DNA from: Planctomycetota bacterium
Lineage (GTDB): Bacteria; Planctomycetota; J058
DNA length: 64,000 bases
Assembly: GCA_023954375.1 (NCBI GenBank)
Contig: JAMLIC010000019.1
Coordinates: 20,739-84,738 of the forward strand
Direction of reading: 5' to 3'
This document shows positions 1 to 64,000 of the stretch, in pieces. Positions within the stretch are counted from its first letter, which is position 1. Each line of letters starts with the position of its first letter. Under the pieces are notes generated by a model that saw nothing but the letters and a program-made list of their open reading frames with translations, had not been told where the DNA came from and made no database searches. The translations under genes were made by a program, and so were the position numbers.

Positions 1-1614
1 GACCACGGCCAGGGCCAGGAGGACGACGGGGAGGCGCCGCCGCATGCAGCGCTCGAGCAGCCACAGGTAGGCCCGCTCGAGCCGGCCGTAGAGGCCGCGG
101 CGCGAGCCGCCCGTGACGTGGCCGGCGGCGGCGTCCGACGCGCGCAGGAGGCGCGAGCTCATGAGCGGCGTGAGCGTGAACGAGACCAGCAGGCTGACCA
201 TGACGGCGGCCGCCGACGTGATCCCGAACTGGTAGAGGAAGCGCCCCGAGATGCTCGACATGAACGAGACCGGGACGAAGATCACGGCCAGCGAGAGGGT
301 CGTCGCCAGCACGGCCAGGGCGATCTCGGCCGTGCCCTCGCGGGCCGCCTCGAGCGGCGGGACGCCCTTCTCCTCCGACCAGCGGAAGATGTTCTCGAGG
401 ACGACGATCGCGTCGTCGATCACGACGCCCACCATGAGCACGAGGGCGAGCATGGTCACGCTGTTGAGCGTGAACCCCAGCGCGGCCATGACGCCGAACG
501 TGGCCACGGTCGACGTCGGAATCGCGACGCCGGCGATGACGGTCGAGCGCCAGCTGCGCATGAAGAGGAGCACGACGAGGCAAGCGAGCACGCTGCCCAT
601 CACCAGGTGCGTGGTGATCTCGTGCAGGGCGGCGTGGATGTAGCGCGACTGGTCGCGGATCACCTCGAGCCGCGCGCCGGCCGGCAGCGACGCCCGCGCC
701 TGCTCGAGGCGGGCCTTGACGCCATCGATCACCTCGATCGTGTTGGCGCCCGACTGGCGGCGCACGTCGAGGCTGATGTTGGGCAGGCCGTCGAGGCGCG
801 AGAAGGAGCGCTTCTCCTTCGTCCCGTCCTCCACCCGCCCCACGTCGCGCAGGCGGACGACCGCCTCGCCGCGCCGGGCCACGACGATGCCCTCGAGCTC
901 GCGCGGGTCGCGAACGCGCCCGAGCGTGCGCAGCGACGCCTCGCGCGTGGCGGTGGTCACGTTGCCGCCCGGGACCTCCGCGTTCTCGCGGACGAGCGCC
1001 TCCCGGACCTCCGCGGCCGACACGCCGAGGGCGGCCATGCGCCCGGCGTCGAGCCACACGTTGACCGCCCGCGCCAGGCCGCCCACGACCTCGACCTGCC
1101 CCACGCCGCCCGCGCGCTCGAGGAGCGGCTTGACCCTCAGCTCGGCCAGCTCGGTCAGCTCACGCAGTGGCAGGTCGCCCGTGAGCGCCAGCGTGAGCAC
1201 CGGGGTGGTGTCGTTGTCGAACTTGCTGATGATCGGCGCCTCGGCGTCGACCGGCAGCTGGCGGAGCACGGTGGCGACGCGGTCGCGCACGTCCTGCGCG
1301 GCCGCGTCGATGTCGCGCGACAGGTCGAAGCGGGCGATCACCACCGAGCTGCCCGGGCCCGAGATCGAGCGCAGCTCGTCGAGGCCGGCGGCCTGGTTCA
1401 CCGCCTCCTCGATCCGCTGCGAGACCTCGGTCTCGACCTCCTCGGTCGACGCCCCGGGCAGGGTCGTGCGGATCGAGACGGTCGGCAGGTCGACGGACGG
1501 GAAGCGGTCGACGCCCAGGCGCAGCCAGCTGGCGCCGCCGATCACCACGAGGGTGACGATGATCATCGACCCGAAGACCGGCCGGGCGATGCTGACGTCG
1601 GCCAGGCCGCGCAT
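1..1614 (-). CDS. RND (AcrB/CzcA-type) efflux permease, N-terminal 538 aa; the rest lies beyond the window edge
   Basis: Absent from the ORF track because it has no stop inside the window. The reverse complement of 1501-1614 reads MRGLADVSIARPVFGSMIIVTLVVIGGASWLRLGVDRF, a typical RND N-terminus. The ATG (1614-1612) overlaps the adaptor gene stop (TGATG). The + strand ORFs here are R/D/H-rich antisense artefacts. Confidence 0.85.
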   Translation of the reverse strand, partial: MRGLADVSIARPVFGSMIIVTLVVIGGASWLRLGVDRFPSVDLPTVSIRTTLPGASTEEVETEVSQRIEEAVNQAAGLDELRSISGPGSSVVIARFDLSRDIDAAAQDVRDRVATVLRQLPVDAEAPIISKFDNDTTPVLTLALTGDLPLRELTELAELRVKPLLERAGGVGQVEVVGGLARAVNVWLDAGRMAALGVSAAEVREALVRENAEVPGGNVTTATREASLRTLGRVRDPRELEGIVVARRGEAVVRLRDVGRVEDGTKEKRSFSRLDGLPNISLDVRRQSGANTIEVIDGVKARLEQARASLPAGARLEVIRDQSRYIHAALHEITTHLVMGSVLACLVVLLFMRSWRSTVIAGVAIPTSTVATFGVMAALGFTLNSVTMLALVLMVGVVIDDAIVVLENIFRWSEEKGVPPLEAAREGTAEIALAVLATTLSLAVIFVPVSFMSSISGRFLYQFGITSAAAVMVSLLVSFTLTPLMSSRLLRASDAAAGHVTGGSRRGLYGRLERAYLWLLERCMRRRLPVVLLALAVV

Positions 1615-2843
1615 CAGTCGGCGACCACCGGCTGGCCGGCGCGCAGCGCGCCGGGCTCGAGCACGACCCGCTCGCCGGCGGCGACCCCGTGAAGGAGCTC
1701 GATGCGCCCGGCGTCGCGCCGGCCGAGCGTGACCCGGCGCTCCGCGACCGCGCCGCCCTCGACGACGAGGACCTTGTGCAGGCCGGCGAAGGTGCGCAGG
1801 GCCACGGGCGGGACGACGAGGGCCGTGGCCTCGGGGTCGACGACGAGCTCGAGCCGGGCGAACGCGCCCGCGCGCAGGGCGCCGCCCGGGTTGGGCAGGT
1901 CGGCCTCGACCACGAGCGCGCGCCCCGGGTCGCTCAGGGCCGGGCTCACGCGGGCGACCGTCACCAGGAGCGGCGCCGTCCGGCCCTCTGGCCACACGCG
2001 GGCCGCCTGGCCGACGCGGACGCGCCCCGCGAGCCGCTCGGGCACCTCGGCGCGGACGCGCAGGGGGTCGACGCTCACGACCCGCGCCACCGGGGCGCCC
2101 GGCTGCACGTGGTCGCCCGGGGCCACGAGGCGGTCGAGGACGGCCCCGTCGAAGGGCGCGACCACCTGCGCCCGGGCGAGGCGCTCGCGCGCGGCGCGCA
2201 GCTCGGCCTGGCGCTGGGCGAGGACGGCGCGGCGCGTGCGCACCTCGTCCCGTGCGTCCTCGAGGCGGCTCCGCGCCGCCCGGAGGGCGGCGGCCGCGGC
2301 GTCGAGGTCCGCCGGCGAGGCGACCCCCTGGCCGCGCAGCGCCACGACGCGCCCGTGCTCGGCCTCGGCCTGCTCGAGGAGGGCGCGGGCGACGGCGACG
2401 ACCGGCACCTCGTCGGTCCCGGGCGCGTCGCCGCTCGCCGGGCCGTCGCCCGCCAGCCCCAGGCGCGCGCGCGCCTCGGCCAGCGCGGCCTCGGCGCGCT
2501 CGACCTCGAGGGCCAGGTCGGTGTCATCGAGCGCCACGAGCGGGGCCCCGGCGGCCACCGGGGCGCCGATGTCCACCAGCGCCGCGCGCACGCGCCCGGC
2601 GACCTCGGCCGCGACGGTGGCCCGCTCGCGCGGCAGGAGCGAGCCCGTCACCTCGACGACCTCCTCCCAGCGCTCGGCCGCGACGACGGCGGTGCGCACC
2701 GCCCGCGGCGGGGCCGGGGCCGCCGGCGCGGCCGGTCCCGCCGCGTCGCAGCCCGCCTGCACCAGAGTGAGGGCGGTCAGCCCGAGGGCGAGGCGGAGGT
2801 GGGCGCGCGGCCCGCGTCGCGCGCGGCGGTGGCGGCCGGGCAT
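1614..2843 (-). CDS. RND efflux periplasmic adaptor (HlyD/MFP family) lipoprotein
   Basis: 409-aa ORF with lipobox LVQAGC and a coiled-coil adaptor-like sequence (ATVAAEVAGRV...LDDTDLALEVERAEAALAEARARL). It is translationally coupled to the downstream RND gene. Confidence 0.85.
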   Translation of the reverse strand: MPGRHRRARRGPRAHLRLALGLTALTLVQAGCDAAGPAAPAAPAPPRAVRTAVVAAERWEEVVEVTGSLLPRERATVAAEVAGRVRAALVDIGAPVAAGAPLVALDDTDLALEVERAEAALAEARARLGLAGDGPASGDAPGTDEVPVVAVARALLEQAEAEHGRVVALRGQGVASPADLDAAAAALRAARSRLEDARDEVRTRRAVLAQRQAELRAARERLARAQVVAPFDGAVLDRLVAPGDHVQPGAPVARVVSVDPLRVRAEVPERLAGRVRVGQAARVWPEGRTAPLLVTVARVSPALSDPGRALVVEADLPNPGGALRAGAFARLELVVDPEATALVVPPVALRTFAGLHKVLVVEGGAVAERRVTLGRRDAGRIELLHGVAAGERVVLEPGALRAGQPVVAD

Positions 2844-2850
2844 CTCGCGG

Positions 2851-3621
2851 TCAGACGCCCTTCTTGAGCCGCAGGCCCAGGTTGTCGCTCAGGCGCTCGA
2901 CCGCCTTGATCTTGGCGACCACCGCGTCGACGTCGTACTCGATCCGCCGGAAGCGGATCGAGTTGTTGTCGACGATCACGTAGCAGGAGCGCGGGTCGTT
3001 GTCGCGCGGCTGGCCGACCGAGCCCACGTTGACGATCACCTTCCGCTTGTCGCGCGTGTAGGTGAAGTTGTGCTCGATCTCGCCCGGCGTGACGTACTCC
3101 AGGTCCTCGTTGATGATGCACGGCGTGTGGCTGTGCCCGACGAAGAGGACCTTCTCGAAGCTGGCGAAGATCTCGTCGAACTTCTCGTAGGCGCCGTTGT
3201 AGATGTCCTCGCGCAGGATGTACTCGATCGTCGGCTGCCGCGGCGAGCCGTGGACGAAGTACAGGCCGTTGGTCTGGAAGCGCAGGGGCATGCGCTTCAG
3301 GTACTCCCAGCGGTCGGACTCCTTGCCGTCCTTGACCTGGATCTCCTCGCGGGTCCAGTCGATCGCCTCGCGCGCCCACGCGTTGAAGTTCTGCGCCCCC
3401 TTGAGGACGGCCTCGTCGTGGTTGCCCATGAGGCTCACGCGGACCGTCTTCATGGTCATCTCGAGGACGGGGCGCGGCTCGGGGCCGTAGCCGACGATGT
3501 CGCCGAGGCAGATGATGTCGTCGACCTGCTGCGACCTGATGTCGTCGAGCACGGCCGTGACCGCCTCGACGTTGCTGTGCAGGTCGCTGATGATCGCGTA
3601 GCGACGGGTGAGCTGGGTCAT
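2851..3621 (-). CDS. Metallophosphoesterase (calcineurin-like, YfcE/MJ0936-type)
   Basis: ORF 2851-3891 trimmed to Met91 (ATG 3621) with GGGAGGG upstream. Motifs present: DLHSN, GDIVGYGP, GNHD, GHSH, GSVGQPRD. Confidence 0.85.
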   Translation of the reverse strand: MTQLTRRYAIISDLHSNVEAVTAVLDDIRSQQVDDIICLGDIVGYGPEPRPVLEMTMKTVRVSLMGNHDEAVLKGAQNFNAWAREAIDWTREEIQVKDGKESDRWEYLKRMPLRFQTNGLYFVHGSPRQPTIEYILREDIYNGAYEKFDEIFASFEKVLFVGHSHTPCIINEDLEYVTPGEIEHNFTYTRDKRKVIVNVGSVGQPRDNDPRSCYVIVDNNSIRFRRIEYDVDAVVAKIKAVERLSDNLGLRLKKGV

Positions 3622-3623
3622 GA

Positions 3624-3642
3624 GGAGGCCCTCCCGGCCTCC
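3624..3642 (-). promoter_or_regulatory. 7-bp hairpin overlapping the Shine-Dalgarno of the phosphoesterase gene
   Basis: The minus-strand RNA reads GGAGGCC-GGGAG-GGCCUCC-UC-AUG. The stem is 3624-3630 paired with 3636-3642, and it ends 2 nt before the start codon. Confidence 0.3.
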
Positions 3643-4062
3643 GGAAATGTATCGGAGCGGCCGGGTCGACGCGAGGGCCGGGTGCAACCCAGGTAGGTCG
3701 CGCGCGGCGCTCCGGCCACTCCGCAGCCCCGCGTCGGCCAGGCGCAACCTCCTCCGGTCAGCGACGCCCCGGCGGGGGTCGCGCAGGCGCGCCCGCGAGG
3801 CGGGCGGCCGGCTCCATCGCCGGGCGGTCGTCGCGCGCGCCGCGCGGAGGCGGGCGCGCAGGTGAAGGTCGAGCCGCTCGGTCGGGCGCACGTCGACCGC
3901 GCGCCGCGCAGGTCGTCGAGGCCGAGGCGCGCGCGCGTGCAGGGCGCGCCCGCACCGCGCGTTCAGCGCCGGCGCGCGGTCGCAGCGGCGCGACCCCGGG
4001 AGGTCGCCCGGGCGCTCCTACGAGATCCTGCGCTCGTGGTGGCCTCTGGATAGCATGACCGG

Positions 4063-5208
4063 GTGCTCCCCACCGCTGCCAACCTGCGCCTGTTGGCCCT
4101 GCGCGCGGCGATCTTCGTCTCCGTGGCCTGGGGCGTGCTCCTGGCGCTGGGTGCGCTGGACGCCCCTGGCATGGCGCTCACCGGGCTCGCCGTGGCGCTG
4201 ATCACGCCGTCATGGCAGCTCGAGCTGCGCGCGGCCGGCGCCCCGCCGGGAGCGGAGCCGAACGCCCCGTTCCTCGTGTGGATCGTCGCCGCGGCGGCGG
4301 CCCTGTTCTGGGGCGTGCAAGCCCCCTACCTGCTTGCGGTGCTCAGGACGGGCTCGATCGGCGCCGGCCTGGACGACGGCTGGCACATGGTCGAACAGCT
4401 CGCCGGAGCGCCGGCCCAGACCGCGCTCGCCGCGTTCGCGGCGGGCTGCCCCTTCGCGCTGGCCTGCCACGTGCGTCTGCGCGGCTGGGAGCCGCGCGCG
4501 ACGGTGTTCCTGGGCGCCTACGCGCTGCTCCTCGGCTCCACGTGCCTGATGTTCCTCACGCTCCCTGCCCTGGTCGTCACCACGTTCGTCCTCGTCCGCC
4601 TCTACGGGCTGGCCGACGCCCTGGCGCGGCTGCTGCGCCGGTCGGGCGCGCACGACGGGGTGTGGCCGCTCGGGCTGCCGACGCACGCGACGCTCTGGCG
4701 CCTCGGCTACCTGGGCCACGCGCCGGCGCGCGAGGCCCTGGGCTGGCGCGACGAGCCGTCGCGAGACCTGCAGGCGTTCGTGCGCGGCCTGGAGCCGGCG
4801 GGGCGCCTCGTCTGCGCGCAGGCGGCGGCCGCCGCGGCCCGGCTGGCGCTGCCCTACCTCGAGGAGCGCCGGACGGGCGACGCCGCCCCGCGCCACCTGG
4901 TGGAGGCGCTGGAGGCCTGGTCGAGAGAGGGGACCCCTGCGACGCGCGAGGCTGCGCTGGCGGCGCTCTCCGCCTGCCCGGCCCCCGAAGAGGCCCCCGC
5001 CGCGCGCGTGCTGCACGAGGCGGCGCAGGCGCTCGAGGGTGAGCCGCCCTGGGCCACGGTGACGGCGGCGGTCGCCGCCGCCCGCGCCGCCGGACTGGTC
5101 GCCGAGCTCATGGACGGACCTGCGCCCACGCGAGAGGCGCTGCGCGTGATGCTCCTGGAGCGCACGCTGGAGGAGGCGCTGCCGGCGAACAGGGACCAGG
5201 CGCGCTAG
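4063..5208 (+). CDS. Hypothetical membrane protein
   Basis: 381-aa ORF with a GTG start. It has several hydrophobic helices in the first ~190 aa, then an Ala/Leu-rich soluble part. No family recognised. Confidence 0.55.
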   Translation: MLPTAANLRLLALRAAIFVSVAWGVLLALGALDAPGMALTGLAVALITPSWQLELRAAGAPPGAEPNAPFLVWIVAAAAALFWGVQAPYLLAVLRTGSIGAGLDDGWHMVEQLAGAPAQTALAAFAAGCPFALACHVRLRGWEPRATVFLGAYALLLGSTCLMFLTLPALVVTTFVLVRLYGLADALARLLRRSGAHDGVWPLGLPTHATLWRLGYLGHAPAREALGWRDEPSRDLQAFVRGLEPAGRLVCAQAAAAAARLALPYLEERRTGDAAPRHLVEALEAWSREGTPATREAALAALSACPAPEEAPAARVLHEAAQALEGEPPWATVTAAVAAARAAGLVAELMDGPAPTREALRVMLLERTLEEALPANRDQAR

Positions 5209-6527
5209 CGCCGCCCGACCTCCTCGTCCTCGTCGGCCAGCGCGCCCACGTCGGCCAGGGCGGCGCGGGCGGTGCGCCGCAGGAGCGGCGCGGCGAGGGG
5301 GCCAGGCGAGACGGTGCGCTCGTAGCGGAAGCGGTCGGCGTCGAAGTCGTCCTCCGGGAGCAGGTAGCCCAGCTCGTCGTTGCCGAGGCTGACGACGAGC
5401 GCGACCGGCGCGTCGATCAGGCGCTGGAGCTGGAAGCCGAGGCGCGGGACGACCTCGCCCGGCGCGGCGAGGAGGACGACCGGGCCCAGGCGCAGGGCCT
5501 GCACCTCGGTGCGCGTGTGGCCGCGGTCGAAGGGGCGGCCGGCGAAGATCCCGAGCGACGCGCCGAGGTGGTAGCGGCGGTTCTGGATCGGCATCCAGAT
5601 CGGGTGCGAGGCCGCGGCCAGCGCGAGCGCCTCCGGCGCGTCGTGGCCGCCGGCGAGCGCCTCGAGCGCCAGGTCGCCCAGGGCCGCGCCGATGCGCGCC
5701 GCCTCCTCGAAGGTGCGCCGACCCCCGTCGTCGGTCGTGACCATGCCGCCCAGCGGGCCGTTGAGGAACAGGGCGACACCGCCGCGGGCGGCCTCGACCG
5801 TGACGTAGAGCGCCTGCGGGAAGTCGGCGGAGATGAGCCGGTTCGACGACGTGACCGCCTCCGGGTGGCAGGCGTAGTGGACGAGCGTGGCCACGGGCGT
5901 CCCGTCGGGCCGGTCGAGCCCGAGCGTCGTGACGGTGCGGTCGATGAGCTCGCGGTCGCGCCGGTTCTTGCTGATCCCCTCGACCGGCGCCTGGAGCTGG
6001 CCCCAGCGCAGGCGCGCGGGGGCGAGGTTGGCGACCGCCACGTCGGCGACCTGCGCGAGCGCCTGGAGCAGCCGCCCCTGGTAGCCCTCGTCGACGCCCG
6101 TCCACAGGGGCGGCAGCCCCCACATGCCGAGCGTGTCCGGGCCGGCGTGGTTGTGCGTCGCGTGGACGAGGACCGCCTCGCCCGGGGCCTTGTCGGCCAG
6201 CCGCGCGCGCACGACCTGCACGTGATGGTTGTGGAGGCCCACCAGGTCGGCCGAGATGATCACCAGGGTCACGTCGCCCGTGCGCAGGGCGAGCGCGCGC
6301 GCCCAGATCGGGTCGTGGACCCCCTGGCTCCGGCGGAGGATCTTGCTCCCGCCCATGTACATGTCGTGGTCGGGGGTGATGTCGACCTTCGCCGCGCCCG
6401 CGAGCAGCGGCCCGCGCGGGGCCTCGACGCGGGCGGAGGGGAGCGCGTCCTCGCGGTAGTCGTCGGGCGGGCAGAGGAAGGCGCAGCCGGCGAGGGCCAG
6501 GGCGACGAGCGGCAGGGCGCGGGTCAC
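5205..6527 (-). CDS. Lipoprotein resembling the neutral/alkaline ceramidase N-terminal domain family
   Basis: 440 aa with a GTG start in a GTGA overlap with the upstream stop and lipobox LALAGC. Sequence strings GVHDPIWARALAL, VIISADLVG and HATHNHAGPD support the family call. Confidence 0.7.
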   Translation of the reverse strand: MTRALPLVALALAGCAFLCPPDDYREDALPSARVEAPRGPLLAGAAKVDITPDHDMYMGGSKILRRSQGVHDPIWARALALRTGDVTLVIISADLVGLHNHHVQVVRARLADKAPGEAVLVHATHNHAGPDTLGMWGLPPLWTGVDEGYQGRLLQALAQVADVAVANLAPARLRWGQLQAPVEGISKNRRDRELIDRTVTTLGLDRPDGTPVATLVHYACHPEAVTSSNRLISADFPQALYVTVEAARGGVALFLNGPLGGMVTTDDGGRRTFEEAARIGAALGDLALEALAGGHDAPEALALAAASHPIWMPIQNRRYHLGASLGIFAGRPFDRGHTRTEVQALRLGPVVLLAAPGEVVPRLGFQLQRLIDAPVALVVSLGNDELGYLLPEDDFDADRFRYERTVSPGPLAAPLLRRTARAALADVGALADEDEEVGRR

Positions 6528-7372
6528 GCGAACGCCTCCAGCCGCTGGCCGCGCCCGGCCGCGACGACGCGGCCGAGGGCCACGGCCGGCTCGTGATAGA
6601 GGACGTGCGCCCAGCCGGCGTCGACCGCGGGGCCGAGCAGGTCGCGCTTCCGCTCGAACGCCTCGACCGGGTAGAGGTCGAAGCCCATGACCCAGTGCGG
6701 GCGCAGGTGGGCGGCCGTCGGCACGAGGTCGCCCCAGAACGCCAGGGTCGCCCCGCCGCCGTCGACGCGCACCACCTGGTGCCCGCGGGTGTGGCCGCCC
6801 GTGCGCACGACGCGCACGCCCGGGGCGACCTCGGCGTCGCCCGCGACCGGGGCGAGGAGGTCGGTCAGCGGCGCCCAGTCGTCCTGCACGTAGCTGGCGC
6901 GGCAGAGCGGGCAGTCGGCGGCGGCGTCGTCGAGCTCGTCTCGCTGCACGACGACGCGCGCGCGCGGGAAGCGCGGCCGGCCGTCGGCGCGGACGAGGCC
7001 GCCGGCGTGGTCGAAGTGCAGGTGCGTGAGCACGACGAGGTCGACCTGGTCGGGTGCGACGCCGAGCGCGGCGAGCTGGTCCTCGAGCGGCGGGCCGGCG
7101 GCCAGGGCCACGCGCTCGGCGAAGCGCGCGTCGCGCCGCTCGGGGCCGATCCCGGCGTCGAGGAGGACCGTCCGCCCTCCGGTCCGCACCAGGAGCGGGC
7201 GCATGGCGAGCGTGACGCGGTTCTGGTCGTCGGGCGGCAGGAGGGGCGCCCAGAGCGCGCGCGGCACGACGCGGAACATGGCCCCGCCGTCGAGGCGGAA
7301 GGCGCCGCCGTCGAGCAGGTCCACGCGCGCGTCACCGAGGCGCAGGGCGCCGCCGGAGATGGGCTCGATCAT
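6524..7372 (-). CDS. MBL-fold metallo-hydrolase
   Basis: ORF 6524-7504 trimmed to Met45 (ATG 7372). It has the HxHxDH motif LTHLHFDHAGG and a later GGHTRGH. Confidence 0.85.
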   Translation of the reverse strand: MIEPISGGALRLGDARVDLLDGGAFRLDGGAMFRVVPRALWAPLLPPDDQNRVTLAMRPLLVRTGGRTVLLDAGIGPERRDARFAERVALAAGPPLEDQLAALGVAPDQVDLVVLTHLHFDHAGGLVRADGRPRFPRARVVVQRDELDDAAADCPLCRASYVQDDWAPLTDLLAPVAGDAEVAPGVRVVRTGGHTRGHQVVRVDGGGATLAFWGDLVPTAAHLRPHWVMGFDLYPVEAFERKRDLLGPAVDAGWAHVLYHEPAVALGRVVAAGRGQRLEAFA

Positions 7373-7537
7373 GCGCGCGACTCTAAGGGAGGGGCGCGGC
7401 GGCGGAAGGGGCGCGGCGGACGCGCGGGGGCGGGGCACCTGACGCGCGCCGGGTGAGGGCGCTCGGGTCACCCGACCGCAACGTCCGTCGTGGTGGGGTG
7501 GCACACACGTTGCCCCGGCCCGCCCCCGGGAGGGACG

Positions 7538-9001
7538 GTGCGCTCACTCCGGGTCTGGATCGGGCTGGCGGCGGCGCTGGTCGGCTGCCGCGACGCGTCG
7601 CGCGCCGGCGTGCCGTTCCTGGAGTTCGAGACGCGGATCATCGAGGCCGAGGGCCCGCCCGAGGGCGCCGTCGTCACGCGCGCCCTCGAGTACGAGCCCC
7701 TCGCGACCAGCCGCGCCCGCCTCGACGCCGCGCAGGCCGGCGCGCGCGCGGACGTGCCGCCGGCGCTCGTCGACGCGCTGGCGCCCGCCCCGCTCCTGCG
7801 CCTCGCCCACGTCGCCGACGTGCACGTGCGCGAGGAGCGGGCCCGCCTGTTCGTCTTCGGCGAGGAGGCGGCCGAGCTCCCCGGGGCGTCGCTCGTCTCG
7901 CCCCTCCAGGCCGGCTCGCGCCCGCCGCGCCTCGCCGCCAACACCGCCTTCATGTGGCTGGGGCTGGTGATGACCCTGAACGAGGTCCACCGCCAGGCGC
8001 CGCTCGACGTGGTGATCCACTCGGGCGACGTCGCGGACGTGAACCTGCGCAGCGAGCTGTGGCGCTTCCTCGACGTGGCGCGCCGCCTCGACCCGCCGCT
8101 GCTCCTGGCCCCCGGTAACCACGACGTGCTCGCCTGGGGCGTGTGGCGGCGCGGCCGGCCGGCGCTTGGCGCGTCGCTCGACGAGGACGTCGAGGTCGAC
8201 GACGACCGCGTCGCCGCGACCTTCGCCCTCAACCAGGAGCGCCTCCTGCAGAGCGCCGGCGAGCACCTCGAGGCGGTGCGCGAGGTCGTCGGCGAGCAGG
8301 GGGTGCACGCGCCGACCTTCGCGGCCTTCGGCGCGCGCGACTTCGGCTTCGACCTCGCGCCGGTCGAGGGCGCGCTCTACTACGCCGTCGACCTCGTCCC
8401 CCCCGGCCCGGACGGCCGGCCCGGCGTGCTCCTCGTGGCGCTCGACACGAACCGCCGCGGCGGCGGGCCCGACCCCGAGATCGACGACGCGCAGCTCGCC
8501 TGGCTCGACGAGCGCCTCGCCGAGGCCGCCGCGCGCGGGCAGGTCGTGGTCGTCGTGGGGCACCACCCGCTCGTGCGCACCCCGCGCGGGCTCGTGGACC
8601 TCGTGCTCCCGGTCGACGACCTCGACGACCTCCGCGCGTCGCTGCTCGCCCGCCCCGAGGTGGCCCTCTACCTCACCGGGCACACCCACGAGCCCGAGGT
8701 CCACCTCCTCCTGGGCAGCGGGGGCGCGCCGGCCCTCCTGCAGGTCAACCCGGGCGCGCTGATCCGTCCGCCGCAGACCGCGGCGATCGTGGAGCTCTCG
8801 GTCGAGGGCGACGACCTCGTGATCGACGCCCGGCGGGTCGGCGCCCTGATCGCGGAGGGCTCGACGCTCGCCGGTCACCTGCAGGAGAGCCGCGCCGGCG
8901 CGGAGGAGGCCCGCGTCGAGGGCGCGCCGAGGCCGTGGGACCCGGTGCGCGTGCGCAAGCGCCTCCCGGGCCGGCCGGCCGCCCTGGCCGGCGGGCGCTG
9001 A
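7538..9001 (+). CDS. Metallophosphoesterase lipoprotein
   Basis: ORF 7490-9001. I prefer GTG 7538 because it is preceded by GGGAGGGA and begins the signal peptide with lipobox LVGC. Motifs present: HVADVH, GD, GNHD, GHHP, GHTH. Confidence 0.75.
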   Translation: MRSLRVWIGLAAALVGCRDASRAGVPFLEFETRIIEAEGPPEGAVVTRALEYEPLATSRARLDAAQAGARADVPPALVDALAPAPLLRLAHVADVHVREERARLFVFGEEAAELPGASLVSPLQAGSRPPRLAANTAFMWLGLVMTLNEVHRQAPLDVVIHSGDVADVNLRSELWRFLDVARRLDPPLLLAPGNHDVLAWGVWRRGRPALGASLDEDVEVDDDRVAATFALNQERLLQSAGEHLEAVREVVGEQGVHAPTFAAFGARDFGFDLAPVEGALYYAVDLVPPGPDGRPGVLLVALDTNRRGGGPDPEIDDAQLAWLDERLAEAAARGQVVVVVGHHPLVRTPRGLVDLVLPVDDLDDLRASLLARPEVALYLTGHTHEPEVHLLLGSGGAPALLQVNPGALIRPPQTAAIVELSVEGDDLVIDARRVGALIAEGSTLAGHLQESRAGAEEARVEGAPRPWDPVRVRKRLPGRPAALAGGR

Positions 9002-9051
9002 CGACGCGCGCGCGGGGGCGGCCCCGGCGACCGCGGGGTTAGAGTGCGGCC

Positions 9052-11316
9052 GTGCCCCGCGCCCCGCGCCGCCTCGCCGCCCTGGCCCTCGCCGCCCTGG
9101 CGCTCGTCCCCGCGCTGCCGGCGCTGCGCGGCGACGCCCTGCTCGTCGGCCGCGACCTGATCGCCTACGGCCACGCCCGCGGTGCGGCGCTCGGCGAGGC
9201 GTGGCGCCAGGGCGACGTCCCGCGCTGGAACCCCCACGCGCACCACGGCGCCTCCTGGTGGGGGCCGCGCGCCGGCGGCGTCGTCTACCCGGCCAACGCC
9301 CTGTTCGCCGGGCTGCCGCCGGGGCTCGCCGCGGCGTGGTTCGTGGCCCTGCACCTCGCGCTGGCGGTCGAGGGCGCGCGTCGGCTCGCGCGGCGCGACC
9401 TCCCGGCCGCGCCCGCCGCGGCGGCGGGGCTGGCGTACGGCCTGAGCGGGTTCGTCCTCTCGACCCACTGGAACCTGCCCTTCCTGGCCTCCGCCGCGCT
9501 CCTCCCCTGGGCCGGCGTCGCCGGGCGCCTCGCCCGCGACCGGCCGCGGCGCGGCGCGGCGCTCGTCGGGGCGGTCGTCGCCCTGTGCCTGCTCGCCGCC
9601 GAGCCGCAGGGGGCGCTGATCGCGGCCGGCCTCGCCTGCGCGCTCGCGGCGCGCGGCGGCCGCCGCGCGCTCGCGTGGTCCGCCGCCGGCGTCGCGCTCG
9701 CGGGTCTGGCCGCCGGCCCGCAGGTGCTCTCGATCCTCCACGAGCTGCCCGACACGGACCGAGCCCTCGGGCCGGCGGACGCGCGCTTCAGCCTGGCCGC
9801 CCGCGCGCTGGCGCTCGGACTGGTCGCGCCGGGGGCCCTCGGCGAGCACGCCGCGCTCGACGGCGGCTACTGGGGGCACGCCCTGTGGGACGGCACCCTC
9901 CCCTACTGCGCGCCGGGCGTGGGCGCGCTCGGGCTGGCGGCGGTCGTCACGGCCGTCGCCCGCGCGCGCGGCGCGCCGGCCGCGCGCGCGGGCCTCGCGC
10001 TCGTGGTCGTCGGCGTGGGGCTCGCGGCGCTCGACCCGGGCGCCGCGCTCGGCCTGCGCTTCCCGGCCAAGTGGCTGGTGCTCTCCGGGCTCGGGCTCGC
10101 CCTCCTGGTCGGCGCCGGCGCCCGGGCGATCGCCGCCGGCCACGCCGCGCCCGCCCGCCTGACCCTCGCGCTGCTCCTCGCGGCGTCGCTGCCGCTGGCC
10201 CTCGCCCTCGCCGGTCCGGCGCCGGACCTCGAGGCGTGGCTCGCCGCGCAGGGCCCGGGCGAGGTGCTCGGGCCGGTCGCCCGCGCGGCCACGGCGGAGG
10301 CGCTGGCGCGCGTCGCCGCCGCGGCGGCGCTGGGGCTCGCCGCCGTGACGTCGGGGCGAGGGCTCCCGCGCGCGCGCGCGGCGGCGCTCCTCCTCGGCGC
10401 CCTCGCGCTCGACCTCGGGCTCACGGCGCTCCCCGCCGTGCGCACGACGACCGCCCCGCTCCTCGCGCGGCCGCCCCTCGTCGACGCGCTCGACCCCCGG
10501 CCCGGGGCGCCGCCGCCGCGCTACTTCTCCCGCGGGCGCATGCGCGCGCCGCTCGCGCCGCCGGCCGACGGCCTCACGCCGTGGGACCGCGACGAGCTGC
10601 TCGCCGCGGCCGTCCTCGAGGGGAGCCGCGCGTCGGTCCACGGGGTGCGGGCGATCGACGCCTTCGAGACCGTGCACCCGCTCGCCTTCGACCGCCTCGC
10701 CCGCGACCCGCGCCTGGCGGCCCTGCCGGCGGCCGAGCGCTGGGGGCGGCTCGACGCGGCGTGGCTGCCCGCGACGCCGGCCGAGGTGGCGCGCGCGGGC
10801 GGCGCCTGGGCTCCAGGCCCCGAGCTCGTCCCGGGCCTCGTCCTGGTCGAGAACCGCGCCTGCCCGCCGTGGGCCTACCTCGTCGCGGCCGCGACCCCCG
10901 CGGCCGACCTCGACGCGGCGATCGCGGCGACGTGCGACCCGGACCGCCGGCCCGCGCGCCTCGTCGTCCTGGGCCCGGAGGGCGCCGCCCTGGCGGGCCC
11001 GGGGTCCCCGGGACCGGGCGGCGAGGTCCTGGCGGTCGAGTTCGCCCCCGAGCGCCTGCGCATCCGGATGCGGGCGGCCGGCCCGGCGTGGCTCGTCGTG
11101 CGCGAGGCGTTCTCGCGCGACTGGTCGGCCACCCTCGACGGCGCGCCGGTCGAGGTCGCGCGCGCCGACGTCCTCTTCAGGGCCGTCGCCGTCCCGCCCG
11201 GCGAGCACGCGGTCGTGATGGTCCACGCGCCCGCCTGGTGGACGCCAGGCCTCGCCCTCGGCGCCCTCGGCTGGGCGGGGCTGACGGCGCTGGCCCTCGT
11301 CCGCCGGCGCGCGTAG
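9052..11316 (+). CDS. Large polytopic membrane protein (YfhO/ArnT-like; family call tentative)
   Basis: 754-aa ORF with many hydrophobic helices over ~480 aa, then a soluble C-terminal domain and a final TM helix. Confidence 0.6.
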   Translation: MPRAPRRLAALALAALALVPALPALRGDALLVGRDLIAYGHARGAALGEAWRQGDVPRWNPHAHHGASWWGPRAGGVVYPANALFAGLPPGLAAAWFVALHLALAVEGARRLARRDLPAAPAAAAGLAYGLSGFVLSTHWNLPFLASAALLPWAGVAGRLARDRPRRGAALVGAVVALCLLAAEPQGALIAAGLACALAARGGRRALAWSAAGVALAGLAAGPQVLSILHELPDTDRALGPADARFSLAARALALGLVAPGALGEHAALDGGYWGHALWDGTLPYCAPGVGALGLAAVVTAVARARGAPAARAGLALVVVGVGLAALDPGAALGLRFPAKWLVLSGLGLALLVGAGARAIAAGHAAPARLTLALLLAASLPLALALAGPAPDLEAWLAAQGPGEVLGPVARAATAEALARVAAAAALGLAAVTSGRGLPRARAAALLLGALALDLGLTALPAVRTTTAPLLARPPLVDALDPRPGAPPPRYFSRGRMRAPLAPPADGLTPWDRDELLAAAVLEGSRASVHGVRAIDAFETVHPLAFDRLARDPRLAALPAAERWGRLDAAWLPATPAEVARAGGAWAPGPELVPGLVLVENRACPPWAYLVAAATPAADLDAAIAATCDPDRRPARLVVLGPEGAALAGPGSPGPGGEVLAVEFAPERLRIRMRAAGPAWLVVREAFSRDWSATLDGAPVEVARADVLFRAVAVPPGEHAVVMVHAPAWWTPGLALGALGWAGLTALALVRRRA

Positions 11317-11320
11317 CGCC

Positions 11321-12050
11321 TCACCGCTCCTCGAACCGGGCGAGCGCGCGCCGCGCCTCCTCGCCGACGTCGTCGACCTCGGCGGCCGCGCGCCGCAGGT
11401 GCAGCTGCGCCTCCGCGGCGGAGCGCCCAGACGTCGGTCGCGGGCCCCACCTCGCCGCCCCTCGCCTGCTCGGGCGCCATGTGGGTCGGGTGCCGACCAG
11501 CGCGCCGGTCCGGGTCACAGCGGCCGTCGCTCGTTCTGATGGCCACGTCCGGGCGCACGGCCCGATGCTCCGATCCGCAGTGACGCACCTGTCGCCCTCG
11601 CTCCGGCCGCTTCGCTGCCTCCGCTCGGGGATGCGCGCCACCGCTCGATCTGCTCGCTTCGCTCGCAGATCAAGCGGTGAGCGCGGTCAGTCGGTCGAGG
11701 TCGACCGCGGTCGCCACGCCGAAGTCGGCCACGCGCACGCGCCCGTCGCCGTCGACGAGCAGGTTGTCGGGCTTCACGTCGCGATGGACCACGCCGCGGG
11801 CGTGGGCGTGCCCCAGCGCGCGGGCGGCGTCGCGCACCGCCTCGACCCGGCGGCGGAGCGGCCAGGCGCGCAGGCCCCCTCGCGGCGGAAGCGGGCCAGG
11901 CGGGCGGCGTCGATGCGCCCCGCCGCGACCTCGAGGGGCGACCTCCCGCCCGAGGGCCTCGTCGCGGGCGCGGTGCACGGCCGCGGTGGCGCCCGCGCCG
12001 AGCGGCCCGAGCACGTGGAAGCGACCGGCGAAGCGGCCGCCGTGCGTCAC
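11321..12050 (-). pseudogene. Decayed Hanks-type Ser/Thr kinase (third copy of the tandem family)
   Basis: GTG 12050 (GTGA overlap with the upstream kinase stop) opens a 126-aa frame containing [11 protein letters not shown] and [23 protein letters not shown], stopping at 11670. The VAxK lysine region is missing. [12 protein letters not shown] is readable only in another frame (~11880-11920). GRHPTHMAPEQARGGEVGPATDVWAL is readable in a third frame (~11425-11500). Confidence 0.6.
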
Positions 12051-13984
12051 CACGACAGGCTCCGCCGCGCCTCGGCGCCCCAGCTCCCCCCGCGCGCGGC
12101 GGCGGCGCGCAAGAGCGCGGCCGCCTCCTCCTGCGGGACGGCGGACGGACGCCCGAGCGCCACCTCCTCGAGGTGGCAGCGACGGAAGAGGAACACCGCC
12201 GCGCGGCTCGCCTCGTCCGAGGTCCCGGCGGCGTGCTCCCGGAGGACCTGGAGCGCCCGCTCGCGCAAGGGCCCCTCGCCCGCCTCCTCGAAGAGCTGCT
12301 CGGCGAACGAGACGCGCTGCCACTCGAGCGGCGGGAGCTCGACCTGCTCCGGCGCCCCCCGGAGGAGGGCCAGTCGCACGAGCGCCTCGACCGGCGCGCC
12401 GTCGCGGCCCGCCTCCTCGCGGTAGATCGCCTCGGCCTCGACCAGCCGTCCCAGCCGCTCGAGGCGGACGCCGCACAGGACCGGGACGTGGCCCGGCGCG
12501 TCGTCGAGGAGCTCGAGCAGCTCCGCCTCGTCCGGCGGCGCGGGCTCGTCGAGGAGGAACCGCGCGAGCGCCACGCGCGCCTCCCGGCGCTGCAGCGCGT
12601 CGACGTGCGCGCCGGTCGCGGCCCTGCGGAGGAGCTCCCCCGCGCGCGCGCGGTCCGGTGCCGCGGCCCGGAGCTGGACCGCCGCGAGCCGGACGAGGCT
12701 GGGGCCGTGGCCGTGGTCCCCGGCCGCCGCGAAGCAGGTCAGGGCCGCGTCGCGGCTGCGCTCCAGCCCGCTCCCCAGCTCGAAGAGGCGCCCGAGCTCG
12801 AACCACGCGCTGCCGACCGCGTGGCCCCACGGCTCGGGCGCGGCGCGCTCCGCCTCGATCACCCACCGGCACAGGGCCGCGGCCGCGCGCGGCTCACCGG
12901 CGCTCAGGCGGCCCTTCATGAGCCCCAGCACGTCCAGGGTGGAGGCGCCGACGGGCACCTGGCCCGGGCGCGCTCGCGGGACGCGCTCGAGGACGCTCCT
13001 CGGCCCGGCCGGCGCGTCGTCCGCGGGTCCGGGCCGCGCGCGGGCGTCCCGGGACGCCGGCTCGAGCGGCGGCGCGACCGGCGCCGGGCCGGGGGCCGCG
13101 GCGCGCGGGGGCGCGGGCGAGGTGACCATGAACGCCGCGCAGAGCGCGAGCGCCGCCGCCGCGACCGCCGCCAGGGCCGCGAGGTGGGGCGCGGTCGCTG
13201 GCCTGGCGGCCCGGAGCGCCTCGCGCGCGAGGGCGAGCGCGCCGGCGGCCAGCCGCCGCGCCGGGTCGACCGCGAGCGCGCGGTCGATCACGCGGCGGAG
13301 CGCGCGCGGCGCGCGGGTCGGCCGCCGGCGCCGGCCTCGCGTGATCCCGTCCAGGAGCGCGAGCGGCGCCCGCTCGGCGAAGGGACGGGCCCCCTCGACC
13401 AGCTCGTACAGCAGCACCCCGAGGGCCCAGACGTCGGCGCCGCCCTCGACGCGCCGGCCCTCGAGCTGCTCGGGGGCCATGTAGGCGGGCGTGCCCACGG
13501 TCGCTCCGGTCGCCGTGAGCGTCGCCGCCGCCAGGTCGCGGACGGCGCCGAGGTCGGCCACCCGCGGCCGGCCGGCCTCGTCGAAGAGCACGTTCTCCGG
13601 CTTGACGTCGCGGTGGACGAGCCCCGCCGCGTGGCAGGCGTCGAGCGTCCGCGCCAGGTCGGCGACGAGCGCCGCCGCCTCCCGCCACGGCCACGGCGCG
13701 CCCATGCGCGCGCGGAGCGTCCCGCCGGCCATGAGGTCCATCGCCAGGACGAGCGCGCGCCCTTGCAGCCACACGTCGTGCACGGCCACGACGCCCGCGC
13801 CGGCGAGCCGGGCGAGCGCCTCGGCCTCGCGCCGGAAGCGCGCGGCCTCCTCGGGCGAGAGCGCGCCCTCGAGCACCTTGAGCGCGTGGACGGCGCCCGT
13901 CCCGACGTGACGCCCGCGCAGGACGCGCGCGAAGCCGCCACGCCCCAGCTCCGCCTCGACCTCGTAGGCCCCGAGCCGCGCCAC
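12047..13984 (-). CDS. Ser/Thr protein kinase with TM helix and Sel1/TPR-like C-terminal domain
   Basis: The maximal ORF is 12047-14020. GTG 13984 gives [17 protein letters not shown], matching the paralogue's start. Motifs: [14 protein letters not shown] (in place of DFG), [15 protein letters not shown]. Confidence 0.85.
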
Positions 13985-14033
13985 GGAGGGATTCAAGCTC
14001 GCGCGCGGCGGGCACGCCACGGGCGGCGCGCGC

Positions 14034-16007
14034 TCACGAGCCCTCGAGGCGCCGCAGCAGGCGCCGAGCGCGGAGGACCTGGTCGGCCCGCACCTCGCTC
14101 TTGCCCCTGGCCGCGGCGCGCAGCAGGCGGAGGGCCTCCTCCCGCGGGATCGTCGTCGCCCCGCGCCCGGCCTCGAGCTCCTCGAGGTGGAAGCGCTCGG
14201 CGAGGAGCAGGGCGGCGCGCCGGGGGACGCCTGCGCCCTTCCCGGCGCGCTCCCGCAGGAGGTCGACCGCCCGCGCCCGCTCCTCGGGGTCTCCCTCCGC
14301 GACGAGGCGCTCGGCGATCAGGAGGCGGAGGGCAGGATCGTCGGGGAGGGACCGCGGGCCTCCACCGGGCAGCCGCTCGAGCCGCACGTGCGCGGCGGCC
14401 TGGACGGCCGGGGACGTGGTGAGCGCCGTGAAGTACGCGCCCCTGGCCTCCTCGAGGTCGCCCTCGAGCTCCGCGAGCCGCCCCTTCAGGAGGAGCTGCC
14501 AGCCCTTGTCCTTGAGCGCCCCGAGGTGGTCCATGAGCTCCGGGCGGCCGACGACGTCCGGGTGCTCGAGCCCGACCTCGACCAGGGCGCGCCGAGCGTG
14601 CTCGGCGTCGTTGCGGTACACCTGGGCGCGCTCGAGCGCCGCGCGCAGCAGGTCCGCCGCCGGGGCGGGCCTCGGCGGGCGGGCGTCGAGGTGCGCCTCG
14701 GCGAGCTTGATCTTCGCGCCGGCGTGGCCGAGCGCGGCGGCGCGCCCGAAGCACGCCAGCGCCGCCGCCGGGTCACGGTCGAACGCGGCGCCGTCGTCGA
14801 TCAGGCAGCCCAGGACGTGCCATGCCATCGAGACCTCGAGCGCGCCGCCTCCGCCCTCGATGGCCACGCGGCAGACCCGGGCGGCCTTCTCCGGGTCGAC
14901 GTACCGGAGGTTCGGCTGGTAGACGGCGGAGAGGTCTCGCTCCGAGGGAAGGACCGGGCCCGGGATCGCCGCGAGGAGCGCGTCGAGGTCCACCGCCGCC
15001 GGGGACGTCGCTGGCGCATCGCCCTCCGGCGGGCCCACCTCCGGCGCGTCGTCGGGCGCAGCCGGCGCCCCGACGTCCGGCGTCGTCGAGCCCACCTCCG
15101 GGGCGGCGGGCGGCGCGACCGCGTCGGGAGCCGGCGGCGGCGGCGCGCCCCCTCGCGCGAGGGCCACGGCGGCGAGCGCGAGCCCGCCCAGCGCCGCCGC
15201 GACGAGCCAGGCCCCGCGCGGCGCGTCCGACCTGCCGGCGAGCGCCGCCTCGAGGGCGTCGGCCAGGGCCCCGGCGTCGGCGCGGGCCGCGGGGTCGACC
15301 ACGAGGGCGCGGCTCAGCGCCTCCGCGAGGGGGCGCGGCGAGCGCCGCGGGCGGGTCCCGCTCGTGATCGCCGAGAGCAGCGCCAGCGGCGAGCCGGCCT
15401 CGAACGGCCGCCGCCCGGCGACCAGCTCGTGCAGGAGGACGCCGAGCGCCCACACGTCGGCCCGGCCGTCCACGCGGCGCCCCTCGAGCTGCTCGGGCGC
15501 CATGTAGGCCACCGTGCCCGGCGCCGCCCCGGTCGCGGTGAGCGACTCCGCGGCCAGGTCGCGGGCGCAGCCGAAGTCGGCCAGCCGCGGCCGCCCCTCG
15601 TCGTCGAACAGCACGTTCTCCGGCTTCACGTCGCGGTGGACGAGGCCCAGCGCGTGCGCGCCCTGGAGCGTCCGCGCCAGCCCGACGACGAGCGCGGCCG
15701 CCTCGCGCCACGGCCAGGGGCGGGCCAGCCGCGCGCGGAGGGTCCCGCCCGGCATGAGGTCCATGGCGAGCACCATGCGCCGGTCCTCGACCCACAGGGC
15801 GTGCACGGCCACGACGCCCGCGCCGTCCAGGCGCGCGAGCGCCTCCGCCTCCCGGCGGAAGCGCGCCGCCTCCTCGGCCGTGGTCACGTGCTCGAGGACC
15901 TTCAGCGCGTGGACGGCGCCCGTCTCGACGTGGCGCCCCCGCAGGACGCGCGCGACGCCGCCGCGCCCCAGCTCCGCCTCGACCTCGTAAGCCCCGAGCC
16001 GCGCCAC
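14034..16007 (-). CDS. Ser/Thr protein kinase paralogue with TM helix and Sel1/TPR-like C-terminal domain
   Basis: 657-aa ORF with a GTG start. Motifs: [31 protein letters not shown]. The kinase domain is roughly three-quarters identical by eye to the downstream paralogue. Confidence 0.9.
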   Translation of the reverse strand: MARLGAYEVEAELGRGGVARVLRGRHVETGAVHALKVLEHVTTAEEAARFRREAEALARLDGAGVVAVHALWVEDRRMVLAMDLMPGGTLRARLARPWPWREAAALVVGLARTLQGAHALGLVHRDVKPENVLFDDEGRPRLADFGCARDLAAESLTATGAAPGTVAYMAPEQLEGRRVDGRADVWALGVLLHELVAGRRPFEAGSPLALLSAITSGTRPRRSPRPLAEALSRALVVDPAARADAGALADALEAALAGRSDAPRGAWLVAAALGGLALAAVALARGGAPPPPAPDAVAPPAAPEVGSTTPDVGAPAAPDDAPEVGPPEGDAPATSPAAVDLDALLAAIPGPVLPSERDLSAVYQPNLRYVDPEKAARVCRVAIEGGGGALEVSMAWHVLGCLIDDGAAFDRDPAAALACFGRAAALGHAGAKIKLAEAHLDARPPRPAPAADLLRAALERAQVYRNDAEHARRALVEVGLEHPDVVGRPELMDHLGALKDKGWQLLLKGRLAELEGDLEEARGAYFTALTTSPAVQAAAHVRLERLPGGGPRSLPDDPALRLLIAERLVAEGDPEERARAVDLLRERAGKGAGVPRRAALLLAERFHLEELEAGRGATTIPREEALRLLRAAARGKSEVRADQVLRARRLLRRLEGS

Positions 16008-16047
16008 GCAAGGCAGTCAAGCGACGGCGGCAGGGCCGCGCCAGCCG

Positions 16048-18570
16048 TCAGTCGAGGTCGGCGGCGTCGCCGAGGTCGGGCTCCTCGACGTCCTCGTCGG
16101 CGAGGCCCTCGTCGACGACGTCGCGCCCCTCGAGCGCCGCGGCGTCGTCGAAGATCCCGGCGTCGAACCCCTCGATGTCGCGGAAGCGCGGCCGGGGCGC
16201 GGCCGGCTCGACGGGCGGCGCCTCCTCGGGCCCGGGCTCGGCTGCCGCCGCCTCGCTCTCCAGCTCGGCGCCCCGGCGGAGCTGCCACTCGGCGTCGACG
16301 AGGCCGCGCTTGAGCAGGCCGTGGGCGGCGCGCACCGCCTCGGCGACGTCGTCGCGGTCGATCAGGTGCAGCGGCTCGTAGAGGAGGCGCAGGAGCTGGA
16401 TCGTCTGCCGGAGCACCCGGACGAGGTCGCCGTCGGAGGCGTCGCTGAGCTCGCGCAGCTCGCTGAACTCGGCCCCGTTCGCCCAGGCCCACACCACGCC
16501 CGAGAGGTCCCAGTCGAGGAGCTTCGTCGGCTGGCGCACACCCTTCTCGGTCTCCGCGCGGTGGAGGTCGCTCACGACGCGCTGCGCCTTGCGGAACACG
16601 GGGATCCCGACCAGCTTTCCGGGGTCGGGGCCGCCGTACCACGTGTTCTTGCGCTGCTCGAAGACGACCGCCGCCGCGACGAGCGCCACCTGCTCGGGCG
16701 ACAGCCCGTCGAGGACGCCGCTCCACACGAGCTCCGTGATCAGGAGCTCGTGGCCGAAGACCTGCATGGCGAAGCGGCCGCGCTCGGTCACCTCGGCCTC
16801 GGGGCCGATGTAGCCCAGCTCGCGCAGGACCTCGAGCTTGAGCTTCACCTGCGCGACCATGCCGCCCCAGCGGCCGCCGCCGTGGCCCGAGGGGGGGAGG
16901 CCGGCCGCGCGGCGCGCCTGCTCGCGCTCGTCGCGGCCCGGCCGCGCGGCGCGCTTGCGGCCGCGCCGGGGCCGCTCTGCGTCCTCGTCCTCGTCGTCGT
17001 GGCGGCCGGCCCGCGCGCGGGCGCGCGCGCGCTCGAGCGCCTCGTGCTCGCGTCCGCGCCGCAGCGGGTGCTCGGGGGCGGCCCGGCCGGGCCGCGGCTC
17101 GTCGCCCCCGCCGCCCCGGCGCACGCGCCGCTGGCGCGCGCGGAAGCTGGCGAAAGAGCGCTCGCACGCCTCGTAGATCCGGTCGCCGAGCCGGCCCCAG
17201 AGGGTCACGAGCGTGCCGTAGGAGAGGTTGAACTGGCTCTCGACCGGCTCGACGCGCCCGGTGACGATCCCCGTGTAGACGTTGGGCTCGTCGCGGTTCG
17301 GGTCGAACGTGACGTAGATCGTCCCCTGCTCGTCGATCCCGCGCCGCCCGGCGCGCCCGGCCATCTGCTGGAACTCGCGCGTCTTGAGCGGGACGCGCTC
17401 GCGGCCGTCGAACTTCTTCAGCCCCTCGAAGGCCACCGAGCGCGCCGGCATGTTCACGCCCAGGGCGAACGTCTCCGTGGCGCAGAGCAGCCGGATGTGC
17501 CCCGCCGTGAACAGCCGCTCGACCACCTCCTTGAGCGCGGGCAGGATCCCGGCGTGGTGGTAGGCGATCCCCTTGCTCGCCAGCCGCTCGAGCTGCGCCA
17601 CGACCGGGTCGCGCGGGTCGAGCTCGAACGCCCGGGCCAGGCGCTGGAACTCGGCGCGGGCGGCCTCGCTCGCCTGCCGCGAGCGGAGCAGCCGCTCGCC
17701 CTGGCAGGCCTCGGCCAGCCGCTCGCACGCGTCGCGGGAGTAGAGGAAGAAGAGGCACGGCAGGTGGCCGCGCTCTGCGATCAGCTGCACGAGCTGGCGC
17801 CAGGCCCGCTCCTGGTAGCCGCGCCCGCTCTCGACCACGCGGCGCCCGCGGGCGCGGGCGCCCGGTCGGAGCTGATGGACCTGCGAGAGCGGCCGGAGCC
17901 CGCCCTCGGTGGAGAAGGCGTGCACCGACAGCGGCACGGGCCGGTGCGTCTCGAGGACGACCTTCACGGTCGAGCCGCGCACCTCCTGCAGCCAGGCGGC
18001 GAACTCGTGCAGGTTGGAGACGGTGGCCGACAGCGCCACGACCCGGACGTTGGCCGGGGCGAAGATCAGCGACTCCTCCCACACGGTGCCGCGGTCGGCG
18101 TCGTCGAGGTAGTGGACCTCGTCGAAGATCACCCAGGCGACGTCGTCGAAGCGGTCGGGGTCGTCGAAGATCGTGTTGCGGAAGATCTCCGTGGTCATGA
18201 TCACGGCCGGCGCCTGCGCGTCGATCGACACGTCGCCGGTCGAGATCCCGACCTTGCCGGGGAAGGCCTCGGTGAGCTCGCGGTACTTCTGGTTCGAGAG
18301 CGCCTTGATCGGCGCCGTGTAGATCACGCGCTTGCCGCGCGAGAGCGCCTGCTCGATCGCGTAGTGGGCGATGAGCGACTTCCCCGCCCCGGTCGGCGCG
18401 GCCACGATCACGTTCTGGTCGCGGGCGATCGCCGCCATGGCGTCGCGCTGGAACCGGTCGAGGGCGTAGCCCTGGTAGCTGCGACCGGGGCCGGCCTCGC
18501 CCGCGGCGTCGTCAGGGCCGGGCGCGTCGTCGTCGCGCGCGTCGTCGTCGGCCCTCAGGGGGTGGTTCAT
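16048..18570 (-). CDS. Ski2/HelY-like DEVH-box RNA helicase
   Basis: Walker A APTGAGKS, FDEVHY, LSAT, and a Ski2-type C-terminal region. ATG 18570 (Met18 of ORF 16048-18621) has GAGGAG 4 nt upstream. Confidence 0.85.
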   Translation of the reverse strand: MNHPLRADDDARDDDAPGPDDAAGEAGPGRSYQGYALDRFQRDAMAAIARDQNVIVAAPTGAGKSLIAHYAIEQALSRGKRVIYTAPIKALSNQKYRELTEAFPGKVGISTGDVSIDAQAPAVIMTTEIFRNTIFDDPDRFDDVAWVIFDEVHYLDDADRGTVWEESLIFAPANVRVVALSATVSNLHEFAAWLQEVRGSTVKVVLETHRPVPLSVHAFSTEGGLRPLSQVHQLRPGARARGRRVVESGRGYQERAWRQLVQLIAERGHLPCLFFLYSRDACERLAEACQGERLLRSRQASEAARAEFQRLARAFELDPRDPVVAQLERLASKGIAYHHAGILPALKEVVERLFTAGHIRLLCATETFALGVNMPARSVAFEGLKKFDGRERVPLKTREFQQMAGRAGRRGIDEQGTIYVTFDPNRDEPNVYTGIVTGRVEPVESQFNLSYGTLVTLWGRLGDRIYEACERSFASFRARQRRVRRGGGGDEPRPGRAAPEHPLRRGREHEALERARARARAGRHDDEDEDAERPRRGRKRAARPGRDEREQARRAAGLPPSGHGGGRWGGMVAQVKLKLEVLRELGYIGPEAEVTERGRFAMQVFGHELLITELVWSGVLDGLSPEQVALVAAAVVFEQRKNTWYGGPDPGKLVGIPVFRKAQRVVSDLHRAETEKGVRQPTKLLDWDLSGVVWAWANGAEFSELRELSDASDGDLVRVLRQTIQLLRLLYEPLHLIDRDDVAEAVRAAHGLLKRGLVDAEWQLRRGAELESEAAAAEPGPEEAPPVEPAAPRPRFRDIEGFDAGIFDDAAALEGRDVVDEGLADEDVEEPDLGDAADLD

Positions 18571-18685
18571 CCGCTCCTCGTCGCCCCGGTCCGCCCCGCG
18601 GCGTGGCCCCTCGAGGCTCACCCTCCAGTCTAGCGCAGGGGTCCGGCAGGCCCGGGCCGAGGGACCCGCCCCGCCGCGGCGGCTG

Positions 18686-19639
18686 TCAGCGCGCGCGCCC
18701 GGCCCGCGCGCGGACGAGGTCGGCGAAGCGGGCCGCGAGGCCCGAGGGCGGCCCGTCGCGCGTGAGGAGCCCGTAGGCGGGCAGGTCGTCTGCGGCGCGC
18801 GTCAGGTCGAACACGACCACCCCGTCGCGGAGGGTGCGCCGCGCGGTCCGCGGGCGGGTGAGCGAGGGGACGAAGGCCGGCGCCAGCCCGGCGCGCACGA
18901 GCGCGCGCATGGCGGCGGCGCTGCTCACCTCGGCGGCCACCTCGAGGCGCACCCCGGCGCGGCCGAGCGCCGCCTCGGTGAAGGTCCGCCCCTCGGTGCC
19001 GCGCGCGTAGACGGCGAAGCCGTGCCCGGCGAGGTGCTCGGGGCGCAGGGGGGGCCGGCGCGCGGCGAGCGGATGGCCGGCCGGGACGAGCAGCGCCAGC
19101 CCGAGGCGGCCGATCGGCTCGTAGCGCAGGCGCGGCGGCGCGGCCGAGAGGCTGGCGAGCCCCACGTCGAGCTCGCCCCGCGCGAGCCCCTCGCAGAGCG
19201 CCGGCGGGTCGAGCTCGAGGAGCTGGAGCCGGCAGCCGGGGACGCGCGCGCGCAGGTCGGCCAGGGCGTCGGCCACGACCCCCTCGACGAGGAGCGGCTC
19301 GGTGCCCACCGCCAGCTCGCCCGCGGCCGCGCCGGCCAGCCCCCGCAGGACGCGCGGCAGCCCGTCGAAGTAGGGGGTGACGAAGCCCAGCAGCGCCCGC
19401 CCCTCGGCCGTCGTGACCATGCGCCGCCCGGGCCCCCGCACGAGGAGCGAGGCCCCGAGCGCGCGCTCGAGCTTGCGCACCTGCTGGTGGAGGGCAGGCT
19501 CCGTGATCGGGTAGGGCATGGCGGCCGCCGCCCTCGCGAACCCCCCCTGGGTGGCCACGTGGAAGAAGCCCTCGAGCTGGTGCAGCCGCACGCCGCGGAC
19601 CCGGCGCTCGACCTCGCGCGACGCGACCTCGCCGCTCAC
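18686..19639 (-). CDS. LysR-family transcriptional regulator
   Basis: 317 aa with an N-terminal wHTH (FARAAAAMPYPITEPALHQQVRKLERALG) and a LysR substrate-binding domain. GTG start with GAGGAGG upstream. It is divergent from the hydrolase gene. Confidence 0.9.
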   Translation of the reverse strand: MSGEVASREVERRVRGVRLHQLEGFFHVATQGGFARAAAAMPYPITEPALHQQVRKLERALGASLLVRGPGRRMVTTAEGRALLGFVTPYFDGLPRVLRGLAGAAAGELAVGTEPLLVEGVVADALADLRARVPGCRLQLLELDPPALCEGLARGELDVGLASLSAAPPRLRYEPIGRLGLALLVPAGHPLAARRPPLRPEHLAGHGFAVYARGTEGRTFTEAALGRAGVRLEVAAEVSSAAAMRALVRAGLAPAFVPSLTRPRTARRTLRDGVVVFDLTRAADDLPAYGLLTRDGPPSGLAARFADLVRARAGRAR

Positions 19640-19752
19640 GGCGACCTCCTCTCATGAAGCCACGCTTAACGACCGGTTCACCCCGATTTCGTCGCTGCGG
19701 GGCCGTGGGCAGGGGTACCACGGCGGGGCGCCGCGGCGCAAGGAGGTCCCCC

Positions 19753-21036
19753 GTGCGCAGCAGGGCCGCGCTCCTCGCCCTCACCCTGGTCGGCGGCTGC
19801 TCCTTCGCGCTCGAGCGCCACAACGCCGGGATCGCGCACCTCGAGCGGGCGCCGGCGCCGGCCGGGCCGCTGGCCGTCGGGGCGAAGTACGCCGGCTGGC
19901 TCGCGTCGGCGCCGCTGGCCGTCGGCCTCACGCCGCTCGCGGCCCTCGCCTGGGCGACCCCCTGGGTCGACCTGCCGCTGGCGGTGGACGTCGTCACGGC
20001 CCCGGGGATCGCCCTCGGCTACGCCTTCCAGGCGCTCGTGGGCTACCCGGCCCGGGCGCTGTTCTTCTGGACCGGCCCGCCGGCGAGCGAGCGCTCGCCG
20101 CGCCAGGTGGAGGCGTGGCGCGCGCCTCCGGGCCCCGGGCCGCCGTGGGGGCTGGTGCGCGAGCGCTGGGCGCTCGACCCCGCGCCCCGGCCGGCGCGCC
20201 TGCTGGGCGACGAGGACCGCGCCCGCTACGCCGTGCCGGCCTGGGCGCCGGCCCTGGCGGCCCGCGTCGACGCCGCCCTCGCCGGCGCGCGGCCGGGCGA
20301 GGCGGCGGCGCTGCGCCTCGAGGACGAGGCCGCGATGCCGGCGACGCTCGAGGTGACGCGCGCCGACGGTTCCGGCGCGCGACCGCTCGTCGTCATGACG
20401 CCGCCGCTCGAGGCGGCCTTCGCCGCGCGCTGGCTGGCGGCGCGCTTCGCCCGCCGGGGCGCCCACGCGGCCGTGATCGTGCCGGACGCCCTGTTCATGC
20501 AGCCCGACCTCGACGGCCCGGGGCTCGAGCGCAAGCTCGCCGCCGCCGTCGCCCACGGCCGGGCGACGGTCGACGCGCTGGCCGGCCGCCCCGAGGTGTC
20601 GCGCGTGGTCTACCTGGGCGTCTCGGCCGGCGGGATCTACGGCGCGGTGCTCCTCGCCGCCGAGCCGCGCCTCGAGCGCGCGGCGCTGCTCCTGCCGGGG
20701 GGCGACCTGCCGCGGATCCTCGCCACGAGCGAGGAGCCCTCGGTCGTCGCCTGGCGCGAGGCCCGCGCCGCGGCGGGGCTCGAGGGCGAGGCGCTCGCGG
20801 CCGACCTGCGCCGCCACGTGCGCACCGACCCCCTGCGGCTGGCGCCGCACGTCGACCCGTCGCGGGTGCTCCTGTTCCTCGGGGCCGAGGACACCCTCGT
20901 GCCGACCGCCTGCGGGCTGCGCCTGCGGCGCGCCATGGGCGACCCCGAGACCTACGTGCTCGCCGGCGACCACGACACGGCCTGCTTCGGCTTCGGGTTC
21001 ATCCTCCGGCGGGTCGACGCGTTCCTGGGGCTGTGA
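19753..21036 (+). CDS. Alpha/beta-hydrolase lipoprotein
   Basis: ORF 19654-21036 trimmed to GTG 19753, which lies 6 nt after AGGAGG. Lipobox LVGGC and nucleophile elbow GVSAGG. Confidence 0.75.
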   Translation: MRSRAALLALTLVGGCSFALERHNAGIAHLERAPAPAGPLAVGAKYAGWLASAPLAVGLTPLAALAWATPWVDLPLAVDVVTAPGIALGYAFQALVGYPARALFFWTGPPASERSPRQVEAWRAPPGPGPPWGLVRERWALDPAPRPARLLGDEDRARYAVPAWAPALAARVDAALAGARPGEAAALRLEDEAAMPATLEVTRADGSGARPLVVMTPPLEAAFAARWLAARFARRGAHAAVIVPDALFMQPDLDGPGLERKLAAAVAHGRATVDALAGRPEVSRVVYLGVSAGGIYGAVLLAAEPRLERAALLLPGGDLPRILATSEEPSVVAWREARAAAGLEGEALAADLRRHVRTDPLRLAPHVDPSRVLLFLGAEDTLVPTACGLRLRRAMGDPETYVLAGDHDTACFGFGFILRRVDAFLGL

Positions 21037-21197
21037 TCGCCGCCGGACCAGCCCTCGATCGGAGCAGCACGCGAGGCGAGGCCGACGAGGCCGAGCCGCG
21101 GCGGCAGAGCGCCACGGGCGACGACGTCGCGACCTACTTCGAGCCCGCGCGCGCGCCGCCGCGGCCGGCATCGTCGGCCGCAGCCGTCGAGCACACC

Positions 21198-23177
21198 TCA
21201 GCGGTCGCGCAGGCGCTCGAGGCCCGCCTGCGCGGCGCGGGCGAGCGGAGCATGCGTCGATGCGGCGGCGCGGGTGTACCACTCGCGCGCCTTCTGTCGA
21301 TCCGGGGCCACGCCCCCCGCCCCGCGCTCGTACAGGGTCCCCAGCTCGAGCGCCGCGGGCAGGTGGCCCCGCAGCGCCGCACGCTCGACCCAGCGGAACC
21401 CGGCCTGCGGGTCCGGGCGCACGCCGCGGCCGGCGACGAGCAGCGCCCCGAAGGTGGTCATCCCCCCCGGGTGGTCCTGCATGGCCGCGCGCCAGGCCCA
21501 CTCGGCGGCGGCGGCGAGGTCCTGCGCCTGCCCCGAGCGGCCGTCGCGCAGCGCCCTCGCCAGGCGGTCCTGCGCGGTCGGGAGCCCCGCGTCGGCGCAG
21601 TGACGGAGGCACTCCTGGAAGGCGGCCTCGTCACGGACGACCTCCGTGACGCACATGCGCATCCAGCACGCGTCCGCGCTCCGAGGGTACGCGGCGAAGA
21701 CCGCCGCGTGCGCGGCCTCGACCGACTCGCGCACGCGGGGGTCCCGGAGGTACCCCTCGCGGTCGGCGGCCAGCCGCGAGAGCTCCCAGTGGACGTCGAG
21801 CACCAACCCCGCGAGCGCCGGCTCGTCCGGCCGGCGCCGGGCGCTCGCCTGGACGAAGTCGAACATGACCCGCGGGTCGTTGCCGCTCCACTTGGGCATG
21901 AGCGCCTGCAGGCGGAGCTCGTGGGCGAGCACGTGCCGCGGGTCGCGTCGGAGCGCCTCGTCGAGGTGGCGCTGCTCCTCCTCGGCCCCCAGGCGCAGGC
22001 CCATCGCGACCTTGATGAGGATGGCGGGCGCCCGCGCCAACCGTCGGTCCAGCTCGGCCGCGCGCTCCAGGGCCGCGCGCGCGACCTCGAGCCGCTCCTT
22101 GAACAGGCGCCAGCCCTCGGCCGTGACCGTGTCGGCGTAGCCGCTCCCCCGCGCCTCCCAGGCCCACTTCATGTTGAACTCCCCCCAGAGCAGGTGCGCC
22201 AAGGGGGAGCGGGGCTGCTGCTTGACCCAGGCTGACAGGGGCGCCTGGACGCGCGCGGCGGGCTCGGCGGCCACGACGGCGACCAGCCGGTCGAGCGCGG
22301 GGGCGTGGTCGCCCGCGCGGCGCCCCGCGGCCCGGACCCGGGCGAGGGTCGCATCCACGTCGCCGAAGCGGCCCGCGTCCAGCCCCTCCAGGCACGCGCC
22401 CACGTGGACGCGCTCCGCCAGCTCGGGGAAGGCGGTGGGGTCCGCCGGCGGCACGAACAGGCCGCCCTGGCGGGTCACCGGCGCGGCGCGAGGGGCGGCC
22501 GGCGCGGCGGGGGGCTCCGGCGCCCCGGCGTCGACGGGCGCCGGCGGTCGGGTCGGCCGCGCGGGCGGCGGCCGCTCGCCGGCGAGCAGCTCCGCCACCT
22601 GCGGCATGAGCGTCCAGTTGACGTCGTCAGGGGGCGCCGGCCCCGTCCCGTCGGCGATCACGCGCAGGTCGCGTCCGACGAGCCACAGGCCGGCGGCGAG
22701 CCGCGCGCCCGGCGCGCCGGCGGCCACGAGCACGTGCGTGTTCGGGCGCGCATCGAGGCGGAAGTGCGCCGCCCACGCGCGGGCCTCGTCGAGCGTGGGC
22801 GGCCGCTCGCCGCTCGAGCCGCGCACGAGGAGCTGGACCCGGAGCAGGTCCGGGTGGGCGGAGCTCACGCCGCAGGCGCCGAGGAGCTCGTCGAGGGAGA
22901 GCTGGTCGGGCGCCGGCGCGACGCCGCCGAACCCGCCGCGCAGGTTGCCGCCGGCGTACGCCTGCGACACGGGGTCCCCGAGGAGCACCGGCTCGATGAG
23001 GAGCACCTTGCCACGCAGCGTCGAGAGCTGGAAGCGCCGCCCCTGGAGGTCGGTGAGCTCGAGGGCCGGGAAGGGCTCCCCCTTCCGCGGGGGCCACGGC
23101 CTGCCCTCCTGCGCCAGGGCGCTCGTCGCGAGGCAGGCGACCACCACGAGGTGCAACACGGCGAGGTCCGAGCGCAT
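21198..23177 (-). CDS. Secreted multidomain protein: thioredoxin/redoxin-like N-domain (no CxxC), DUF4034-like middle, Sel1 repeats
   Basis: This is only the C-terminal 659 aa of the 1501-aa ORF. ATG 23177 has GGAGG upstream and begins a signal peptide (MRSDLAVLHLVVVACLATSALA). WGEFNMKWAWEARGSGYADTVTAEGW resembles DUF4034, and the C-terminal Sel1-like repeats include GTLYERGAGGVAPDRQKAREWY. Confidence 0.75.
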   Translation of the reverse strand: MRSDLAVLHLVVVACLATSALAQEGRPWPPRKGEPFPALELTDLQGRRFQLSTLRGKVLLIEPVLLGDPVSQAYAGGNLRGGFGGVAPAPDQLSLDELLGACGVSSAHPDLLRVQLLVRGSSGERPPTLDEARAWAAHFRLDARPNTHVLVAAGAPGARLAAGLWLVGRDLRVIADGTGPAPPDDVNWTLMPQVAELLAGERPPPARPTRPPAPVDAGAPEPPAAPAAPRAAPVTRQGGLFVPPADPTAFPELAERVHVGACLEGLDAGRFGDVDATLARVRAAGRRAGDHAPALDRLVAVVAAEPAARVQAPLSAWVKQQPRSPLAHLLWGEFNMKWAWEARGSGYADTVTAEGWRLFKERLEVARAALERAAELDRRLARAPAILIKVAMGLRLGAEEEQRHLDEALRRDPRHVLAHELRLQALMPKWSGNDPRVMFDFVQASARRRPDEPALAGLVLDVHWELSRLAADREGYLRDPRVRESVEAAHAAVFAAYPRSADACWMRMCVTEVVRDEAAFQECLRHCADAGLPTAQDRLARALRDGRSGQAQDLAAAAEWAWRAAMQDHPGGMTTFGALLVAGRGVRPDPQAGFRWVERAALRGHLPAALELGTLYERGAGGVAPDRQKAREWYTRAAASTHAPLARAAQAGLERLRDR

Positions 23178-23411
23178 GAGCGCCTCCGTCCGCCAGGGAT
23201 GGTAACGGTGGTTTTCACTCGTCACCACCGGCAGCCCGCCGGGCCGTCTCCGCGGTGCAACGAGTCGCGTGCGATCGGCCGGGCAGGAGCTGCCCACCGA
23301 GGAGGGCACGGTCGAGGTCGTACGGGACCGCTGACCGCCGACCCTGCGCGGCGGTCGACCTCGTGGCACACTCCGCCGCTTCCCCGCCGGGGACGGGGGT
23401 GGAGGAGCGCG

Positions 23412-25520
<2,109 letters not shown>

Positions 25521-25720
25521 GCGCGTGCCCGCGCGGGACGCGCGTGTCCCGCCGCGGCCGGCGGCGCCTGGACCTGCGCCGGTCCGGCCTTCGCGCCGCG
25601 TCCCTTCGACTCGCCGAAGCGCAGCGTGTGGGAGGCGCGGAACGGGCCAGACGCCCTCGCCCGGGCACTTGCGCCGATCGCGCCCCCCTCGCGAGCGCAT
25701 CACTCAGAGGAGGAGGCCCC

Positions 25721-26137
25721 GTGTCGTTCGCCGTGCAGATGCTCAGGACCCACCCGCGCTCGGCCCAGGGGGAGCTCGACGCGCTCGCGGCGTGCATCGA
25801 CGCCTGCTTCGACTGCGCGGAGACGTGCACCGCCTGCGCCGACGCCTGCCTGGGCGAGGAGGACGTCAAGGCGCTGGTCGAGTGCATCCGCCTCGACCTC
25901 GACTGCGCCGACGTGTGCGACACGACGGGCCGGCTGATCTCGCGGCAGACGGCCCGCAACGCCGACGTGCTGCGCGCCCAGCTCGCGGCGTGCATCGCGG
26001 CCTGCCGGGCGTGCGCGGAGGTGTGCGAGCGCCACGCGGGGAAGCACGAGCACTGCCGGGTCTGCGCGGAGGCGTGCCGCCGCTGCGAGGAGGCCTGCAA
26101 GGCGCTGCTGCAGGGCGCGCCGGCGCCGTCGAGCTGA
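25721..26137 (+). CDS. Cys-rich four-helix-bundle protein (DUF326-type, putative copper binding)
   Basis: GTG 25721 lies 4-5 nt after GAGGAGGAGG. Repeated CxxxC/CxxC spacing (CIDACFDCAETCTACADAC ... CIAACRACAEVC ... CRVCAEACRRCEEAC). Confidence 0.8.
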   Translation: MSFAVQMLRTHPRSAQGELDALAACIDACFDCAETCTACADACLGEEDVKALVECIRLDLDCADVCDTTGRLISRQTARNADVLRAQLAACIAACRACAEVCERHAGKHEHCRVCAEACRRCEEACKALLQGAPAPSS

Positions 26138-26273
26138 GCGCGCGTCCGCGAGCGGACCGGCCCGGACCGGGGCCGGACAGCGAGACGAACCGGTCGACCC
26201 AACCCGCGGCGTCCGGGCGGTCGAGCTCCGGCACGTCGGGTGCACAGGAGGCCCGCACCGGAGGAAGATCGCC

Positions 26274-26450
26274 ATGAAGAAGCTCGTCGCCGCCCTGCTC
26301 GTCGCCGTGTCCGTGTCGGGCCTCGAGGTCGCCGCCTGCGGCGGCATGACCCAGATCGACCCGCCCTCGCTCCAGCTCCGGACCGGCCCCGAGGAGCAGC
26401 CCCTCGAGTCGATCCTCGACGAGATCGACGAGTGCCTGGTGATCGCCTAG
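26274..26450 (+). CDS. 58-aa lipoprotein (not in the ORF track; below its size cut-off)
   Basis: ATG 26274 follows GGAGGAAG. Sequence: MKKLVAALLVAVSVSGLEVAACGGMTQIDPPSLQLRTGPEEQPLESILDEIDECLVIA, with a signal peptide, a lipobox-like VAAC and an acidic tail. Confidence 0.55.
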   Translation: MKKLVAALLVAVSVSGLEVAACGGMTQIDPPSLQLRTGPEEQPLESILDEIDECLVIA

Positions 26451-26467
26451 ACCCCCGAACACCTGCC

Positions 26468-26537
<70 letters not shown>

Positions 26538-26546
26538 GTCTCCGGA

Positions 26547-26575
26547 CCACCGCAGCGCTCGTGGCGCTGCGGTGG
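26547..26575. terminator. 12-bp perfect hairpin between convergent genes (no U-tract)
   Basis: CCACCGCAGCGC-TCGTG-GCGCTGCGGTGG, located 13 nt from the PBP stop codon. Confidence 0.45.
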
Positions 26576-26587
26576 CTCCGTGTACGC

Positions 26588-28426
26588 TCACCGCGAGGGC
26601 CGCGCCGCCACCTCGACCCGGGGGCTCGGCGTCACGCGCAGCCGGCGGAGGGCCTGCTCGGCCACCCGCCCGGCCACGGGGGCGGCGATCGTGCCGCCCC
26701 AGGCCTTCGCCCGCGCGGTGCTCGGGCCCCAGACGACGACCGAGAAGGCGATCCGCGGCTCGTCGGCCGGCGCGAAGCCGCAGAACGAGGCCACGACCTC
26801 GCGGTCGTGGTAGCGACCGTCGACCAGCAGCTTGGTCGTGCCGGTCTTGCCGGCGACCCGGTAGGCGTCCGACTGGGCCCGGCGCGCCGTCCCGCGGGGG
26901 TCGTTGACCACGCGCTCGAGCGCCGCCCGCAGGGGGCCGCGGGCCACCTCGCCCGAGAGCGGGCGGGCGACCGCCTGCGGCGCCCACTCGCGCACGACCT
27001 CGCCCTGCCGGTCGCGCAGCTCGCGCACGAGCCGCGGGCGGTAGAGGGTGCCGCCGTTGGCCAGGGCGGCGTAGGCCATGGCCATCTGGAGCGGCGTCAC
27101 CGAGACCGCGTAGCCCTGGGCGTAGCTGCCGATCGTCGTCACGTCTCGCCTCGCGAGCGCGTCGGCCCGACCGGCGGCCTCGCCCGGCAGGTCGATCCCG
27201 CTCCTGCGCCCGAGGCCGAAGCCCGAGCCGACGCGCTGCGCCTGCTCGCCCGTGAGGCGCTGCGTGATCATGTAGGCGCCCGAGTTCGACGACTGCACGA
27301 TCACGTCCGCCTCGAGCACCTGCCCCACGAGGTGGTGGTCCTCCAGCGCCTTCTTGCGGCCGGGGACCACCAGCCGCTGCGGGCAGAAGATCGGCCGGTC
27401 GGGGCCGCCCAGGCCCAGCTCCCAGGCCGCGGCGATGAACAGCGGCTTGATCGTCGAGCCCGGCTCGTAGGTGTCGGTGATCGCCCGGCAGCGGATCCCG
27501 GGGAGCGTCTCGGCCGGCCGCTCGGGGTCGAACGGCGGCCAGGAGGCCAGGGCCAGCACGTCGCCGGTCCGCACGTCGACGACGACGCACGCGGCCCCCT
27601 GCGGCTGCGACTGCTCCGCCATGGCCGCCAGCTCGGCCTCGGCGATCGCCTGGACGCTCCGGTCGAGCGAGAGCACCGCGTCGAGCCCCGGGCGCGCCGG
27701 CACGTGCAGCCCGCCGGGCGCGACCCGCTCGCGCCGCAGGTTGTCGAGGCGCACCTCGCGCGTGCCGGGCGCGCCCGTGAGCGCCGCGTCGAGGACGCGC
27801 TCGAGGCCCGAGGCGTCGCGCCCCTCCTGGCCGACGAGGCCGAGCGCCTGCGCCGCGAGGGGGCCGAACGGCCAGGCGCGCACGGGCTCGTGCTCGAGCT
27901 GCACGTGCGGGAAGCGCATCGCCTTGATGCGCGTCATGGTCTCCGGCTCGAGGCGTCGGCGGCGGAAGTAGAAGGCCCGCCCGCGGCGGACGCGGTCCTC
28001 GACGAAGGCCCGCTCGGCCGGCGTCAGCGGGGCGTCGGGCTCGCAGGCGGCCGCGAGCGACGAGACGAAGGCCACGGCGTCGCGCCCGGGGCGCCCCTCG
28101 ACCAGGAGGCTGCCGCGGACCAGCGAGGCGGCGAGCGGCACCAGGCGCTCGCCGCCGTCGTGGACGAGCAGGCGCCCCCGCTCGGCCGGCTCCGGCCGCA
28201 GGCGCACGTGCTGGCGCTCCGCCGCCGCGCGCCAGCGCGGGTGCTCGAGCACCTGGAGCGTGTAGAGGCGGTGCGCGAGCAGCCCGTAGCCGACGAGCAG
28301 CCCGCACAGGGCCGCGCGCGCGAAGAGCCGGGCGCCCCGCGGCGCCTGCCCCGGGCGGAGGAGGCGGGCGCGCGCGTGCGCGAGGCGCAGGGCGGCCAGG
28401 AGCGCCGGGAGCGGGGACGCGCTCAC
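26588..28426 (-). CDS. ftsI: Penicillin-binding protein, FtsI/PBP2-type D,D-transpeptidase
   Basis: GTG 28426 is in a GTGA overlap with the ftsL stop. TM anchor present, with SxxK (STIK), SxN (SSN) and KTG (KTGT) motifs. The symbol is tentative and based on the adjacent ftsL. Confidence 0.85.
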   Translation of the reverse strand: MSASPLPALLAALRLAHARARLLRPGQAPRGARLFARAALCGLLVGYGLLAHRLYTLQVLEHPRWRAAAERQHVRLRPEPAERGRLLVHDGGERLVPLAASLVRGSLLVEGRPGRDAVAFVSSLAAACEPDAPLTPAERAFVEDRVRRGRAFYFRRRRLEPETMTRIKAMRFPHVQLEHEPVRAWPFGPLAAQALGLVGQEGRDASGLERVLDAALTGAPGTREVRLDNLRRERVAPGGLHVPARPGLDAVLSLDRSVQAIAEAELAAMAEQSQPQGAACVVVDVRTGDVLALASWPPFDPERPAETLPGIRCRAITDTYEPGSTIKPLFIAAAWELGLGGPDRPIFCPQRLVVPGRKKALEDHHLVGQVLEADVIVQSSNSGAYMITQRLTGEQAQRVGSGFGLGRRSGIDLPGEAAGRADALARRDVTTIGSYAQGYAVSVTPLQMAMAYAALANGGTLYRPRLVRELRDRQGEVVREWAPQAVARPLSGEVARGPLRAALERVVNDPRGTARRAQSDAYRVAGKTGTTKLLVDGRYHDREVVASFCGFAPADEPRIAFSVVVWGPSTARAKAWGGTIAAPVAGRVAEQALRRLRVTPSPRVEVAARPSR

Positions 28427-28686
28427 CGCGTCGCCCCGGTGAGCGCGTCGAGCTCGGCCTGGCCGGCGACGTTCAGGGCGCGGGCGCGCTCGACGAGGCG
28501 CTCGGGGACGGCCGCCTGCTCGTACTCGAGCCGGCGGACCTTCTCCTCCTCGACCAGCCGGGCCCGCTCCTCCTCGAGGGCGCGGACCTCGTAGCCGAGG
28601 CGCGTGCGCTCGACGTGCTCGGCCACCGTGAGCACGGCGAGCACCCCGACGAGCGCGATGACGAGCAGGTAGCGCAGCGCGGACAC
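28423..28686 (-). CDS. ftsL: FtsL-like cell division protein
   Basis: 87 aa with an N-terminal TM helix (LLVIALVGVLAVLTV), then RLGYEVRALEEERARL and a coiled coil. Confidence 0.7.
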   Translation of the reverse strand: MSALRYLLVIALVGVLAVLTVAEHVERTRLGYEVRALEEERARLVEEEKVRRLEYEQAAVPERLVERARALNVAGQAELDALTGATR

Positions 28687-28728
28687 GGTCGCCCCCGCCC
28701 CCTCTTCGGTCGGGGCGGGGGGGCGCCT

Positions 28729-29400
28729 TCAGCCCCGCGTCAGCGTCAGGACGAACACGTCCCGCGTCCGCGGCGGGTCGGCCACCGTGCGCACCTCGAG
28801 CGCGCAGCGGAGGCCGCGGGCCGCGGCCAGGTCGGCGAACCCCTGCAGATACGGCCGCCCCGGGTCGGTGACCACGGCGCGGCCGCCGGGCGCCAGGGCC
28901 AGGTCGATCGCCCGGGCGACCCGCGGCGGCAGGTCGGGGACGTAGTTCACGTCGGCGGCCAGGACGAGGTCGAAGCCGCGCGGCACGTCGTCCTCGCGGC
29001 GGAGGTCGACCGCCTGGTAGCGCACGCCCGGGGCGGCGTTTCGGGCCCGGTTGCGGGCCAGGAGGACCGGGACGTCGGGGTGGTAGTCGGTCGCCAGGAC
29101 CTCGGCGCCCAGCAGGCCCGCGACGAGGCTCGGCGCGGCCAGGCCGCAGCCCAGTTCGAGCACGCGCCGCCCGGCGAGGCCCTCGCGACCCAGGTCGGCC
29201 ACGACCTCGGCCAGGGCGCGGGCGCTGGGCCAGATCACGCCGAAGTAGGGGCACAGCTCCTCGAGGCGCGCGTCGTCGACCTCACCCTCGCGCGCGAGCG
29301 CGCCGGCGACGGCGTCGAGCGCCTGCCCCTCGTCGGTAAGGCGCTCGACGGCGAGGCGCATGGCGCCGAAGACCTCGTCCCGGACCTCCGTCGGCCCCAC
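28729..29400 (-). CDS. Class I SAM-dependent methyltransferase (not RsmH-like)
   Basis: 223 aa with motif I VLELGCGLAAPSL and post-I ATD. GTG start 5 nt after the upstream stop. Confidence 0.75.
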   Translation of the reverse strand: MGPTEVRDEVFGAMRLAVERLTDEGQALDAVAGALAREGEVDDARLEELCPYFGVIWPSARALAEVVADLGREGLAGRRVLELGCGLAAPSLVAGLLGAEVLATDYHPDVPVLLARNRARNAAPGVRYQAVDLRREDDVPRGFDLVLAADVNYVPDLPPRVARAIDLALAPGGRAVVTDPGRPYLQGFADLAAARGLRCALEVRTVADPPRTRDVFVLTLTRG

Positions 29401-29404
29401 CCCG

Positions 29405-29686
29405 TCAGAGCGGCGACCCGAAGGTGAACGCCAGCGTGTTCTCGACGGTCTTCAGCTGGAGCGGGCCCTCGACGAGGAGCTTCTCGAACGTCCCCTCGGG
29501 GTACTCCCACAGGCACAGGTCGACGCGCTGGCCGCTCACCTCCACCTGCCCCAGGTAGTAGTGCTCACGGCCCCCCTCCGCGCGCGGGCAGCTCTCGATG
29601 AACTCGAAGTCGAGGCGGCGGCCCTCGAACGTGACCGTCTGGTCGCCGAGCTGGAGCGTGAGGGTGCCCTGGACGGTGAAGTGCAT
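29405..29686 (-). CDS. Hypothetical 93-aa protein, first gene of the MTase-ftsL-ftsI string
   Basis: ATG start. The amino-acid composition looks non-artefactual (MHFTVQGTLTLQLGDQTVTFEGRRLDFEFIESC...). No family recognised. Confidence 0.55.
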   Translation of the reverse strand: MHFTVQGTLTLQLGDQTVTFEGRRLDFEFIESCPRAEGGREHYYLGQVEVSGQRVDLCLWEYPEGTFEKLLVEGPLQLKTVENTLAFTFGSPL

Positions 29687-29758
29687 GGGCGGAGTGGATC
29701 ACGCGGCGCGACCGGCGGCAAGCGGGCGCGACCGGGGCGCCCCTGCCACACTCGGCCC

Positions 29759-32068
29759 GTGCAGGTCGGCGGCTACGAGGTGCGCGGGGAGCTGGGCCGG
29801 GGCGGCATGGGCGTGGTCTACCGCGCCTTCGACCCGGCGCTCGCGCGCGAGGTGGCGATCAAGGTGGTCGCCGAGCGGCCCGGCCCCGAGGAGGTCGCGC
29901 GGCTCCGGCGCGAGGGGCAGGCGGCGGCGCGGCTCCACCACCCGAACATCGTCGCCGTGCACGGCCTCGGCGAGCACGCCGGACGGCCCTACCTGGTCAT
30001 GGACCTCGTCGAGGGCGAGGACCTGGCCGCGCGGCTGCGGCGGCAGGGGCCGCTGGCGCCGCGCGAGGCGGCCGGCCTCGCCGCCTCGCTGGCGCGCGCG
30101 CTCGACTACGCGCACCGGCAGGGCGTCGTCCACCGCGACCTCAAGCCGCAGAACGTCATCATCGACCGCGAGGGCGAGCCGCGGCTGGTCGACTTCGGGC
30201 TGTCGCGCGTCGTCGACCGCCAGAGCCTCACCGCCACCGGCGAGGTCCTGGGCACCCCCGGCTACATGGCGCCCGAGCAGGCCAACGGCGAGCGGGTCGG
30301 GCCGCCGGCGGACGTCTACGGGCTCGGCGCGACCCTCTACGCCCTGCTCACCGGCCGGCCACCGATCGAGGGGCGCTCGACGCTCGACGTCCTGCGCGCC
30401 GTGCTCGAGGAGGCGCCCGCGCCCCCGCAGGCGCTCCGGCCGGGGCTCGACCCGGCGCTGGGCGCGCTGTGCCTCCGCTGCCTGGAGAAGGCGCCCGCCG
30501 CGCGCTTCGCCTCGGCCAGGGACCTGGCCGAGGCGCTGGAGGCGTGGCTGCGGGGGCCGCACCGCGCCCGCCGCCGGCGGGGCGGGGCGGCGCTCGGCGC
30601 GGCGCTCGGCGGGGTCCTGGGCGCCGCGGGCGCCCTGGCGTGGGCGGTCCCGGCCGTGGGCGCTGCGCGCGCCGAGGCGACGCGCGCGCGCGCGGACGCG
30701 AGCGCGGCGGCCCGCGAGCGCGACGAGGCGCGCGCGGGCGAGCGCGCCGCCGGGCGCGAGCGCGACGCGGCGCGGGCCGAGCGAGACGACGGCGCGGCCG
30801 CCCTGGTCCGGGCGCGGCGCCGGATCGACGTCGAGCGCCGGGCGGCGTTCGCGCTGGCGCGCGGCCAGCACCAGGACGCGATCGATGCGCTCACGCGGTC
30901 GCTCGAGGACGACCCCGACGCCCAGGCGCTGACCCTCCGCGCCCATGCGCGGCGCGCCGGCATCGAGGCCCGCCGGACCGAGCGCGACCCGGCCGCGGAG
31001 GCGGACGTCCACGCCGACCTCGAGGCAGCGCTCGCGCGCGACCCCGGGTGCCTGCCGGCGCGCCTCCTCAAGGCGAGGCTGGCGCTCCACCACGGCGGGG
31101 CCGACGCGTCACGCGCGGTCAGGGGGCTCCTGGACGACCTCGAGGCGCAGGAGCCCCACGACCGCGCCGAACTGCTCGCGCTGGGCGCCTGGGCCAGCCT
31201 CAGGGAGAGGGACCCCGACCGGGCACGGTCGCTCGCGGAGGAGGCGCTGGCGCTGTGGCCCGGACACCCCCATGCCCTGCTGGCGAGGGCGTCGGCGCGC
31301 TACCTGAGACCGGACGCCGTGAGGGCCGACCTGGACGCGGCGCTGGCCGACCTGCTCCCCGCGCTCTACCAGGAGCCCCGCGACGCCAGGGTGTGGACCG
31401 CGCTCGGCGAGGTGTGGCTCGCCGCGGGCTCGCACGATCGGGCCAGGATCCACTTCGACGTCGTCGTCAACGTCTTCGGCAGCCCCGAGCCCGTGACGGC
31501 GAGGCGCCTGGCCGACCTCTACGCGGCCGAGGGCGCGCTGACCGCGGCGCTGGGCCTCCGCGAGCGCCTCGAGGGGAGGGGCGTGCCCGCGACCGGCGAG
31601 GAGGAGCTCGCCGCGGGCGACTGGTGCCTGGAGCTCGGGCGGCTGACGGCGGCGGTGGAGCGATACCAGCGCGCCGGCCTGCGCGACCCGGCCCTGGCGA
31701 AGGCGGCGCTCTCGGCCGCCGCGCTGGCCAGCGCGCTCCGGAGGGACGTGGGCGCGCCGCCGGTCGGCGCCCTCGACGCCGCCGATCTCCGCACGCGCTG
31801 CGCGCGCGCCGAGCGCCTGGGGGACGACCCCGCGGCCCTGCCGGCCTGGCTCGAGGTCGTCGACGCCACGGACGGCGCGTCGAAGCCCCCCGTCGTCCTC
31901 GTCCGCCGCCTCGCCATGCTCAAGGCGGCGCGACGGCTCCTCGAAGGCGGCCGGAGCGACCAGGCGCTCCGCCTCCTGGTGGGCGCCCTCCGCGAGGGGC
32001 TGCCGCCGGCGCACCCGTGGTTCGGCGAGACCCTGAAGCTCATGGGCGAGGCCCTCGACCGCGGCTGA
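29759..32068 (+). CDS. Ser/Thr protein kinase with TM helix, charged coiled-coil and TPR-like C-terminal domain
   Basis: GTG 29759 (Val134 of ORF 29360-32068). Motifs: GRGGMGVVY, VAIK, HRDLKPQN, DFG, GTPGYMAPE. Confidence 0.9.
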   Translation: MQVGGYEVRGELGRGGMGVVYRAFDPALAREVAIKVVAERPGPEEVARLRREGQAAARLHHPNIVAVHGLGEHAGRPYLVMDLVEGEDLAARLRRQGPLAPREAAGLAASLARALDYAHRQGVVHRDLKPQNVIIDREGEPRLVDFGLSRVVDRQSLTATGEVLGTPGYMAPEQANGERVGPPADVYGLGATLYALLTGRPPIEGRSTLDVLRAVLEEAPAPPQALRPGLDPALGALCLRCLEKAPAARFASARDLAEALEAWLRGPHRARRRRGGAALGAALGGVLGAAGALAWAVPAVGAARAEATRARADASAAARERDEARAGERAAGRERDAARAERDDGAAALVRARRRIDVERRAAFALARGQHQDAIDALTRSLEDDPDAQALTLRAHARRAGIEARRTERDPAAEADVHADLEAALARDPGCLPARLLKARLALHHGGADASRAVRGLLDDLEAQEPHDRAELLALGAWASLRERDPDRARSLAEEALALWPGHPHALLARASARYLRPDAVRADLDAALADLLPALYQEPRDARVWTALGEVWLAAGSHDRARIHFDVVVNVFGSPEPVTARRLADLYAAEGALTAALGLRERLEGRGVPATGEEELAAGDWCLELGRLTAAVERYQRAGLRDPALAKAALSAAALASALRRDVGAPPVGALDAADLRTRCARAERLGDDPAALPAWLEVVDATDGASKPPVVLVRRLAMLKAARRLLEGGRSDQALRLLVGALREGLPPAHPWFGETLKLMGEALDRG

Positions 32069-32103
32069 CCCCGCCCGCGGCGCGGGCGGCTAAGATCCGC
32101 CGC

Positions 32104-33033
32104 GTGATCGAGGTCGCGGCCCTCACCCAGCGCTACGGCGGCTACACCGCCGTGCGCGACCTGAGCTTCCGGGTGGAGCCGGGCGAGGTGGTGGGCTTCC
32201 TCGGCCCCAACGGCGCCGGCAAGACGACGACGCTCAAGGTGGTCGCCGCCTTCCTCGCCCCGAGCCAGGGGCGCGTGACGGTCGCCGGCCGCGACGTGGC
32301 GACCGACGCCCTGGGGGCGCGCCGGGCGCTGGGCTACCTTCCCGAGCACTGCCCGCTCTACCCGGAGATGCTCGTCCGGGGCTTCCTCGACTTCGTCGCG
32401 CGCGTCCGCGGCGTCGGCCCGGGCGACCGCGCGCGGGCGGTCGATGCGGCGGCGCGGCGCTGCCTCCTCGACGACGTGCTCGAGCGGCCGATCGGCGAGC
32501 TGTCGAAGGGCTACCGGCAGCGCGTGGGGATCGCCCAGGCGCTGGTCCACGACCCGCCGGTGGTCGTGCTCGACGAGCCGACGCACGGCCTCGACCCCAA
32601 CCAGGTCCTCGAGGTCCGCGCGCTCGTGCGCGACCTGGGCCGCGAGCGGACGGTGCTCTTCTCCTCGCACGTCCTCTCCGAGGTCGAGGCCACGTGCCGG
32701 CGCGTGCTCGTCCTGCACCAGGGGCGGCTCGTGGCCGACGCCACGCTCGACGACCTGCGCCGCCGCGCGTCGGGCGGCGCCGTGCGGGCGCGCTTCGCCG
32801 CGCTGACCTCGGCGACCCCCGAGCAGGTCGCGGCGCTGGAGGGCGTGGCGGCGGTCACGCGCGACGGCGACGCCTTCGTCGTCCGGCCGCGCGAGGGCGT
32901 GGCCGACCTCCCGGCCCGGCTGTTCCGCCTCGCCGTCGACCGCGGGCTCGAGCTCGTCGAGCTGGCCCCGGTGGCCCTGACGCTCGAGGACGTGTTCACG
33001 GCGCTGACGCGGCCCGAGGAGGGGAGCCCGTGA
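32104..33033 (+). CDS. ABC transporter ATP-binding protein (GldA-like)
   Basis: GTG 32104. Walker A GPNGAGKTT, signature LSKGYRQR, Walker B VVVLDEPT. Confidence 0.9.
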   Translation: MIEVAALTQRYGGYTAVRDLSFRVEPGEVVGFLGPNGAGKTTTLKVVAAFLAPSQGRVTVAGRDVATDALGARRALGYLPEHCPLYPEMLVRGFLDFVARVRGVGPGDRARAVDAAARRCLLDDVLERPIGELSKGYRQRVGIAQALVHDPPVVVLDEPTHGLDPNQVLEVRALVRDLGRERTVLFSSHVLSEVEATCRRVLVLHQGRLVADATLDDLRRRASGGAVRARFAALTSATPEQVAALEGVAAVTRDGDAFVVRPREGVADLPARLFRLAVDRGLELVELAPVALTLEDVFTALTRPEEGSP

Positions 33034-35354
33034 GCGAGGTCCGGGCGGGCGCGCTGCGGGTCCTGGCGATCGCCCGGCGCGAGCTCCAGGCGACCTTCGG
33101 CCAGCCGCCGGCCTGGGTGTTCCTGGCGGCCTTCCTGGCCCTGGCCGCCGGGCCGGCGCTGCCGCGCTTCTTCGCCCAGGGCGTGGCCGACCTGCGCGAG
33201 CCGCTCGCCTGGCTCCGCGTGGCCCTCCTGCTCCTGGCGCCGGCGGCGGCCATGCGCCTGTGGGCCGAGGAGCGCGCGGCCGGCACCTTCGAGCTCCTGT
33301 TCACCCTGCCCGTGCGGCCGGTCGAGGCGGTCCTCGGCAAGTTCCTCGCCGGGCTCGTCCTGATCGCGGCGGGCCTCGCCCTGTGGGCCGCCGTGCCGCT
33401 GACGCTCTCGGCGCTGGGCGACGTCGACCCGGGCCAGGTGGCCGCGGGCGCGCTCGGGGCGCTCCTGCTCGGGGCGACGCTGCTCGCGGGCGGCATGCTG
33501 GCCTCGGCGCTGACGCGCAGCCAGGTGGTGGCCTTCGTCGGCGGGGCCTCGTTCGGCGCGGCGCTCGTGCTCGGCGCCGCGCCCGACGTCCTCGAGCGCG
33601 TGCTCCCGCACGCGCTGGTCGAGGCGGCGGCCGACCTCGGCGCGCCGCGGCACCTCGAGGCGTTCGACCGCGGCGTCCTCGACACCGGCCACGCAGCCTA
33701 CTTCGTGGGCCTCACGGCGCTCCTCCTCGGCGCCAACGCGCTGGTGGTCGCGCGGCGCGGCGGCCCGCGCCTCGAGCCCGCCCTGGCGCTCGGCCTCGGG
33801 GCGCTGGTCGCCCTCCTCGGAGTCGACCTCCTCGCGCAGCGGCCCCTGCGCGCGCGGCTCGACCTGACGCTCGCTCGCGCCAACACGCTCGCGCCGGCCC
33901 TGCGCGAGGCCCTGCGCGGCCTCGACCAGCCGCTCACCGTCCGCGCCTACGTCACGCGCGACCTCCCGCCGGGCTTCGAGCACCTCCGCCCGCAGGTGCG
34001 GGCGCTGGTCGACCTCCTGCACGACGTGCGCGACGCCGCGCCCGGGCGCGTGCTGCTCGACCTGCGCGACCCGCTGGGCGGCGACGACCTGCTCGAGCGC
34101 CAGCGGCTCGTCCGCCAGGCCGAGCAGGACGGCGTGGCGCCGGTGGTCGTCGGCACCGTGAGCGAGGACCAGGCGGGCGAGCTGCGCCTCTACGCCGGCC
34201 TGGCGCTGCTCCTGGGCGACCGGGCGCCGGCGGTGGTCCCGCGGGCGATCCTCGCCGGGGACCTGGAGTACGAGCTCGCCGTGGCGCTGTCGCGCGTGAC
34301 CCTGCCGCGGCTGCGCGTGGCGCTCTCGGGCGACGGGCTCGGCGACTACGGGCAGGCGCGCGCGGCGCTCGGGCGCGCCTACGCCGTCGAGGAGCTGGAC
34401 CTCGAGGCGCGCGACGTCCCGGCCGACGTGGCGCTGCTCGTGCACGCCGCGCCCGTCCCGCCGTCGGCGCGGACGCTCGCGGCGGTCGACGAGCACCTGC
34501 GGCGCGGCGGCCGCGCCCTCCTGCTCGTCGACACCCACGCGGTCGACCCCGCCGCCTGGAGCGCGACGCCGTTCCCCGCGGACCCCCTGACGACCTGGCT
34601 GCGCGCGCGGGGCGTGGCCCTCGGTCCCGGGCTGGCGCTGGCGCCGACGGAGCGCCCGCACACCTTCGAGGTCGACGGCGCCCTCGTGCGCTCCCGCTAC
34701 CCGTGGCTGGTGGAGGTGGGGCCGGCGCACGACCCGGCCAGCCCCGTGCTCGCCGGCGTGGGCCGGGCGCTCCTGCCCTTCGCGGCGCCGCTGGGGCCGG
34801 CCGGCTCGGCGCCCGACGTTGCGTGGACGCCGCTGGTGCGCACGGCGCCGGGCTGGGTGGCCGGCCGCGAGGGCGGGCCCGTCGACGTCCACCCGCTCCG
34901 CCCGGTGTCCGCCGCGCGCGAGCGCGCCCCGGCGCCGCAGGTGCTCGCGGGCGCCGTGACCGGCCCGCTCGCGCCCGGGGCGCCGCCGGGGCGGCTCGTC
35001 GTCGTCGGCGACTCCGACTTCTGCCGCGACCGCAACGCCCGCGACGGCGACGGGGTGCCGCTGCTCCAGAACCTCGTCGACTGGGCGCTCGACCGCGCCC
35101 TCCTCGCCCCCGTGCGCGCGCGCGGCCAGCCCGCCCCGCTGCGGGCCGACGCGGCGCTCCTCGGCTGGACGGGCGAGCGCGCGCAGGGGGCCGCGATCGT
35201 GCTCCTCTGCTGGGCGCTGCCGGGCCTCGTGCTCGGCGGCGGGCTCGCCGGGCTGGAGGTCGCGCGCCGGCGGCGGGCGGCGCGGGCGGCCCGCGCGCGC
35301 GACGCGCGCGCCGCGGCCGTGCCCACCGCCCTGGACCGCGGGGAGGCGCCGTGA
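33030..35354 (+). CDS. Fusion of an ABC-2 permease (GldF-like) with a GldG-like auxiliary domain
   Basis: GTG 33030 is in a GTGA overlap with the ATPase stop. An N-terminal ~240-aa multi-TM permease is followed by a ~500-aa soluble domain and a C-terminal TM helix. Confidence 0.75.
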   Translation: MSEVRAGALRVLAIARRELQATFGQPPAWVFLAAFLALAAGPALPRFFAQGVADLREPLAWLRVALLLLAPAAAMRLWAEERAAGTFELLFTLPVRPVEAVLGKFLAGLVLIAAGLALWAAVPLTLSALGDVDPGQVAAGALGALLLGATLLAGGMLASALTRSQVVAFVGGASFGAALVLGAAPDVLERVLPHALVEAAADLGAPRHLEAFDRGVLDTGHAAYFVGLTALLLGANALVVARRGGPRLEPALALGLGALVALLGVDLLAQRPLRARLDLTLARANTLAPALREALRGLDQPLTVRAYVTRDLPPGFEHLRPQVRALVDLLHDVRDAAPGRVLLDLRDPLGGDDLLERQRLVRQAEQDGVAPVVVGTVSEDQAGELRLYAGLALLLGDRAPAVVPRAILAGDLEYELAVALSRVTLPRLRVALSGDGLGDYGQARAALGRAYAVEELDLEARDVPADVALLVHAAPVPPSARTLAAVDEHLRRGGRALLLVDTHAVDPAAWSATPFPADPLTTWLRARGVALGPGLALAPTERPHTFEVDGALVRSRYPWLVEVGPAHDPASPVLAGVGRALLPFAAPLGPAGSAPDVAWTPLVRTAPGWVAGREGGPVDVHPLRPVSAARERAPAPQVLAGAVTGPLAPGAPPGRLVVVGDSDFCRDRNARDGDGVPLLQNLVDWALDRALLAPVRARGQPAPLRADAALLGWTGERAQGAAIVLLCWALPGLVLGGGLAGLEVARRRRAARAARARDARAAAVPTALDRGEAP

Positions 35355-36244
35355 GCCGGCGCGTGGCGCTGCTCGCCGGCCTCGCGGCCGCGCTCGGCCT
35401 GGTCCGTGGGGTCGTGGCGCTCGTCGATCGGCCGCCGCCCCCGCCGCCGGCGCTGGTCGACGTCGACCCGGCCGCCGTCGCCGGGGTCGTCCTCGGGCGC
35501 GGCGGGGCGACGCTCGCGCTCGCCCGGGACGCGGCGTCGCCCACGGGCTGGTGGGTGCTCGGCCCGGCCGGCGCCCGGGCCGCGGCCCGGCCCGGCGTCG
35601 ACGCGCTCCTCGAGCGCGTGGTCGCCTGGCGCGCCGACCGCCCGGCCGGCGCCGACCCGGCCCGCCACGCCGAGCGCGTCCTCGACGAGCCCCGCGCCCG
35701 CGCCCTGCGGCTGGAGGCGCCGGACGGCCGCGCCCTGGCCGACCTGCTCGTCGGCCGGCTGGCGGGCGTCGAGCTGGCGGACGCCCTCGCGTCGGGCGGC
35801 GCGCTCGACCCCCGGCGGCTCGGGCTGTTCGTCCGCCGGCGCGGTGAGGACGCGGCGTGGGTGGTCGCGGAGTTCCTCACGCGCGAGCTCGAGCCCGACC
35901 CGCGCGCGTGGCTCGCGCCGCCGCTCGGGCCGGTGCGCCCCGAGGACGTCGCGCGCCTGCGCCTGCCGGGGCTCGACCTCGCCTTCGGGGAGGACGGCGG
36001 CGCGGTCGACCCCGCCCGCGCCGCCGTCCTGCTCGACGCGGCGCTCGACCTCGTGCCGACCGCCGTCGCCGCCGGCGCGCCGCCCGGCGAGGCGCTCGTG
36101 GTCGAGGTCGTCCTGCGCGACGGGGAGGCGCGCCAGGCGCGGCTGTGGACCGACGGGGGGCGCGCGCTGGCCGCCGGGGCCGGCGGGGTCGTCGAGGTCG
36201 ACCTGCGGGGGCTCGAGCGGCTGCGGGCGCTCCTGCGCGAGTAG
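35351..36244 (+). CDS. DUF4340-like membrane-anchored protein
   Basis: GTG 35351 is in a GTGA overlap. It has an N-terminal TM helix. This position downstream of GldG-like genes is typical for DUF4340. Confidence 0.6.
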   Translation: MSRRVALLAGLAAALGLVRGVVALVDRPPPPPPALVDVDPAAVAGVVLGRGGATLALARDAASPTGWWVLGPAGARAAARPGVDALLERVVAWRADRPAGADPARHAERVLDEPRARALRLEAPDGRALADLLVGRLAGVELADALASGGALDPRRLGLFVRRRGEDAAWVVAEFLTRELEPDPRAWLAPPLGPVRPEDVARLRLPGLDLAFGEDGGAVDPARAAVLLDAALDLVPTAVAAGAPPGEALVVEVVLRDGEARQARLWTDGGRALAAGAGGVVEVDLRGLERLRALLRE

Positions 36245-36418
36245 GCGAGATCACCTCCCTCGACGGCCCGCCGTCCGGGGCTATCCTGGGGCGTCTCGCC
36301 GGCCGCCTTCCACGCTCGCTGGAGTTAGGGCGCGGGGGAGCCGGCGAGGGCTCGGCCCGTCCGGAACCGCGGCGGCGCGCCTCTCCTCTCGAAACCACGT
36401 CCCCTCGCGGGAGGTCGC

Positions 36419-37426
36419 ATGGCCGTTCGCATCGGTTTCCACGGCTTCGGACGCATCGGCCGCAACGTCTTCCGCGTCCTCTACAACCGACCGGAGTTCG
36501 ACGTCCGCTGCGTCGCCGACGTGGCCCCGATCGACAGCCTCGTCTACCTGCTCAACTTCGACTCGATCCACGGGCGCTTCCCCGAGGAGATCAAGCACGG
36601 CCACGGGCACATGTTCGTGAACGGCCGCTCGATCCCCGTGGTCTTCAGCCGCGAGCCGGGCGAGGTCCGGTGGCGCGACTACGACGTGGACATCGTCGTC
36701 GAGGCCAGCGGCCGCTACCGCGACCGCGCCGCCCTCGAGCGCCACCTCGACGCCGGCGCCCGCCGCGTGCTCCTCACCAACCCGCCGGCCGAGGAGCTCT
36801 ACTCGACGATCGTCTGCGTGGGCGTGAACGACGGCGCGCTCGACCGCTCGCACAAGGTCGTGTCGAACGCGTCGTGCACGTCGAACGCCCTGGCCCTCAT
36901 GGTCAAGATCCTCGACGAGGCGTTCGGGCTCGAGTACGCGTCGATGACCACCGTGCACGCCTACACCAACGAGCTGCGCCTGGCCGACGTGCCGCACCGG
37001 CAGCTCCGGCGCTCGCGCGCCGCGGCGGAGAACATCATCCCGTCGACCACGCAGGCGGTCCGCGTCGTCGAGACCCTCATGCCCCACCTGCGCGGGCGGA
37101 TCAGCGGCATGGCGCTGAACGTGCCGATCCCCGACGGGTCGGTGATCGACCTGACCTGCGCCCTGCGCCGCCGCGTCTCGCCGGGCGAGGTGAACGGCGC
37201 CGTCGCCAGCGCGGCGCGCGGCTACCTGAAGGGGATCCTCGACGTGACCGAGCACCCGATCGTCTCGTCGGACGTGGTCGGCAACCCGCACACGGGCGTG
37301 TTCGACGCCCTGACCACGAAGGTCCTGGGCGGCAACCTGGTGAAGACCGTGACCTGGTACGACAACGGCTGGGGCTACGCCAACCGCGTCGTGGACCTCA
37401 TCGAGCGCCTGGCCCGGACGCTGTAG
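36419..37426 (+). CDS. gap: Glyceraldehyde-3-phosphate dehydrogenase family, paralogue 1
   Basis: GFGRIGRNVFR, catalytic SNASCTSN, TTVHAYT, WYDNGWGYA. Confidence 0.9.
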   Translation: MAVRIGFHGFGRIGRNVFRVLYNRPEFDVRCVADVAPIDSLVYLLNFDSIHGRFPEEIKHGHGHMFVNGRSIPVVFSREPGEVRWRDYDVDIVVEASGRYRDRAALERHLDAGARRVLLTNPPAEELYSTIVCVGVNDGALDRSHKVVSNASCTSNALALMVKILDEAFGLEYASMTTVHAYTNELRLADVPHRQLRRSRAAAENIIPSTTQAVRVVETLMPHLRGRISGMALNVPIPDGSVIDLTCALRRRVSPGEVNGAVASAARGYLKGILDVTEHPIVSSDVVGNPHTGVFDALTTKVLGGNLVKTVTWYDNGWGYANRVVDLIERLARTL

Positions 37427-37443
37427 GCGGCAGGAGAGACCCC

Positions 37444-38469
37444 GTGATCAAGCTCGGCATCAACGGCTTCGGGCGCATCGGCCGCTGCGTCTACCGCATC
37501 GCGCGGGAGCGGCCTGACGTGCAGGTCGTGGCGGTCAACGACGTCGCCGACCCCAAGGCGCTCGCCTACCTGCTCAAGTACGACACCGTCCAGGGCCGGC
37601 TGGACGCCGCCGTCAGCCTCGAGGGCGACGTCCTGCGCGTGGGCGACGACCGCACCCGCATGCTCTCGGTCGACCGCCCCGAGGCGCTCCCCTGGCGGGA
37701 GCTCGGCGTCGACGTCGTCATCGAGTCGACCGGGCTGTGGCGCACGCGCGCCGACCTGCAGCGTCACATCGAGGCGGGCGCGAAGCGCGTGATCCTCACC
37801 GTGCAGGCGCCGGCCAAGCACGACGCGCCGCCGCTCGACGCCACGATCGTGCTCGGCGTCAACGACCGCACGCTCTCGGGCGACCACCGGCTCGTCTCGG
37901 CGGCCTCCTGCACCGCCAACGGGCTGGCCCCGCTGGCGAAGGTCCTCCACGACGCCTTCGGCATCGAGAAGGCCATGCTCACCACGGTGCACGCCTACAC
38001 GAACGACCAGCGCCTGGCCGAGGTGCCCGACGCGATCGACCTGCGCCGCTCGCGCGCCGCGGCCGAGAACATCATCCCGACGACCACCGCCGCCCCGAAG
38101 GCGGTCGCGGAGGTCATCCCGTCGCTCGCCGGCCGGCTCGACGGCCTCGCCATGCGCGTCCCCGTCCCCGACGGGTCGACGATCGACCTGGTGGCCGAGC
38201 TGGCCTGCGAGGTCACGCGCGACGAGGTGAACGAGGTCGTGCGCCGCGCGGCCGAGGGCCCGCTCCGCGGGATCCTGGAGTACTGCACGGAGCCGGTCGT
38301 GTCGTCCGACATCATCGGCAACCCGCACTCGTGCATCCTCGACTCGGAGCTGACGCAGGTCACCGGCGGCCGCCTGCTGCGCCTGGTCGCCTGGTACGAC
38401 AACGAGTGGGGCTACTCCTCGCGCTGCGTCGACCTCGCCGAGCGCATCGCCGCCTTCGACCGCCTCTAG
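37444..38469 (+). CDS. gap: Glyceraldehyde-3-phosphate dehydrogenase family, paralogue 2
   Basis: GTG 37444 follows AGGAGAG. GFGRIGRCVYR, SAASCTAN, TTVHAYT, WYDNEWGYS. Confidence 0.9.
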   Translation: MIKLGINGFGRIGRCVYRIARERPDVQVVAVNDVADPKALAYLLKYDTVQGRLDAAVSLEGDVLRVGDDRTRMLSVDRPEALPWRELGVDVVIESTGLWRTRADLQRHIEAGAKRVILTVQAPAKHDAPPLDATIVLGVNDRTLSGDHRLVSAASCTANGLAPLAKVLHDAFGIEKAMLTTVHAYTNDQRLAEVPDAIDLRRSRAAAENIIPTTTAAPKAVAEVIPSLAGRLDGLAMRVPVPDGSTIDLVAELACEVTRDEVNEVVRRAAEGPLRGILEYCTEPVVSSDIIGNPHSCILDSELTQVTGGRLLRLVAWYDNEWGYSSRCVDLAERIAAFDRL

Positions 38470-38470
38470 C

Positions 38471-38632
38471 TTAGAAGGGGGACGCGAGGACCTCGACGTT
38501 GCCGTTGTAGTGGTTGGTGATCGCCCGGGGCAGCCGGGTCACCATCCAGGTCAGGGCGAGGGCGACGAGCGCCACGAGGATGATCACCTCGGTCATGCTC
38601 TGGCCGCGCCGTCCGCCTCGCCGTCGCCTCAT
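38471..38632 (-). CDS. flp: Flp-family prepilin, 53 aa (not in the ORF track)
   Basis: The reverse complement reads MRRRRGGRRGQSMTEVIILVALVALALTWMVTRLPRAITNHYNGNVEVLASPF. It has a basic leader, GQSMTEV (EY replaced by EV) and a hydrophobic helix. GGAGG lies ~11 nt upstream. Confidence 0.65.
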   Translation of the reverse strand: MRRRRGGRRGQSMTEVIILVALVALALTWMVTRLPRAITNHYNGNVEVLASPF

Positions 38633-38961
38633 CCGAGCACGACCTCCGTCGTTCGAGTGCTGCTACTCACGTCCCGTACCATCTCCTACGGCGCCCGGCG
38701 CCGCGCAAGCGACCATCGCCCCAGGGTCCGACCGGCCCGTGGACCGTCTCCGGACGAGACGTACGGTTCAGATCTGGTGCGTATGAGACGAATCGGCGGG
38801 CACATCCGTGGCGGCGTCGCGCTAACTGTCGGGAACTTGGCCCTTGGTCGTCGGGTCCGCCGCGTGCTCCAATCTCCCGTCGCCGCGGAGTGATCCGCGC
38901 ACGAATCGCTGGAGTGAGGGCACAAGCGTCGGTGCACGCCGACACCGTAGGAGAGTCCGTC

Positions 38962-39177
38962 ATGGTCGTCAACCAGAAGAAGCAGCTCCGTCGTCGTCGT
39001 CGCAGCGGTCAGGGCATGACCGAGTACATCATCATCGTCGGGCTGATCGCCATCTGCCTGGTCGCGGCGGTGAAGAACTTCCGTGACGCGGTCGGCACGG
39101 CGTTCGACAAGGGCACGGAGACGATCGACACCGAGATCACCGGCAAGATCGGCGAGGGGCACACCCGCCGTCCCTGA
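38962..39177 (+). CDS. flp: Flp-family prepilin, 71 aa
   Basis: ATG 38962 follows TAGGAGAG. Sequence: MVVNQKKQLRRRRRSGQGMTEYIIIVGLIAICLVAAV.... Confidence 0.85.
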   Translation: MVVNQKKQLRRRRRSGQGMTEYIIIVGLIAICLVAAVKNFRDAVGTAFDKGTETIDTEITGKIGEGHTRRP

Positions 39178-39322
39178 TCTGCCGCGGGTTCGACCGACGG
39201 TCGCGGGTCGCGGAGCGGGCCACCGCCCGCCCCGCGCCGCGTCCACGTAGGCACACCCCTCTCCCGCTCTCGGTCCGCCTGCGGTGGGCGGGCCGGGGGC
39301 GGAACCACCCCGGGAGCGCGTG

Positions 39323-39877
39323 ATGGGTACCGTGGAGGCGGTCTTCGACCTCATCCGGGTGGCCCTGCTGTTCGTCACCGTCGCGGTCGCCGCGACGACC
39401 GACACCCTCTCCCGGCGCGTCCCCAACGTGGTCACCTACCCCGCCATGGCCCTCGGGCTCGCCCTGGGCTTCGGCATAGGCCAGGTGGGCCTCGACGCGA
39501 GCCTGGCCCAGCACCACCTCCTCAGCCACACCCTGGGCCTCCTCGTCGCCGCCGGGATCTTCCTCATCGCCTGGTGGGCGGGCGGCGTGAAGGGCGGCGA
39601 GGTGAAGCTGGCCGGCGCCGTGGGCGCGCTCGGCGGCCTGCAGTTCGCCGTGGCCGCCATGTTCTGGTCGAGCGTCATCGGCGCGATCATGGCCCTCTGG
39701 CTGCTGCTCCTCCGGGGCCGCCTGCTCGAGGGGCTGCGCCGGTCCGTCCGCTACGCCCTCTTGCTGCGCGCCGACCCGCCGCCCAAGGACGACCCGGCGC
39801 GCCTGTCGATCCCCTACGCGGTGGCGATCGCCTTCGGGACCGTCTGGACGTTCTTCCTCGTGGAGGCCACCCGGTGA
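39323..39877 (+). CDS. A24-family prepilin peptidase (CpaA/TadV-like) with a Glu at the second catalytic position
   Basis: ATG 39323 (Met14 of ORF 39284-39877). The first Asp motif is TTDTLSRRVPN. The second motif reads KGGEVKL where the family has GGGDVKL. Confidence 0.75.
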   Translation: MGTVEAVFDLIRVALLFVTVAVAATTDTLSRRVPNVVTYPAMALGLALGFGIGQVGLDASLAQHHLLSHTLGLLVAAGIFLIAWWAGGVKGGEVKLAGAVGALGGLQFAVAAMFWSSVIGAIMALWLLLLRGRLLEGLRRSVRYALLLRADPPPKDDPARLSIPYAVAIAFGTVWTFFLVEATR

Positions 39878-40521
39878 GCCCCTTCGCCCGCCTGCACCGG
39901 GACGAGGGCGGCCAGGCCATGGTCGAGTTCGTCCTCGTGTTCCCGATCCAGCTCCTCCTGACGCTCTCCGTCATCCAGTTCGCGTTCCTCGCCCACGCCC
40001 ATCTCGTCGTCCAGCAGGCCGCCTTCCTGGGCGCCCGCGCCGCCGCGGTCGCGGACGTGGGCCGGGGCGGGTTCACCGACGGGCGCGCCTGGCAGGTCGC
40101 CGGGAACCAGGTCGCCCGCCGGGTGGCGGCCCGCACCTGCGGCGTGCTCAGCTCCAACATGCCCATCGACGGGGAGGCCAGCGTCGACCAGGACGACCGG
40201 GCCGCCATGCGCTGGACCTCGTCGGAGGGGGGCACGGTCGGGTACTCGGAGCGGCGGATCCAGGAGGCCTTCAGGCACCTGGACGTGACGTTCACGCCGC
40301 ACCCGCAGGAGGGCTACGTCGCCTGCACCGTCAACTACGACTACGTGATGACGATCCCGGTCGCGAACCACATGTTCGCCAAGGCCCAGTTCATGCTCGA
40401 CTTCCGCGGGGGCGGCGACACGAACGCCTACAGGACCGAGGCGCAGCAGCGCCAGTGGACGGTCTTCCGCGTCAGGCAGGTGGCCTTCATCTCCACGCCG
40501 TGGACCAGGGAGCTCCGATGA
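39874..40521 (+). CDS. tadE: TadE-like pseudopilin
   Basis: GTG 39874 overlaps the upstream TGA. N-terminal GQAMVEFVLVFPIQLLL. Confidence 0.8.
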   Translation: MSPFARLHRDEGGQAMVEFVLVFPIQLLLTLSVIQFAFLAHAHLVVQQAAFLGARAAAVADVGRGGFTDGRAWQVAGNQVARRVAARTCGVLSSNMPIDGEASVDQDDRAAMRWTSSEGGTVGYSERRIQEAFRHLDVTFTPHPQEGYVACTVNYDYVMTIPVANHMFAKAQFMLDFRGGGDTNAYRTEAQQRQWTVFRVRQVAFISTPWTRELR

Positions 40522-42410
40522 TCGGCCTCTCGCGCCTCCGCGCCGGCGCCCGGCGCCTCCACGAGGACGAGGAGGGCGCCGCGCTCGTCTTCGCGGTCAT
40601 CACCCTGTTCTCCCTGGCGCTCCTGGTGTTCATGGTCTTCCAGGTCGGCCTCGTGAGCGCCGACCGCCTGCAGATCCAGACCGCCGCGGACGCCGCCGCC
40701 TACTCCGGGGCGCAGGTCGAGGCGAACTCGCTCAACGCGATCGCGCAGCTCAACGACGGCATGACGTACGTCCACTACGCCACGCTGCGCTACGTGCTGG
40801 ACAACATCGTCTACGGGACGCTCAACACGTTCACCACGCACCCCCAGTGGCTCCGGCAGAACGACTCGACCAACCTCCTCGGCCAGAGCCCGCGCGGCGT
40901 CGTGCCCGGCGGCTGGGCGAAGGAGTACGGACCGGACATCCTCAACGAGCCGGCCCCCCCCTGGGTGATGCTCGGCAACGAGAGCGAGTGGGAGGAGCGC
41001 TGGAAGGCCGTCGAGAGCAACGGCCGGGCGGCGGTCACCGAGGGCAAGCGCTGGCTCCTCGAGCTGAACGCCGCGGCGCACCTGATCATGCAGAAGACGC
41101 CCGAGCTCGTGCGCGAGAGGGCGGCCGAGATCGCCTTCCTCAACGGGGCGTCGCACGTGGCGATCTCGAGCGACCTCGAGCACGCGTTCAAGGCGAACCG
41201 GGACGGCAGCGACGAGGCGGGCTTCGTCGCCGCCCAGGGCGACCGCGAGGGCGAGGTGGCGGCCGCGCTCCCGCACCGCTACGAGGCGCGGCGGATCAAG
41301 GTCGACGACACGCCGCGCAGGCTGGTCGGGCCGAGCACCTGGTTCGACCCGCGGACCGGCAAGCGGGTGGGGGCGGGCTACTCCCAGGTGCGGATCTGCT
41401 GGAGCCGCGCCGACTGGGCCCACCGCGGCGGCGGCCAGCCCGACCTGCACATGGACCAGGACTCGCGCCTGCGGCGCTGGTACATGACGCCCAACGGCCA
41501 CTGGCACGCCCACCACGAGCACGTGTGGCTCGAGTACGACGAGAACGGCTTCCCGCGCGTGGAGCGGGACACCCACGGCGGCCTCGAGGGCTCGGGCAGC
41601 GGCCCGGTCCGCGAGAAGCAGTGCATGGGCGGCGGCGTGGGCGGCGGCCACATGGTCCCGACCGACGACGATCCGGAGATGCACCTCAAGGTGCAGATGG
41701 GCGGCTGGGGCCTCGACCCGTTCACGAGCAACCCGCTGCACCACGCCACGATCCGCTGCCCGACCTGCATGAGCAGCGACAGCAGCGCCGTGATGAACGG
41801 GCCGTTCTCGCAGGTCCGCAAGACGCAGGAGCGGGCGGAGCGGGACGGCGGGCTCGTCTACGAGCTCACGTTCGAGGGCGACGACTTCCCGAAGCCGCTG
41901 GTCGCCACGGCGGCGCTCCTGCGCAGCGGCGTGACGGTGGCCACCTGGCGGGAGAGCCACGGGATCGGCGACCTCCTGCCGCGCTCGCGCTGGGGCATGA
42001 TCGCCCTGGCCTCCGCCCAGGTGGGGCTGCTCGACCGTCAGGGGCGCGTCTTCGCCCTCGAGGAGCTCCAGTCCGGGCAGCGGGCCGTCTACGGCCAGGC
42101 GGGCGAGGTCCCGCTCGACATGACGCGAGACTCGCGCTACCGGAACCTCTTCTACTCCCACGACGACTCCCAGCTCCCCGGCGTGCGCTTCGGCGCGCGC
42201 CTGGTCCCCCTGCGGCGTGAGGAGACGCACCACCCCAAGCTGGCGCGGGGGGGCGCCGTCGACGAGCTCCTGCGCGACGGGTCGCGCTGGTGGACGACGG
42301 GCAACGCCTCGGGCGACCAGCAGCAGGGGGCCCCCCCGGGGCTGGACGCCCTGCGCCAGTGGGTCACGTTCAGCGACCTGCGCCACGTCCAGGAGACCCT
42401 GTGGCACTGA
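40518..42410 (+). CDS. tadG: TadG-like large pseudopilin (Tad_N-type N-terminus) with an unrecognised His/Cys-rich C-terminal region
   Basis: ATG 40518 is in an ATGA overlap. EEGAALVFAVITLFSLALLVFMVFQVG...LQIQTAADAAAYSGA. No vWA-like motif was seen by eye. Confidence 0.75.
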   Translation: MIGLSRLRAGARRLHEDEEGAALVFAVITLFSLALLVFMVFQVGLVSADRLQIQTAADAAAYSGAQVEANSLNAIAQLNDGMTYVHYATLRYVLDNIVYGTLNTFTTHPQWLRQNDSTNLLGQSPRGVVPGGWAKEYGPDILNEPAPPWVMLGNESEWEERWKAVESNGRAAVTEGKRWLLELNAAAHLIMQKTPELVRERAAEIAFLNGASHVAISSDLEHAFKANRDGSDEAGFVAAQGDREGEVAAALPHRYEARRIKVDDTPRRLVGPSTWFDPRTGKRVGAGYSQVRICWSRADWAHRGGGQPDLHMDQDSRLRRWYMTPNGHWHAHHEHVWLEYDENGFPRVERDTHGGLEGSGSGPVREKQCMGGGVGGGHMVPTDDDPEMHLKVQMGGWGLDPFTSNPLHHATIRCPTCMSSDSSAVMNGPFSQVRKTQERAERDGGLVYELTFEGDDFPKPLVATAALLRSGVTVATWRESHGIGDLLPRSRWGMIALASAQVGLLDRQGRVFALEELQSGQRAVYGQAGEVPLDMTRDSRYRNLFYSHDDSQLPGVRFGARLVPLRREETHHPKLARGGAVDELLRDGSRWWTTGNASGDQQQGAPPGLDALRQWVTFSDLRHVQETLWH

Positions 42411-43165
42411 CGAGCGAGCCGGGCGACGAGCCGCGCGGGCTGGCCGCCCTGCGTCATCTGCTGGTCGACGACGAGGGCGGCTCGGCCGCCGTCGAGTTCA
42501 TCGTCCTCATCCCGGTCTACGTCATCCTGCTCGCCGGCCTGTTCTCGATGTCGCAGCTCATGCTGGTGCGGCAGCGGGTCGTCATGGCGGCGCGCTACGA
42601 GGCCTGGAGCCCCGGCCACGGGCACGACCCCGAGGCCATGCGCTCGGCGTTCTTCCGCTTCCGCACGGGGGAGTGGAAGAGCACCCCCGATGAGCCCGTC
42701 GACCTCGACCTCAAGCTCGGGGGGTCGGAGCGGGGCCGCGAGCTCGCGGACCTGGTCCTCGAGAACAAGGTCGAGGGGCCCGACCACGCGGGCCATCCGC
42801 TCCGGAAGGTGAAGGTGAAGGGCGCCTTCGAGTGGTCGGGGCTGGTCTTCCTGCTGACCGGCGTCCAGCTCTCGGTGCGGACGGACTCCGCCGTCGTGCT
42901 GACCAACGACCACAAGCGTCCCATGTTCCAGGACGGCATGAGCGACGAGCACCCGATGGTCGGGGCGGTGGCCCTGAGCAACCTGCGGCAGGACGGGGCG
43001 TTCGACCCGATCGGCAAGGGGTTGAGCCCCAACCCCTACCGCTCGCCCGTCTTCGGCACCTTCCGGGAGGGGGGCGCCGACCCGGGGCTCTGGTCGCGCG
43101 ACGCGCGCCTTGGAGGCAACGTCATGGCCGAGCACGGGATCTATCGCCAGAAGATGGGTCAGTGA
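42401..43165 (+). CDS. tadE: Second TadE-like pseudopilin
   Basis: GTG 42401 lies 5 nt after AGGAG and overlaps the tadG end by 10 nt. GGSAAVEFIVLIPVYVILLAGLF. Confidence 0.7.
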   Translation: MALTSEPGDEPRGLAALRHLLVDDEGGSAAVEFIVLIPVYVILLAGLFSMSQLMLVRQRVVMAARYEAWSPGHGHDPEAMRSAFFRFRTGEWKSTPDEPVDLDLKLGGSERGRELADLVLENKVEGPDHAGHPLRKVKVKGAFEWSGLVFLLTGVQLSVRTDSAVVLTNDHKRPMFQDGMSDEHPMVGAVALSNLRQDGAFDPIGKGLSPNPYRSPVFGTFREGGADPGLWSRDARLGGNVMAEHGIYRQKMGQ

Positions 43166-43272
43166 CCCCGCTCGCGGTCCAGAGCTGCAACGGGAGACGA
43201 ATCGCGAGACGGATCTGGAATCGCACGTGACGGTCTGAGGGGCGTGGGGACCGAGTTCATGTATGTTGTGCG

Positions 43273-43288
43273 TGGCCCGGGCCTTGCG
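43273..43288 (+). promoter_or_regulatory. Candidate sigma54 (-24/-12) promoter for the long pilin gene
   Basis: TGGCCCGGGCCTTGCG matches TGGC-N7-TTGC exactly in spacing. It lies ~42 nt upstream of ATG 43330, in a 164-bp gap. Confidence 0.5.
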
Positions 43289-43329
43289 ACAGAGGAAAGA
43301 CGTCACCGGTTCTCGGGAGGATCGCAATC

Positions 43330-43674
43330 ATGATCACGCGGAAGAACTCTCGTCGGCGTCGGCTGGGCCAGGGGATGACCGAGTACGTGGTCATCGTCGG
43401 CCTCATCGGCCTCTGCCTCGTGGTGGCCGTCACGCGCTACGCCACCCAGGTCGAGGTCACGATCATCGGCTCGTCGGAAGAGTTCGACAGGAACAACGTC
43501 GGCTCGAACACCGGCCACAACAGCCGGAACCCGGACGCGCCGCCGCCTCCGGCCGGCACCCGGCCGCCCGCGGAGTGGGGGGAGCCGGACGGCCGCGGCA
43601 TCTACACCCACCCGAACGGCACGACGGGCCGCTGGAACGGCACCTCGATGGACATCATCCGCCCCAACCAGTAG
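43330..43674 (+). CDS. flp: Flp-type prepilin with a ~70-aa C-terminal extension (114 aa)
   Basis: GGGAGG lies upstream. MITRKNSRRRRLGQGMTEYVVIVGLIGLCLVVAV..., then a Pro-rich linker and the tail WGEPDGRGIYTHPNGTTGRWNGTSMDIIRPNQ. Confidence 0.8.
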   Translation: MITRKNSRRRRLGQGMTEYVVIVGLIGLCLVVAVTRYATQVEVTIIGSSEEFDRNNVGSNTGHNSRNPDAPPPPAGTRPPAEWGEPDGRGIYTHPNGTTGRWNGTSMDIIRPNQ

Positions 43675-43680
43675 CCGCGC

Positions 43681-44412
43681 TTGCTCCGCCGCGCCCCCAA
43701 CCTCCTCCTCGGCGCCGCGCTCACCGCGGCGCTCGTCTGGTTCGGGTTCCTGGTCACGGGGACGCGGGTGGACGCCCTCGTCGGCGGGCGGCCGGGGGGC
43801 CTCGCGCCGCTCCCGGGCTCCGAGGCCACCCACACGACAGTGCTCGTCGACGGGCAGCCGACGCGCGTGAGCGACTGCTGGCTGGCCACCCCGCCCGCCG
43901 GCGTCCTGGCCCGCTACGAGGCCCTGGCCGCGGCCGAGTCCCGCGCCAGCGGCGCCCCCTACGTGAAGCAGGAGGAGGCGGCGCTCGGCGGCGGCGTCCT
44001 CGTGTGGCGCGCCCCGGACGGGCGCCGGCGCGCCGTGTTCGTCGAGGCCGACGCGCTCGGCCGCAGCCGCTACCGCCTCCTCGAGGCCGACCCGCCGCGC
44101 GCGCCGACCCGGCGCCTGCCGCGCGGCCTCGAGCCCCCGCCGGGGGTCGAGGTGGTGCTCTCGCTCGAGCGCCCGGGCGGCGGCGGCTTCGCCCTCGTCC
44201 GCTCCCCCGCCCCCGTCCCTGCGGCCGCCGACGCCCTCCTCCGCGCCCTCGCCCGCGACGGCCTGACCGCCGAGCCCGCCGCCCTGGCCCTCCTCATCGC
44301 CGAGGGGACCGTGAGCCTGCCCCTCCAGGGCGCGGACGGCGCCGCCCGGGGGCTCCTGACCGTCGGCCCCGACGGCCAGGGTGGCGCGCGCGCCTCGCTC
44401 ACGCTCGACTAG
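43681..44412 (+). CDS. Hypothetical membrane-anchored protein in the Tad locus
   Basis: 243-aa ORF with a TTG start 6 nt after the pilin stop and an N-terminal TM helix (LLLGAALTAALVWFGFLV). No family recognised. Confidence 0.5.
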   Translation: MLRRAPNLLLGAALTAALVWFGFLVTGTRVDALVGGRPGGLAPLPGSEATHTTVLVDGQPTRVSDCWLATPPAGVLARYEALAAAESRASGAPYVKQEEAALGGGVLVWRAPDGRRRAVFVEADALGRSRYRLLEADPPRAPTRRLPRGLEPPPGVEVVLSLERPGGGGFALVRSPAPVPAAADALLRALARDGLTAEPAALALLIAEGTVSLPLQGADGAARGLLTVGPDGQGGARASLTLD

Positions 44413-44416
44413 GGGG

Positions 44417-44451
44417 CCGTCAGGAGCGAATCGGTGGTTCGATCCTGACGG
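44417..44451 (+). other. Strong hairpin between the pilin sub-cluster and cpaB
   Basis: CCGTCAGGA (44417-44425) pairs with TCCTGACGG (44443-44451), and an inner CGAA/TTCG extension is possible. It starts 5 nt after the stop at 44412. No U-tract. Confidence 0.4.
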
Positions 44452-44562
44452 CGCACCACCGGGCCCGGAGGGCCCGACGCGAGCGGGCGCAGGCGCGGCC
44501 CCTGCGCCTCCGGCGCGCTGGGCCGGCGCCCGCGTGGTTGTTAGGGTAGGAAGGGAGTCGCC

Positions 44563-45300
44563 GTGACCAACAAGCTCGCCCTCCTCGTCGCGGTCGCGCT
44601 GGGCGTCCTCTCGATCGTGGGCATCCGGCTCTACGTCGACAAGCTGGAGAAGCAGCAGCGCCTGGAGAAGAACCTCGTCGACGTCCTCATCGCCTCCCGC
44701 GACATCCAGGCCGGGCGGACGATGACCCGCGAGGACATCGAGATCGGGCAGTTCCCGGCCGCCTTCATGGAGGCGGCCTTCCGCAAGTCGAACGTCGGCG
44801 ACCTGAACACGATCGTCGGCGAGCGGACCGTCGAGCCGATCGCGGCGGGGCAGGTCCTGCAGCAGTACCACTTCAAGAAGCGGGAGCTGCGCCGGTTCAA
44901 CTTCGACAAGGAGTACCGGGCGATCACGATCCCGATGAACCGCGTCGGCGGCGTGGGCGGCCTGCTCCGCCCGGCGGACCAGGTCGACGTGCTCGTCAAC
45001 TCGCAGCTCTCCGACCAGACCGGCGCCCAGGTCACCGTGACGCGCGCCCTGTTCCGCAACGTGCTGATCCTGGCGCTCGACGGCAACACCGACCCGTTCG
45101 TCGACTTCGGCGGCTACGCGACGGTCACGCTGCGCCTGCGGCCCGAGGACTGCAACAAGCTCGCCTTCTGCCTCTACAACGGCGCGGCGATCCACCTGAC
45201 CTACGTGCAGCCCGGCACCCCGGAGCCCACCGGCTTCGACCCGGCGGTGGCGAACGACCTCTGGCGGGACATCAAGCAGGAGCTCCAGCAGCGGCGCTGA
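44563..45300 (+). CDS. cpaB: CpaB/RcpC-like Flp pilus assembly protein (SAF domain)
   Basis: 245 aa with a GTG start after GGAAGGGAG, an N-terminal TM helix, VLIASRDIQAGRTMTREDI (SAF-like) and a CpaB-type C-terminal domain. Confidence 0.85.
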   Translation: MTNKLALLVAVALGVLSIVGIRLYVDKLEKQQRLEKNLVDVLIASRDIQAGRTMTREDIEIGQFPAAFMEAAFRKSNVGDLNTIVGERTVEPIAAGQVLQQYHFKKRELRRFNFDKEYRAITIPMNRVGGVGGLLRPADQVDVLVNSQLSDQTGAQVTVTRALFRNVLILALDGNTDPFVDFGGYATVTLRLRPEDCNKLAFCLYNGAAIHLTYVQPGTPEPTGFDPAVANDLWRDIKQELQQRR

Positions 45301-45312
45301 GGAGGATCACGC

Positions 45313-47019
45313 GTGGCCTCGCTCATCGTCCGGGACACCAAGAACGGCCGCGTCAAGGAGGTGGAGCTCGCCAAGCGCCGCTTCACCGTCGGGCGCAGCG
45401 ACTGGAACGACCTCGTCCTGCCGCGGGACAGCGTCTCGCGCGAGCACTGCGTGGTGTTCGAGAAGGACGGCGGCTTCTTCGTCCGGGACCTGGGGTCGCG
45501 CGCGGGCACCGTGGTCGACGGGCAGCCCATCACCGGCGACGTGGCCCTGAAGGACGGGGTGCGCTTCGAGGTGGGCGAGTTCGAGTGCCAGTTCCGCGGG
45601 CAGCGCCAGCGCACCGGGCCCGACGACGAGCGCAAGGGCTCGGGGGTCGAGGCAGGCGGGCGGGCCGAGGTGCGGGCGATCAGCGGCGCCGGCGGCCCGG
45701 GCGAGGCGATGCGCGAGGCGAAGAAGCTCGTGCACCAGCTCCTGCTCGAGGCCAAGGAGCTGAAGCGCATCGACTTCGAGTCGACCCCGGGCGCCGAGGC
45801 CCGGCGCATGACCGAGCGGGTGGTCGTGCAGGTCATCAAGGACCTCGAGGAGCAGAGCAAGCTGCCCACGGCCCAGATCGACCGGCGCCGGCTGCTCAAG
45901 GAGGTCCTCGACGAGGCGCTCGGGCTCGGCCCGCTCGAGGAGCTCCTCGCCGACGACTCGATCTCCGAGATCATGGTCAACCGCTGGGACCAGATCTACA
46001 CCGAGAAGCGCGGCGTGGGCATGGTCCTGGCCCCCGTGCAGTTCACGTCGAACGACCAGGTGCTGCACGTCATCCGGCGCATCGTCGCGCCGATCGGCCG
46101 GCGCGTGAACGAGCAGTCGCCCCTCGTCGACGGGCGCCTCGCCGACGGCTCGCGCATCAACGCGATCATCCCGCCGCTCGCCGTCTCGGGCCCCAGCCTG
46201 ACGATCCGGAAGTTCCCCAAGGACCGCCTGGGCGTCCAGGACCTGATCAAGTTCGGCTCCATGACCCAGGAGATGGGCAAGTTCCTGGAGATCGCGGTCC
46301 GCGAGCGCCTGAACATCTGCATCAGCGGCGGCACGGGCTCCGGCAAGACGACGCTCCTCAACGTCGTCTCGAGCTTCATCGGCAAGCAGGAGCGGATCGT
46401 GACCGTCGAGGACGTGTCGGAGCTGCGCCTGCCGCAGGACCACGTCGTGACGCTCGAGACGCGCCCGGCCAACCTCGAGGGGCAGGGGGCGATCCACATC
46501 CGCGACCTGGTGAAGAACTGCCTGCGCATGCGCCCCGACCGCATCGTCGTCGGCGAGTGCCGCGGCGGCGAGGCGCTGGACATGCTCCAGGCCATGAACA
46601 CCGGCCACGACGGCTCGCTGACCACGATCCACAGCAACTCGCCGCGCGACTGCATCGCGCGCCTCGAGACGCTCGTGCTCATGGCCGGCATGGACCTGCC
46701 GTCGCGCGCCATCCGCGAGCAGATCGCGTCGGCCGTGCACCTGATCATCCAGCAGAGCCGCCTGCACGACGGCTCGCGCAAGGTCACGGCGATCACGGAG
46801 GTGACGGGGATCGAGAGCGGGGTGGTCACCCTGCAGGACATCTTCGTCTTCCAGCAGACGGGCTTCGACGAGAAGCACAAGGTGATCGGGTACCACGATG
46901 CCACGGGCAACGTGCCCAAGTTCGTGCAGCAGCTGAAGCGCCGCGGGATCGACGTCGACCTGAGCATCTTCACCCGGCGCCATCAGGCCGAGGACGGGCC
47001 GCGGAGGCGCCGCGGATGA
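45313..47019 (+). CDS. cpaF: CpaF/TadA-type secretion ATPase with an N-terminal FHA domain
   Basis: FHA: FTVGRSDWNDLVLPRDSVSREHCVVF...GSRAGTVVDGQPI. ATPase: Walker A GGTGSGKTT, Asp box, Walker B RPDRIVVGECRG, His box TGHDGSLTTIHSNS. Confidence 0.9.
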   Translation: MASLIVRDTKNGRVKEVELAKRRFTVGRSDWNDLVLPRDSVSREHCVVFEKDGGFFVRDLGSRAGTVVDGQPITGDVALKDGVRFEVGEFECQFRGQRQRTGPDDERKGSGVEAGGRAEVRAISGAGGPGEAMREAKKLVHQLLLEAKELKRIDFESTPGAEARRMTERVVVQVIKDLEEQSKLPTAQIDRRRLLKEVLDEALGLGPLEELLADDSISEIMVNRWDQIYTEKRGVGMVLAPVQFTSNDQVLHVIRRIVAPIGRRVNEQSPLVDGRLADGSRINAIIPPLAVSGPSLTIRKFPKDRLGVQDLIKFGSMTQEMGKFLEIAVRERLNICISGGTGSGKTTLLNVVSSFIGKQERIVTVEDVSELRLPQDHVVTLETRPANLEGQGAIHIRDLVKNCLRMRPDRIVVGECRGGEALDMLQAMNTGHDGSLTTIHSNSPRDCIARLETLVLMAGMDLPSRAIREQIASAVHLIIQQSRLHDGSRKVTAITEVTGIESGVVTLQDIFVFQQTGFDEKHKVIGYHDATGNVPKFVQQLKRRGIDVDLSIFTRRHQAEDGPRRRRG

Positions 47020-47924
47020 GCCACGACCTCCTCCTGGCCCTGCCGCTCCTGGCGCAGGTCGACGACGGCAGCCGGGTGCTCCTGCACCTGGTGACGCTGC
47101 TCGGCGGCCTGGGCATGTTCGTGTTCGTGTTCGTGGGCTACCTGCTCTTCTCGTCGGGGTGGGAGAGCTACGAGGAGAAGTACATCGAGGGCGCCGAGCG
47201 GACGCTCGACGACCTGTTCCTCACCATCCCGCCGCAGCAGCTCCTGTGGCTGACGATCCTGGGCGGCTTCGGCATGCTCACCGTCGTGTTCGTCCTCACC
47301 GACAGCCTGCTCGTCGGCGCCGCCGCGGCGCTGCCGGGGGGCCTGGCGCCCCGGGTGGCGCTGGCGTTGCTCAGGCGCGCCCGCCACAAGAAGTTCAACG
47401 AGCAGCTGGTCGAGTCCATGGTCACGATGACCAACGCCCTGCGCAGCGGCGTCGCCCTGCCCAAGGCCTTCCAGATCGTGGCCCACGACATGCCCAAGCC
47501 GATCTGCCAGGAGTTCGGCATCCTCGTCCAGGAGATGCGCCTCGGCATGGACGTGGAGGAGGCCATGGAGAGCATGCTCGAGCGCATGCCCGGCCAGGAC
47601 CTCCAGCTCGTGTGCACGTCCGTCGGCATCTCGAACTCGGTCGGCGGCAACCTGGCCGAGGTGTTCGAGCGCCTGGCGGAGACGATCCGCGAGCGCTACC
47701 GCATCGAGGGGCGCATCGACGCGCTCACCGCGCAGGGCAAGATCCAGGGGCTCATGGTCTCGGTCCTGCCCATCTTCGTGGGCATCATGATCTACTTGAT
47801 CGAGCCGGGGATGATGAGCCTCATGTTCACGCGCGTGGAGGGCTGGGTGGTCCTTGGCGTGATGGTGGTCATGGAGGGCCTCGGGTTCTTCTTCGTCCGC
47901 AAGGTGACGACGATCGAGGTCTGA
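47016..47924 (+). CDS. tadB: TadB-like inner-membrane platform protein (T2SSF domain)
   Basis: ATG 47016 is in an ATGA overlap. It has TM helices flanking a cytoplasmic T2SSF-like region (LRSGVALPKAFQIVAHDMP...QEMRLGMDVEEAM). Confidence 0.8.
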   Translation: MSHDLLLALPLLAQVDDGSRVLLHLVTLLGGLGMFVFVFVGYLLFSSGWESYEEKYIEGAERTLDDLFLTIPPQQLLWLTILGGFGMLTVVFVLTDSLLVGAAAALPGGLAPRVALALLRRARHKKFNEQLVESMVTMTNALRSGVALPKAFQIVAHDMPKPICQEFGILVQEMRLGMDVEEAMESMLERMPGQDLQLVCTSVGISNSVGGNLAEVFERLAETIRERYRIEGRIDALTAQGKIQGLMVSVLPIFVGIMIYLIEPGMMSLMFTRVEGWVVLGVMVVMEGLGFFFVRKVTTIEV

Positions 47925-47927
47925 GCC

Positions 47928-48815
47928 ATGCCGCTCGAGTTGCTCGGCCTGTCGCTGTTCTTCGCCTTCGCCGTGGGGCTGCTCGCCTTCACGGTGATCG
48001 TGGACATCCTCACGATCAAGGAGGAGGCCCAGGCGCAGGACGAGCTCTTCTCGCAGAGCCCGCTGTTCAAGCTCGCCCTCCCCTTCGTCCAGCACATCGG
48101 GCGGGCCATCTCCGGCGTGCGGCTCTTCGACGGGATGCGCCGCGACATCTCCACGAAGCTCGTCCGCGCCGGCAAGGCCGACACGATCACCCCGGACGAG
48201 TTCATCGGGTTCATGCTCGTCAGCGGGTGCGTCGGCGCCGTGGTCGGGCTCTACTTCGACCTGATGATCGACGTCGGCGGGGCGGCGATCCTGGCCTTCG
48301 CCCTCCTCGTCATGGCCCTGCCGCTCCTCTCGCTCGGCGAGACGATCAAGCGCCGGCAGCACTCGATCCGCAAGCTGCTGCCCTACACGCTCGACCTCCT
48401 GTGCCTCGCCGTGGAGGCGGGCCTCGACTTCACCGCCGCGCTCAACCGGATCGCCGACAACCTCGACCGCTCGCCCTTCCGCGACGAGCTGCGCACGCTC
48501 TCGCGCGACCTCTCCATGGGCAAGACCAGGCCCGAGGCCCTGCGCGACATGGAGAAGCGGATCGGCCTCGAGGAGCTGACGTCCGTGGTGACCGCGCTGA
48601 TCCAGGCCGACGAGCTGGGCGCGAGCCTCGGGCCGACGCTCCGCATCCAGTCGCGCGAGCTCCAGCGCAAGCGCTTCCAGCGGGCCGAGAAGAAGGCCAT
48701 GCAGGCCCCCGTGCTCATGCTCATCCCGCTCGTGCTGTTCATCTTCCCGCTGGTGTTCCTCGTGATCTTCGCGCCCATGGCCCTCCAGATCCTCGACCAG
48801 GGGCTCTTCTTCTGA
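47928..48815 (+). CDS. tadC: TadC-like inner-membrane platform protein (T2SSF domain)
   Basis: 295 aa. LPYTLDLLCLAVEAGLDFTAALNRI...LSMGKTRPEALRDM. Confidence 0.8.
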   Translation: MPLELLGLSLFFAFAVGLLAFTVIVDILTIKEEAQAQDELFSQSPLFKLALPFVQHIGRAISGVRLFDGMRRDISTKLVRAGKADTITPDEFIGFMLVSGCVGAVVGLYFDLMIDVGGAAILAFALLVMALPLLSLGETIKRRQHSIRKLLPYTLDLLCLAVEAGLDFTAALNRIADNLDRSPFRDELRTLSRDLSMGKTRPEALRDMEKRIGLEELTSVVTALIQADELGASLGPTLRIQSRELQRKRFQRAEKKAMQAPVLMLIPLVLFIFPLVFLVIFAPMALQILDQGLFF

Positions 48816-49201
48816 TGCGGCTGGTGCGGGAGCGCGACGGGGCGGTGGTGGCCGACGAGGTGGAGCTCGCCGCGTCGTTCCTGCGCCGCCTCCGCGGCCT
48901 CATGGGGCGGCGCGCGCTCCCCCCCGGGCGCGGGCTGTGGCTCGAGCCCTGCGCGAGCATCCACATGATGTTCGTGCCCTTCTCCATCGACGTCCTGTTC
49001 GTCACGCGGCGCGGCGACCGGCCCCTGGGCCCGGGCGCCCGGGCCGAGGTGCTCGAGGTCGCGCCGCGGGTGCGGCCGTGGGTGGGGCTGGCCTGGTGCG
49101 CCGGCGCCTTCGGCGCGGTGGGCGCCATCGAGGTCGCCGCCGGTCGGGCGGGCGACCTGGGGGTCGCGCCGGGCGACCTCCTGACCCTGGAGGCCGCATG
49201 A
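48815..49201 (+). CDS. DUF192-family protein
   Basis: The ATG 48815 overlaps the tadC TGA by 1 nt. ASFLRRLRGLMGRRALPPGRGLWLEPCASIHMMFVPFSIDVLFV matches the DUF192 pattern. Confidence 0.7.
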   Translation: MRLVRERDGAVVADEVELAASFLRRLRGLMGRRALPPGRGLWLEPCASIHMMFVPFSIDVLFVTRRGDRPLGPGARAEVLEVAPRVRPWVGLAWCAGAFGAVGAIEVAAGRAGDLGVAPGDLLTLEAA

Positions 49202-50916
49202 AGACGGCGACCGCGCCCTGCCTGGAGATCCTCACCGGCGACCTCTCGGGGCGGCGCTACCGCGTCGAGGACGCGGAGTTCGTCATCGGGCGGGCGCCGA
49301 CCTGCGACCTCGTGCTGCCCAAGCGCTACATCTCGCGCGAGCACGCGCGGATCTCGCGGGCCGGCCGCGACTACGTCATCGAGGGGCTCTCGGAGAAGAA
49401 CCCGGTGACGCTCCGGGGGCGCCCGGTGCGCCCCGGCCACCGCCTCGAGGACGGGCAGGAGTTCGAGGTGTGCGGCATCCGGTTCCGCTTCCTCGCCCAG
49501 GCGGAGGTCGCCGGCGGCCGACGGCCGGCGAAGGAGACGGACGACTCCTGGGCCTCGGACCCGGACTTCGGCCGCCCCGAGCAGCGGCCCGGCCAGCGCT
49601 CCGACCCGGGCGAGGCCAGCGGCGACTCGGGCGAGCGCCCGCGCGGCCGCGACCTGCGCGACGAGTCGGCGGCCCCGCCGCGCGGCCTGCCGGTCGAGGA
49701 CGACGACGCGACGCCCCCGCCGCGCCGCCACGCGCGCGGGCCGAGCGAGGACGACCTCCCCGTCCCGGTCCGCGGCTCGGGGGCGGTCAAGCGCTCGGCC
49801 CCGGGCAAGGTCGTGTTCGACGCCGAGCCCGAGGGCGACGACGACTCCGAGGAGCGGACCGCCGAGCTCCCCGCGGTGGGGAGCAGGGCCGGCGGCGGCA
49901 GCCGCGAGTCGCAGAACGAGCGCACGGCGGAGCTGGGCAAGGTCAAGGACCCCAACGACCCCGACTACGACCCGTTCGCCGAGGTCGACCGGCGCAAGAA
50001 GGAGGAGAAGAAGGGCGACCCCGGGCGCGAGAAGGCGCTCCGCGCCCTCATGGTGCTCGGCGCCGGGGGGATCCTCCTGGCCGCGGTCATCATCTACAAG
50101 ACGCAGCAGAAGAAGCCCTACGTCCTCGAGCGCCACACCGGGGTCATCCGCGTCGCGATCGACCAGACGGTCCGCTTCGAGGAGCCGTGGTCGCAGGTGG
50201 ACCCCCCGCAGGGGCGCCGGACCACCCCGCTCGACGGGGAGCCGTACTTCTTCCACCGCGACCGGGTGGCGGACGTCGAGTGGGCGGTGCCCCACGTGAA
50301 GACCAAGTGCATCTTCCTCATCCGCGGGATCGAGCCGGGCGCGATGGAGTTCGACCTCGTCTTCCCCGAGAGCCGCCGGGTGAAGCGCTTCACGGTCGAG
50401 GTCGAGGGCGACAACCCCCACGACGTCGCGCGCGAGCGGCGGCGCGCCGAGATGAAGGGCAAGGTCAGCGCGCACCAGCTGCGCCAGAAGGCCGAGGCCC
50501 ACATGGCCTCGGGCGAGACCTACGTGAAGGAGCGCGACATCACCGCGCGCGAGGGCAACTACCGGCTGGCCGTCATCGAGTTCACGCGGGCCGTCGACTC
50601 CGCCGTCCTCCTCCGCGACCAGCTCGCGCAGGGCGGGATCGTCCCGGGCGACGTGGCCGAGCTGGTGCGGCGGGCGGAGGACGCCGAGGCCAAGGCGCGC
50701 AACGACTACGACGAGTTCGTCCACCGCGAGCTGGCGAAGTACCGGGCGACGCTGCAGAAGAACACCACCTTCGAGCGCGTCGAGCAGCTGAAGCGGACGC
50801 TGCGGGCGATCAACCACGAGTGCGACCTCCGGTTCATCCGCCTGAAGCTGATCCTCCAGAACAGCTTCAACGGCACGTGGACGGGCGGCGGCGGCGAAGT
50901 CTGCACGGAGCGTTGA
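49198..50916 (+). CDS. FHA-domain membrane protein (FHA, disordered linker, TM helix, ~290-aa extracytoplasmic domain)
   Basis: ATG 49198 is in an ATGA overlap. FHA: FVIGRAPTCDLVLPKRYISREHARI. TM helix: ALMVLGAGGILLAAVIIY. Confidence 0.8.
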   Translation: MKTATAPCLEILTGDLSGRRYRVEDAEFVIGRAPTCDLVLPKRYISREHARISRAGRDYVIEGLSEKNPVTLRGRPVRPGHRLEDGQEFEVCGIRFRFLAQAEVAGGRRPAKETDDSWASDPDFGRPEQRPGQRSDPGEASGDSGERPRGRDLRDESAAPPRGLPVEDDDATPPPRRHARGPSEDDLPVPVRGSGAVKRSAPGKVVFDAEPEGDDDSEERTAELPAVGSRAGGGSRESQNERTAELGKVKDPNDPDYDPFAEVDRRKKEEKKGDPGREKALRALMVLGAGGILLAAVIIYKTQQKKPYVLERHTGVIRVAIDQTVRFEEPWSQVDPPQGRRTTPLDGEPYFFHRDRVADVEWAVPHVKTKCIFLIRGIEPGAMEFDLVFPESRRVKRFTVEVEGDNPHDVARERRRAEMKGKVSAHQLRQKAEAHMASGETYVKERDITAREGNYRLAVIEFTRAVDSAVLLRDQLAQGGIVPGDVAELVRRAEDAEAKARNDYDEFVHRELAKYRATLQKNTTFERVEQLKRTLRAINHECDLRFIRLKLILQNSFNGTWTGGGGEVCTER

Positions 50917-50918
50917 AC

Positions 50919-53318
50919 GTGCGTTTGATCTACCAGCGCGGCGACGAGCGCATCGCCTTCCCCATCGACGAGGGGGAGACGTTCATCGGGCGCAAGGACG
51001 ACTGCGACATCTACTTTCCGGACTCGAGCCTCTCGAAGCGCCACGCCCGGCTCGTGCGGCGCGGCCGCTCGCTCACCGCCTACGACGCCGGCTCGAAGAA
51101 CGGCACGATGGTCAACGGCGAGCTGATCCGCGGCGCCACCCCGCTCGGGAGCGGCGACGTCCTCGAGTGCGGGAAGCTGGCCTTCCGCGTCGAGGGCGTC
51201 GGCGAGGGGGACTTCGACATCGTGGAGGACGAGGGCCGGAGCCGCCCCTCGCGCGGGTCGGCCCCGGTCGCGAAGGCCGTGCGCAGCGGCGAGGTGCGCG
51301 GGTCCGTCCTCGACGAGTTCCCGGAGATGCCGCGCTCGGGCGAGCTCCAGGCGCCGGGCGCCCAGGCGAGCCCGCGCGCCCGCTTCCGCCTGGTCGAGGG
51401 CGGCCCGGAGCGCACGTGGGAGCTGACCGAGGGCCAGACGGCCACCGTCGGCTCGAAGCCGGAGAACGCGATCGTCCTCACCGGCGAGGGGATCTCTCGC
51501 TACCACGCGGAGGTGGTGCACGAGGGCGGCAAGTGGCTGCTCAAGGACCTCGGGGCGCGCAACGGCCTGTTCGTCGCCGGCAAGAAGATCGACATCCACG
51601 AGCTGAACGAGGGCGACGAGGTGCAGATCGGCACGGCGAGGCTGCGCTTCGAGGTCGTGCGGCCCTCGCCGCTCCTCGAGGTCCAGCAGCTGGTCGCCCA
51701 GCTCAAGGCCGACCCGGTGGGCACCTTCAAGCGCGAGCCGCGGGTGCGCATGGCGGCGGCCAGCCTCATCGCGGGGCTGTTCCTGCTGTTCATGGCCCTG
51801 CCCGCGGGCGACGAGCAGCGCCGCGGCGGCTACACGGGCGACCTCGCGTGGATCGACGAGGGCACGGCCAAGCTCCTCGCCGGCGAGACCCGGGAGGCGC
51901 GCGACATCTTCCGCCGGGCCCAGGCCAAGCCGAGCACCACGAAGGAGCTCCAGGAGGTGGCCCGCACGCTCACGACGATGACGAACCACTGGGTCGAGCT
52001 CGACAAGGGCGCGCTCCAGTTCCGCTGGGGCCGCGCCGAGGAGCTCCTGCTCGACTGCGCCAGGCTGCCGAACCTCCCCACCTCCCTCCAGGAGTGGATC
52101 ACCGCGCAGATGGGCTCGGTGCGCATGAACAAGGAGGCCTACGACAAGCTGGGCGAGGCCGAGCAGCTCGGGGCCGGCGCCGTGCAGCTGGCGCAGGAGA
52201 AGAAGTTCCGCGAGGCGCTGCGGCGCTTCGAGGCGACCACCCTCCGCTACGGCGAGGTCCACGCCCAGAGCGTCTACGGCCCGCGCGCCGCCGAGCAGGC
52301 GCGCGCCCTGCGCGGGCAGGTGTTCAAGATGGTCCTCGACGAGGCGAACGCCCTCATGCGCGTGCCCTCGCCCGACTGGCAGGGCGTCGTCAGCTTCATC
52401 GACCAGGGCAACGCCTACGCCGACACCCCCGAGCAGCGCATGGAGCTGCGGCGGCTCAAGGAGGTGTGCGAGACCAACCTGCGCGACGAGGAGCTCTACC
52501 AGCGCGGCGTGGACATCGTCGCCGTCCGCGACGTGGAGAACTACCCCACCGCCACGCAGCTCTTCGAGCGGATCGACCGCCGGTCGCGCATCTACCCCGA
52601 CGCGCAGGCCTACATCCAGTGGATCGACGCCGACCTGAAGGTGCGGCAGGCGCAGCGCGCCTACGAGACCGGCGACGCGAAGCGCGCCTTCACGCTGCTG
52701 AGCGAGGCGCTCCAGCACGAGGTCCTGGGCCCCGAGGCGCGCAACAGCGTGCGCACGCGCCGGACGAACTGGGGGCGCGTCTACACGGCCTACACCCGCG
52801 GCATCGAGGCGGAGGACCCGAAGGAGGCGCGGGAGGAGCTGCTCCGCGTGATCCAGCTCGAGCCGAGCCAGGCCAACGTCTACCACAAGCGGGCGCTCGA
52901 CCACCTGCGCCACCTGCAGCGCCTCGACAACATGAACCTCGAGGGCAAGCTGCGCGAGGGGATCGCCGCGCTCGAGGCCGGCGAGTACGACCGCGCCTGG
53001 CGCATGTTCGAGGCCGTGCAGGCCGACCCGAACAAGCAGCCGCGCGACGTGCAGCGCATCCAGGAGGCGGTCGTCAACGCCAACCGCTCGCGGCGCCTCC
53101 TCCACCACGCGCAGCAGGACTTCATCCGCGACCGCCAGGAGCGGTTCCTCGAGATCTACTACATCACCTACATCCTGCGCGGCTGGCTGCCGCAGACCGA
53201 GCGCGCCGCGCGCACCGAGGCGGACCAGCTGTTCGGGCACGTGGTCAAGCGCCTGAAGCTCCTGCACAAGCTGGCGGAGGACACGGGGACGATCCCGGGG
53301 GGCCCCCGGCCGCGGTAG
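50919..53318 (+). CDS. Double-FHA membrane protein with a TPR-like extracytoplasmic domain
   Basis: GTG 50919 lies 2 nt after the upstream stop. FHA1: FIGRKDDCDIYFPDSSLSKRHARL...GSKNGTMVNG. FHA2: TVGSKPENAIVLTGEGISRYHAEV...GARNGLFVAG. TM helix: AAASLIAGLFLLFMAL. The ~510-aa C-terminus is helical-repeat-like. Confidence 0.8.
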   Translation: MRLIYQRGDERIAFPIDEGETFIGRKDDCDIYFPDSSLSKRHARLVRRGRSLTAYDAGSKNGTMVNGELIRGATPLGSGDVLECGKLAFRVEGVGEGDFDIVEDEGRSRPSRGSAPVAKAVRSGEVRGSVLDEFPEMPRSGELQAPGAQASPRARFRLVEGGPERTWELTEGQTATVGSKPENAIVLTGEGISRYHAEVVHEGGKWLLKDLGARNGLFVAGKKIDIHELNEGDEVQIGTARLRFEVVRPSPLLEVQQLVAQLKADPVGTFKREPRVRMAAASLIAGLFLLFMALPAGDEQRRGGYTGDLAWIDEGTAKLLAGETREARDIFRRAQAKPSTTKELQEVARTLTTMTNHWVELDKGALQFRWGRAEELLLDCARLPNLPTSLQEWITAQMGSVRMNKEAYDKLGEAEQLGAGAVQLAQEKKFREALRRFEATTLRYGEVHAQSVYGPRAAEQARALRGQVFKMVLDEANALMRVPSPDWQGVVSFIDQGNAYADTPEQRMELRRLKEVCETNLRDEELYQRGVDIVAVRDVENYPTATQLFERIDRRSRIYPDAQAYIQWIDADLKVRQAQRAYETGDAKRAFTLLSEALQHEVLGPEARNSVRTRRTNWGRVYTAYTRGIEAEDPKEAREELLRVIQLEPSQANVYHKRALDHLRHLQRLDNMNLEGKLREGIAALEAGEYDRAWRMFEAVQADPNKQPRDVQRIQEAVVNANRSRRLLHHAQQDFIRDRQERFLEIYYITYILRGWLPQTERAARTEADQLFGHVVKRLKLLHKLAEDTGTIPGGPRPR

Positions 53319-53332
53319 CGCCGGAAGACCAA

Positions 53333-53418
53333 CCACGGAGGACACGGAGGACACGGAGGAGAGCTCCCGGAGAGCGATCTCCATGTTCTTTCCTCCGTGT
53401 CCTCCGTGTCCTCCGTGG
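53333..53418. repeat. Perfect 28-bp inverted repeat (30-nt spacer); each arm is built from three 9-mers (ACGGAGGAC)
   Basis: Arm 53333-53360 is CCACGGAGGACACGGAGGACACGGAGGA. Arm 53391-53418 is its exact reverse complement. The spacer contains a GGAGA/TCTCC mini-hairpin. The element sits between convergent gene ends. Confidence 0.95.
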
Positions 53419-53521
53419 TGAATTCTTGGGTTCGGTTGCGGCCGTCAGGCTGCCCTGCGAACGAACGCTGCGCCTCCATCGCGACCTCTGCGTCCAATCG
53501 AGTGTGGATGAGGACGGCCGA

Positions 53522-55495
53522 TCACAGCGCCTCGAGCACGACGCTCCGCTCCCGCGGCGCCGCGCGCGCGACCCGCACGAGCAGCCGGTCGCCCACCCGC
53601 GGCGGGGGGGACGCCTGGCGCAGCGGGAGCTCGCGGTCGACCTCGGGCGCGTAGACCATGAGCCCGCCGCGCCCGTCCACGCGGCTGACCACCGCCTGCA
53701 GGGGCTCGGCGCGCCGGGCGAACCACTCCACGAGCCAGTAGCGCTCGCGCTCGTCCATGGCCCGCTGGGCGCGCTTCTCGGCCGCCTCGAGCCCGGCCTT
53801 CAGCCGCTCCATGGCCGCGCGGTCGTAGGGCGCCGGCGCGCCGGAGAGGTGGGCCAGGAGCTGGCGCTGGGCCAGGAGGTCGCTGGCGCGGCGGATCGGC
53901 GAGGTCCCCTGCACGTAGACGTCGACCCCGAGCATGCGGTGCGGCCCCGGCTCGACGGAGACGATCGTCGGCGGGAGCCCGCGCCGGCACAGCGGCGGGT
54001 AGAGCGGGTCGGCCGGGTCGTGCCCCGGCGCCTTCACGGCCTTCGGCTGCGTGCGGAAGAGCGCCGGGAGCTGCGCGTCGCGCAGGGCGCGGCCGAGCTG
54101 CGCGTTGAAGAGCACCATGAGCTCCGACACCGCGAGGTGCGAGGCGGACTCGACGCGCGTCGACTTGACCTGCGGCGCGCCCTCGGCGCCCACGCGCATC
54201 TTGAGCTGCGGGAGGCTGAGGAGGACGGCGCCGCGGCGGCGGCGCGCCTCCCGCAGCGCCGTCGCCGCGCGGACGGCGTGCTCGAGCACGTCGGCCGCCT
54301 CGCCGCGCGGCGCCTCGTCGTAGCCCAGGCGCGCGCCGATGCGCACGAGCGACGCCGTGAAGCGCGCCTCGGCCACGTCGCCGCTCGGCGTGATGCGCGC
54401 CACGAGCGTGACCGCGGCGCGGTCCTCGCCGGCGACGAGGCTGGCCAGGTCGCCGACCGCCGGGGGCAGCATGGGGACGACCTCCTCGGGGAAGTAGACC
54501 GAGGTGGCCCGCCGCAGGGCCTCGCGGTCGAGCGGCCCGTCGGGGGCGACGAGCTCCGTCAGCCTCGCTATGTGCACGGCGACCCACACGTCGTCGCCCT
54601 CGGGCCAGGCGGTCAGGGCGTCGTCCACCTCCCGCGTCTCGGGGTCGTCGATCGCCACGGCGTAGCGCGCGCGCAGGTCCTCGCCGGCGGTGGGCGGCGC
54701 GGCGGCCGCGGCCGCGCTCAGCGCGTGGTCGGTGAACTCGAGCGGGAGCCCCAGGCGGTGCGGCGTCTCGTTGACGTGCGGCGGGAGGGCCCCGCCCCGC
54801 TCGAGCTCGGCCAGCACCGCGTCGGGCCCGTCGAGCCCCAGCCGCCGGGCCAGGTGGCGCGACCACGCCGCCTCGGGCGCGCGGTCCCCCTGGAGCGCGT
54901 ATGCGCGCAGCGCGTCGAGCCGCGCCGCGGCCGCCGGGTCCTCGGGCGCCTCGGCCAGGCGGCCTGGCGCCCCGCGCCGCGGCTCGTACCACGCCGCCAG
55001 CGCGTCCTCCTGCCGCCGCTTCTCCGCCTCGCGCGCGCGCTGCTCCCGGATCCTCGCCCGCGTCTCGGCGTCGAGCCGCACGATCTCGCCCTGCTCGACC
55101 CGCAGCCCGGCGGTGATCCAGCCCTCCGGCCCGTCGAGCGCCGCCACCAGCCGCGCCACGGCCTGGTCGCTGGCCTCGCCGTAGTAGAGGGTCGCCAGCT
55201 CGCCCAGCGTGTAGCGCCGCTCGTCGGTCAGCGCCGCGTCCAGCAGCGCCATGTCGAGCCCCTCGGCGCCCGCCGCCAGCTCGCGGCGCAGGGCCCGCAG
55301 CCGCTCGCGCAGGGCCGGCGGGTCGTCCGCGCGCAGCCGCGCTGCCAGGACGTGCAGGGTGCGCGAGTGGCGCAGCCGGTGCACCTCGCCCTGCTCGTCG
55401 ATCAGGACCGCGTTCTTCGGCCCGACGCCGCGCACGGCGCCGAGGCCCACGCCGTGGCGGTCCTGGAAGAAGACCACCTGGAGCTCGTCGGGCAT
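53522..55495 (-). CDS. RNase II/RNase R-family 3'-5' exoribonuclease (RNB domain)
   Basis: 657 aa with RNB motifs AIDDPETREVDDAL and GTSPIRRASDLLAQRQL. Confidence 0.85.
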   Translation of the reverse strand: MPDELQVVFFQDRHGVGLGAVRGVGPKNAVLIDEQGEVHRLRHSRTLHVLAARLRADDPPALRERLRALRRELAAGAEGLDMALLDAALTDERRYTLGELATLYYGEASDQAVARLVAALDGPEGWITAGLRVEQGEIVRLDAETRARIREQRAREAEKRRQEDALAAWYEPRRGAPGRLAEAPEDPAAAARLDALRAYALQGDRAPEAAWSRHLARRLGLDGPDAVLAELERGGALPPHVNETPHRLGLPLEFTDHALSAAAAAAPPTAGEDLRARYAVAIDDPETREVDDALTAWPEGDDVWVAVHIARLTELVAPDGPLDREALRRATSVYFPEEVVPMLPPAVGDLASLVAGEDRAAVTLVARITPSGDVAEARFTASLVRIGARLGYDEAPRGEAADVLEHAVRAATALREARRRRGAVLLSLPQLKMRVGAEGAPQVKSTRVESASHLAVSELMVLFNAQLGRALRDAQLPALFRTQPKAVKAPGHDPADPLYPPLCRRGLPPTIVSVEPGPHRMLGVDVYVQGTSPIRRASDLLAQRQLLAHLSGAPAPYDRAAMERLKAGLEAAEKRAQRAMDERERYWLVEWFARRAEPLQAVVSRVDGRGGLMVYAPEVDRELPLRQASPPPRVGDRLLVRVARAAPRERSVVLEAL

Positions 55496-55516
55496 GGGTG
55501 CATTGTACGGCCCGGG

Positions 55517-57076
55517 TCACCGCCACACGGGGCTGCCGAACAGGCCGGGCCCGAGGTCGAGCCGCTCGCGTCGCCCGGTGGCCACGTCGACGAGGACGAG
55601 GCCGGAGCCGTCGGCGGCGGCGAACGCCAGGCGCTCGCCGTCGGGCGAGAGCGCCGGCGCGCGCAGGCCCGGGAGGCCGCCGAGGAACGGCTGCGCCGCG
55701 CCGCCCACGAGGTCGCACGTGCTCCAGAGGCCGCTGGCGACGTCGAGGAACAGGAGCCGCCCGCCGGGCAGGGGCAACGGCCCCGAGCCGGCGCGCAGGG
55801 CGCGCAGCCGCCCGGACGGCTCGAGGACGGCCACCTGCTCGGGCGCGTCCGGGGCGTCGCGCGCGACGAGCGCCAGCCCCTCGCCGCCGGGCAGCCAGGC
55901 GAGGCCGGCGCCCAGGAGCGGCGCGCCGAGCGCGCGCGAGGTGCCGGCCTCCAGGTCCACGAGGTGCACCTGCCCCTTCGCCCCGCCCCGGGGGTGGTGC
56001 AGGACCGCGAGCGTCCGCCCGTCGGGGGAGAGCGCCGAGGAGCTCACGTCGCCGCTGGCGAGCGTGGACGGCGCGAGGCGCCGGTTCTTGCCCGTGACCA
56101 GGTCCACCTCGACCAGGCCGCCGTCGAGGACGAAGGCTCGCCGGCGGTCGCGCGAGAAGGCGCCGGGCAAGGCGCTGCCGCCCTGGACGGGGACGCGGCG
56201 CACCCGCCCGGACGCGACCTCGAGCAGGCGCGCGTCCAGGATCACGCCCTCCGGCGGGACGCCGGGCTGCCACCACGGGCAGTGGGCGAACATGAGGAGC
56301 GGGCCCGACGGGGCCGCCGACGCGTCGACCGGCGGCTCGCCCTCGGCGGCGAAGCGGGCCTCGTCGACCTGCTCGAGCCAGCGGAAGCCGGCCAGCGCCG
56401 AGCGCCGCCCCGGCGCCCCGTGCTGGACGACGAGCCCGGACTCGACCTGCACCCGCGTGAGGCCGCCCTCGAGGTACTCGCGCTCGAGGCGGTCCGCCCA
56501 GCGCAGCCGCTCCCTGAACGTCGGGTCCTGGCGCAGGGCCGGCCGCTCGTCCACGCGACGCTTCAGCTCCTCGATGACGCCGCTGAACGCCCGGATCTCG
56601 GCCTCGGTGACGTCGCGGCGCCACGTGGCCACCCCCCGCTCGACCCCCAGCCGCTCGCCCGGGTCCTCGGGCAGCGCGTCGGCCGTGCGCGGGCGCAGGG
56701 CCCGCGCGAGGTGCTCGTAGACGTGCGGCACCTCGAGCGGCGCCTCGAACGGCCGGTAGGCCCCGCCGCCGTCCCCCTCGGCGACGAGCCAGCGCCCGTC
56801 CCGCTCGAGGATCGTGAGCGCGTGGCGGCGCTCGCCGGCGCGCTCGACGAACACGTCGACGCGCCGCCGCGGCGGGGCCTGGAGCACCTCGAACACGAGG
56901 TACTCCGGCCCGACGGCGTGGAACGACGTCCAGGCGGCAGGCGCCACCTCCAGGCGCGCCGCCGTGCGGCGCCCCCGCTCGCGCAGCGCCGCCAGGTCGG
57001 GCTCCTCCTGGGCGGCCGCCGCGCCCGCCGCCAGGAGCACCAGCAGCGCCGCCCTGACGCCTCGTCCCCCGCTCAT
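55517..57076 (-). CDS. Secreted protein with a TolB/PD40-like beta-propeller C-terminal half
   Basis: 519 aa with a signal peptide (ALLVLLAAGAAAAQ) and repeated LSPDG-type motifs. Confidence 0.7.
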   Translation of the reverse strand: MSGGRGVRAALLVLLAAGAAAAQEEPDLAALRERGRRTAARLEVAPAAWTSFHAVGPEYLVFEVLQAPPRRRVDVFVERAGERRHALTILERDGRWLVAEGDGGGAYRPFEAPLEVPHVYEHLARALRPRTADALPEDPGERLGVERGVATWRRDVTEAEIRAFSGVIEELKRRVDERPALRQDPTFRERLRWADRLEREYLEGGLTRVQVESGLVVQHGAPGRRSALAGFRWLEQVDEARFAAEGEPPVDASAAPSGPLLMFAHCPWWQPGVPPEGVILDARLLEVASGRVRRVPVQGGSALPGAFSRDRRRAFVLDGGLVEVDLVTGKNRRLAPSTLASGDVSSSALSPDGRTLAVLHHPRGGAKGQVHLVDLEAGTSRALGAPLLGAGLAWLPGGEGLALVARDAPDAPEQVAVLEPSGRLRALRAGSGPLPLPGGRLLFLDVASGLWSTCDLVGGAAQPFLGGLPGLRAPALSPDGERLAFAAADGSGLVLVDVATGRRERLDLGPGLFGSPVWR

Positions 57077-57110
57077 CCCGCCCCCCCTTCGACTCGAGCG
57101 TCGGCGAGTC

Positions 57111-57137
57111 GTGAGGACCCGCGATGCGGGTCCTCAC
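57111..57137. other. 12-bp perfect palindrome/hairpin in a divergent intergenic region
   Basis: GTGAGGACCCGC-GAT-GCGGGTCCTCAC. A second hairpin, CGGGCCC-TTC-GGGCCCG, lies at 57194-57210. Confidence 0.5.
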
Positions 57138-57280
57138 TCGCCTTCGCTTCGCGGTGCTCGGCGCGGCAGAGCCGCGCCTGCGCCCGCTCGCGCCGGGCCC
57201 TTCGGGCCCGAGCCGCCATGATACCGGCCCCCTGCGGACGGGCCCGCCGGCATGCCGATACGACCGGGAGAGGAGGAGCC

Positions 57281-58321
57281 ATGAAGCCCTACTGGCGCGC
57301 GGAGTCGAGGCGGTTCGAGGCGTTCGAGGCCACCCACGGCTGGATCGAGAGCCGGGTGGGCGAGGCCTGGCTCGAGCGGAGCGCCCCCGTGGTCGAGGCC
57401 CCGCGCCTGCGGGTGCTCGCCGCGGCGCCGCCGCCCGCCCCCGCGTTCGACGCGGGCCGCTTCGCCCGGGCCTTCGAGGGCGCCCTGGCGGCGAGCGACG
57501 CCGCGCTGGCCGCCCTGGCGCGCTGCGGGGCCTGGTCGATCTCGCGCGGGTTCCGCTGCGGGGGCGAGCGCCCCGCCGCGCCCTGGTGCGGGTCGCCCCT
57601 GTGCGCGCCGTGCGCCGAGGCCCGCGGCCGCGAGGCCGCCCGCGCCGCGCGCGAGGCCTGGCCCGCCACGATCCTGGTCGCCGACGTGCCGCTCGGCCCG
57701 CCGGGCCGCCAGAAGCTCCCGACGGCCGAGGAGGTCGTCCGCGCCCGCGACGGCTTCGCCCGCGCCGCGCGGCGCCTCGACGTCGAGGGCCTGGCGCGCG
57801 CGGTCGTCACGCCGGACGGGGTGCGCCTCTTCGCCCCCGCCCCGGCCAGCGAGGCCCTGACCGCCGGCGCCCTGGAGCGCCTCCTGCGCCAGGGCGGCCT
57901 GGCCGAGGCGACCGTCGCCGCGGTCGGTCGCGACGAGGCCGCCGCCCGCCTGGAGGACGCGCTGACGCTCGAGGCGCGCCGCTTCCGCGACGCCGTGACG
58001 TTCGACCAGCGCCAGGGCGACGACGCGCGCTTCGCCGCGCGCTGGGTGGCCCAGGCCCGCGCGCGCCAGCGCGAGGCGCGCCGCGCCGTCGTGGCCGGCG
58101 GCAAGGGCGCCCTGCCGGTGCCCTCGGGCGTCGGGACGGCCCCCGCGGCCTGCCCCGCGCACGGCGCCGGCTGCGCCGAGGCGGCGGCGATCGTGCGCGA
58201 CGCCGCGGGCCAGGTCGCCCACCGCGCGGCGCCGCTCGGCGCGCGCCCGACGCGCCAGGCGTTCGTGCGGCTGTGCGAGGCGGCCGCCGCCGGGCGCGGC
58301 GAGGCGCGGCGCGCGGGTTGA
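57281..58321 (+). CDS. Hypothetical 346-aa protein with Cys clusters
   Basis: ATG 57281 follows GGGAGAGGAGGAG. This is only the last part of the 2384-aa ORF 51167-58321. RCG...RCGGERPAAPWCGSPLCAPC and ACPAHGAGC clusters are present. No family recognised. Confidence 0.55.
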   Translation: MKPYWRAESRRFEAFEATHGWIESRVGEAWLERSAPVVEAPRLRVLAAAPPPAPAFDAGRFARAFEGALAASDAALAALARCGAWSISRGFRCGGERPAAPWCGSPLCAPCAEARGREAARAAREAWPATILVADVPLGPPGRQKLPTAEEVVRARDGFARAARRLDVEGLARAVVTPDGVRLFAPAPASEALTAGALERLLRQGGLAEATVAAVGRDEAAARLEDALTLEARRFRDAVTFDQRQGDDARFAARWVAQARARQREARRAVVAGGKGALPVPSGVGTAPAACPAHGAGCAEAAAIVRDAAGQVAHRAAPLGARPTRQAFVRLCEAAAAGRGEARRAG

Positions 58322-58602
58322 TCAGCGGCCTCGCGCCGGCGGGTCGACGCCCAGCACCCGGGCGAGCGGGCCGTCGGCGCGGGCCAGCCGCGACCACCCT
58401 GGCGTGACGCCTCGCGCGAGCCGCGCGTGGAGGACGCCGCGCAGGGAGACGTCGACCTCGTCGAGTCCCCGCCAGACGACGTCGAGGTCCGTCGGGCGGG
58501 TGACGGGCGGGAGGTCCTTCGCACGAGGCAGGCGCCCGGACCGGAGCTCCTCGCGAGAGCCGTCGGTCGCCGAGCCGAACGCGCCTGTCGACGACCGAGC
58601 CG

Positions 58603-59910
58603 CTACGCCGACCGGGCTCCGGGCTCCACCTGCTCGACGCCGCGCCCGACCAGGCCGTCGCCGACGACCCGCAGCGCCTCGACCGTGAGCGCCTCGACCG
58701 TGCGCTCGTCGCCCCGCGCGGCGAGCCGCTCGCCGGCCCGACGCACGAGCTCGCGCGCCTCGGCCTTGGTGCACTGGAGACCGACGAGCGCCAGCGCCGC
58801 CACGCGCGCCGGCTCGTCCTCCGTCGCGGGCGGCGTGCCCACACGGGTCGCGGGCCGGGGCGTCCCGCCCGTGAGCTCCGTCCCGTCGGCGAGGAAGAAG
58901 CGGAAGCCGACCTTCGCGTCGCCGCGAATCTCGAGGAACCCGACGTGGCGGTCAGGGTGGTGGCGATCGCAGAGAAGGCACATGCGGTCCGGATCGTGGC
59001 CGGTGACCGCGCGGCCGGGCTCGTGGTGCACGTGGAGGTCTCCCTGCCGGCCGCAGCCCGGGACCTTGCACACGCCCCGGTCGCGGTCGAAGACCAGGCG
59101 CCGCACGCGCTCGGGGATCGCCTTCGTCACCTTCCCGGTGCCCGTGCGCAGGTCGTGCACCTCGGCGTCGCTCGTCGCCGCCGCCTCGGACGTCGACGAC
59201 AGCGGCACGGGCCCCTCGCGCCCCTGGAGCGTCGCCGGCGCGCCGCACTCGCACTTGTGGAGCACGATCCGGTAGGCCGGCCCCGCGCGGCCTCCACGCC
59301 GGGCCACGTCCTCGGCGTAGCCCCGGCACACGACCTCGAGCGCTTCCTCGTCGGTGAGCGGCCGGTCGCTGTTCTGGCGCGCCAGGCGCAGGGCCTCCTC
59401 GAGCCACGCGGCCTGCTCCTTCGTCTGCTTGATCGTCCGGCGCACGGGCGCCGGCTCGCCCTTCGCCTCGGCGACCAGCACCTCGAGCTGACGGCTCGTG
59501 CGCGACTGCGCCCGCTCGAGCCAGAAGGCCTCCGTCTCCACCGTTGCCACCCGCGCGACCGTGCGCGCCTTCGTCCAGGCGACCTCGCCCTCGCGGAAGG
59601 CGACGCGCAGGCGCGGCAGGCGCTCGAGCTCGCGCGCGAGCGCGATCAGCTCGCGCGCCTTGCGGTCCGACGAGACGAAGCCGCGCGCGACGGCGTACTG
59701 CCCGATCCGCGCATGACCGAGCGAGCGGTGCACCTCGCGCCGCTCCGCGTGCGAGAGGAGGTACGCCAGCTCGGCCGTGGCCTTCCGCTCGCGGCGGGCC
59801 ACGAGGCCGAGCTGGACGTCGATCCGCCGCGCCTCGTCGAGTCGCGCCTCGAGGTCGGCCTCGGGGAGCGGATGGGACGAGGCGGAGCCTCTGCGCGAGG
59901 TCGCCTTCAC
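58603..59910 (-). CDS. HNH endonuclease with a DUF222-like N-terminal domain
   Basis: GTG 59910 lies 4 nt after AGGAGG (Val28 of ORF 58603-59991). HNH region: CKVPGCGRQGDLHVHHEPG...LLCDRHHPDRH. Confidence 0.8.
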   Translation of the reverse strand: MKATSRRGSASSHPLPEADLEARLDEARRIDVQLGLVARRERKATAELAYLLSHAERREVHRSLGHARIGQYAVARGFVSSDRKARELIALARELERLPRLRVAFREGEVAWTKARTVARVATVETEAFWLERAQSRTSRQLEVLVAEAKGEPAPVRRTIKQTKEQAAWLEEALRLARQNSDRPLTDEEALEVVCRGYAEDVARRGGRAGPAYRIVLHKCECGAPATLQGREGPVPLSSTSEAAATSDAEVHDLRTGTGKVTKAIPERVRRLVFDRDRGVCKVPGCGRQGDLHVHHEPGRAVTGHDPDRMCLLCDRHHPDRHVGFLEIRGDAKVGFRFFLADGTELTGGTPRPATRVGTPPATEDEPARVAALALVGLQCTKAEARELVRRAGERLAARGDERTVEALTVEALRVVGDGLVGRGVEQVEPGARSA

Positions 59911-59995
59911 GGGGCCTCCTGTGAGCTGGTTGGTGTGGTTCTCGGGAGCGGGCAGGCAGCCCCGGCCGATCGGCCTGGCGCGCCACGCCAACGCC

Positions 59996-60060
59996 CAAGA
60001 ATATCGGACATTGCATCACATTGCGAGTTTCAAATGTGTGCATTATGTGGCTCGTCATGA
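59996..60060. other. AT-rich patch (far below the local GC level) with short direct and inverted repeats; possible promoter or leader
   Basis: CAAGAATATCGGACATTGCATCACATTGCGAGTTTCAAATGTGTGCATTATGTGG. ACATTGC occurs twice. A candidate TTGCGA-17-TATGTG (60021-60049) points toward the tandem array. Confidence 0.35.
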
Positions 60061-60087
60061 CGGGCCGTGGCCGCGCGGCCCGCGACC

Positions 60088-60830
60088 GTGCTCAGGCGTT
60101 GGTGCGGCCATCGACGCTGCAACGCCGGGGGGGTGACGGCGCCCCTCGTGCTCACGGGCGCCAGCCTGCCCCCGCCTTCGTCGACGAACCGCCGGCGACG
60201 TCCACCCCGAGGACGTGCTCACGAGCACGAGCCTGCCCCCGTCTTCGTCGACGAACCGCCGGCAACGTCCACCCCGAGGGCGTGCTCACGGGCACCGGCC
60301 TGCCCCCGCCTTCGTCGGCGAACCGGCGAACCGCCGGCGACGTCCACCCCGAGGGCGTGCTCACGGGCACCGGCCTACTCCCGCCCTCGTCGACGAAGTG
60401 CCGGCGGCGCGTCCAGCCACGGCGGCGTGCTCACGGGCATGAGCCTGCCTCCGCCCTCGTCGGCGAACGCGCTGCGACGTCCACCCAGGACGGCGTGCTC
60501 GAACCATCGGCGACGTCCACCCCGAAGGACGTGCTCACGGGCGCCAGCCTGCCCCCATCGTCGTCGACGAAACCGCCGGCGACGCCCACCCCGAGGACGT
60601 GCTCACGGGCACCGGCCTGCCCCAGCCCTCGTCGACGAAGCGTCAGCGACGTCCACCACGAGGCCGCGCTCATGGGCACGAGCCGGCCCCGCCTTCGTCG
60701 ACGAACCGCTGGGGCCGGTCTCCGCCGCGATCGTGCTCATGGGAACCAGCCTCCCCCGCGCTCGTCGACGACCCGGCAGCGGTCCACCCGCGCGACCCAG
60801 CTCACGAGGCGGTGGGCGACGGCCGCTCGC
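60088..60830. repeat. About 11 tandem copies of a ~67-bp unit (minisatellite), non-coding
   Basis: Units start at 60088, 60148, 60215, 60282, 60357, 60427, 60495 (36-nt deleted unit), 60531, 60599, 60666 and 60733. The unit is GTGCTCACGGGC..CCTGCCCCCGCCTTCGTCGACGAACCGCCGGCGACGTCCACCCCGAGGAC. Unit lengths of 60-75 nt are not multiples of 3. Confidence 0.9.
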
Positions 60831-60847
60831 GGCGTAGCATTACCCCC

Positions 60848-62572
60848 GTGCCCTGGCACGACCTCCTCCACCTCCTCCACCACGAGGGCCCCGCCGGCGC
60901 GCGGCGCCGGCTGCGTCGGCGCCTGGCCGGCGGGCAGGCCGACGTCCTGCGTGACTACCCGCGCTGGCTCGCGGCGGGCGAGCCGCGCGCCGCCCGGGGG
61001 CCGGGCGACGGGCTCCTCGTCAGCGTGGTCACGCCGGTCCGCGACCCGCCGCCCTGGGCCCTGCGAGCGCTCGTCGAGTCGCTGCGCGCGCAGACGCACG
61101 CGCGCTGGGAGCTGTGCCTGGCCGACGACGCGTCCGACGACCGGCGCGTCCGCGCGGCGCTCGTGGACGCCTGCCGCGACGACCGCGTGCGCCTGGCGCG
61201 GCACGCGTCCCCGCGAGGGATCGCCGCGGCGACGAACCTGGCCCTGTCCCTCGCGTCGGGGGAGCTGATCGCGTTCGTCGACCACGACGACCTGCTCGCG
61301 CCCGACGCCCTGCGGCGCCTGGCGAACGCCCTCGCGGGCGACCCCGCCGCAGGCTTCGCCTTCTGCGACGAGGACAAGCTGGACGCGCGCGGGCGGCGCC
61401 GCGCGCCGTTCTTCAAGCCGGCCCTCGACGCGACGCTCCTCCTGCGCATGAACGCCGTGTCGCATCTCCTCGTCGCCCGTCACGACCTCGTGCGCCGGGT
61501 GGGCGGGCTCCGGCCGGGGCTCGACGGCGCGCAGGACCACGACCTGGTCCTCCGCCTCGCCGAGGCGGCGACCCGCGCCCTGCACGTGCCCCACGTCCTC
61601 TACCACTGGCGGGCCCTGCCCGGCTCGACGGCGCGCTCCGCCGCGGCCAAGCCGGGGGCGCACGCGGCCGGGCGCCGCGCCGTCGCGGACGCCCTGCGCC
61701 GGCGCGGGGTCGCCGGCACCGTGGCGCCGGGCGAGTGGCTCGGCAGCCACCGCGTGACGCTCGCCCCGGCGGTCGACCCCGGCGAGGTCAGCGTCGTGTG
61801 CGACGCCGAGGCCCCGCCGCCGTGGCTGCGGGGAGCCGGGGCGGGCGAGGTCCTCGCGGGCGCCGGCGGCCTCACCGCCGGCCGCGCCGCGCTGGCCGCC
61901 CGGGCGCGCGGGCGGTTCGTGCTCCTCGTCGGTCCGGTCACCCCGCGCGGGTGCGCGCGCGCCTGGCTCGAGGCGCTCCTGGGCGAGGCCGCCCTGCCCG
62001 GGGTCGGCGTCGTCGCGCCGCAGGTCGTCTGCGAGGGGCGGGTCGTCGAGCAGGGGCTGCTCCTCGGGCACGGGCCGCACGCCGCCGCGGGCCCGCTCGA
62101 GCCGGGCGCGCCCGAGGACGACCTGGGCTACTTCGGCCTCGGCGCCGTCCCGCGCACCGTCGCCGCCGCGAGCGGCCTGGCGCTCCTCGTCGCGCGCGAG
62201 GCCCTCGAGGCCGCCGGCGGCCTGGACGCGGCGGCCTTCCCGTCCGCCGGCCCCGCCGGCGCGGACCTGTGCCTGCGCGCCGCGCGCGCCGGCCTGCGCA
62301 CGGTCGTCACCCCCGCCGCGCCGGCGCGCCTCGACCCGACCGCGCGCGCCCGCCACGACCTCGCGCTGGGCGCCGCGCGGACGGCCCTGCGCGGGCGCGC
62401 GGCCCTGGCGCCCGACGACCCCTGGAGCCACCCCGCGTTCGCCCGCGGGACGGCGCGGCTGCGCCTGGCCGACCGCCCGGTCGACGCGCCCCCGCGCGCG
62501 ATCGACCCGCGCACCGGGGCGTGGTGGGGCTACTCCACCCCCGCCCCCGGCACGATCCGCTCCAGCAGGTAG
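60848..62572 (+). CDS. GT2-family glycosyltransferase (two-domain)
   Basis: GTG 60848, in frame with ORF 60599-62572. VSVVTPVRDPP...WELCLADDASDD...AFVDHDDLLAPDAL (the DxD region). Confidence 0.85.
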   Translation: MPWHDLLHLLHHEGPAGARRRLRRRLAGGQADVLRDYPRWLAAGEPRAARGPGDGLLVSVVTPVRDPPPWALRALVESLRAQTHARWELCLADDASDDRRVRAALVDACRDDRVRLARHASPRGIAAATNLALSLASGELIAFVDHDDLLAPDALRRLANALAGDPAAGFAFCDEDKLDARGRRRAPFFKPALDATLLLRMNAVSHLLVARHDLVRRVGGLRPGLDGAQDHDLVLRLAEAATRALHVPHVLYHWRALPGSTARSAAAKPGAHAAGRRAVADALRRRGVAGTVAPGEWLGSHRVTLAPAVDPGEVSVVCDAEAPPPWLRGAGAGEVLAGAGGLTAGRAALAARARGRFVLLVGPVTPRGCARAWLEALLGEAALPGVGVVAPQVVCEGRVVEQGLLLGHGPHAAAGPLEPGAPEDDLGYFGLGAVPRTVAAASGLALLVAREALEAAGGLDAAAFPSAGPAGADLCLRAARAGLRTVVTPAAPARLDPTARARHDLALGAARTALRGRAALAPDDPWSHPAFARGTARLRLADRPVDAPPRAIDPRTGAWWGYSTPAPGTIRSSR

Positions 62573-63645
62573 CGCAGGCGCGGCTCGTCGGCGAGCGGGT
62601 TCACACTCACGTGCAGCCCCTCGTGCGCGCCGCCCGCGGCCGACTGCACCTGGAAGATCGTCAGGAGCGACCAGCGCCGCCCCACCGAGAAGGTGTCGGT
62701 CAGCGGGTCGTAGGCCGCGTCGGTCGCGTGGTGGAAGAGGAGGTCCAGCGGCAGGAGCCCGAAGTGCGACCGCACGTGGTTGGCCTGGTAGCCCCACAGG
62801 AGCAGGAGCCCGGAGTCGCGCGGCGCGCGCGGCGGCGCGAGCTCGAGCGCGGCGCTGCGCCCGTCGGGCCGGCGCACGGTGGTCAGGCGCGCCGCGGGGT
62901 CGCGGTCGAGCGCGGCCCGGAGCTGCTCGGCCACGGGCGCCAGCTCGGGCGGGATGTTCCCCAGGCGCAGGTCGAACAGGCCCTCGTCGTTGTCGATCAC
63001 GTCGAGCGGGCGCAGCCCGGCGACGGCCGCCGGCGAGCCGGCCTCGACCCGGACGACGAGGTAGTCCTCGGCGCTGGCCTCGGCCGGCAGGCGCGAGGCC
63101 GGCCAGTCGTCGAGCCGGACCACCTCGGCCCCGAGCCCGGCCGCGAGCGCCGGCGCCCACGGGCGGGTGGCGACGAGCGTCGGCTGGCGCAGGGGCTGGC
63201 GGACGAACACCTCGCGGTCGCCGCGGCGCACGCGCAGGCCGAGCTCGAGCCCCTCGACGGCGGCGAGGCCCCGCAGGTCGTCGAGGTCCGTGACCTCGAT
63301 CCCCGGCGCGCCCTCGACCCGCAGCTCCGCCGGCAGCCACGGCGCCAGCGGGCGCGCCTCGAGGAGCACGTCGCCGGGCTCGAGCCCGACGACGTGGCCC
63401 TCGGTCTCGGCGCGCAGGTCGGCCACCGTCAGCCCGCCGTCGCGCCGCTCGAGGGTCACGCCGAGCGCGGCCTCGATGTCGTCGGGCGCGTGCCCGAGCA
63501 CGAGGCCGCCGCCCTCGTCGACGTCGAGGCGCTGGCCGCCGCGCGTGAGCAGCCAGCCCGTCGCCGGCAAGGACGACGTGTCGCCGGGCCGCACGTAGGC
63601 GTAGCAGCCGGCGACGAGCGGCAGGAGGAGCAGGAGGGACCTCAC
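62530..63645 (-). CDS. Lipoprotein with PDZ-like segments
   Basis: GTG 63645 is in a GTGA overlap with the upstream stop. Lipobox LVAGC. GLEPGDVLLEA and GSPAAVAGLRPLDVI are PDZ-like. Confidence 0.7.
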   Translation of the reverse strand: MRSLLLLLPLVAGCYAYVRPGDTSSLPATGWLLTRGGQRLDVDEGGGLVLGHAPDDIEAALGVTLERRDGGLTVADLRAETEGHVVGLEPGDVLLEARPLAPWLPAELRVEGAPGIEVTDLDDLRGLAAVEGLELGLRVRRGDREVFVRQPLRQPTLVATRPWAPALAAGLGAEVVRLDDWPASRLPAEASAEDYLVVRVEAGSPAAVAGLRPLDVIDNDEGLFDLRLGNIPPELAPVAEQLRAALDRDPAARLTTVRRPDGRSAALELAPPRAPRDSGLLLLWGYQANHVRSHFGLLPLDLLFHHATDAAYDPLTDTFSVGRRWSLLTIFQVQSAAGGAHEGLHVSVNPLADEPRLRYLLERIVPGAGVE

Positions 63646-64000
63646 GCGCCACCCCCGCGCGGCGTCAGGTCGTCGCCGAACGAGAGCACCCAGAAGAGGC
63701 GGAAGCGGCCCCGCTCCTCGCCCGTCTGCAGGTCGACGTCCGACTCCCAGAGGAACATGTTGAGCAGCGCCCCCCACTCGAAGCGGCGCCCGAAGCGCGA
63801 GCGCGAGCCCACGGCCAGCTCCTGGTCGATCGGCGGGAAGGGCGACGCGGCGGGGTCGGGCGCGCCGGGCCGGACGGCCCAGTGCTCGAGCGCGCTGCGG
63901 TAGTAGAACAGCGCGTCGAGGGGGCCGAGGCCGAGCGCGTGCCCCGAGCCGCTCGACTGCCGCTCGACCAGCAGCGGCACGCGGAAGCCGCCCGAGGCGA
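63642..64000 (-). CDS. Hypothetical protein, C-terminal part (the gene continues beyond the window end)
   Basis: The frame stays open to position 64000. The C-terminus reads ...FEWGALLNMFLWESDVDLQTGEERGRFRLFWVLSFGDDLTPRGGGA. It is coupled to the downstream lipoprotein gene. Confidence 0.5.
   Translation of the reverse strand, partial: ASGGFRVPLLVERQSSGSGHALGLGPLDALFYYRSALEHWAVRPGAPDPAASPFPPIDQELAVGSRSRFGRRFEWGALLNMFLWESDVDLQTGEERGRFRLFWVLSFGDDLTPRGGGA

What the first reader, a model, noticed from the sequence alone, without database searches (positions are those of the whole stretch)
38471..53318. Atypical Tad/Flp-type machine: FHA-rich, with no secretin, TadZ or TadD in cis (Kil-like?)
Seen in sequence: the locus encodes three Flp-type prepilins (GQ[GS]MTE[YV]), an A24 peptidase, TadE-like, TadG-like and TadE-like pseudopilins, a 243-aa membrane protein, CpaB, an FHA-CpaF ATPase, TadB, TadC, DUF192 and two FHA membrane proteins. 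The junctions at 39874, 40518, 42401, 47016, 48815 and 49198 are 1-10 nt start/stop overlaps, and 47924/47928 and 50916/50919 are 2-3 nt gaps, so this is a tightly coupled unit. Established knowledge: canonical Tad loci (Aggregatibacter tad, Caulobacter cpa) also encode an outer-membrane secretin (RcpA/CpaC), the ParA-like TadZ/CpaE and TadD/RcpB/RcpC. I recognise none of these anywhere in the window. Inference: either the missing parts are encoded elsewhere, or the FHA/TPR membrane proteins substitute for them. The first option would parallel the two-cluster Tad-like Kil prey-killing system reported for Myxococcus xanthus, which as far as I recall is also FHA-rich. Whether this is an adhesive pilus or a contact-dependent killing/secretion device cannot be read from the sequence.
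Basis: partly seen in the sequence, partly recalled or inferred. Interest (0 to 1): 0.8.

Follow-up and report, generated by a model that had tools for sequence, protein, structure and literature searches.

The report
FHA-type Tad pilus cluster without secretin
An uncultured high-GC planctomycete carries a conserved 15-gene cluster for a Tad/Flp pilus machine of the phosphothreonine-sensing, Kil-like type; its outer-membrane pore gene is missing from the cluster in every relative examined, so it is a new variant of a known machine rather than a new kind.

Summary
Window 38471-53318 encodes 15 intact genes with the stated identities and junctions. They are three Flp pilins, an A24 peptidase, TadE-TadG-TadE, a 243-aa anchored protein, CpaB, FHA-CpaF, TadB, TadC, DUF192 and two FHA membrane proteins. 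No secretin, TadZ or TadD was detected in the 64 kb. The cluster is bounded by GAPDH genes and a convergent RNase II gene, so nothing is hidden in the same operon.

The organism is a Planctomycetota MAG lineage, not Myxococcota. The same module, always with cpaB abutting FHA-cpaF and no secretin, recurs in seven other loci. Four of the five that show flanks have different ones.

Kinship with Kil is real but partial:
- FHA-CpaF is 51% identical to a Myxococcaceae KilF-type protein.
- The peptidase is 36% identical to the KilA-type protein.
- The last gene has the KilD architecture (2xFHA, TM, helical domain; hhalign 99.8%).
- Gene order mirrors Kil cluster 2.
- Lack of TadZ and TadD is normal for Kil.

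Only the secretin is absent here, which is a different split from Myxococcus.

Most likely mechanism: a Ser/Thr-phosphorylation-gated Tad pilus with its secretin encoded in trans. This is inferred, because the rest of the genome could not be searched.

Verdict: new variant of a known kind, moderate interest.

The parts
38471..38632 (-). flp1: 53-aa Flp-type prepilin (RRG|QSMTEV followed by a hydrophobic helix), divergent from flp2
   Evidence: ORF and motif. No Pfam hit. An orthologue lies in the same place and orientation in L003, 48% identity.
38633..38961 (.). 329-bp divergent intergenic region between flp1 and flp2; presumed promoter region
   Evidence: Coordinates. No sigma-70 consensus match. 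Function is inferred only.
38962..39177 (+). flp2: 71-aa Flp prepilin (RSG|QGMTEY); candidate major pilin
   Evidence: Flp_Fap 24.1 bits, below the cutoff of 32.2. Motif. Homologues in L003, L005, L007 and L006. The major-pilin role is inferred from its position and separate transcription unit.
39323..39877 (+). A24 prepilin peptidase (TadV/CpaA/KilA type, 184 aa). The second catalytic Asp of the GxGD motif is Glu (E93).
   Evidence: Peptidase_A24 47.5 bits. 36% identity to the Myxococcaceae KilA-type protein. GGEVKL here against GDVKL in four homologues.
39874..40521 (+). TadE-like minor pilin 1 (215 aa; G|QAMVEF)
   Evidence: TadE 41 bits. 4-nt overlap with the peptidase gene. Orthologue in L003 at 40% identity.
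40518..42410 (+). TadG-like large minor pilin (630 aa; KilN position) with conserved His/Cys clusters NGHWHAHHEH and HHAxxxCxxC
   Evidence: Tad PF13400 26.8 bits. Alignment with L003 and L005 orthologues. No PDB sequence match.
42401..43165 (+). TadE-like minor pilin 2 (254 aa; G|SAAVEF)
   Evidence: TadE 30.1 bits. 10-nt overlap with tadG.
43330..43674 (+). flp3: 114-aa Flp prepilin (LG|QGMTEY) with a long C-terminal extension; sits in the position of the KilK 'adapter' pilin
   Evidence: Motif. Homologues in L001, L002, L003, L005 and L007. The adapter role is inferred from position.
43681..44412 (+). 243-aa protein with one N-terminal TM helix and a periplasmic domain of unknown fold
   Evidence: No Pfam or NCBIfam hit. 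TM at residues 6-28. Conserved upstream of cpaB in L001, L002 and L003 at 79, 39 and 33% identity.
44563..45300 (+). CpaB/RcpC/KilB: inner-membrane-anchored periplasmic alignment-ring protein (245 aa)
   Evidence: SAF + RcpC. TIGR03177 107.5 bits. Weak match to P. aeruginosa RcpC 9gzr. N-terminal TM.
45313..47019 (+). FHA-CpaF/TadA/KilF motor ATPase (568 aa); Walker A GGTGSGKTT at 46327-46353
   Evidence: FHA 64 bits plus T2SSE 207 bits. 414 bits to Caulobacter CpaF structures. 51% identity to the Myxococcaceae KilF-type protein.
47016..47924 (+). TadB/CpaG/KilG platform protein (302 aa)
   Evidence: T2SSF 65.8 bits. 4 TM segments.
47928..48815 (+). TadC/CpaH/KilH platform protein (295 aa)
   Evidence: T2SSF 78.6 bits.
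48815..49201 (+). DUF192 protein (128 aa, no signal peptide seen); a recurrent Tad-associated accessory of unknown role
   Evidence: DUF192 54.7 bits. Present in L001, L002, L003, L007, L011 and L012. Also reported next to Tad genes in Erysipelotrichales.
49198..50916 (+). FHA1 (572 aa): FHA, ~150-aa disordered linker, conserved ERTAEL...DPDYDPFAEVD motif (49918-49989), TM, then a periplasmic beta-sandwich plus helical bundle
   Evidence: Pfam FHA and Yop-YscD_cpl. TM at 279-302. AF2 model with pLDDT above 90 in the folded parts. About 38 homologue clusters; every named one is Planctomycetota.
50919..53318 (+). FHA2 (799 aa): two FHA domains, a TM, then a ~480-aa periplasmic alpha-solenoid (TPR-like); same architecture as KilD
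   Evidence: Pfam FHA x2. TM at 275-298. AF2 model pLDDT 84.8. hhalign against the Myxococcaceae KilD-type protein: probability 99.75, E 2e-27.

Best explanation
This is the near-complete gene set of a type IVc (Tad/Flp) pilus machine of the FHA-rich, Kil-like subtype. It belongs to an uncultured, very high-GC Planctomycetota lineage.

Shown by sequence:
- An A24 peptidase, three Flp prepilins and three minor pilins that share a G|xxxxE(Y/F/V) processing site. The exception is TadG, whose site lacks the Glu.
- A TadE-TadG-TadE set in the order of the Kil 'tip' genes.
- An inner-membrane-anchored CpaB/RcpC.
- A CpaF motor with an N-terminal FHA domain, and the TadB/TadC platform.
- Two bitopic inner-membrane proteins whose cytoplasmic ends are one or two FHA (phosphothreonine-binding) domains. 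Their periplasmic ends are a beta-sandwich plus helical bundle (FHA1) or a ~480-residue alpha-solenoid (FHA2, the KilD architecture).

Inferred mechanism:
- Ser/Thr kinases and PP2C phosphatases write phosphothreonine marks. Such genes lie beside the cluster in some relatives and elsewhere in this window.
- The FHA domains of CpaF, FHA1 and FHA2 read these marks.
- That recruits and switches on the motor at the platform. The FHA scaffolds therefore do the positioning and gating job that TadZ does in canonical systems.
- The pilus, primed by the TadE/TadG/TadE tip, grows through the CpaB ring.

The secretin it needs to cross the outer membrane is most likely encoded elsewhere in the genome. That would be a split system, though split differently from Myxococcus.

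The biological role cannot be decided. My estimate is surface or cell attachment about 55%, Kil-like contact-dependent attack about 25%, other about 20%.
For: - Domain identities.
- Gene frames and translational coupling.
- Conservation: the module recurs in seven other loci (L001, L002, L003, L005, L007, L009, L012), some only partly sampled. cpaB always lies directly before FHA-cpaF. Four of the five loci that show flanks have flanks different from the window's.
- Taxonomy: the closest homologues at 87-93% identity, and all named full-length FHA1 and FHA2 homologues, are Planctomycetota MAGs.
- Kil kinship: CpaF 51% and peptidase 36% identical to the Myxococcaceae cluster-1 proteins. FHA2 against the KilD-type protein gives hhalign probability 99.75. 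Both have a hydrophobic segment after the second FHA domain. The published order of Kil cluster 2 is FHA+TPR, FHA, KilH, KilG, KilB, x, x, KilK, x, x, KilL, TadG-like, KilM. That mirrors this locus.
- Canonical FHA residues (GR, SxxH, NG) are invariant in FHA1 and in the first FHA domain of FHA2, and largely kept in the CpaF family.
- Kinase or phosphatase genes abut the cluster in L005, L009 and L012. Three Ser/Thr kinases lie in the window.
- For a secretin in trans: RcpC, the CpaB homologue, is known to dock onto the secretin RcpA. Related FHA-CpaF loci L004, L006 and L010 carry a secretin exactly between cpaB or the peptidase gene and cpaF. Kil and Bdellovibrio Tad systems are known to be dispersed over several loci.
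Against: - No secretin was seen in 64 kb or in any of the seven related loci, and the rest of the genome could not be searched. The 'in trans' step is therefore an assumption.
- The C-terminal domain of FHA2 is only weakly similar to that of KilD (19.9 bits). Most of the hhalign signal comes from the FHA domains.
- FHA-CpaF also occurs in non-Kil systems.
- The window's peptidase has Glu in place of the second catalytic Asp, which may impair processing.
- No phosphorylation site or kinase partner has been demonstrated.
Confidence: 0.72

Rival explanations
1. Truly secretin-independent machine. The lineage has no dedicated secretin. The filament either stays in the (enlarged planctomycetal) periplasm as a pseudopilus or piston, or it crosses the outer membrane by another route. 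The CpaB ring and the periplasmic domains of FHA1, FHA2 and the 243-aa protein would form the trans-envelope part.
For: The secretin is absent in cis in 8 of 8 planctomycete-type loci, with cpaB abutting cpaF. Three conserved proteins have sizeable periplasmic domains of unknown function. L011 also lacks a secretin in cis.
Against: None of these proteins is predicted to form a beta-barrel. They are anchored by a single inner-membrane helix. CpaB/RcpC normally works by docking to a secretin. Split Tad systems are well documented. Absence in cis says nothing about the other megabases of the genome.
Confidence: 0.13
2. Ordinary adhesive Tad pilus with no special relation to Kil. On this view the FHA domains are just the 'class III' CpaF decoration plus generic regulators, and the resemblance to Kil is convergent or shallow.
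For: FHA-CpaF is a recognised architecture reported mostly in betaproteobacteria. kil-gene homologues at E<=1e-25 occur in 47 phyla. The periplasmic domain of FHA2 matches KilD only weakly. Nothing is known about predation in these MAGs.
Against: Synteny with Kil cluster 2 extends to the two FHA proteins after tadC and to the TadE-TadG-TadE-Flp order. FHA2 and KilD share the whole 2xFHA-TM-helical layout. TadD is missing, as described for Kil, and TadZ/CpaE is missing here and never mentioned there. CpaF is 51-53% identical over its full length, FHA domain included, to the Myxococcaceae and deltaproteobacterial proteins.
Confidence: 0.1
3. Decaying or inactive locus that lost its secretin and is losing its peptidase.
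For: The secretin gene is missing, and the GxGD catalytic Asp is replaced by Glu in the peptidase.
Against: All 15 ORFs are intact with strong third-position GC bias and coupled start/stop junctions. The full set is kept across relatives that are only 27-93% identical. Other members have the canonical Asp.
Confidence: 0.05

Closest known systems
Myxococcus xanthus Kil system (Tad-like contact-dependent killing apparatus; PMC8460266, PMC12075869)
   Same: FHA-fused ATPase (KilF), A24 peptidase (KilA), CpaB (KilB), TadB/TadC (KilG/KilH), Flp pilins and a TadE-TadG-TadE 'tip' set. An FHA protein and an FHA+TPR protein follow the platform genes. A KilD-type 2xFHA-TM-helical protein is present. No TadZ and no TadD. 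The machine is not encoded in a single complete cluster.
   Different: The phylum is Planctomycetota, whereas Kil was reported as restricted to Myxococcales, Bdellovibrionales and Bradymonadales. Only the secretin is missing from the cluster, whereas Kil separates peptidase, secretin, ATPase and KilD from the rest. A DUF192 gene and a 243-aa anchored protein are added. No KilC-type secretin was found. No evidence of predation. The C-terminal domain of FHA2 is barely alignable with KilD.
Canonical Tad/Cpa/Rcp pili (Aggregatibacter tad, Caulobacter cpa, Pseudomonas rcp-tad)
   Same: Flp pilin with a G|xxxxEY site, TadV-type peptidase, a single bifunctional CpaF/TadA motor (414 bits to the Caulobacter CpaF structure), TadB/TadC, RcpC/CpaB, and TadE/F/G minor pilins.
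   Different: No RcpA/CpaC secretin, TadZ/CpaE, TadD or RcpB in the cluster or window. The ATPase carries an FHA domain. Two FHA membrane proteins are added.
'Class III' FHA-CpaF Tad systems (e.g. Achromobacter xylosoxidans; PMC12019362)
   Same: The FHA-linker-ATPase architecture of the motor.
   Different: That class is described as mostly betaproteobacterial. Whether those loci carry FHA1- or FHA2-type partners or lack TadZ was not examined here.
Tad loci of monoderm bacteria (Actinobacteria, Firmicutes), which lack a secretin
   Same: No secretin next to tadA, tadB and tadC. DUF192 is also found in some Firmicutes Tad loci (PMC12786226).
   Different: From my own knowledge, those loci normally keep TadZ. 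Planctomycetota are diderm. The closest relatives of this CpaF are in diderm lineages.
FHA-gated secretion machines: T3SS SctD/YscD/PrgH and the T6SS Fha1/TagH-PpkA-PppA pathway
   Same: FHA1 has the layout FHA, single TM, periplasmic domain. It hits Yop-YscD_cpl and, by fold, the YscD/PscD cytoplasmic domains. The logic of kinase/phosphatase-controlled assembly through FHA domains is the model proposed for Kil.
   Different: No homology beyond the FHA fold was found. The periplasmic domain of FHA1 gave no ring-building-motif match. This is an analogy only.

Membership tests
Tad/Flp (type IVc) pilus system | Short Flp pilin with a G|xxxxEY processing site and a hydrophobic N-terminal helix | tested here: met
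   Three genes with G|Q[GS]MTE[YV]. Flp2 scores 24 bits on Flp_Fap, below the cutoff of 32.
Tad/Flp (type IVc) pilus system | TadV/CpaA-type A24 prepilin peptidase with two catalytic Asp residues | tested here: inconclusive
   Peptidase_A24 47.5 bits and the first Asp is present. The GxGD Asp is Glu in this genome, while four homologues have Asp.
Tad/Flp (type IVc) pilus system | CpaF/TadA ATPase plus two GspF-like platform proteins, TadB and TadC | tested here: met
   T2SSE 207 bits. 414 bits to CpaF structures. T2SSF twice.
Tad/Flp (type IVc) pilus system | RcpC/CpaB and TadE/TadF/TadG minor pilins | tested here: met
   TIGR03177 107.5 bits against a cutoff of 71. TadE twice and Tad PF13400.
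Tad/Flp (type IVc) pilus system | RcpA/CpaC secretin (in diderms) | tested here: not met
   No Secretin or pil_N domain in any window ORF. No tblastn hit with three secretins. Also absent from seven related loci. The rest of the genome was not searchable.
Tad/Flp (type IVc) pilus system | TadZ/CpaE (ParA/MinD-like) and the TadD pilotin | tested here: not met
   No ParA/CbiA/AAA_31-type or TPR-lipoprotein gene in the cluster or window.
Kil-type Tad-like system | ATPase fused to an N-terminal FHA domain (KilF) | tested here: met
   FHA + T2SSE. 51% identity over 598 aligned columns to the Myxococcaceae protein that sits between a secretin and a KilD-type gene. Not exclusive to Kil.
Kil-type Tad-like system | KilD-type multidomain FHA-FHA-TPR protein, plus further FHA proteins next to the platform genes | tested here: met
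   hhalign probability 99.75, E 2e-27 against the KilD-type protein. Same TM position. FHA1 and FHA2 follow tadC, as MXAN_4649 and MXAN_4648 follow kilH. The C-terminal domain is only weakly similar.
Kil-type Tad-like system | Short KilC secretin lacking the N0 domain | tested here: not met
   Not in the window. Presence elsewhere in the genome is not testable with these tools.
Kil-type Tad-like system | Absence of TadZ, TadD and RcpB | tested here: met
   None found. The Kil paper lists TadD and RcpB as missing and never mentions CpaE or TadZ.
Kil-type Tad-like system | Assembly at prey-contact sites and a requirement for prey killing | not testable with these tools
   This is a functional property and the organism is known only from MAGs.
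Kil-type Tad-like system | Membership of the Kil clade in a KilF/G/H/B phylogeny | not tested
   Only pairwise identities were obtained (51-53% to the Myxococcaceae and deltaproteobacterial CpaF). No canonical outgroup sequences were available for a tree.

The most novel reading that the evidence does not exclude
A diderm lineage runs a phosphothreonine-gated, Kil-type Tad machine with no secretin at all. The CpaB ring and the large periplasmic domains of the bitopic FHA proteins (a ~480-residue alpha-solenoid and a beta-sandwich plus helical bundle) would form a new kind of trans-envelope path. It could serve contact-dependent attack or capture by planctomycetes.
Probability: 0.12. Interest if true: 0.85.

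Novelty: new variant of a known kind. Interest (0 to 1): 0.45.

Why it matters
- Kil-type Tad machines were presented as a hallmark of predatory deltaproteobacterial lineages. A conserved relative in Planctomycetota widens that distribution. Either this machine type is not tied to predation, or contact-dependent killing is more widespread than thought.
- The planctomycete version is the more compact one, with everything but the secretin in one cluster. It shows that the two FHA membrane proteins belong to the conserved core.
- It suggests that KilD-type proteins are bitopic membrane proteins with a large periplasmic domain rather than cytoplasmic proteins. That bears directly on models of how prey contact is sensed.
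- It gives a clean comparative set for asking how Tad systems work without TadZ. The set comprises eight secretin-less loci and three with a secretin between cpaB (or the peptidase gene) and cpaF.

Tried and rejected
- Exact-sequence look-ups of the window's CpaF and TadC found nothing on record, so the source contig could not be extended. The window's own CpaF is listed on a 158.8-kb contig with masked origin.
No genome-wide search for a secretin was then possible.
- Foldseek on both AF2 models returned only FHA-domain matches. The periplasmic domains of FHA1 and FHA2 therefore stay unassigned.
- PDB sequence searches gave nothing for TadG or DUF192.
- P0225, a Sandaracinaceae FHA protein, was checked as a possible route to Kil cluster 2. 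It sits in an unrelated neighbourhood.
- A profile of the FHA2 periplasmic domain found 565 representative proteins, many with FHA N-termini. None in the top 150 matched the KilD-type protein beyond its FHA region. The direct profile score on KilD is only 19.9 bits.
- The idea that the 243-aa protein is a cryptic secretin was rejected. It is too short, has a single N-terminal TM and shows no pil_N signal.
- Promoter, terminator, Rfam and tRNA scans added nothing to the locus.

Full report
**1. The observation**

The window has 72-82% G+C, so long spurious ORFs occur in all frames. A third-position GC frame plot selects a single coding frame over each stretch of 39.3-53.4 kb on the + strand.

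Start codons and junctions match the claim:
- 4-nt overlaps at 39874, 40518, 47016 and 49198
- a 10-nt overlap at 42401
- a 1-nt overlap at 48815
- gaps of 3 nt and 2 nt at 47924/47928 and 50916/50919

Pfam confirms the following:
- Peptidase_A24
- TadE (twice)
- Tad/TadG-like
- SAF + RcpC
- FHA + T2SSE
- T2SSF (twice)
- DUF192
- one FHA domain in the 572-aa protein and two in the 799-aa protein

NCBIfam calls the CpaB an equivalog-level pilus_cpaB.

The three small genes carry G|Q[GS]MTE[YV] followed by a hydrophobic helix. Only Flp2 gives a Flp_Fap hit, and that is below Pfam's threshold. flp1 lies on the minus strand, divergent from flp2. This arrangement is conserved in L003.

The cluster has gaps of 146-165 nt before the peptidase gene, flp3 and cpaB. 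It is therefore probably several transcription units, with cpaB to fha2 as one tightly coupled block.

**2. What is missing**

Upstream lie two tandem GAPDH genes. Downstream is a convergent RNase II gene. The cluster therefore ends at both sides and nothing is hidden in the same operon.

Pfam scans of all other frame-supported ORFs found efflux, phosphoesterase, kinase, helicase, PBP, ABC-transporter and glycosyltransferase genes. They found no Secretin, no T2SS-T3SS_pil_N and no ParA/CpaE-like domain. The only TPR hits outside the cluster are in a Ser/Thr kinase. tblastn with three Kil-type secretins found nothing in six frames.

One caveat applies. In a related locus (L010) a 400-aa protein sits between cpaB and cpaF. 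It has the pil_N domain and N-terminal similarity to secretins, yet it gives no Pfam Secretin hit. Very divergent secretins can therefore escape these models.

**3. Whose genome is this**

- FHA2 finds two GTDB genomes, both Planctomycetota MAGs, at 87% and 49% identity.
- The best CpaF homologue, at 93%, is also labelled Planctomycetota.
- FHA1 and FHA2 each have about 38-39 full-length homologue clusters. Every one that carries a name is a Planctomycetota MAG.

**4. Conservation**

Seven further loci carry the same ordered module, some only partly sampled. They are L001, L002, L003, L005, L007, L009 and L012, with CpaF 55-93% identical. The full order, where it is sampled, is:

Flp(s), [peptidase], TadE, TadG, TadE, Flp, small anchored protein, CpaB, FHA-CpaF, TadB, TadC, [DUF192], FHA1, FHA2

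.

- Where they can be seen (L003, L005, L007, L009), the flanking genes differ from the window's and from each other: aconitase/adh_short, PP2C/kinases, a cNMP-binding gene/RF-1, kinases. L012 repeats the PP2C upstream flank of L005.
- In every case cpaB is followed directly by cpaF.
- Lack of a secretin in cis is therefore a conserved trait of this clade, not an accident of this window.
- PP2C phosphatase genes (L005, L012) and Ser/Thr kinase genes (L005, L009) abut the cluster. The window itself has three Ser/Thr kinases further away.

**5. Relation to Kil**

The CpaF search also reached a complete Myxococcaceae genome at 51% identity. There the gene sits in the arrangement FHA protein, A24 peptidase, secretin, FHA-ATPase, FHA-FHA-TPR protein. 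That is the published Kil cluster 1, MXAN_3104 to MXAN_3108.

- The window's peptidase is 36% identical to that KilA-type protein.
- FHA2 aligns with the KilD-type protein over both FHA domains (29%, E 8e-19).
- As a family profile, FHA2 gives hhalign probability 99.75 over about 450 columns.
- Both proteins have one strongly hydrophobic segment after the second FHA domain, although KilD is described as cytoplasmic.
- Similarity in the C-terminal helical domain is weak (19.9 bits).
- The published order of Kil cluster 2 is FHA+TPR, FHA (PrgH-like), KilH, KilG, KilB, two unknowns, KilK, two unknowns, KilL, TadG-like, KilM. This is the mirror image of the window's order once the peptidase, ATPase and DUF192 are removed.
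- Kil is described as lacking TadD and RcpB, and CpaE/TadZ is never mentioned.

Three other loci keep a secretin just upstream of cpaF: between cpaB and cpaF in a deltaproteobacterial MAG (L006) and in L010, and between the peptidase gene and cpaF in the Myxococcaceae locus L004. The simplest reading is that an ancestral cpaB-secretin-cpaF order lost the secretin gene from this position in the planctomycete clade.

Two cautions apply:
- An FHA-fused CpaF is a recognised 'class III' architecture, said to be mostly betaproteobacterial.
- kil-gene homologues are found in 47 phyla.

The Kil-like label therefore rests on the combination of features, not on the FHA domain alone. I could not build the phylogeny that would settle clade membership.

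**6. The accessory proteins**

*FHA1* (AF2, pLDDT above 90 in the folded parts):
- an FHA domain
- a ~150-residue disordered acidic linker
- a near-invariant motif ERTAELGKVxDPxDPDYDPFAEVD just before the membrane
- one TM helix
- a periplasmic beta-sandwich followed by a helical bundle

*FHA2*:
- two FHA domains
- one TM helix
- a ~480-residue alpha-solenoid

Foldseek returned only FHA matches for both, including the T3SS YscD/PscD cytoplasmic domains for FHA1.

The canonical phosphothreonine-contact residues (GR, SxxH, NG) are invariant in FHA1 and in the first FHA domain of FHA2. They are mostly conserved in the CpaF family.

A profile of the FHA2 solenoid finds 565 representative proteins, 62 of them below 1e-30. 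Of the 74 listed hits that are at least 600 aa long, 46 carry N-terminal FHA domains. The FHA-TM-solenoid design is thus a sizeable family. Neither protein looks like an outer-membrane channel.

**7. Mechanism**

*Shown:* the parts list of a Tad pilus motor, platform, alignment ring, pilins and peptidase, plus three proteins with FHA domains facing the cytoplasm.

*Inferred:*
- Ser/Thr phosphorylation controls recruitment of FHA-CpaF to TadB/TadC through FHA1 and FHA2. These take over the positioning role of the missing TadZ. The Kil authors propose the same logic.
- The invariant Thr in the FHA1 motif has Leu at +3. From my own knowledge, many FHA domains prefer that spacing. It is therefore a candidate docking site, but this is speculation.
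- A secretin in trans is favoured because RcpC-type rings work by docking onto a secretin and because split Tad systems are known. This remains untested.

The role, whether adhesion or contact-dependent attack, cannot be read from sequence.

**8. Verdict**

This is a new variant of a known kind: a Kil-like, FHA-type Tad cluster in Planctomycetota whose secretin is consistently not in cis.

It is moderately interesting. It widens the distribution of Kil-type machines and supplies a compact comparative model. However, it comes from MAGs only, and the one truly surprising reading (no secretin at all) is unproven.

Noticed in passing
window 39593-39610 (codon 39599-39601): The A24 prepilin peptidase reads GGEVKL where four homologues (L003, L010, L006, L004) read G(x)GDVKL. 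The second catalytic Asp of the GxGD motif is Glu (GAG) in this genome. It could be a real variant, an inactive enzyme or a sequencing error.
   Followed up: partly
window 41493-41522 and 41739-41768: The large C-terminal domain of the TadG-like pilin carries conserved His/Cys clusters (NGHWHAHHEH; HHAxxxCxxC). The L003 and L005 orthologues share them, but the deltaproteobacterial L006 TadG does not. They look like a metal site on the presumed pilus tip.
   Followed up: partly
window 49918-49989: FHA1 has a near-invariant cytoplasmic juxtamembrane motif, ERTAELGKVxDPxDPDYDPFAEVD, in 34 homologues. The invariant Thr has Leu at +3, so it is a possible FHA-docking phosphosite.
   Followed up: partly
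L004 11815-14034 (Myxococcaceae bacterium GXIMD 01537): The KilD-type protein has a strongly hydrophobic segment (residues 284-313) after its second FHA domain. This suggests a bitopic membrane protein, although KilD is described in the literature as cytoplasmic.
   Followed up: partly
L010 8793-9995 (GCA_964443875.1, 45% GC): A 400-aa protein between cpaB and FHA-cpaF has a signal peptide, a T2SS-T3SS_pil_N domain at threshold, and N-terminal similarity to KilC-type secretins. It gives no Pfam Secretin hit, so it may be a very divergent secretin that standard models miss.
   Followed up: partly
L011 10001-19484 (ENA contig_10766, 684 kb): A related cluster encodes three FHA-T2SSE ATPase paralogues interleaved with FHA and TPR proteins, again with no secretin in cis.
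   Followed up: no
window 36329-37426 and about 37440-38469: Two tandem glyceraldehyde-3-phosphate dehydrogenase paralogues lie directly upstream of the pilus cluster.
   Followed up: no
window 12047-14317 (-), 14034-16016 (-), 29249-32068 (+): Three Ser/Thr protein kinases lie in the window, one with C-terminal TPR repeats. They are possible writers for the FHA readers, but they are not adjacent to the cluster.
   Followed up: no
window 57516-57611: ARAGORN reports a 96-nt 'tRNA-???' with a two-base anticodon. Rfam at gathering thresholds finds no RNA family anywhere in the window, so this is probably a false positive.
   Followed up: partly
window 48815-49201; L001, L002, L003, L007, L011, L012: A DUF192 gene is a recurrent member of these clusters. 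A paper on Bulleidia reports it beside Tad genes in Erysipelotrichales. It seems to be an unrecognised Tad-associated accessory of unknown role.
   Followed up: partly

Follow-up and report, generated by a model that had tools for sequence, protein, structure and literature searches.

Beyond Caulobacter, in which TadZ/CpaE and polarity of the PleC type are at work, the switching of the Tad pilus in place and time is poorly understood. The question arises afresh for a Tad operon that closes with two genes, here called A and B, each encoding FHA and outer domains on either side of a single transmembrane (TM) helix: what might such proteins do beside a pilus motor? We propose that the pair probably links a periplasmic sensing module to phosphothreonine (pThr)-reading domains beside the motor, and that it probably represents a new variation on the FHA-rich Tad machines that have been described in predatory Myxococcus. 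To our knowledge, the many FHA proteins of the Myxococcus Kil system are still unexplained. The operon described here is a compact, one-locus FHA-rich Tad machine in which all the FHA partners and candidate pThr motifs adjoin two novel periplasmic domains that were modelled with confidence.

Gene structure and the end of the operon

Within the window (the whole 64-kb stretch of DNA that was analysed), the operon comprises flp, cpaA, tadE/G, rcpC, FHA-cpaF, tadB, tadC and a gene for a DUF192 protein, with genes A and B at its end (Table 1). The layout of its ATPase, an N-terminal FHA domain followed by the ATPase domain, is the class III architecture of PMC12019362. Pfam/NCBIfam annotation of the window genes yielded no secretin in the operon or the window, and no TadZ/CpaE was found in either.

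Genes A and B are strongly coding, because GC content at third codon positions reaches 0.99-1.0 in exactly their frames. The junctions are tight: the tadC stop overlaps the DUF192 start by 1 nt (TGATG), the DUF192 stop overlaps the gene A start by 4 nt (ATGA), and 2 nt separate the gene A stop from the GTG start of gene B, just as the earlier note had claimed for a pair ending the Tad operon after tadC and DUF192. Support for the start at 50919 comes from 39 homologues that begin with MRLIY; alternative starts at 50913 (TTG) and 50877 (GTG) are ruled out by the same residues. The hairpin that follows the gene B stop after 14 nt has no second example in the window, and it is probably a bidirectional terminator that closes the operon.

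Table 1. Features at the end of the Tad operon, in window positions (res, residues of the encoded protein)
Feature	Positions	Strand	Remarks
FHA-CpaF (class III Tad ATPase; N-terminal FHA + T2SSE ATPase)	45313..47019	+	Pfam T2SSE 5.9e-61, FHA 1.6e-17
tadB, T2SSF platform protein	47016..47924	+	Pfam T2SSF 4.7e-18
tadC, T2SSF platform protein	47928..48815	+	Pfam T2SSF 4.9e-22
DUF192 protein, between tadC and gene A	48815..49201	+	Pfam DUF192 1.1e-14; synteny
Gene A, 572 aa: FHA, disordered acidic linker, TM, Ig-like domain and helical bundle	49198..50916	+	
Gene A FHA domain, res 1-100	49198..49497	+	GR, SxxH, S..N pThr-binding residues invariant, n=36 sequences
Gene A cytoplasmic disordered linker, res 101-280	49498..50037	+	net acidic, length varies, acidic D-S-W motif
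First ERTAEL motif, T221	49852..49869	+	Thr in 35/36 sequences; +3 is L/V/M; candidate pThr docking site
Second ERTAEL motif, T243	49918..49935	+	Thr invariant; +3 Leu in 33/36; candidate pThr docking site
Juxtamembrane box DPNDPDYDPFA, nearly invariant	49948..49980	+	
Gene A TM helix, res 281-303	50038..50106	+	
Gene A outer Ig-like 7-strand beta-sandwich, res 309-402	50122..50403	+	AF2 pLDDT 94.5
Gene A outer six-helix bundle, res 407-556	50416..50865	+	AF2 model
Gene B, 799 aa: FHA1, linker, FHA2, TM, TPR-like solenoid	50919..53318	+	
Gene B FHA1, res 1-93	50919..51197	+	GR / SKRH / GSxNGT invariant, n=40 sequences
Gene B FHA2, res 155-247	51381..51659	+	non-canonical: invariant G-S-K for G-R; loop GARNG
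Gene B TM helix, res 278-296	51750..51806	+	
Gene B outer all-alpha TPR-like solenoid, 21 helices, res 310-788	51846..53282	+	AF2 pLDDT 92.2
Long perfect hairpin between convergent genes	53332..53419	.	dG -78.9 kcal/mol, z -12.4

Both proteins match the Pfam FHA model PF00498 (cut-off 20.7 bits), gene A with E=7.8e-13 and 49.1 bits over residues 29-90, and gene B with E=2e-35 and 121.4 bits over two domains. Each has a single TM-like hydrophobic segment, at residues 281-299 in A and 278-296 in B, and no signal peptide, and gene B has no lipoprotein signal either; coordinates, Pfam matches and hydrophobic segments thus agree with the earlier description of two reading frames with one and two FHA domains and one TM helix each. 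The domain layout given there stands as well, although the lengths do not: the gene A linker spans about 180 aa and not 200, its outer region 273 and not 290, and the outer region of gene B 503 aa against about 510. Because each protein has one TM helix and no signal peptide, the FHA domains are placed in the cytoplasm. The same topology, already assumed in the earlier note, is borne out by anti-sigma relatives with the same domain order (see below) and by an outer cysteine pair, Cys542 in the last bundle helix and Cys569 in the C-terminal tail of gene A, which co-occur strictly (both present in 29 sequences, neither in seven).

Conservation, phosphothreonine residues and outer domains

All known members of the gene pair come from uncultured Planctomycetota MAGs, and 11 of 185,579 species genomes carry it. 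A profile of the gene A outer region, about 270 residues that follow a single TM segment, matched only 59 of 1.84 billion (1.84e9) protein representatives, 38 of them at E<=1e-30. The pair is more than a chance arrangement, since there are about 38 full-length homologues of each gene and the gene order is conserved: RcpC-FHA-CpaF-TadB-TadC-DUF192-A-B recurs, at 27-87% identity, in every Tad locus whose sequence extends far enough. Proximity to Tad genes was found in all relatives with sufficient flanking sequence, down to 27-30% identity, which supports the earlier note on this point. The exception is a distant genome (L085) that has one A-like and two B-like genes with no Tad gene within about 8 kb.

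Every canonical pThr-contact residue is kept in the FHA domain of gene A and in FHA1 of gene B, across 36 and 40 sequences, respectively. Measured against the same residue set (GR, SxxH, S/T-x-N), gene B FHA2 and the FHA domain of CpaF fall short; in the window the latter reads GSRAGT, with Ala at the position of the conserved Asn. Because FHA2 lacks the key Arg and the CpaF domain has Ala, phosphate may be dispensable for binding by some of these FHA domains. The classical FHA ligand pattern is pT-x-x-L/I/V, and T221 and T243 of gene A fit it because each has a hydrophobic residue at +3. The window contains at least three, and probably four, Ser/Thr kinase genes, among them 12047-14020, 14034-16007 and 29681-32068, all at least 15 kb from the pair and not conserved in relatives, and across the relatives' loci no conserved kinase or phosphatase was found in or beside the operon. 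For this reason the link to phospho-signalling is one that we infer. The earlier suggestion of transmembrane scaffolds coupling cytoplasmic phospho-signalling to the periplasmic part of the machine accordingly holds in part: invariant pThr residues and cytoplasmic FHA domains agree with it, whereas no kinase or phosphatase is conserved and a passive scaffold is less favoured.

That no family could be recognised for the outer domains is upheld by the PDB, Pfam, NCBIfam and Foldseek searches, which gave nothing specific. A PDB sequence search returned no significant match for either domain, no specific PDB, Pfam or NCBIfam family was matched, and in the NCBIfam scan of both proteins every match was below cut-off and limited to FHA or TPR. 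Foldseek searches of the PDB with the models returned generic Ig matches for gene A (TM-scores <=0.25) and generic TPR proteins for the gene B solenoid (TM-score <=0.2). At the level of these predicted structures a specific structural relative, the ring-building motifs of SctD included, is rejected.

A different kind of evidence comes from a Pfam scan of ten relatives that are distant or atypical. Six have an N-terminal FHA domain, two match no Pfam family, and two (P0131 and P0148) have an anti-sigma zinc finger, identified by Pfam in P0148 and by reading of the sequence in P0131. P0131 is a fusion of the zinc finger, one TM helix, the gene A outer domain (E 9e-30) and, from gene B, the C-terminal part of the solenoid (E 3e-34). 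Its gene comes directly after an ECF sigma gene, and the same arrangement is seen for P0148. These zf-HC2 ECF anti-sigma factors resemble gene A in having its type of outer domain after a single TM helix, and differ from it in having a cytoplasmic zinc finger in place of FHA and an ECF sigma neighbour in place of a Tad operon. Because both outer domains occur in P0131, they share one extracytoplasmic compartment, and the fusion suggests, from sequence, that the outer domains of A and B work together. Its joining to an anti-sigma domain implies that the outer module is used as a signal input; this reuse points to a sensing or ligand-binding role rather than a purely structural, passive scaffold and provides an independent clue to sensing by the outer domains. 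The anti-sigma fusion family is tiny, with three clusters only.

Candidate mechanism and rival explanations

Gene structure, domains, synteny, confident folds, motifs and the anti-sigma fusion of the outer domains are observed, and around them we place a reading to which, taken whole, we give an even chance: A and B are bitopic proteins of the inner membrane, each with a cytoplasmic N-terminus and an external C-terminus, they are lineage-specific accessory subunits of a class III FHA-CpaF Tad machine, and they act as a sensor-adaptor that controls FHA-CpaF. Outside the membrane, the Ig-like sandwich and bundle of gene A and the solenoid of gene B would form one periplasmic binding or sensing module, and inside, the three FHA domains of the pair would be presented beside that of the CpaF motor. 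The disordered acidic tail of gene A, with its two conserved E-R/K-T-x-x-L threonine motifs and the DPxDPDYDPFA box at the membrane, would serve as the substrate of a Ser/Thr kinase encoded elsewhere. The FHA domain of CpaF and/or those of gene B, or those of neighbouring copies of gene A, could then dock on the phosphorylated threonines, so that CpaF would join the TadB/TadC platform, stay there or leave it, depending on the signal of the outer module. In this scheme we infer the A-B interaction, the threonine phosphorylation, the pairing of FHA domains with ligands, the direction of signalling and the cue. If such a relay is true, the threonine-phosphorylation logic of the T6SS would extend to type IV filament machines, and a new periplasmic sensor module would be defined. 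It is also conceivable, though we hold the idea tentatively and with some doubt, that A and B form a heteromeric outside-in sensor of an envelope or contact cue (e.g., pilus load, a surface or another cell), with the Tad motor switched by a pThr-FHA relay on the gene A tail and the module rewired to an ECF/anti-sigma output. In that event, the outer domains would constitute a portable, previously unknown periplasmic sensor pair common to a pilus machine and transcriptional control.

Several observations count against a sensor-adaptor: the A-like and B-like genes of L085 lie away from Tad genes, no kinase is conserved, the anti-sigma family is small, and tight translational coupling suits stoichiometric structural subunits equally well. 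Such static subunits might build an inner-membrane ring or alignment complex with a role like that of SctD (T3SS), PilM/N/O (T4aP) or TadZ docking, in which phosphate-independent FHA modules would hold the CpaF hexamer and the outer domains would bridge to RcpC and the outer envelope. The coupling of the genes at the end of a structural operon fits this explanation, as do an FHA-TM-periplasmic layout like that of SctD (the Pfam Yop-YscD_cpl model also scores), the lack of TadZ/CpaE in the operon and of a conserved kinase nearby, and the departure of gene B FHA2 and the CpaF FHA from the pThr-binding consensus. We nevertheless consider it unlikely: the pThr-contact residues are all invariant in the FHA domain of gene A and in FHA1 of gene B, in contrast to general reports on SctD-type FHA domains, the conserved T-x-x-L motifs resemble ligands, the outer folds (Ig-like plus helix bundle, and TPR solenoid) are not ring-building motifs, and the same outer domains occur in signalling proteins, the ECF anti-sigma factors.

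Those anti-sigma factors, which act through ECF sigma factors, could also be enlisted for a signalling module that is merely co-transcribed with the pilus and has its output elsewhere, in gene expression, envelope stress or cell polarity, and so could L085 and the Myxococcota proteins with two FHA domains, a TM helix and TPR repeats outside Tad loci. Yet the pair sits behind tadC-DUF192 in all other loci, at 27-87% identity, the ATPase of the same operon has its own FHA domain, and the Myxococcota proteins share with gene B the tandem FHA part only, which together leave an output elsewhere distinctly improbable. Least probable of all, and by our estimate very improbable indeed, is a role for gene B as a TPR pilotin of the TadD/PilF kind, or as a tether to peptidoglycan or the outer membrane, in aiding the assembly of an outer-membrane channel. 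Its large periplasmic TPR-like solenoid, with BamD and other TPR lipoproteins among the weak Foldseek matches, would suit such a role, but those matches are generic (TM-score <=0.2), the protein has an inner-membrane anchor and two cytoplasmic FHA domains in place of a lipoprotein signal peptide, and neither the operon nor the window has a secretin gene. A sensor-adaptor that controls FHA-CpaF remains our preferred reading.

Comparison with known systems

TadZ/CpaE and TadD are, like the pair, accessory parts that position or assemble the machine, and TadD has TPR repeats. The earlier note suggested that the pair may functionally replace TadZ/TadD-type components, a proposal that finds no support here in view of the lack of a ParA-like domain, of a lipoprotein signal and of an operon secretin for a pilotin to serve. 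The ParA/MinD-like P-loop ATPase of TadZ/CpaE is absent from A, B and all operon genes (Pfam, NCBIfam), and unlike the TadD/PilF pilotin, gene B joins its TPR-like fold to an FHA N-terminus with no signal peptide or lipobox. SctD/YscD/PrgH of the T3SS inner-membrane ring has the same succession of cytoplasmic N-terminal FHA fold, one TM helix and periplasmic domain, but the latter consists of three ring-building motifs, in contrast to the Ig-like domain and helical bundle of A and the TPR solenoid of B. Matches to SctD/YscD (TIGR02500, 22.4 bits vs cut-off 86) and to GltG of gliding motility (NF033760, 37.8 bits vs cut-off 650) cover the FHA domain only.

Four Myxococcota proteins (P0045, P0089, P0092 and P0096) resemble gene B in their tandem FHA domains, which align in register (hhalign probability 99.9 over residues 11-272), and in a TM helix followed by a helical-repeat C-terminal region; unlike in gene B, their FHA2 is canonical (GR). 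They were rejected as gene B orthologues, as the profile-profile match covers the tandem FHA only, the outer region has no detectable similarity and the loci are non-Tad. Two side observations concern other FHA genes: P0107, named TadA, is an FHA protein in an unrelated gene context, and L028 (Hyalangium) has small tandem FHA ORFs.

The T6SS is activated when Fha binds a phosphothreonine on TssL, a membrane protein (PMC3953482). The PpkA/PppA/Fha/TssL pathway is like the proposed relay in that an FHA domain docks on pThr in the cytoplasmic part of a bitopic subunit and an envelope-spanning machine is switched on, and T6SS Fha proteins also have long disordered regions. The machine is a different one, with kinase and phosphatase encoded in the T6SS cluster and none in the Tad operon here, and matches to TagH/Fha (TIGR03354), confined to the FHA domain, reached 34.5 and 58.5 bits where the cut-off is 120.

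The Tad-like Kil system of Myxococcus xanthus contains the FHA-KilF ATPase, KilD (FHA+TPR), MXAN_3104 (FHA) and MXAN_4648 (FHA+TPR) (PMC8460266, PMC12075869). The gene for KilD follows that for FHA-KilF. Killing requires the protein, which is recruited early and forms clusters on contact with prey, upstream of the core machine (PMC8460266). Both systems thus have an ATPase with an N-terminal FHA domain, several FHA proteins and, downstream of the ATPase gene, a gene for an FHA+TPR protein, here gene B; KilD (MXAN_3108) was compared by its description. KilD is described as cytoplasmic, in contrast to gene B with its TM helix and extracytoplasmic solenoid. The Kil genes form two clusters and include a secretin, whereas the Planctomycetota locus is one operon without secretin, and nothing in Kil corresponds to the gene A outer domain. 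Among known systems, KilD/KilF of Myxococcus and the Fha-TssL pathway of the T6SS are the pair's closest analogues.

Operon layout and distribution

The window is extremely GC-rich (68-83%), and because third-position GC in real genes is about 1.0, its reading frames are unambiguous. Local GC reaches 80-83% at 8001-14000 and 30001-36000, with third-position GC of about 1.0 in most genes there, an extreme that is unusual among Planctomycetota genomes. The Tad operon spans about 38962 to 53318 on the + strand (see table), and the description in the earlier note of two FHA genes ending it was correct, with small length differences only. At the operon end, tadC and DUF192 overlap by 1 nt (TGATG), DUF192 and gene A by 4 nt (ATGA), and 2 nt separate gene A from gene B. 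Beyond gene B lies a perfect hairpin, occurring once in the window, whose arms are built from about three tandem copies of the 9-mer GGACACGGA; with a convergent RNase II gene on its other side, it marks the end of the operon at gene B. The 114-aa Flp-like protein makes a second pilin-like gene inside the operon, and the 243-aa protein has no Pfam or NCBIfam match, yet is kept in all related operons. Two tandem GAPDH paralogues (36419-37426 and 37444-38469) lie directly 5' of the operon.

Kinase genes, Tad operon, and terminal hairpin in the window
Feature	Position	Strand	Details
Kinase motif, probably a fourth Ser/Thr kinase gene	near 11786	-	
Ser/Thr kinase	12047-14020	-	
Ser/Thr kinase	14034-16007	-	
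Ser/Thr kinase	29681-32068	+	
Flp pilin	38962-39177	+	weak
Prepilin peptidase A24	39284-39877	+	
TadE	39874-40521	+	
TadG-like protein	40518-42410	+	630 aa
TadE-like protein, second	42401-43165	+	
Flp-like protein	43330-43674	+	114 aa
Protein without family	43681-44412	+	243 aa
RcpC/CpaB	44563-45300	+	
FHA-CpaF	45313-47019	+	
TadB	47016-47924	+	
TadC	47928-48815	+	
DUF192	48815-49201	+	
Gene A	49198-50916	+	572 aa
Gene B	50919-53318	+	799 aa
Perfect hairpin	53332-53419		~32 bp; 14 nt 3' of gene B stop; dG -78.9 kcal/mol, z -12.4

Neither a secretin (CpaC/RcpA) nor TadZ/CpaE was found in the operon, in the related loci L001-L015, or in the 64-kb window. Planctomycetota are diderm, and the operon is secretin-less despite this. 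The earlier proposal that the two proteins stand in for TadZ or TadD was not supported: TadZ is ruled out for both proteins, which have no ParA-like domain, and TadD for gene B, which lacks a lipoprotein signal and has no secretin partner in the window.

For each gene, a search of 5.8 billion clustered proteins recovered about 38 homologues over the full length, solely from metagenomes or MAGs labelled Planctomycetota. When one genome per species was scanned (185,579 species), full-length relatives of gene B occurred in 11 genomes only, all Planctomycetota MAGs, and other matches were confined to FHA domains. The order RcpC, FHA-CpaF (the Tad motor ATPase with an N-terminal FHA), TadB, TadC, DUF192, A, B is kept wherever a locus has enough upstream DNA, and it persists from 87% down to 27-30% identity; L086, a yet more distant relative from the profile search, has the same RcpC-to-B order. 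In some genomes (L009, 12412-14631; L085, 11457-15944) gene B is followed immediately by a second paralogue. The sole exception to the order is locus L085, in which one A-like gene is grouped with two B-like genes and no Tad gene occurs within ~8 kb of them. The pair is real and is conserved within a narrow lineage that is uncultured.

Anatomy and topology of the two proteins

Gene A, dissected in a 36-sequence alignment, contains a single FHA domain by Pfam (E 7.8e-13), with invariant GR, SxxH, and S..N residues; in FHA domains these form the signature of phosphothreonine binding (PMC4858521, citing Mahajan 2008). The disordered, net-acidic linker that follows varies from 117 to 279 residues; distant homologues (e.g., P0027, P0029, P0031-P0037) carry up to 10-11 acidic-Trp motifs (D-D/S/G-W) and net charges down to -32, and the window protein has a single such motif, DDSW. 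Three conserved islands lie just before the membrane: one with a VVF motif; a second with two E-R/K-T-x-x-L motifs, represented in the window protein by the hexapeptide ERTAEL at residues 219-224 and 241-246 (T243 invariant, T221 in 35 of 36 sequences, the +3 residue L, V, or M); and a nearly invariant DPxDPDYDPFA box. After the only hydrophobic helix (281-299), the 273-residue outer domain is modelled very confidently by AlphaFold2 (pLDDT 94.5, pTM 0.88) as an Ig-like sandwich of seven strands and, after it, a bundle of six helices. Foldseek against the PDB returned only generic Ig-like domains, none below E 1e-3, and a PDB sequence search gave no match.

Gene B has two Pfam FHA domains (E 2e-35). 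FHA1 is fully canonical and invariant across 40 sequences; in FHA2, G-R is replaced by G-S-K without exception and the Asn loop reads GARNG, and its phosphate binding may be atypical. The only hydrophobic helix of gene B (278-296) precedes a predicted 503-residue all-helical solenoid of 21 helices (pLDDT 92.2), for which Foldseek found only generic TPR proteins at TM-scores ≤0.2; beyond FHA, Pfam and NCBIfam gave only faint TPR signals.

Both proteins are predicted to be N-in, C-out because they have no signal peptide, a folded FHA from residue 1, and a single TM helix. Two independent observations agree. Cys542 and Cys569 of gene A strictly co-occur (both in 29 sequences, neither in 7), as expected if they form a disulfide in an oxidising compartment; the other observation comes from anti-sigma relatives.

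Outer domains in ECF anti-sigma factors

Only 59 proteins among 1.84 billion representatives matched a profile built on the outer domain of gene A (E≤1e-3). Ten of these, mostly the weakest-scoring, were scanned with Pfam: six retained an N-terminal FHA, and two (P0110 and P0149) had no Pfam family. The N-terminus of P0148 carries a zf-HC2 anti-sigma zinc finger and a RING-like finger; P0131 has no Pfam match, and reading its sequence gives a similar Cys-rich finger. P0131 (1146 aa; L090 1336-5357) is a natural four-part fusion, in a family of three clusters only: the zinc finger, one TM helix at about 157-178, a region matching the outer domain of gene A at 32% identity (E 9e-30), and another matching the C-terminal portion of the gene B solenoid at 32% identity (E 3e-34). 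The genes for P0131 and P0148 each lie directly 3' of a gene for an ECF sigma factor and overlap it at the ends. Planctomycetes MAG proteins P0160-P0162 (~1010 aa, with an STN domain, PF07660) match ~12% of P0131 at 43% identity; the common region is probably the zinc finger, which hints at further rewiring of the cytoplasmic finger.

An anti-sigma domain has to reach a sigma factor that is cytoplasmic, and this places the outer domains outside the cytoplasm. By the Rosetta-stone argument from their fusion in P0131, both probably function together. The module has served in evolution as the input part of a protein that signals across the membrane, which makes sensing or ligand binding a likelier role than pure architecture.

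A putative sensor-adaptor and known systems

Genes, domains, folds, motifs, synteny, and fusion are shown for the pair, which most likely forms a sensor-adaptor for the Tad motor. The joined periplasmic module of A and B would bind or sense something in the envelope; the threonine motifs on the cytoplasmic tail of gene A would be phosphorylated by a kinase encoded elsewhere and read by the FHA domains of CpaF, gene B, and gene A, and this reading would govern CpaF recruitment or activity at the TadB/TadC platform. The earlier idea of transmembrane coupling is partly upheld, by the topology, synteny, and anti-sigma fusion; we infer the phosphorylation, binding partners, A-B contact, signalling direction, and cue. 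The mechanism is weakened by two points: two of the four FHA domains (FHA2 of gene B and that of CpaF) deviate from the consensus, and no kinase or phosphatase near the operon is conserved in relatives. The window kinases, at least three and probably four, of which two are adjacent paralogues and one has C-terminal TPR repeats, are candidates for the FHA network but are not kept beside the operon in relatives; the nearest ends >6 kb 5' of the flp pilin gene and ~17 kb 5' of gene A. These hypotheses are clear and testable, and the host lineage is uncultured.

FHA-CpaF is the recognised class III Tad ATPase architecture (PMC12019362). In Myxococcus, KilD (FHA+TPR), encoded after FHA-KilF, is required for killing and forms clusters on contact with prey, also when the core machine is absent (PMC8460266); by published description KilD is a cytoplasmic protein, whereas gene B has a TM helix. 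In the T6SS, binding of Fha to a phosphothreonine of the membrane protein TssL activates secretion (PMC3953482). The pair would work like the Kil and T6SS FHA relays. Models of SctD, TagH, and GltG score over the FHA only, far below cut-offs. Myxococcota 2xFHA-TM-TPR proteins have only the tandem FHA in common with gene B (hhalign probability 99.9, residues 11-272) and, unlike it, sit outside Tad loci. The pair lies outside every named family, and we rate it as belonging with FHA-regulated Tad-like machines, a known kind, to which it brings two periplasmic domains that are novel and, unexpectedly, a link to ECF anti-sigma factors.
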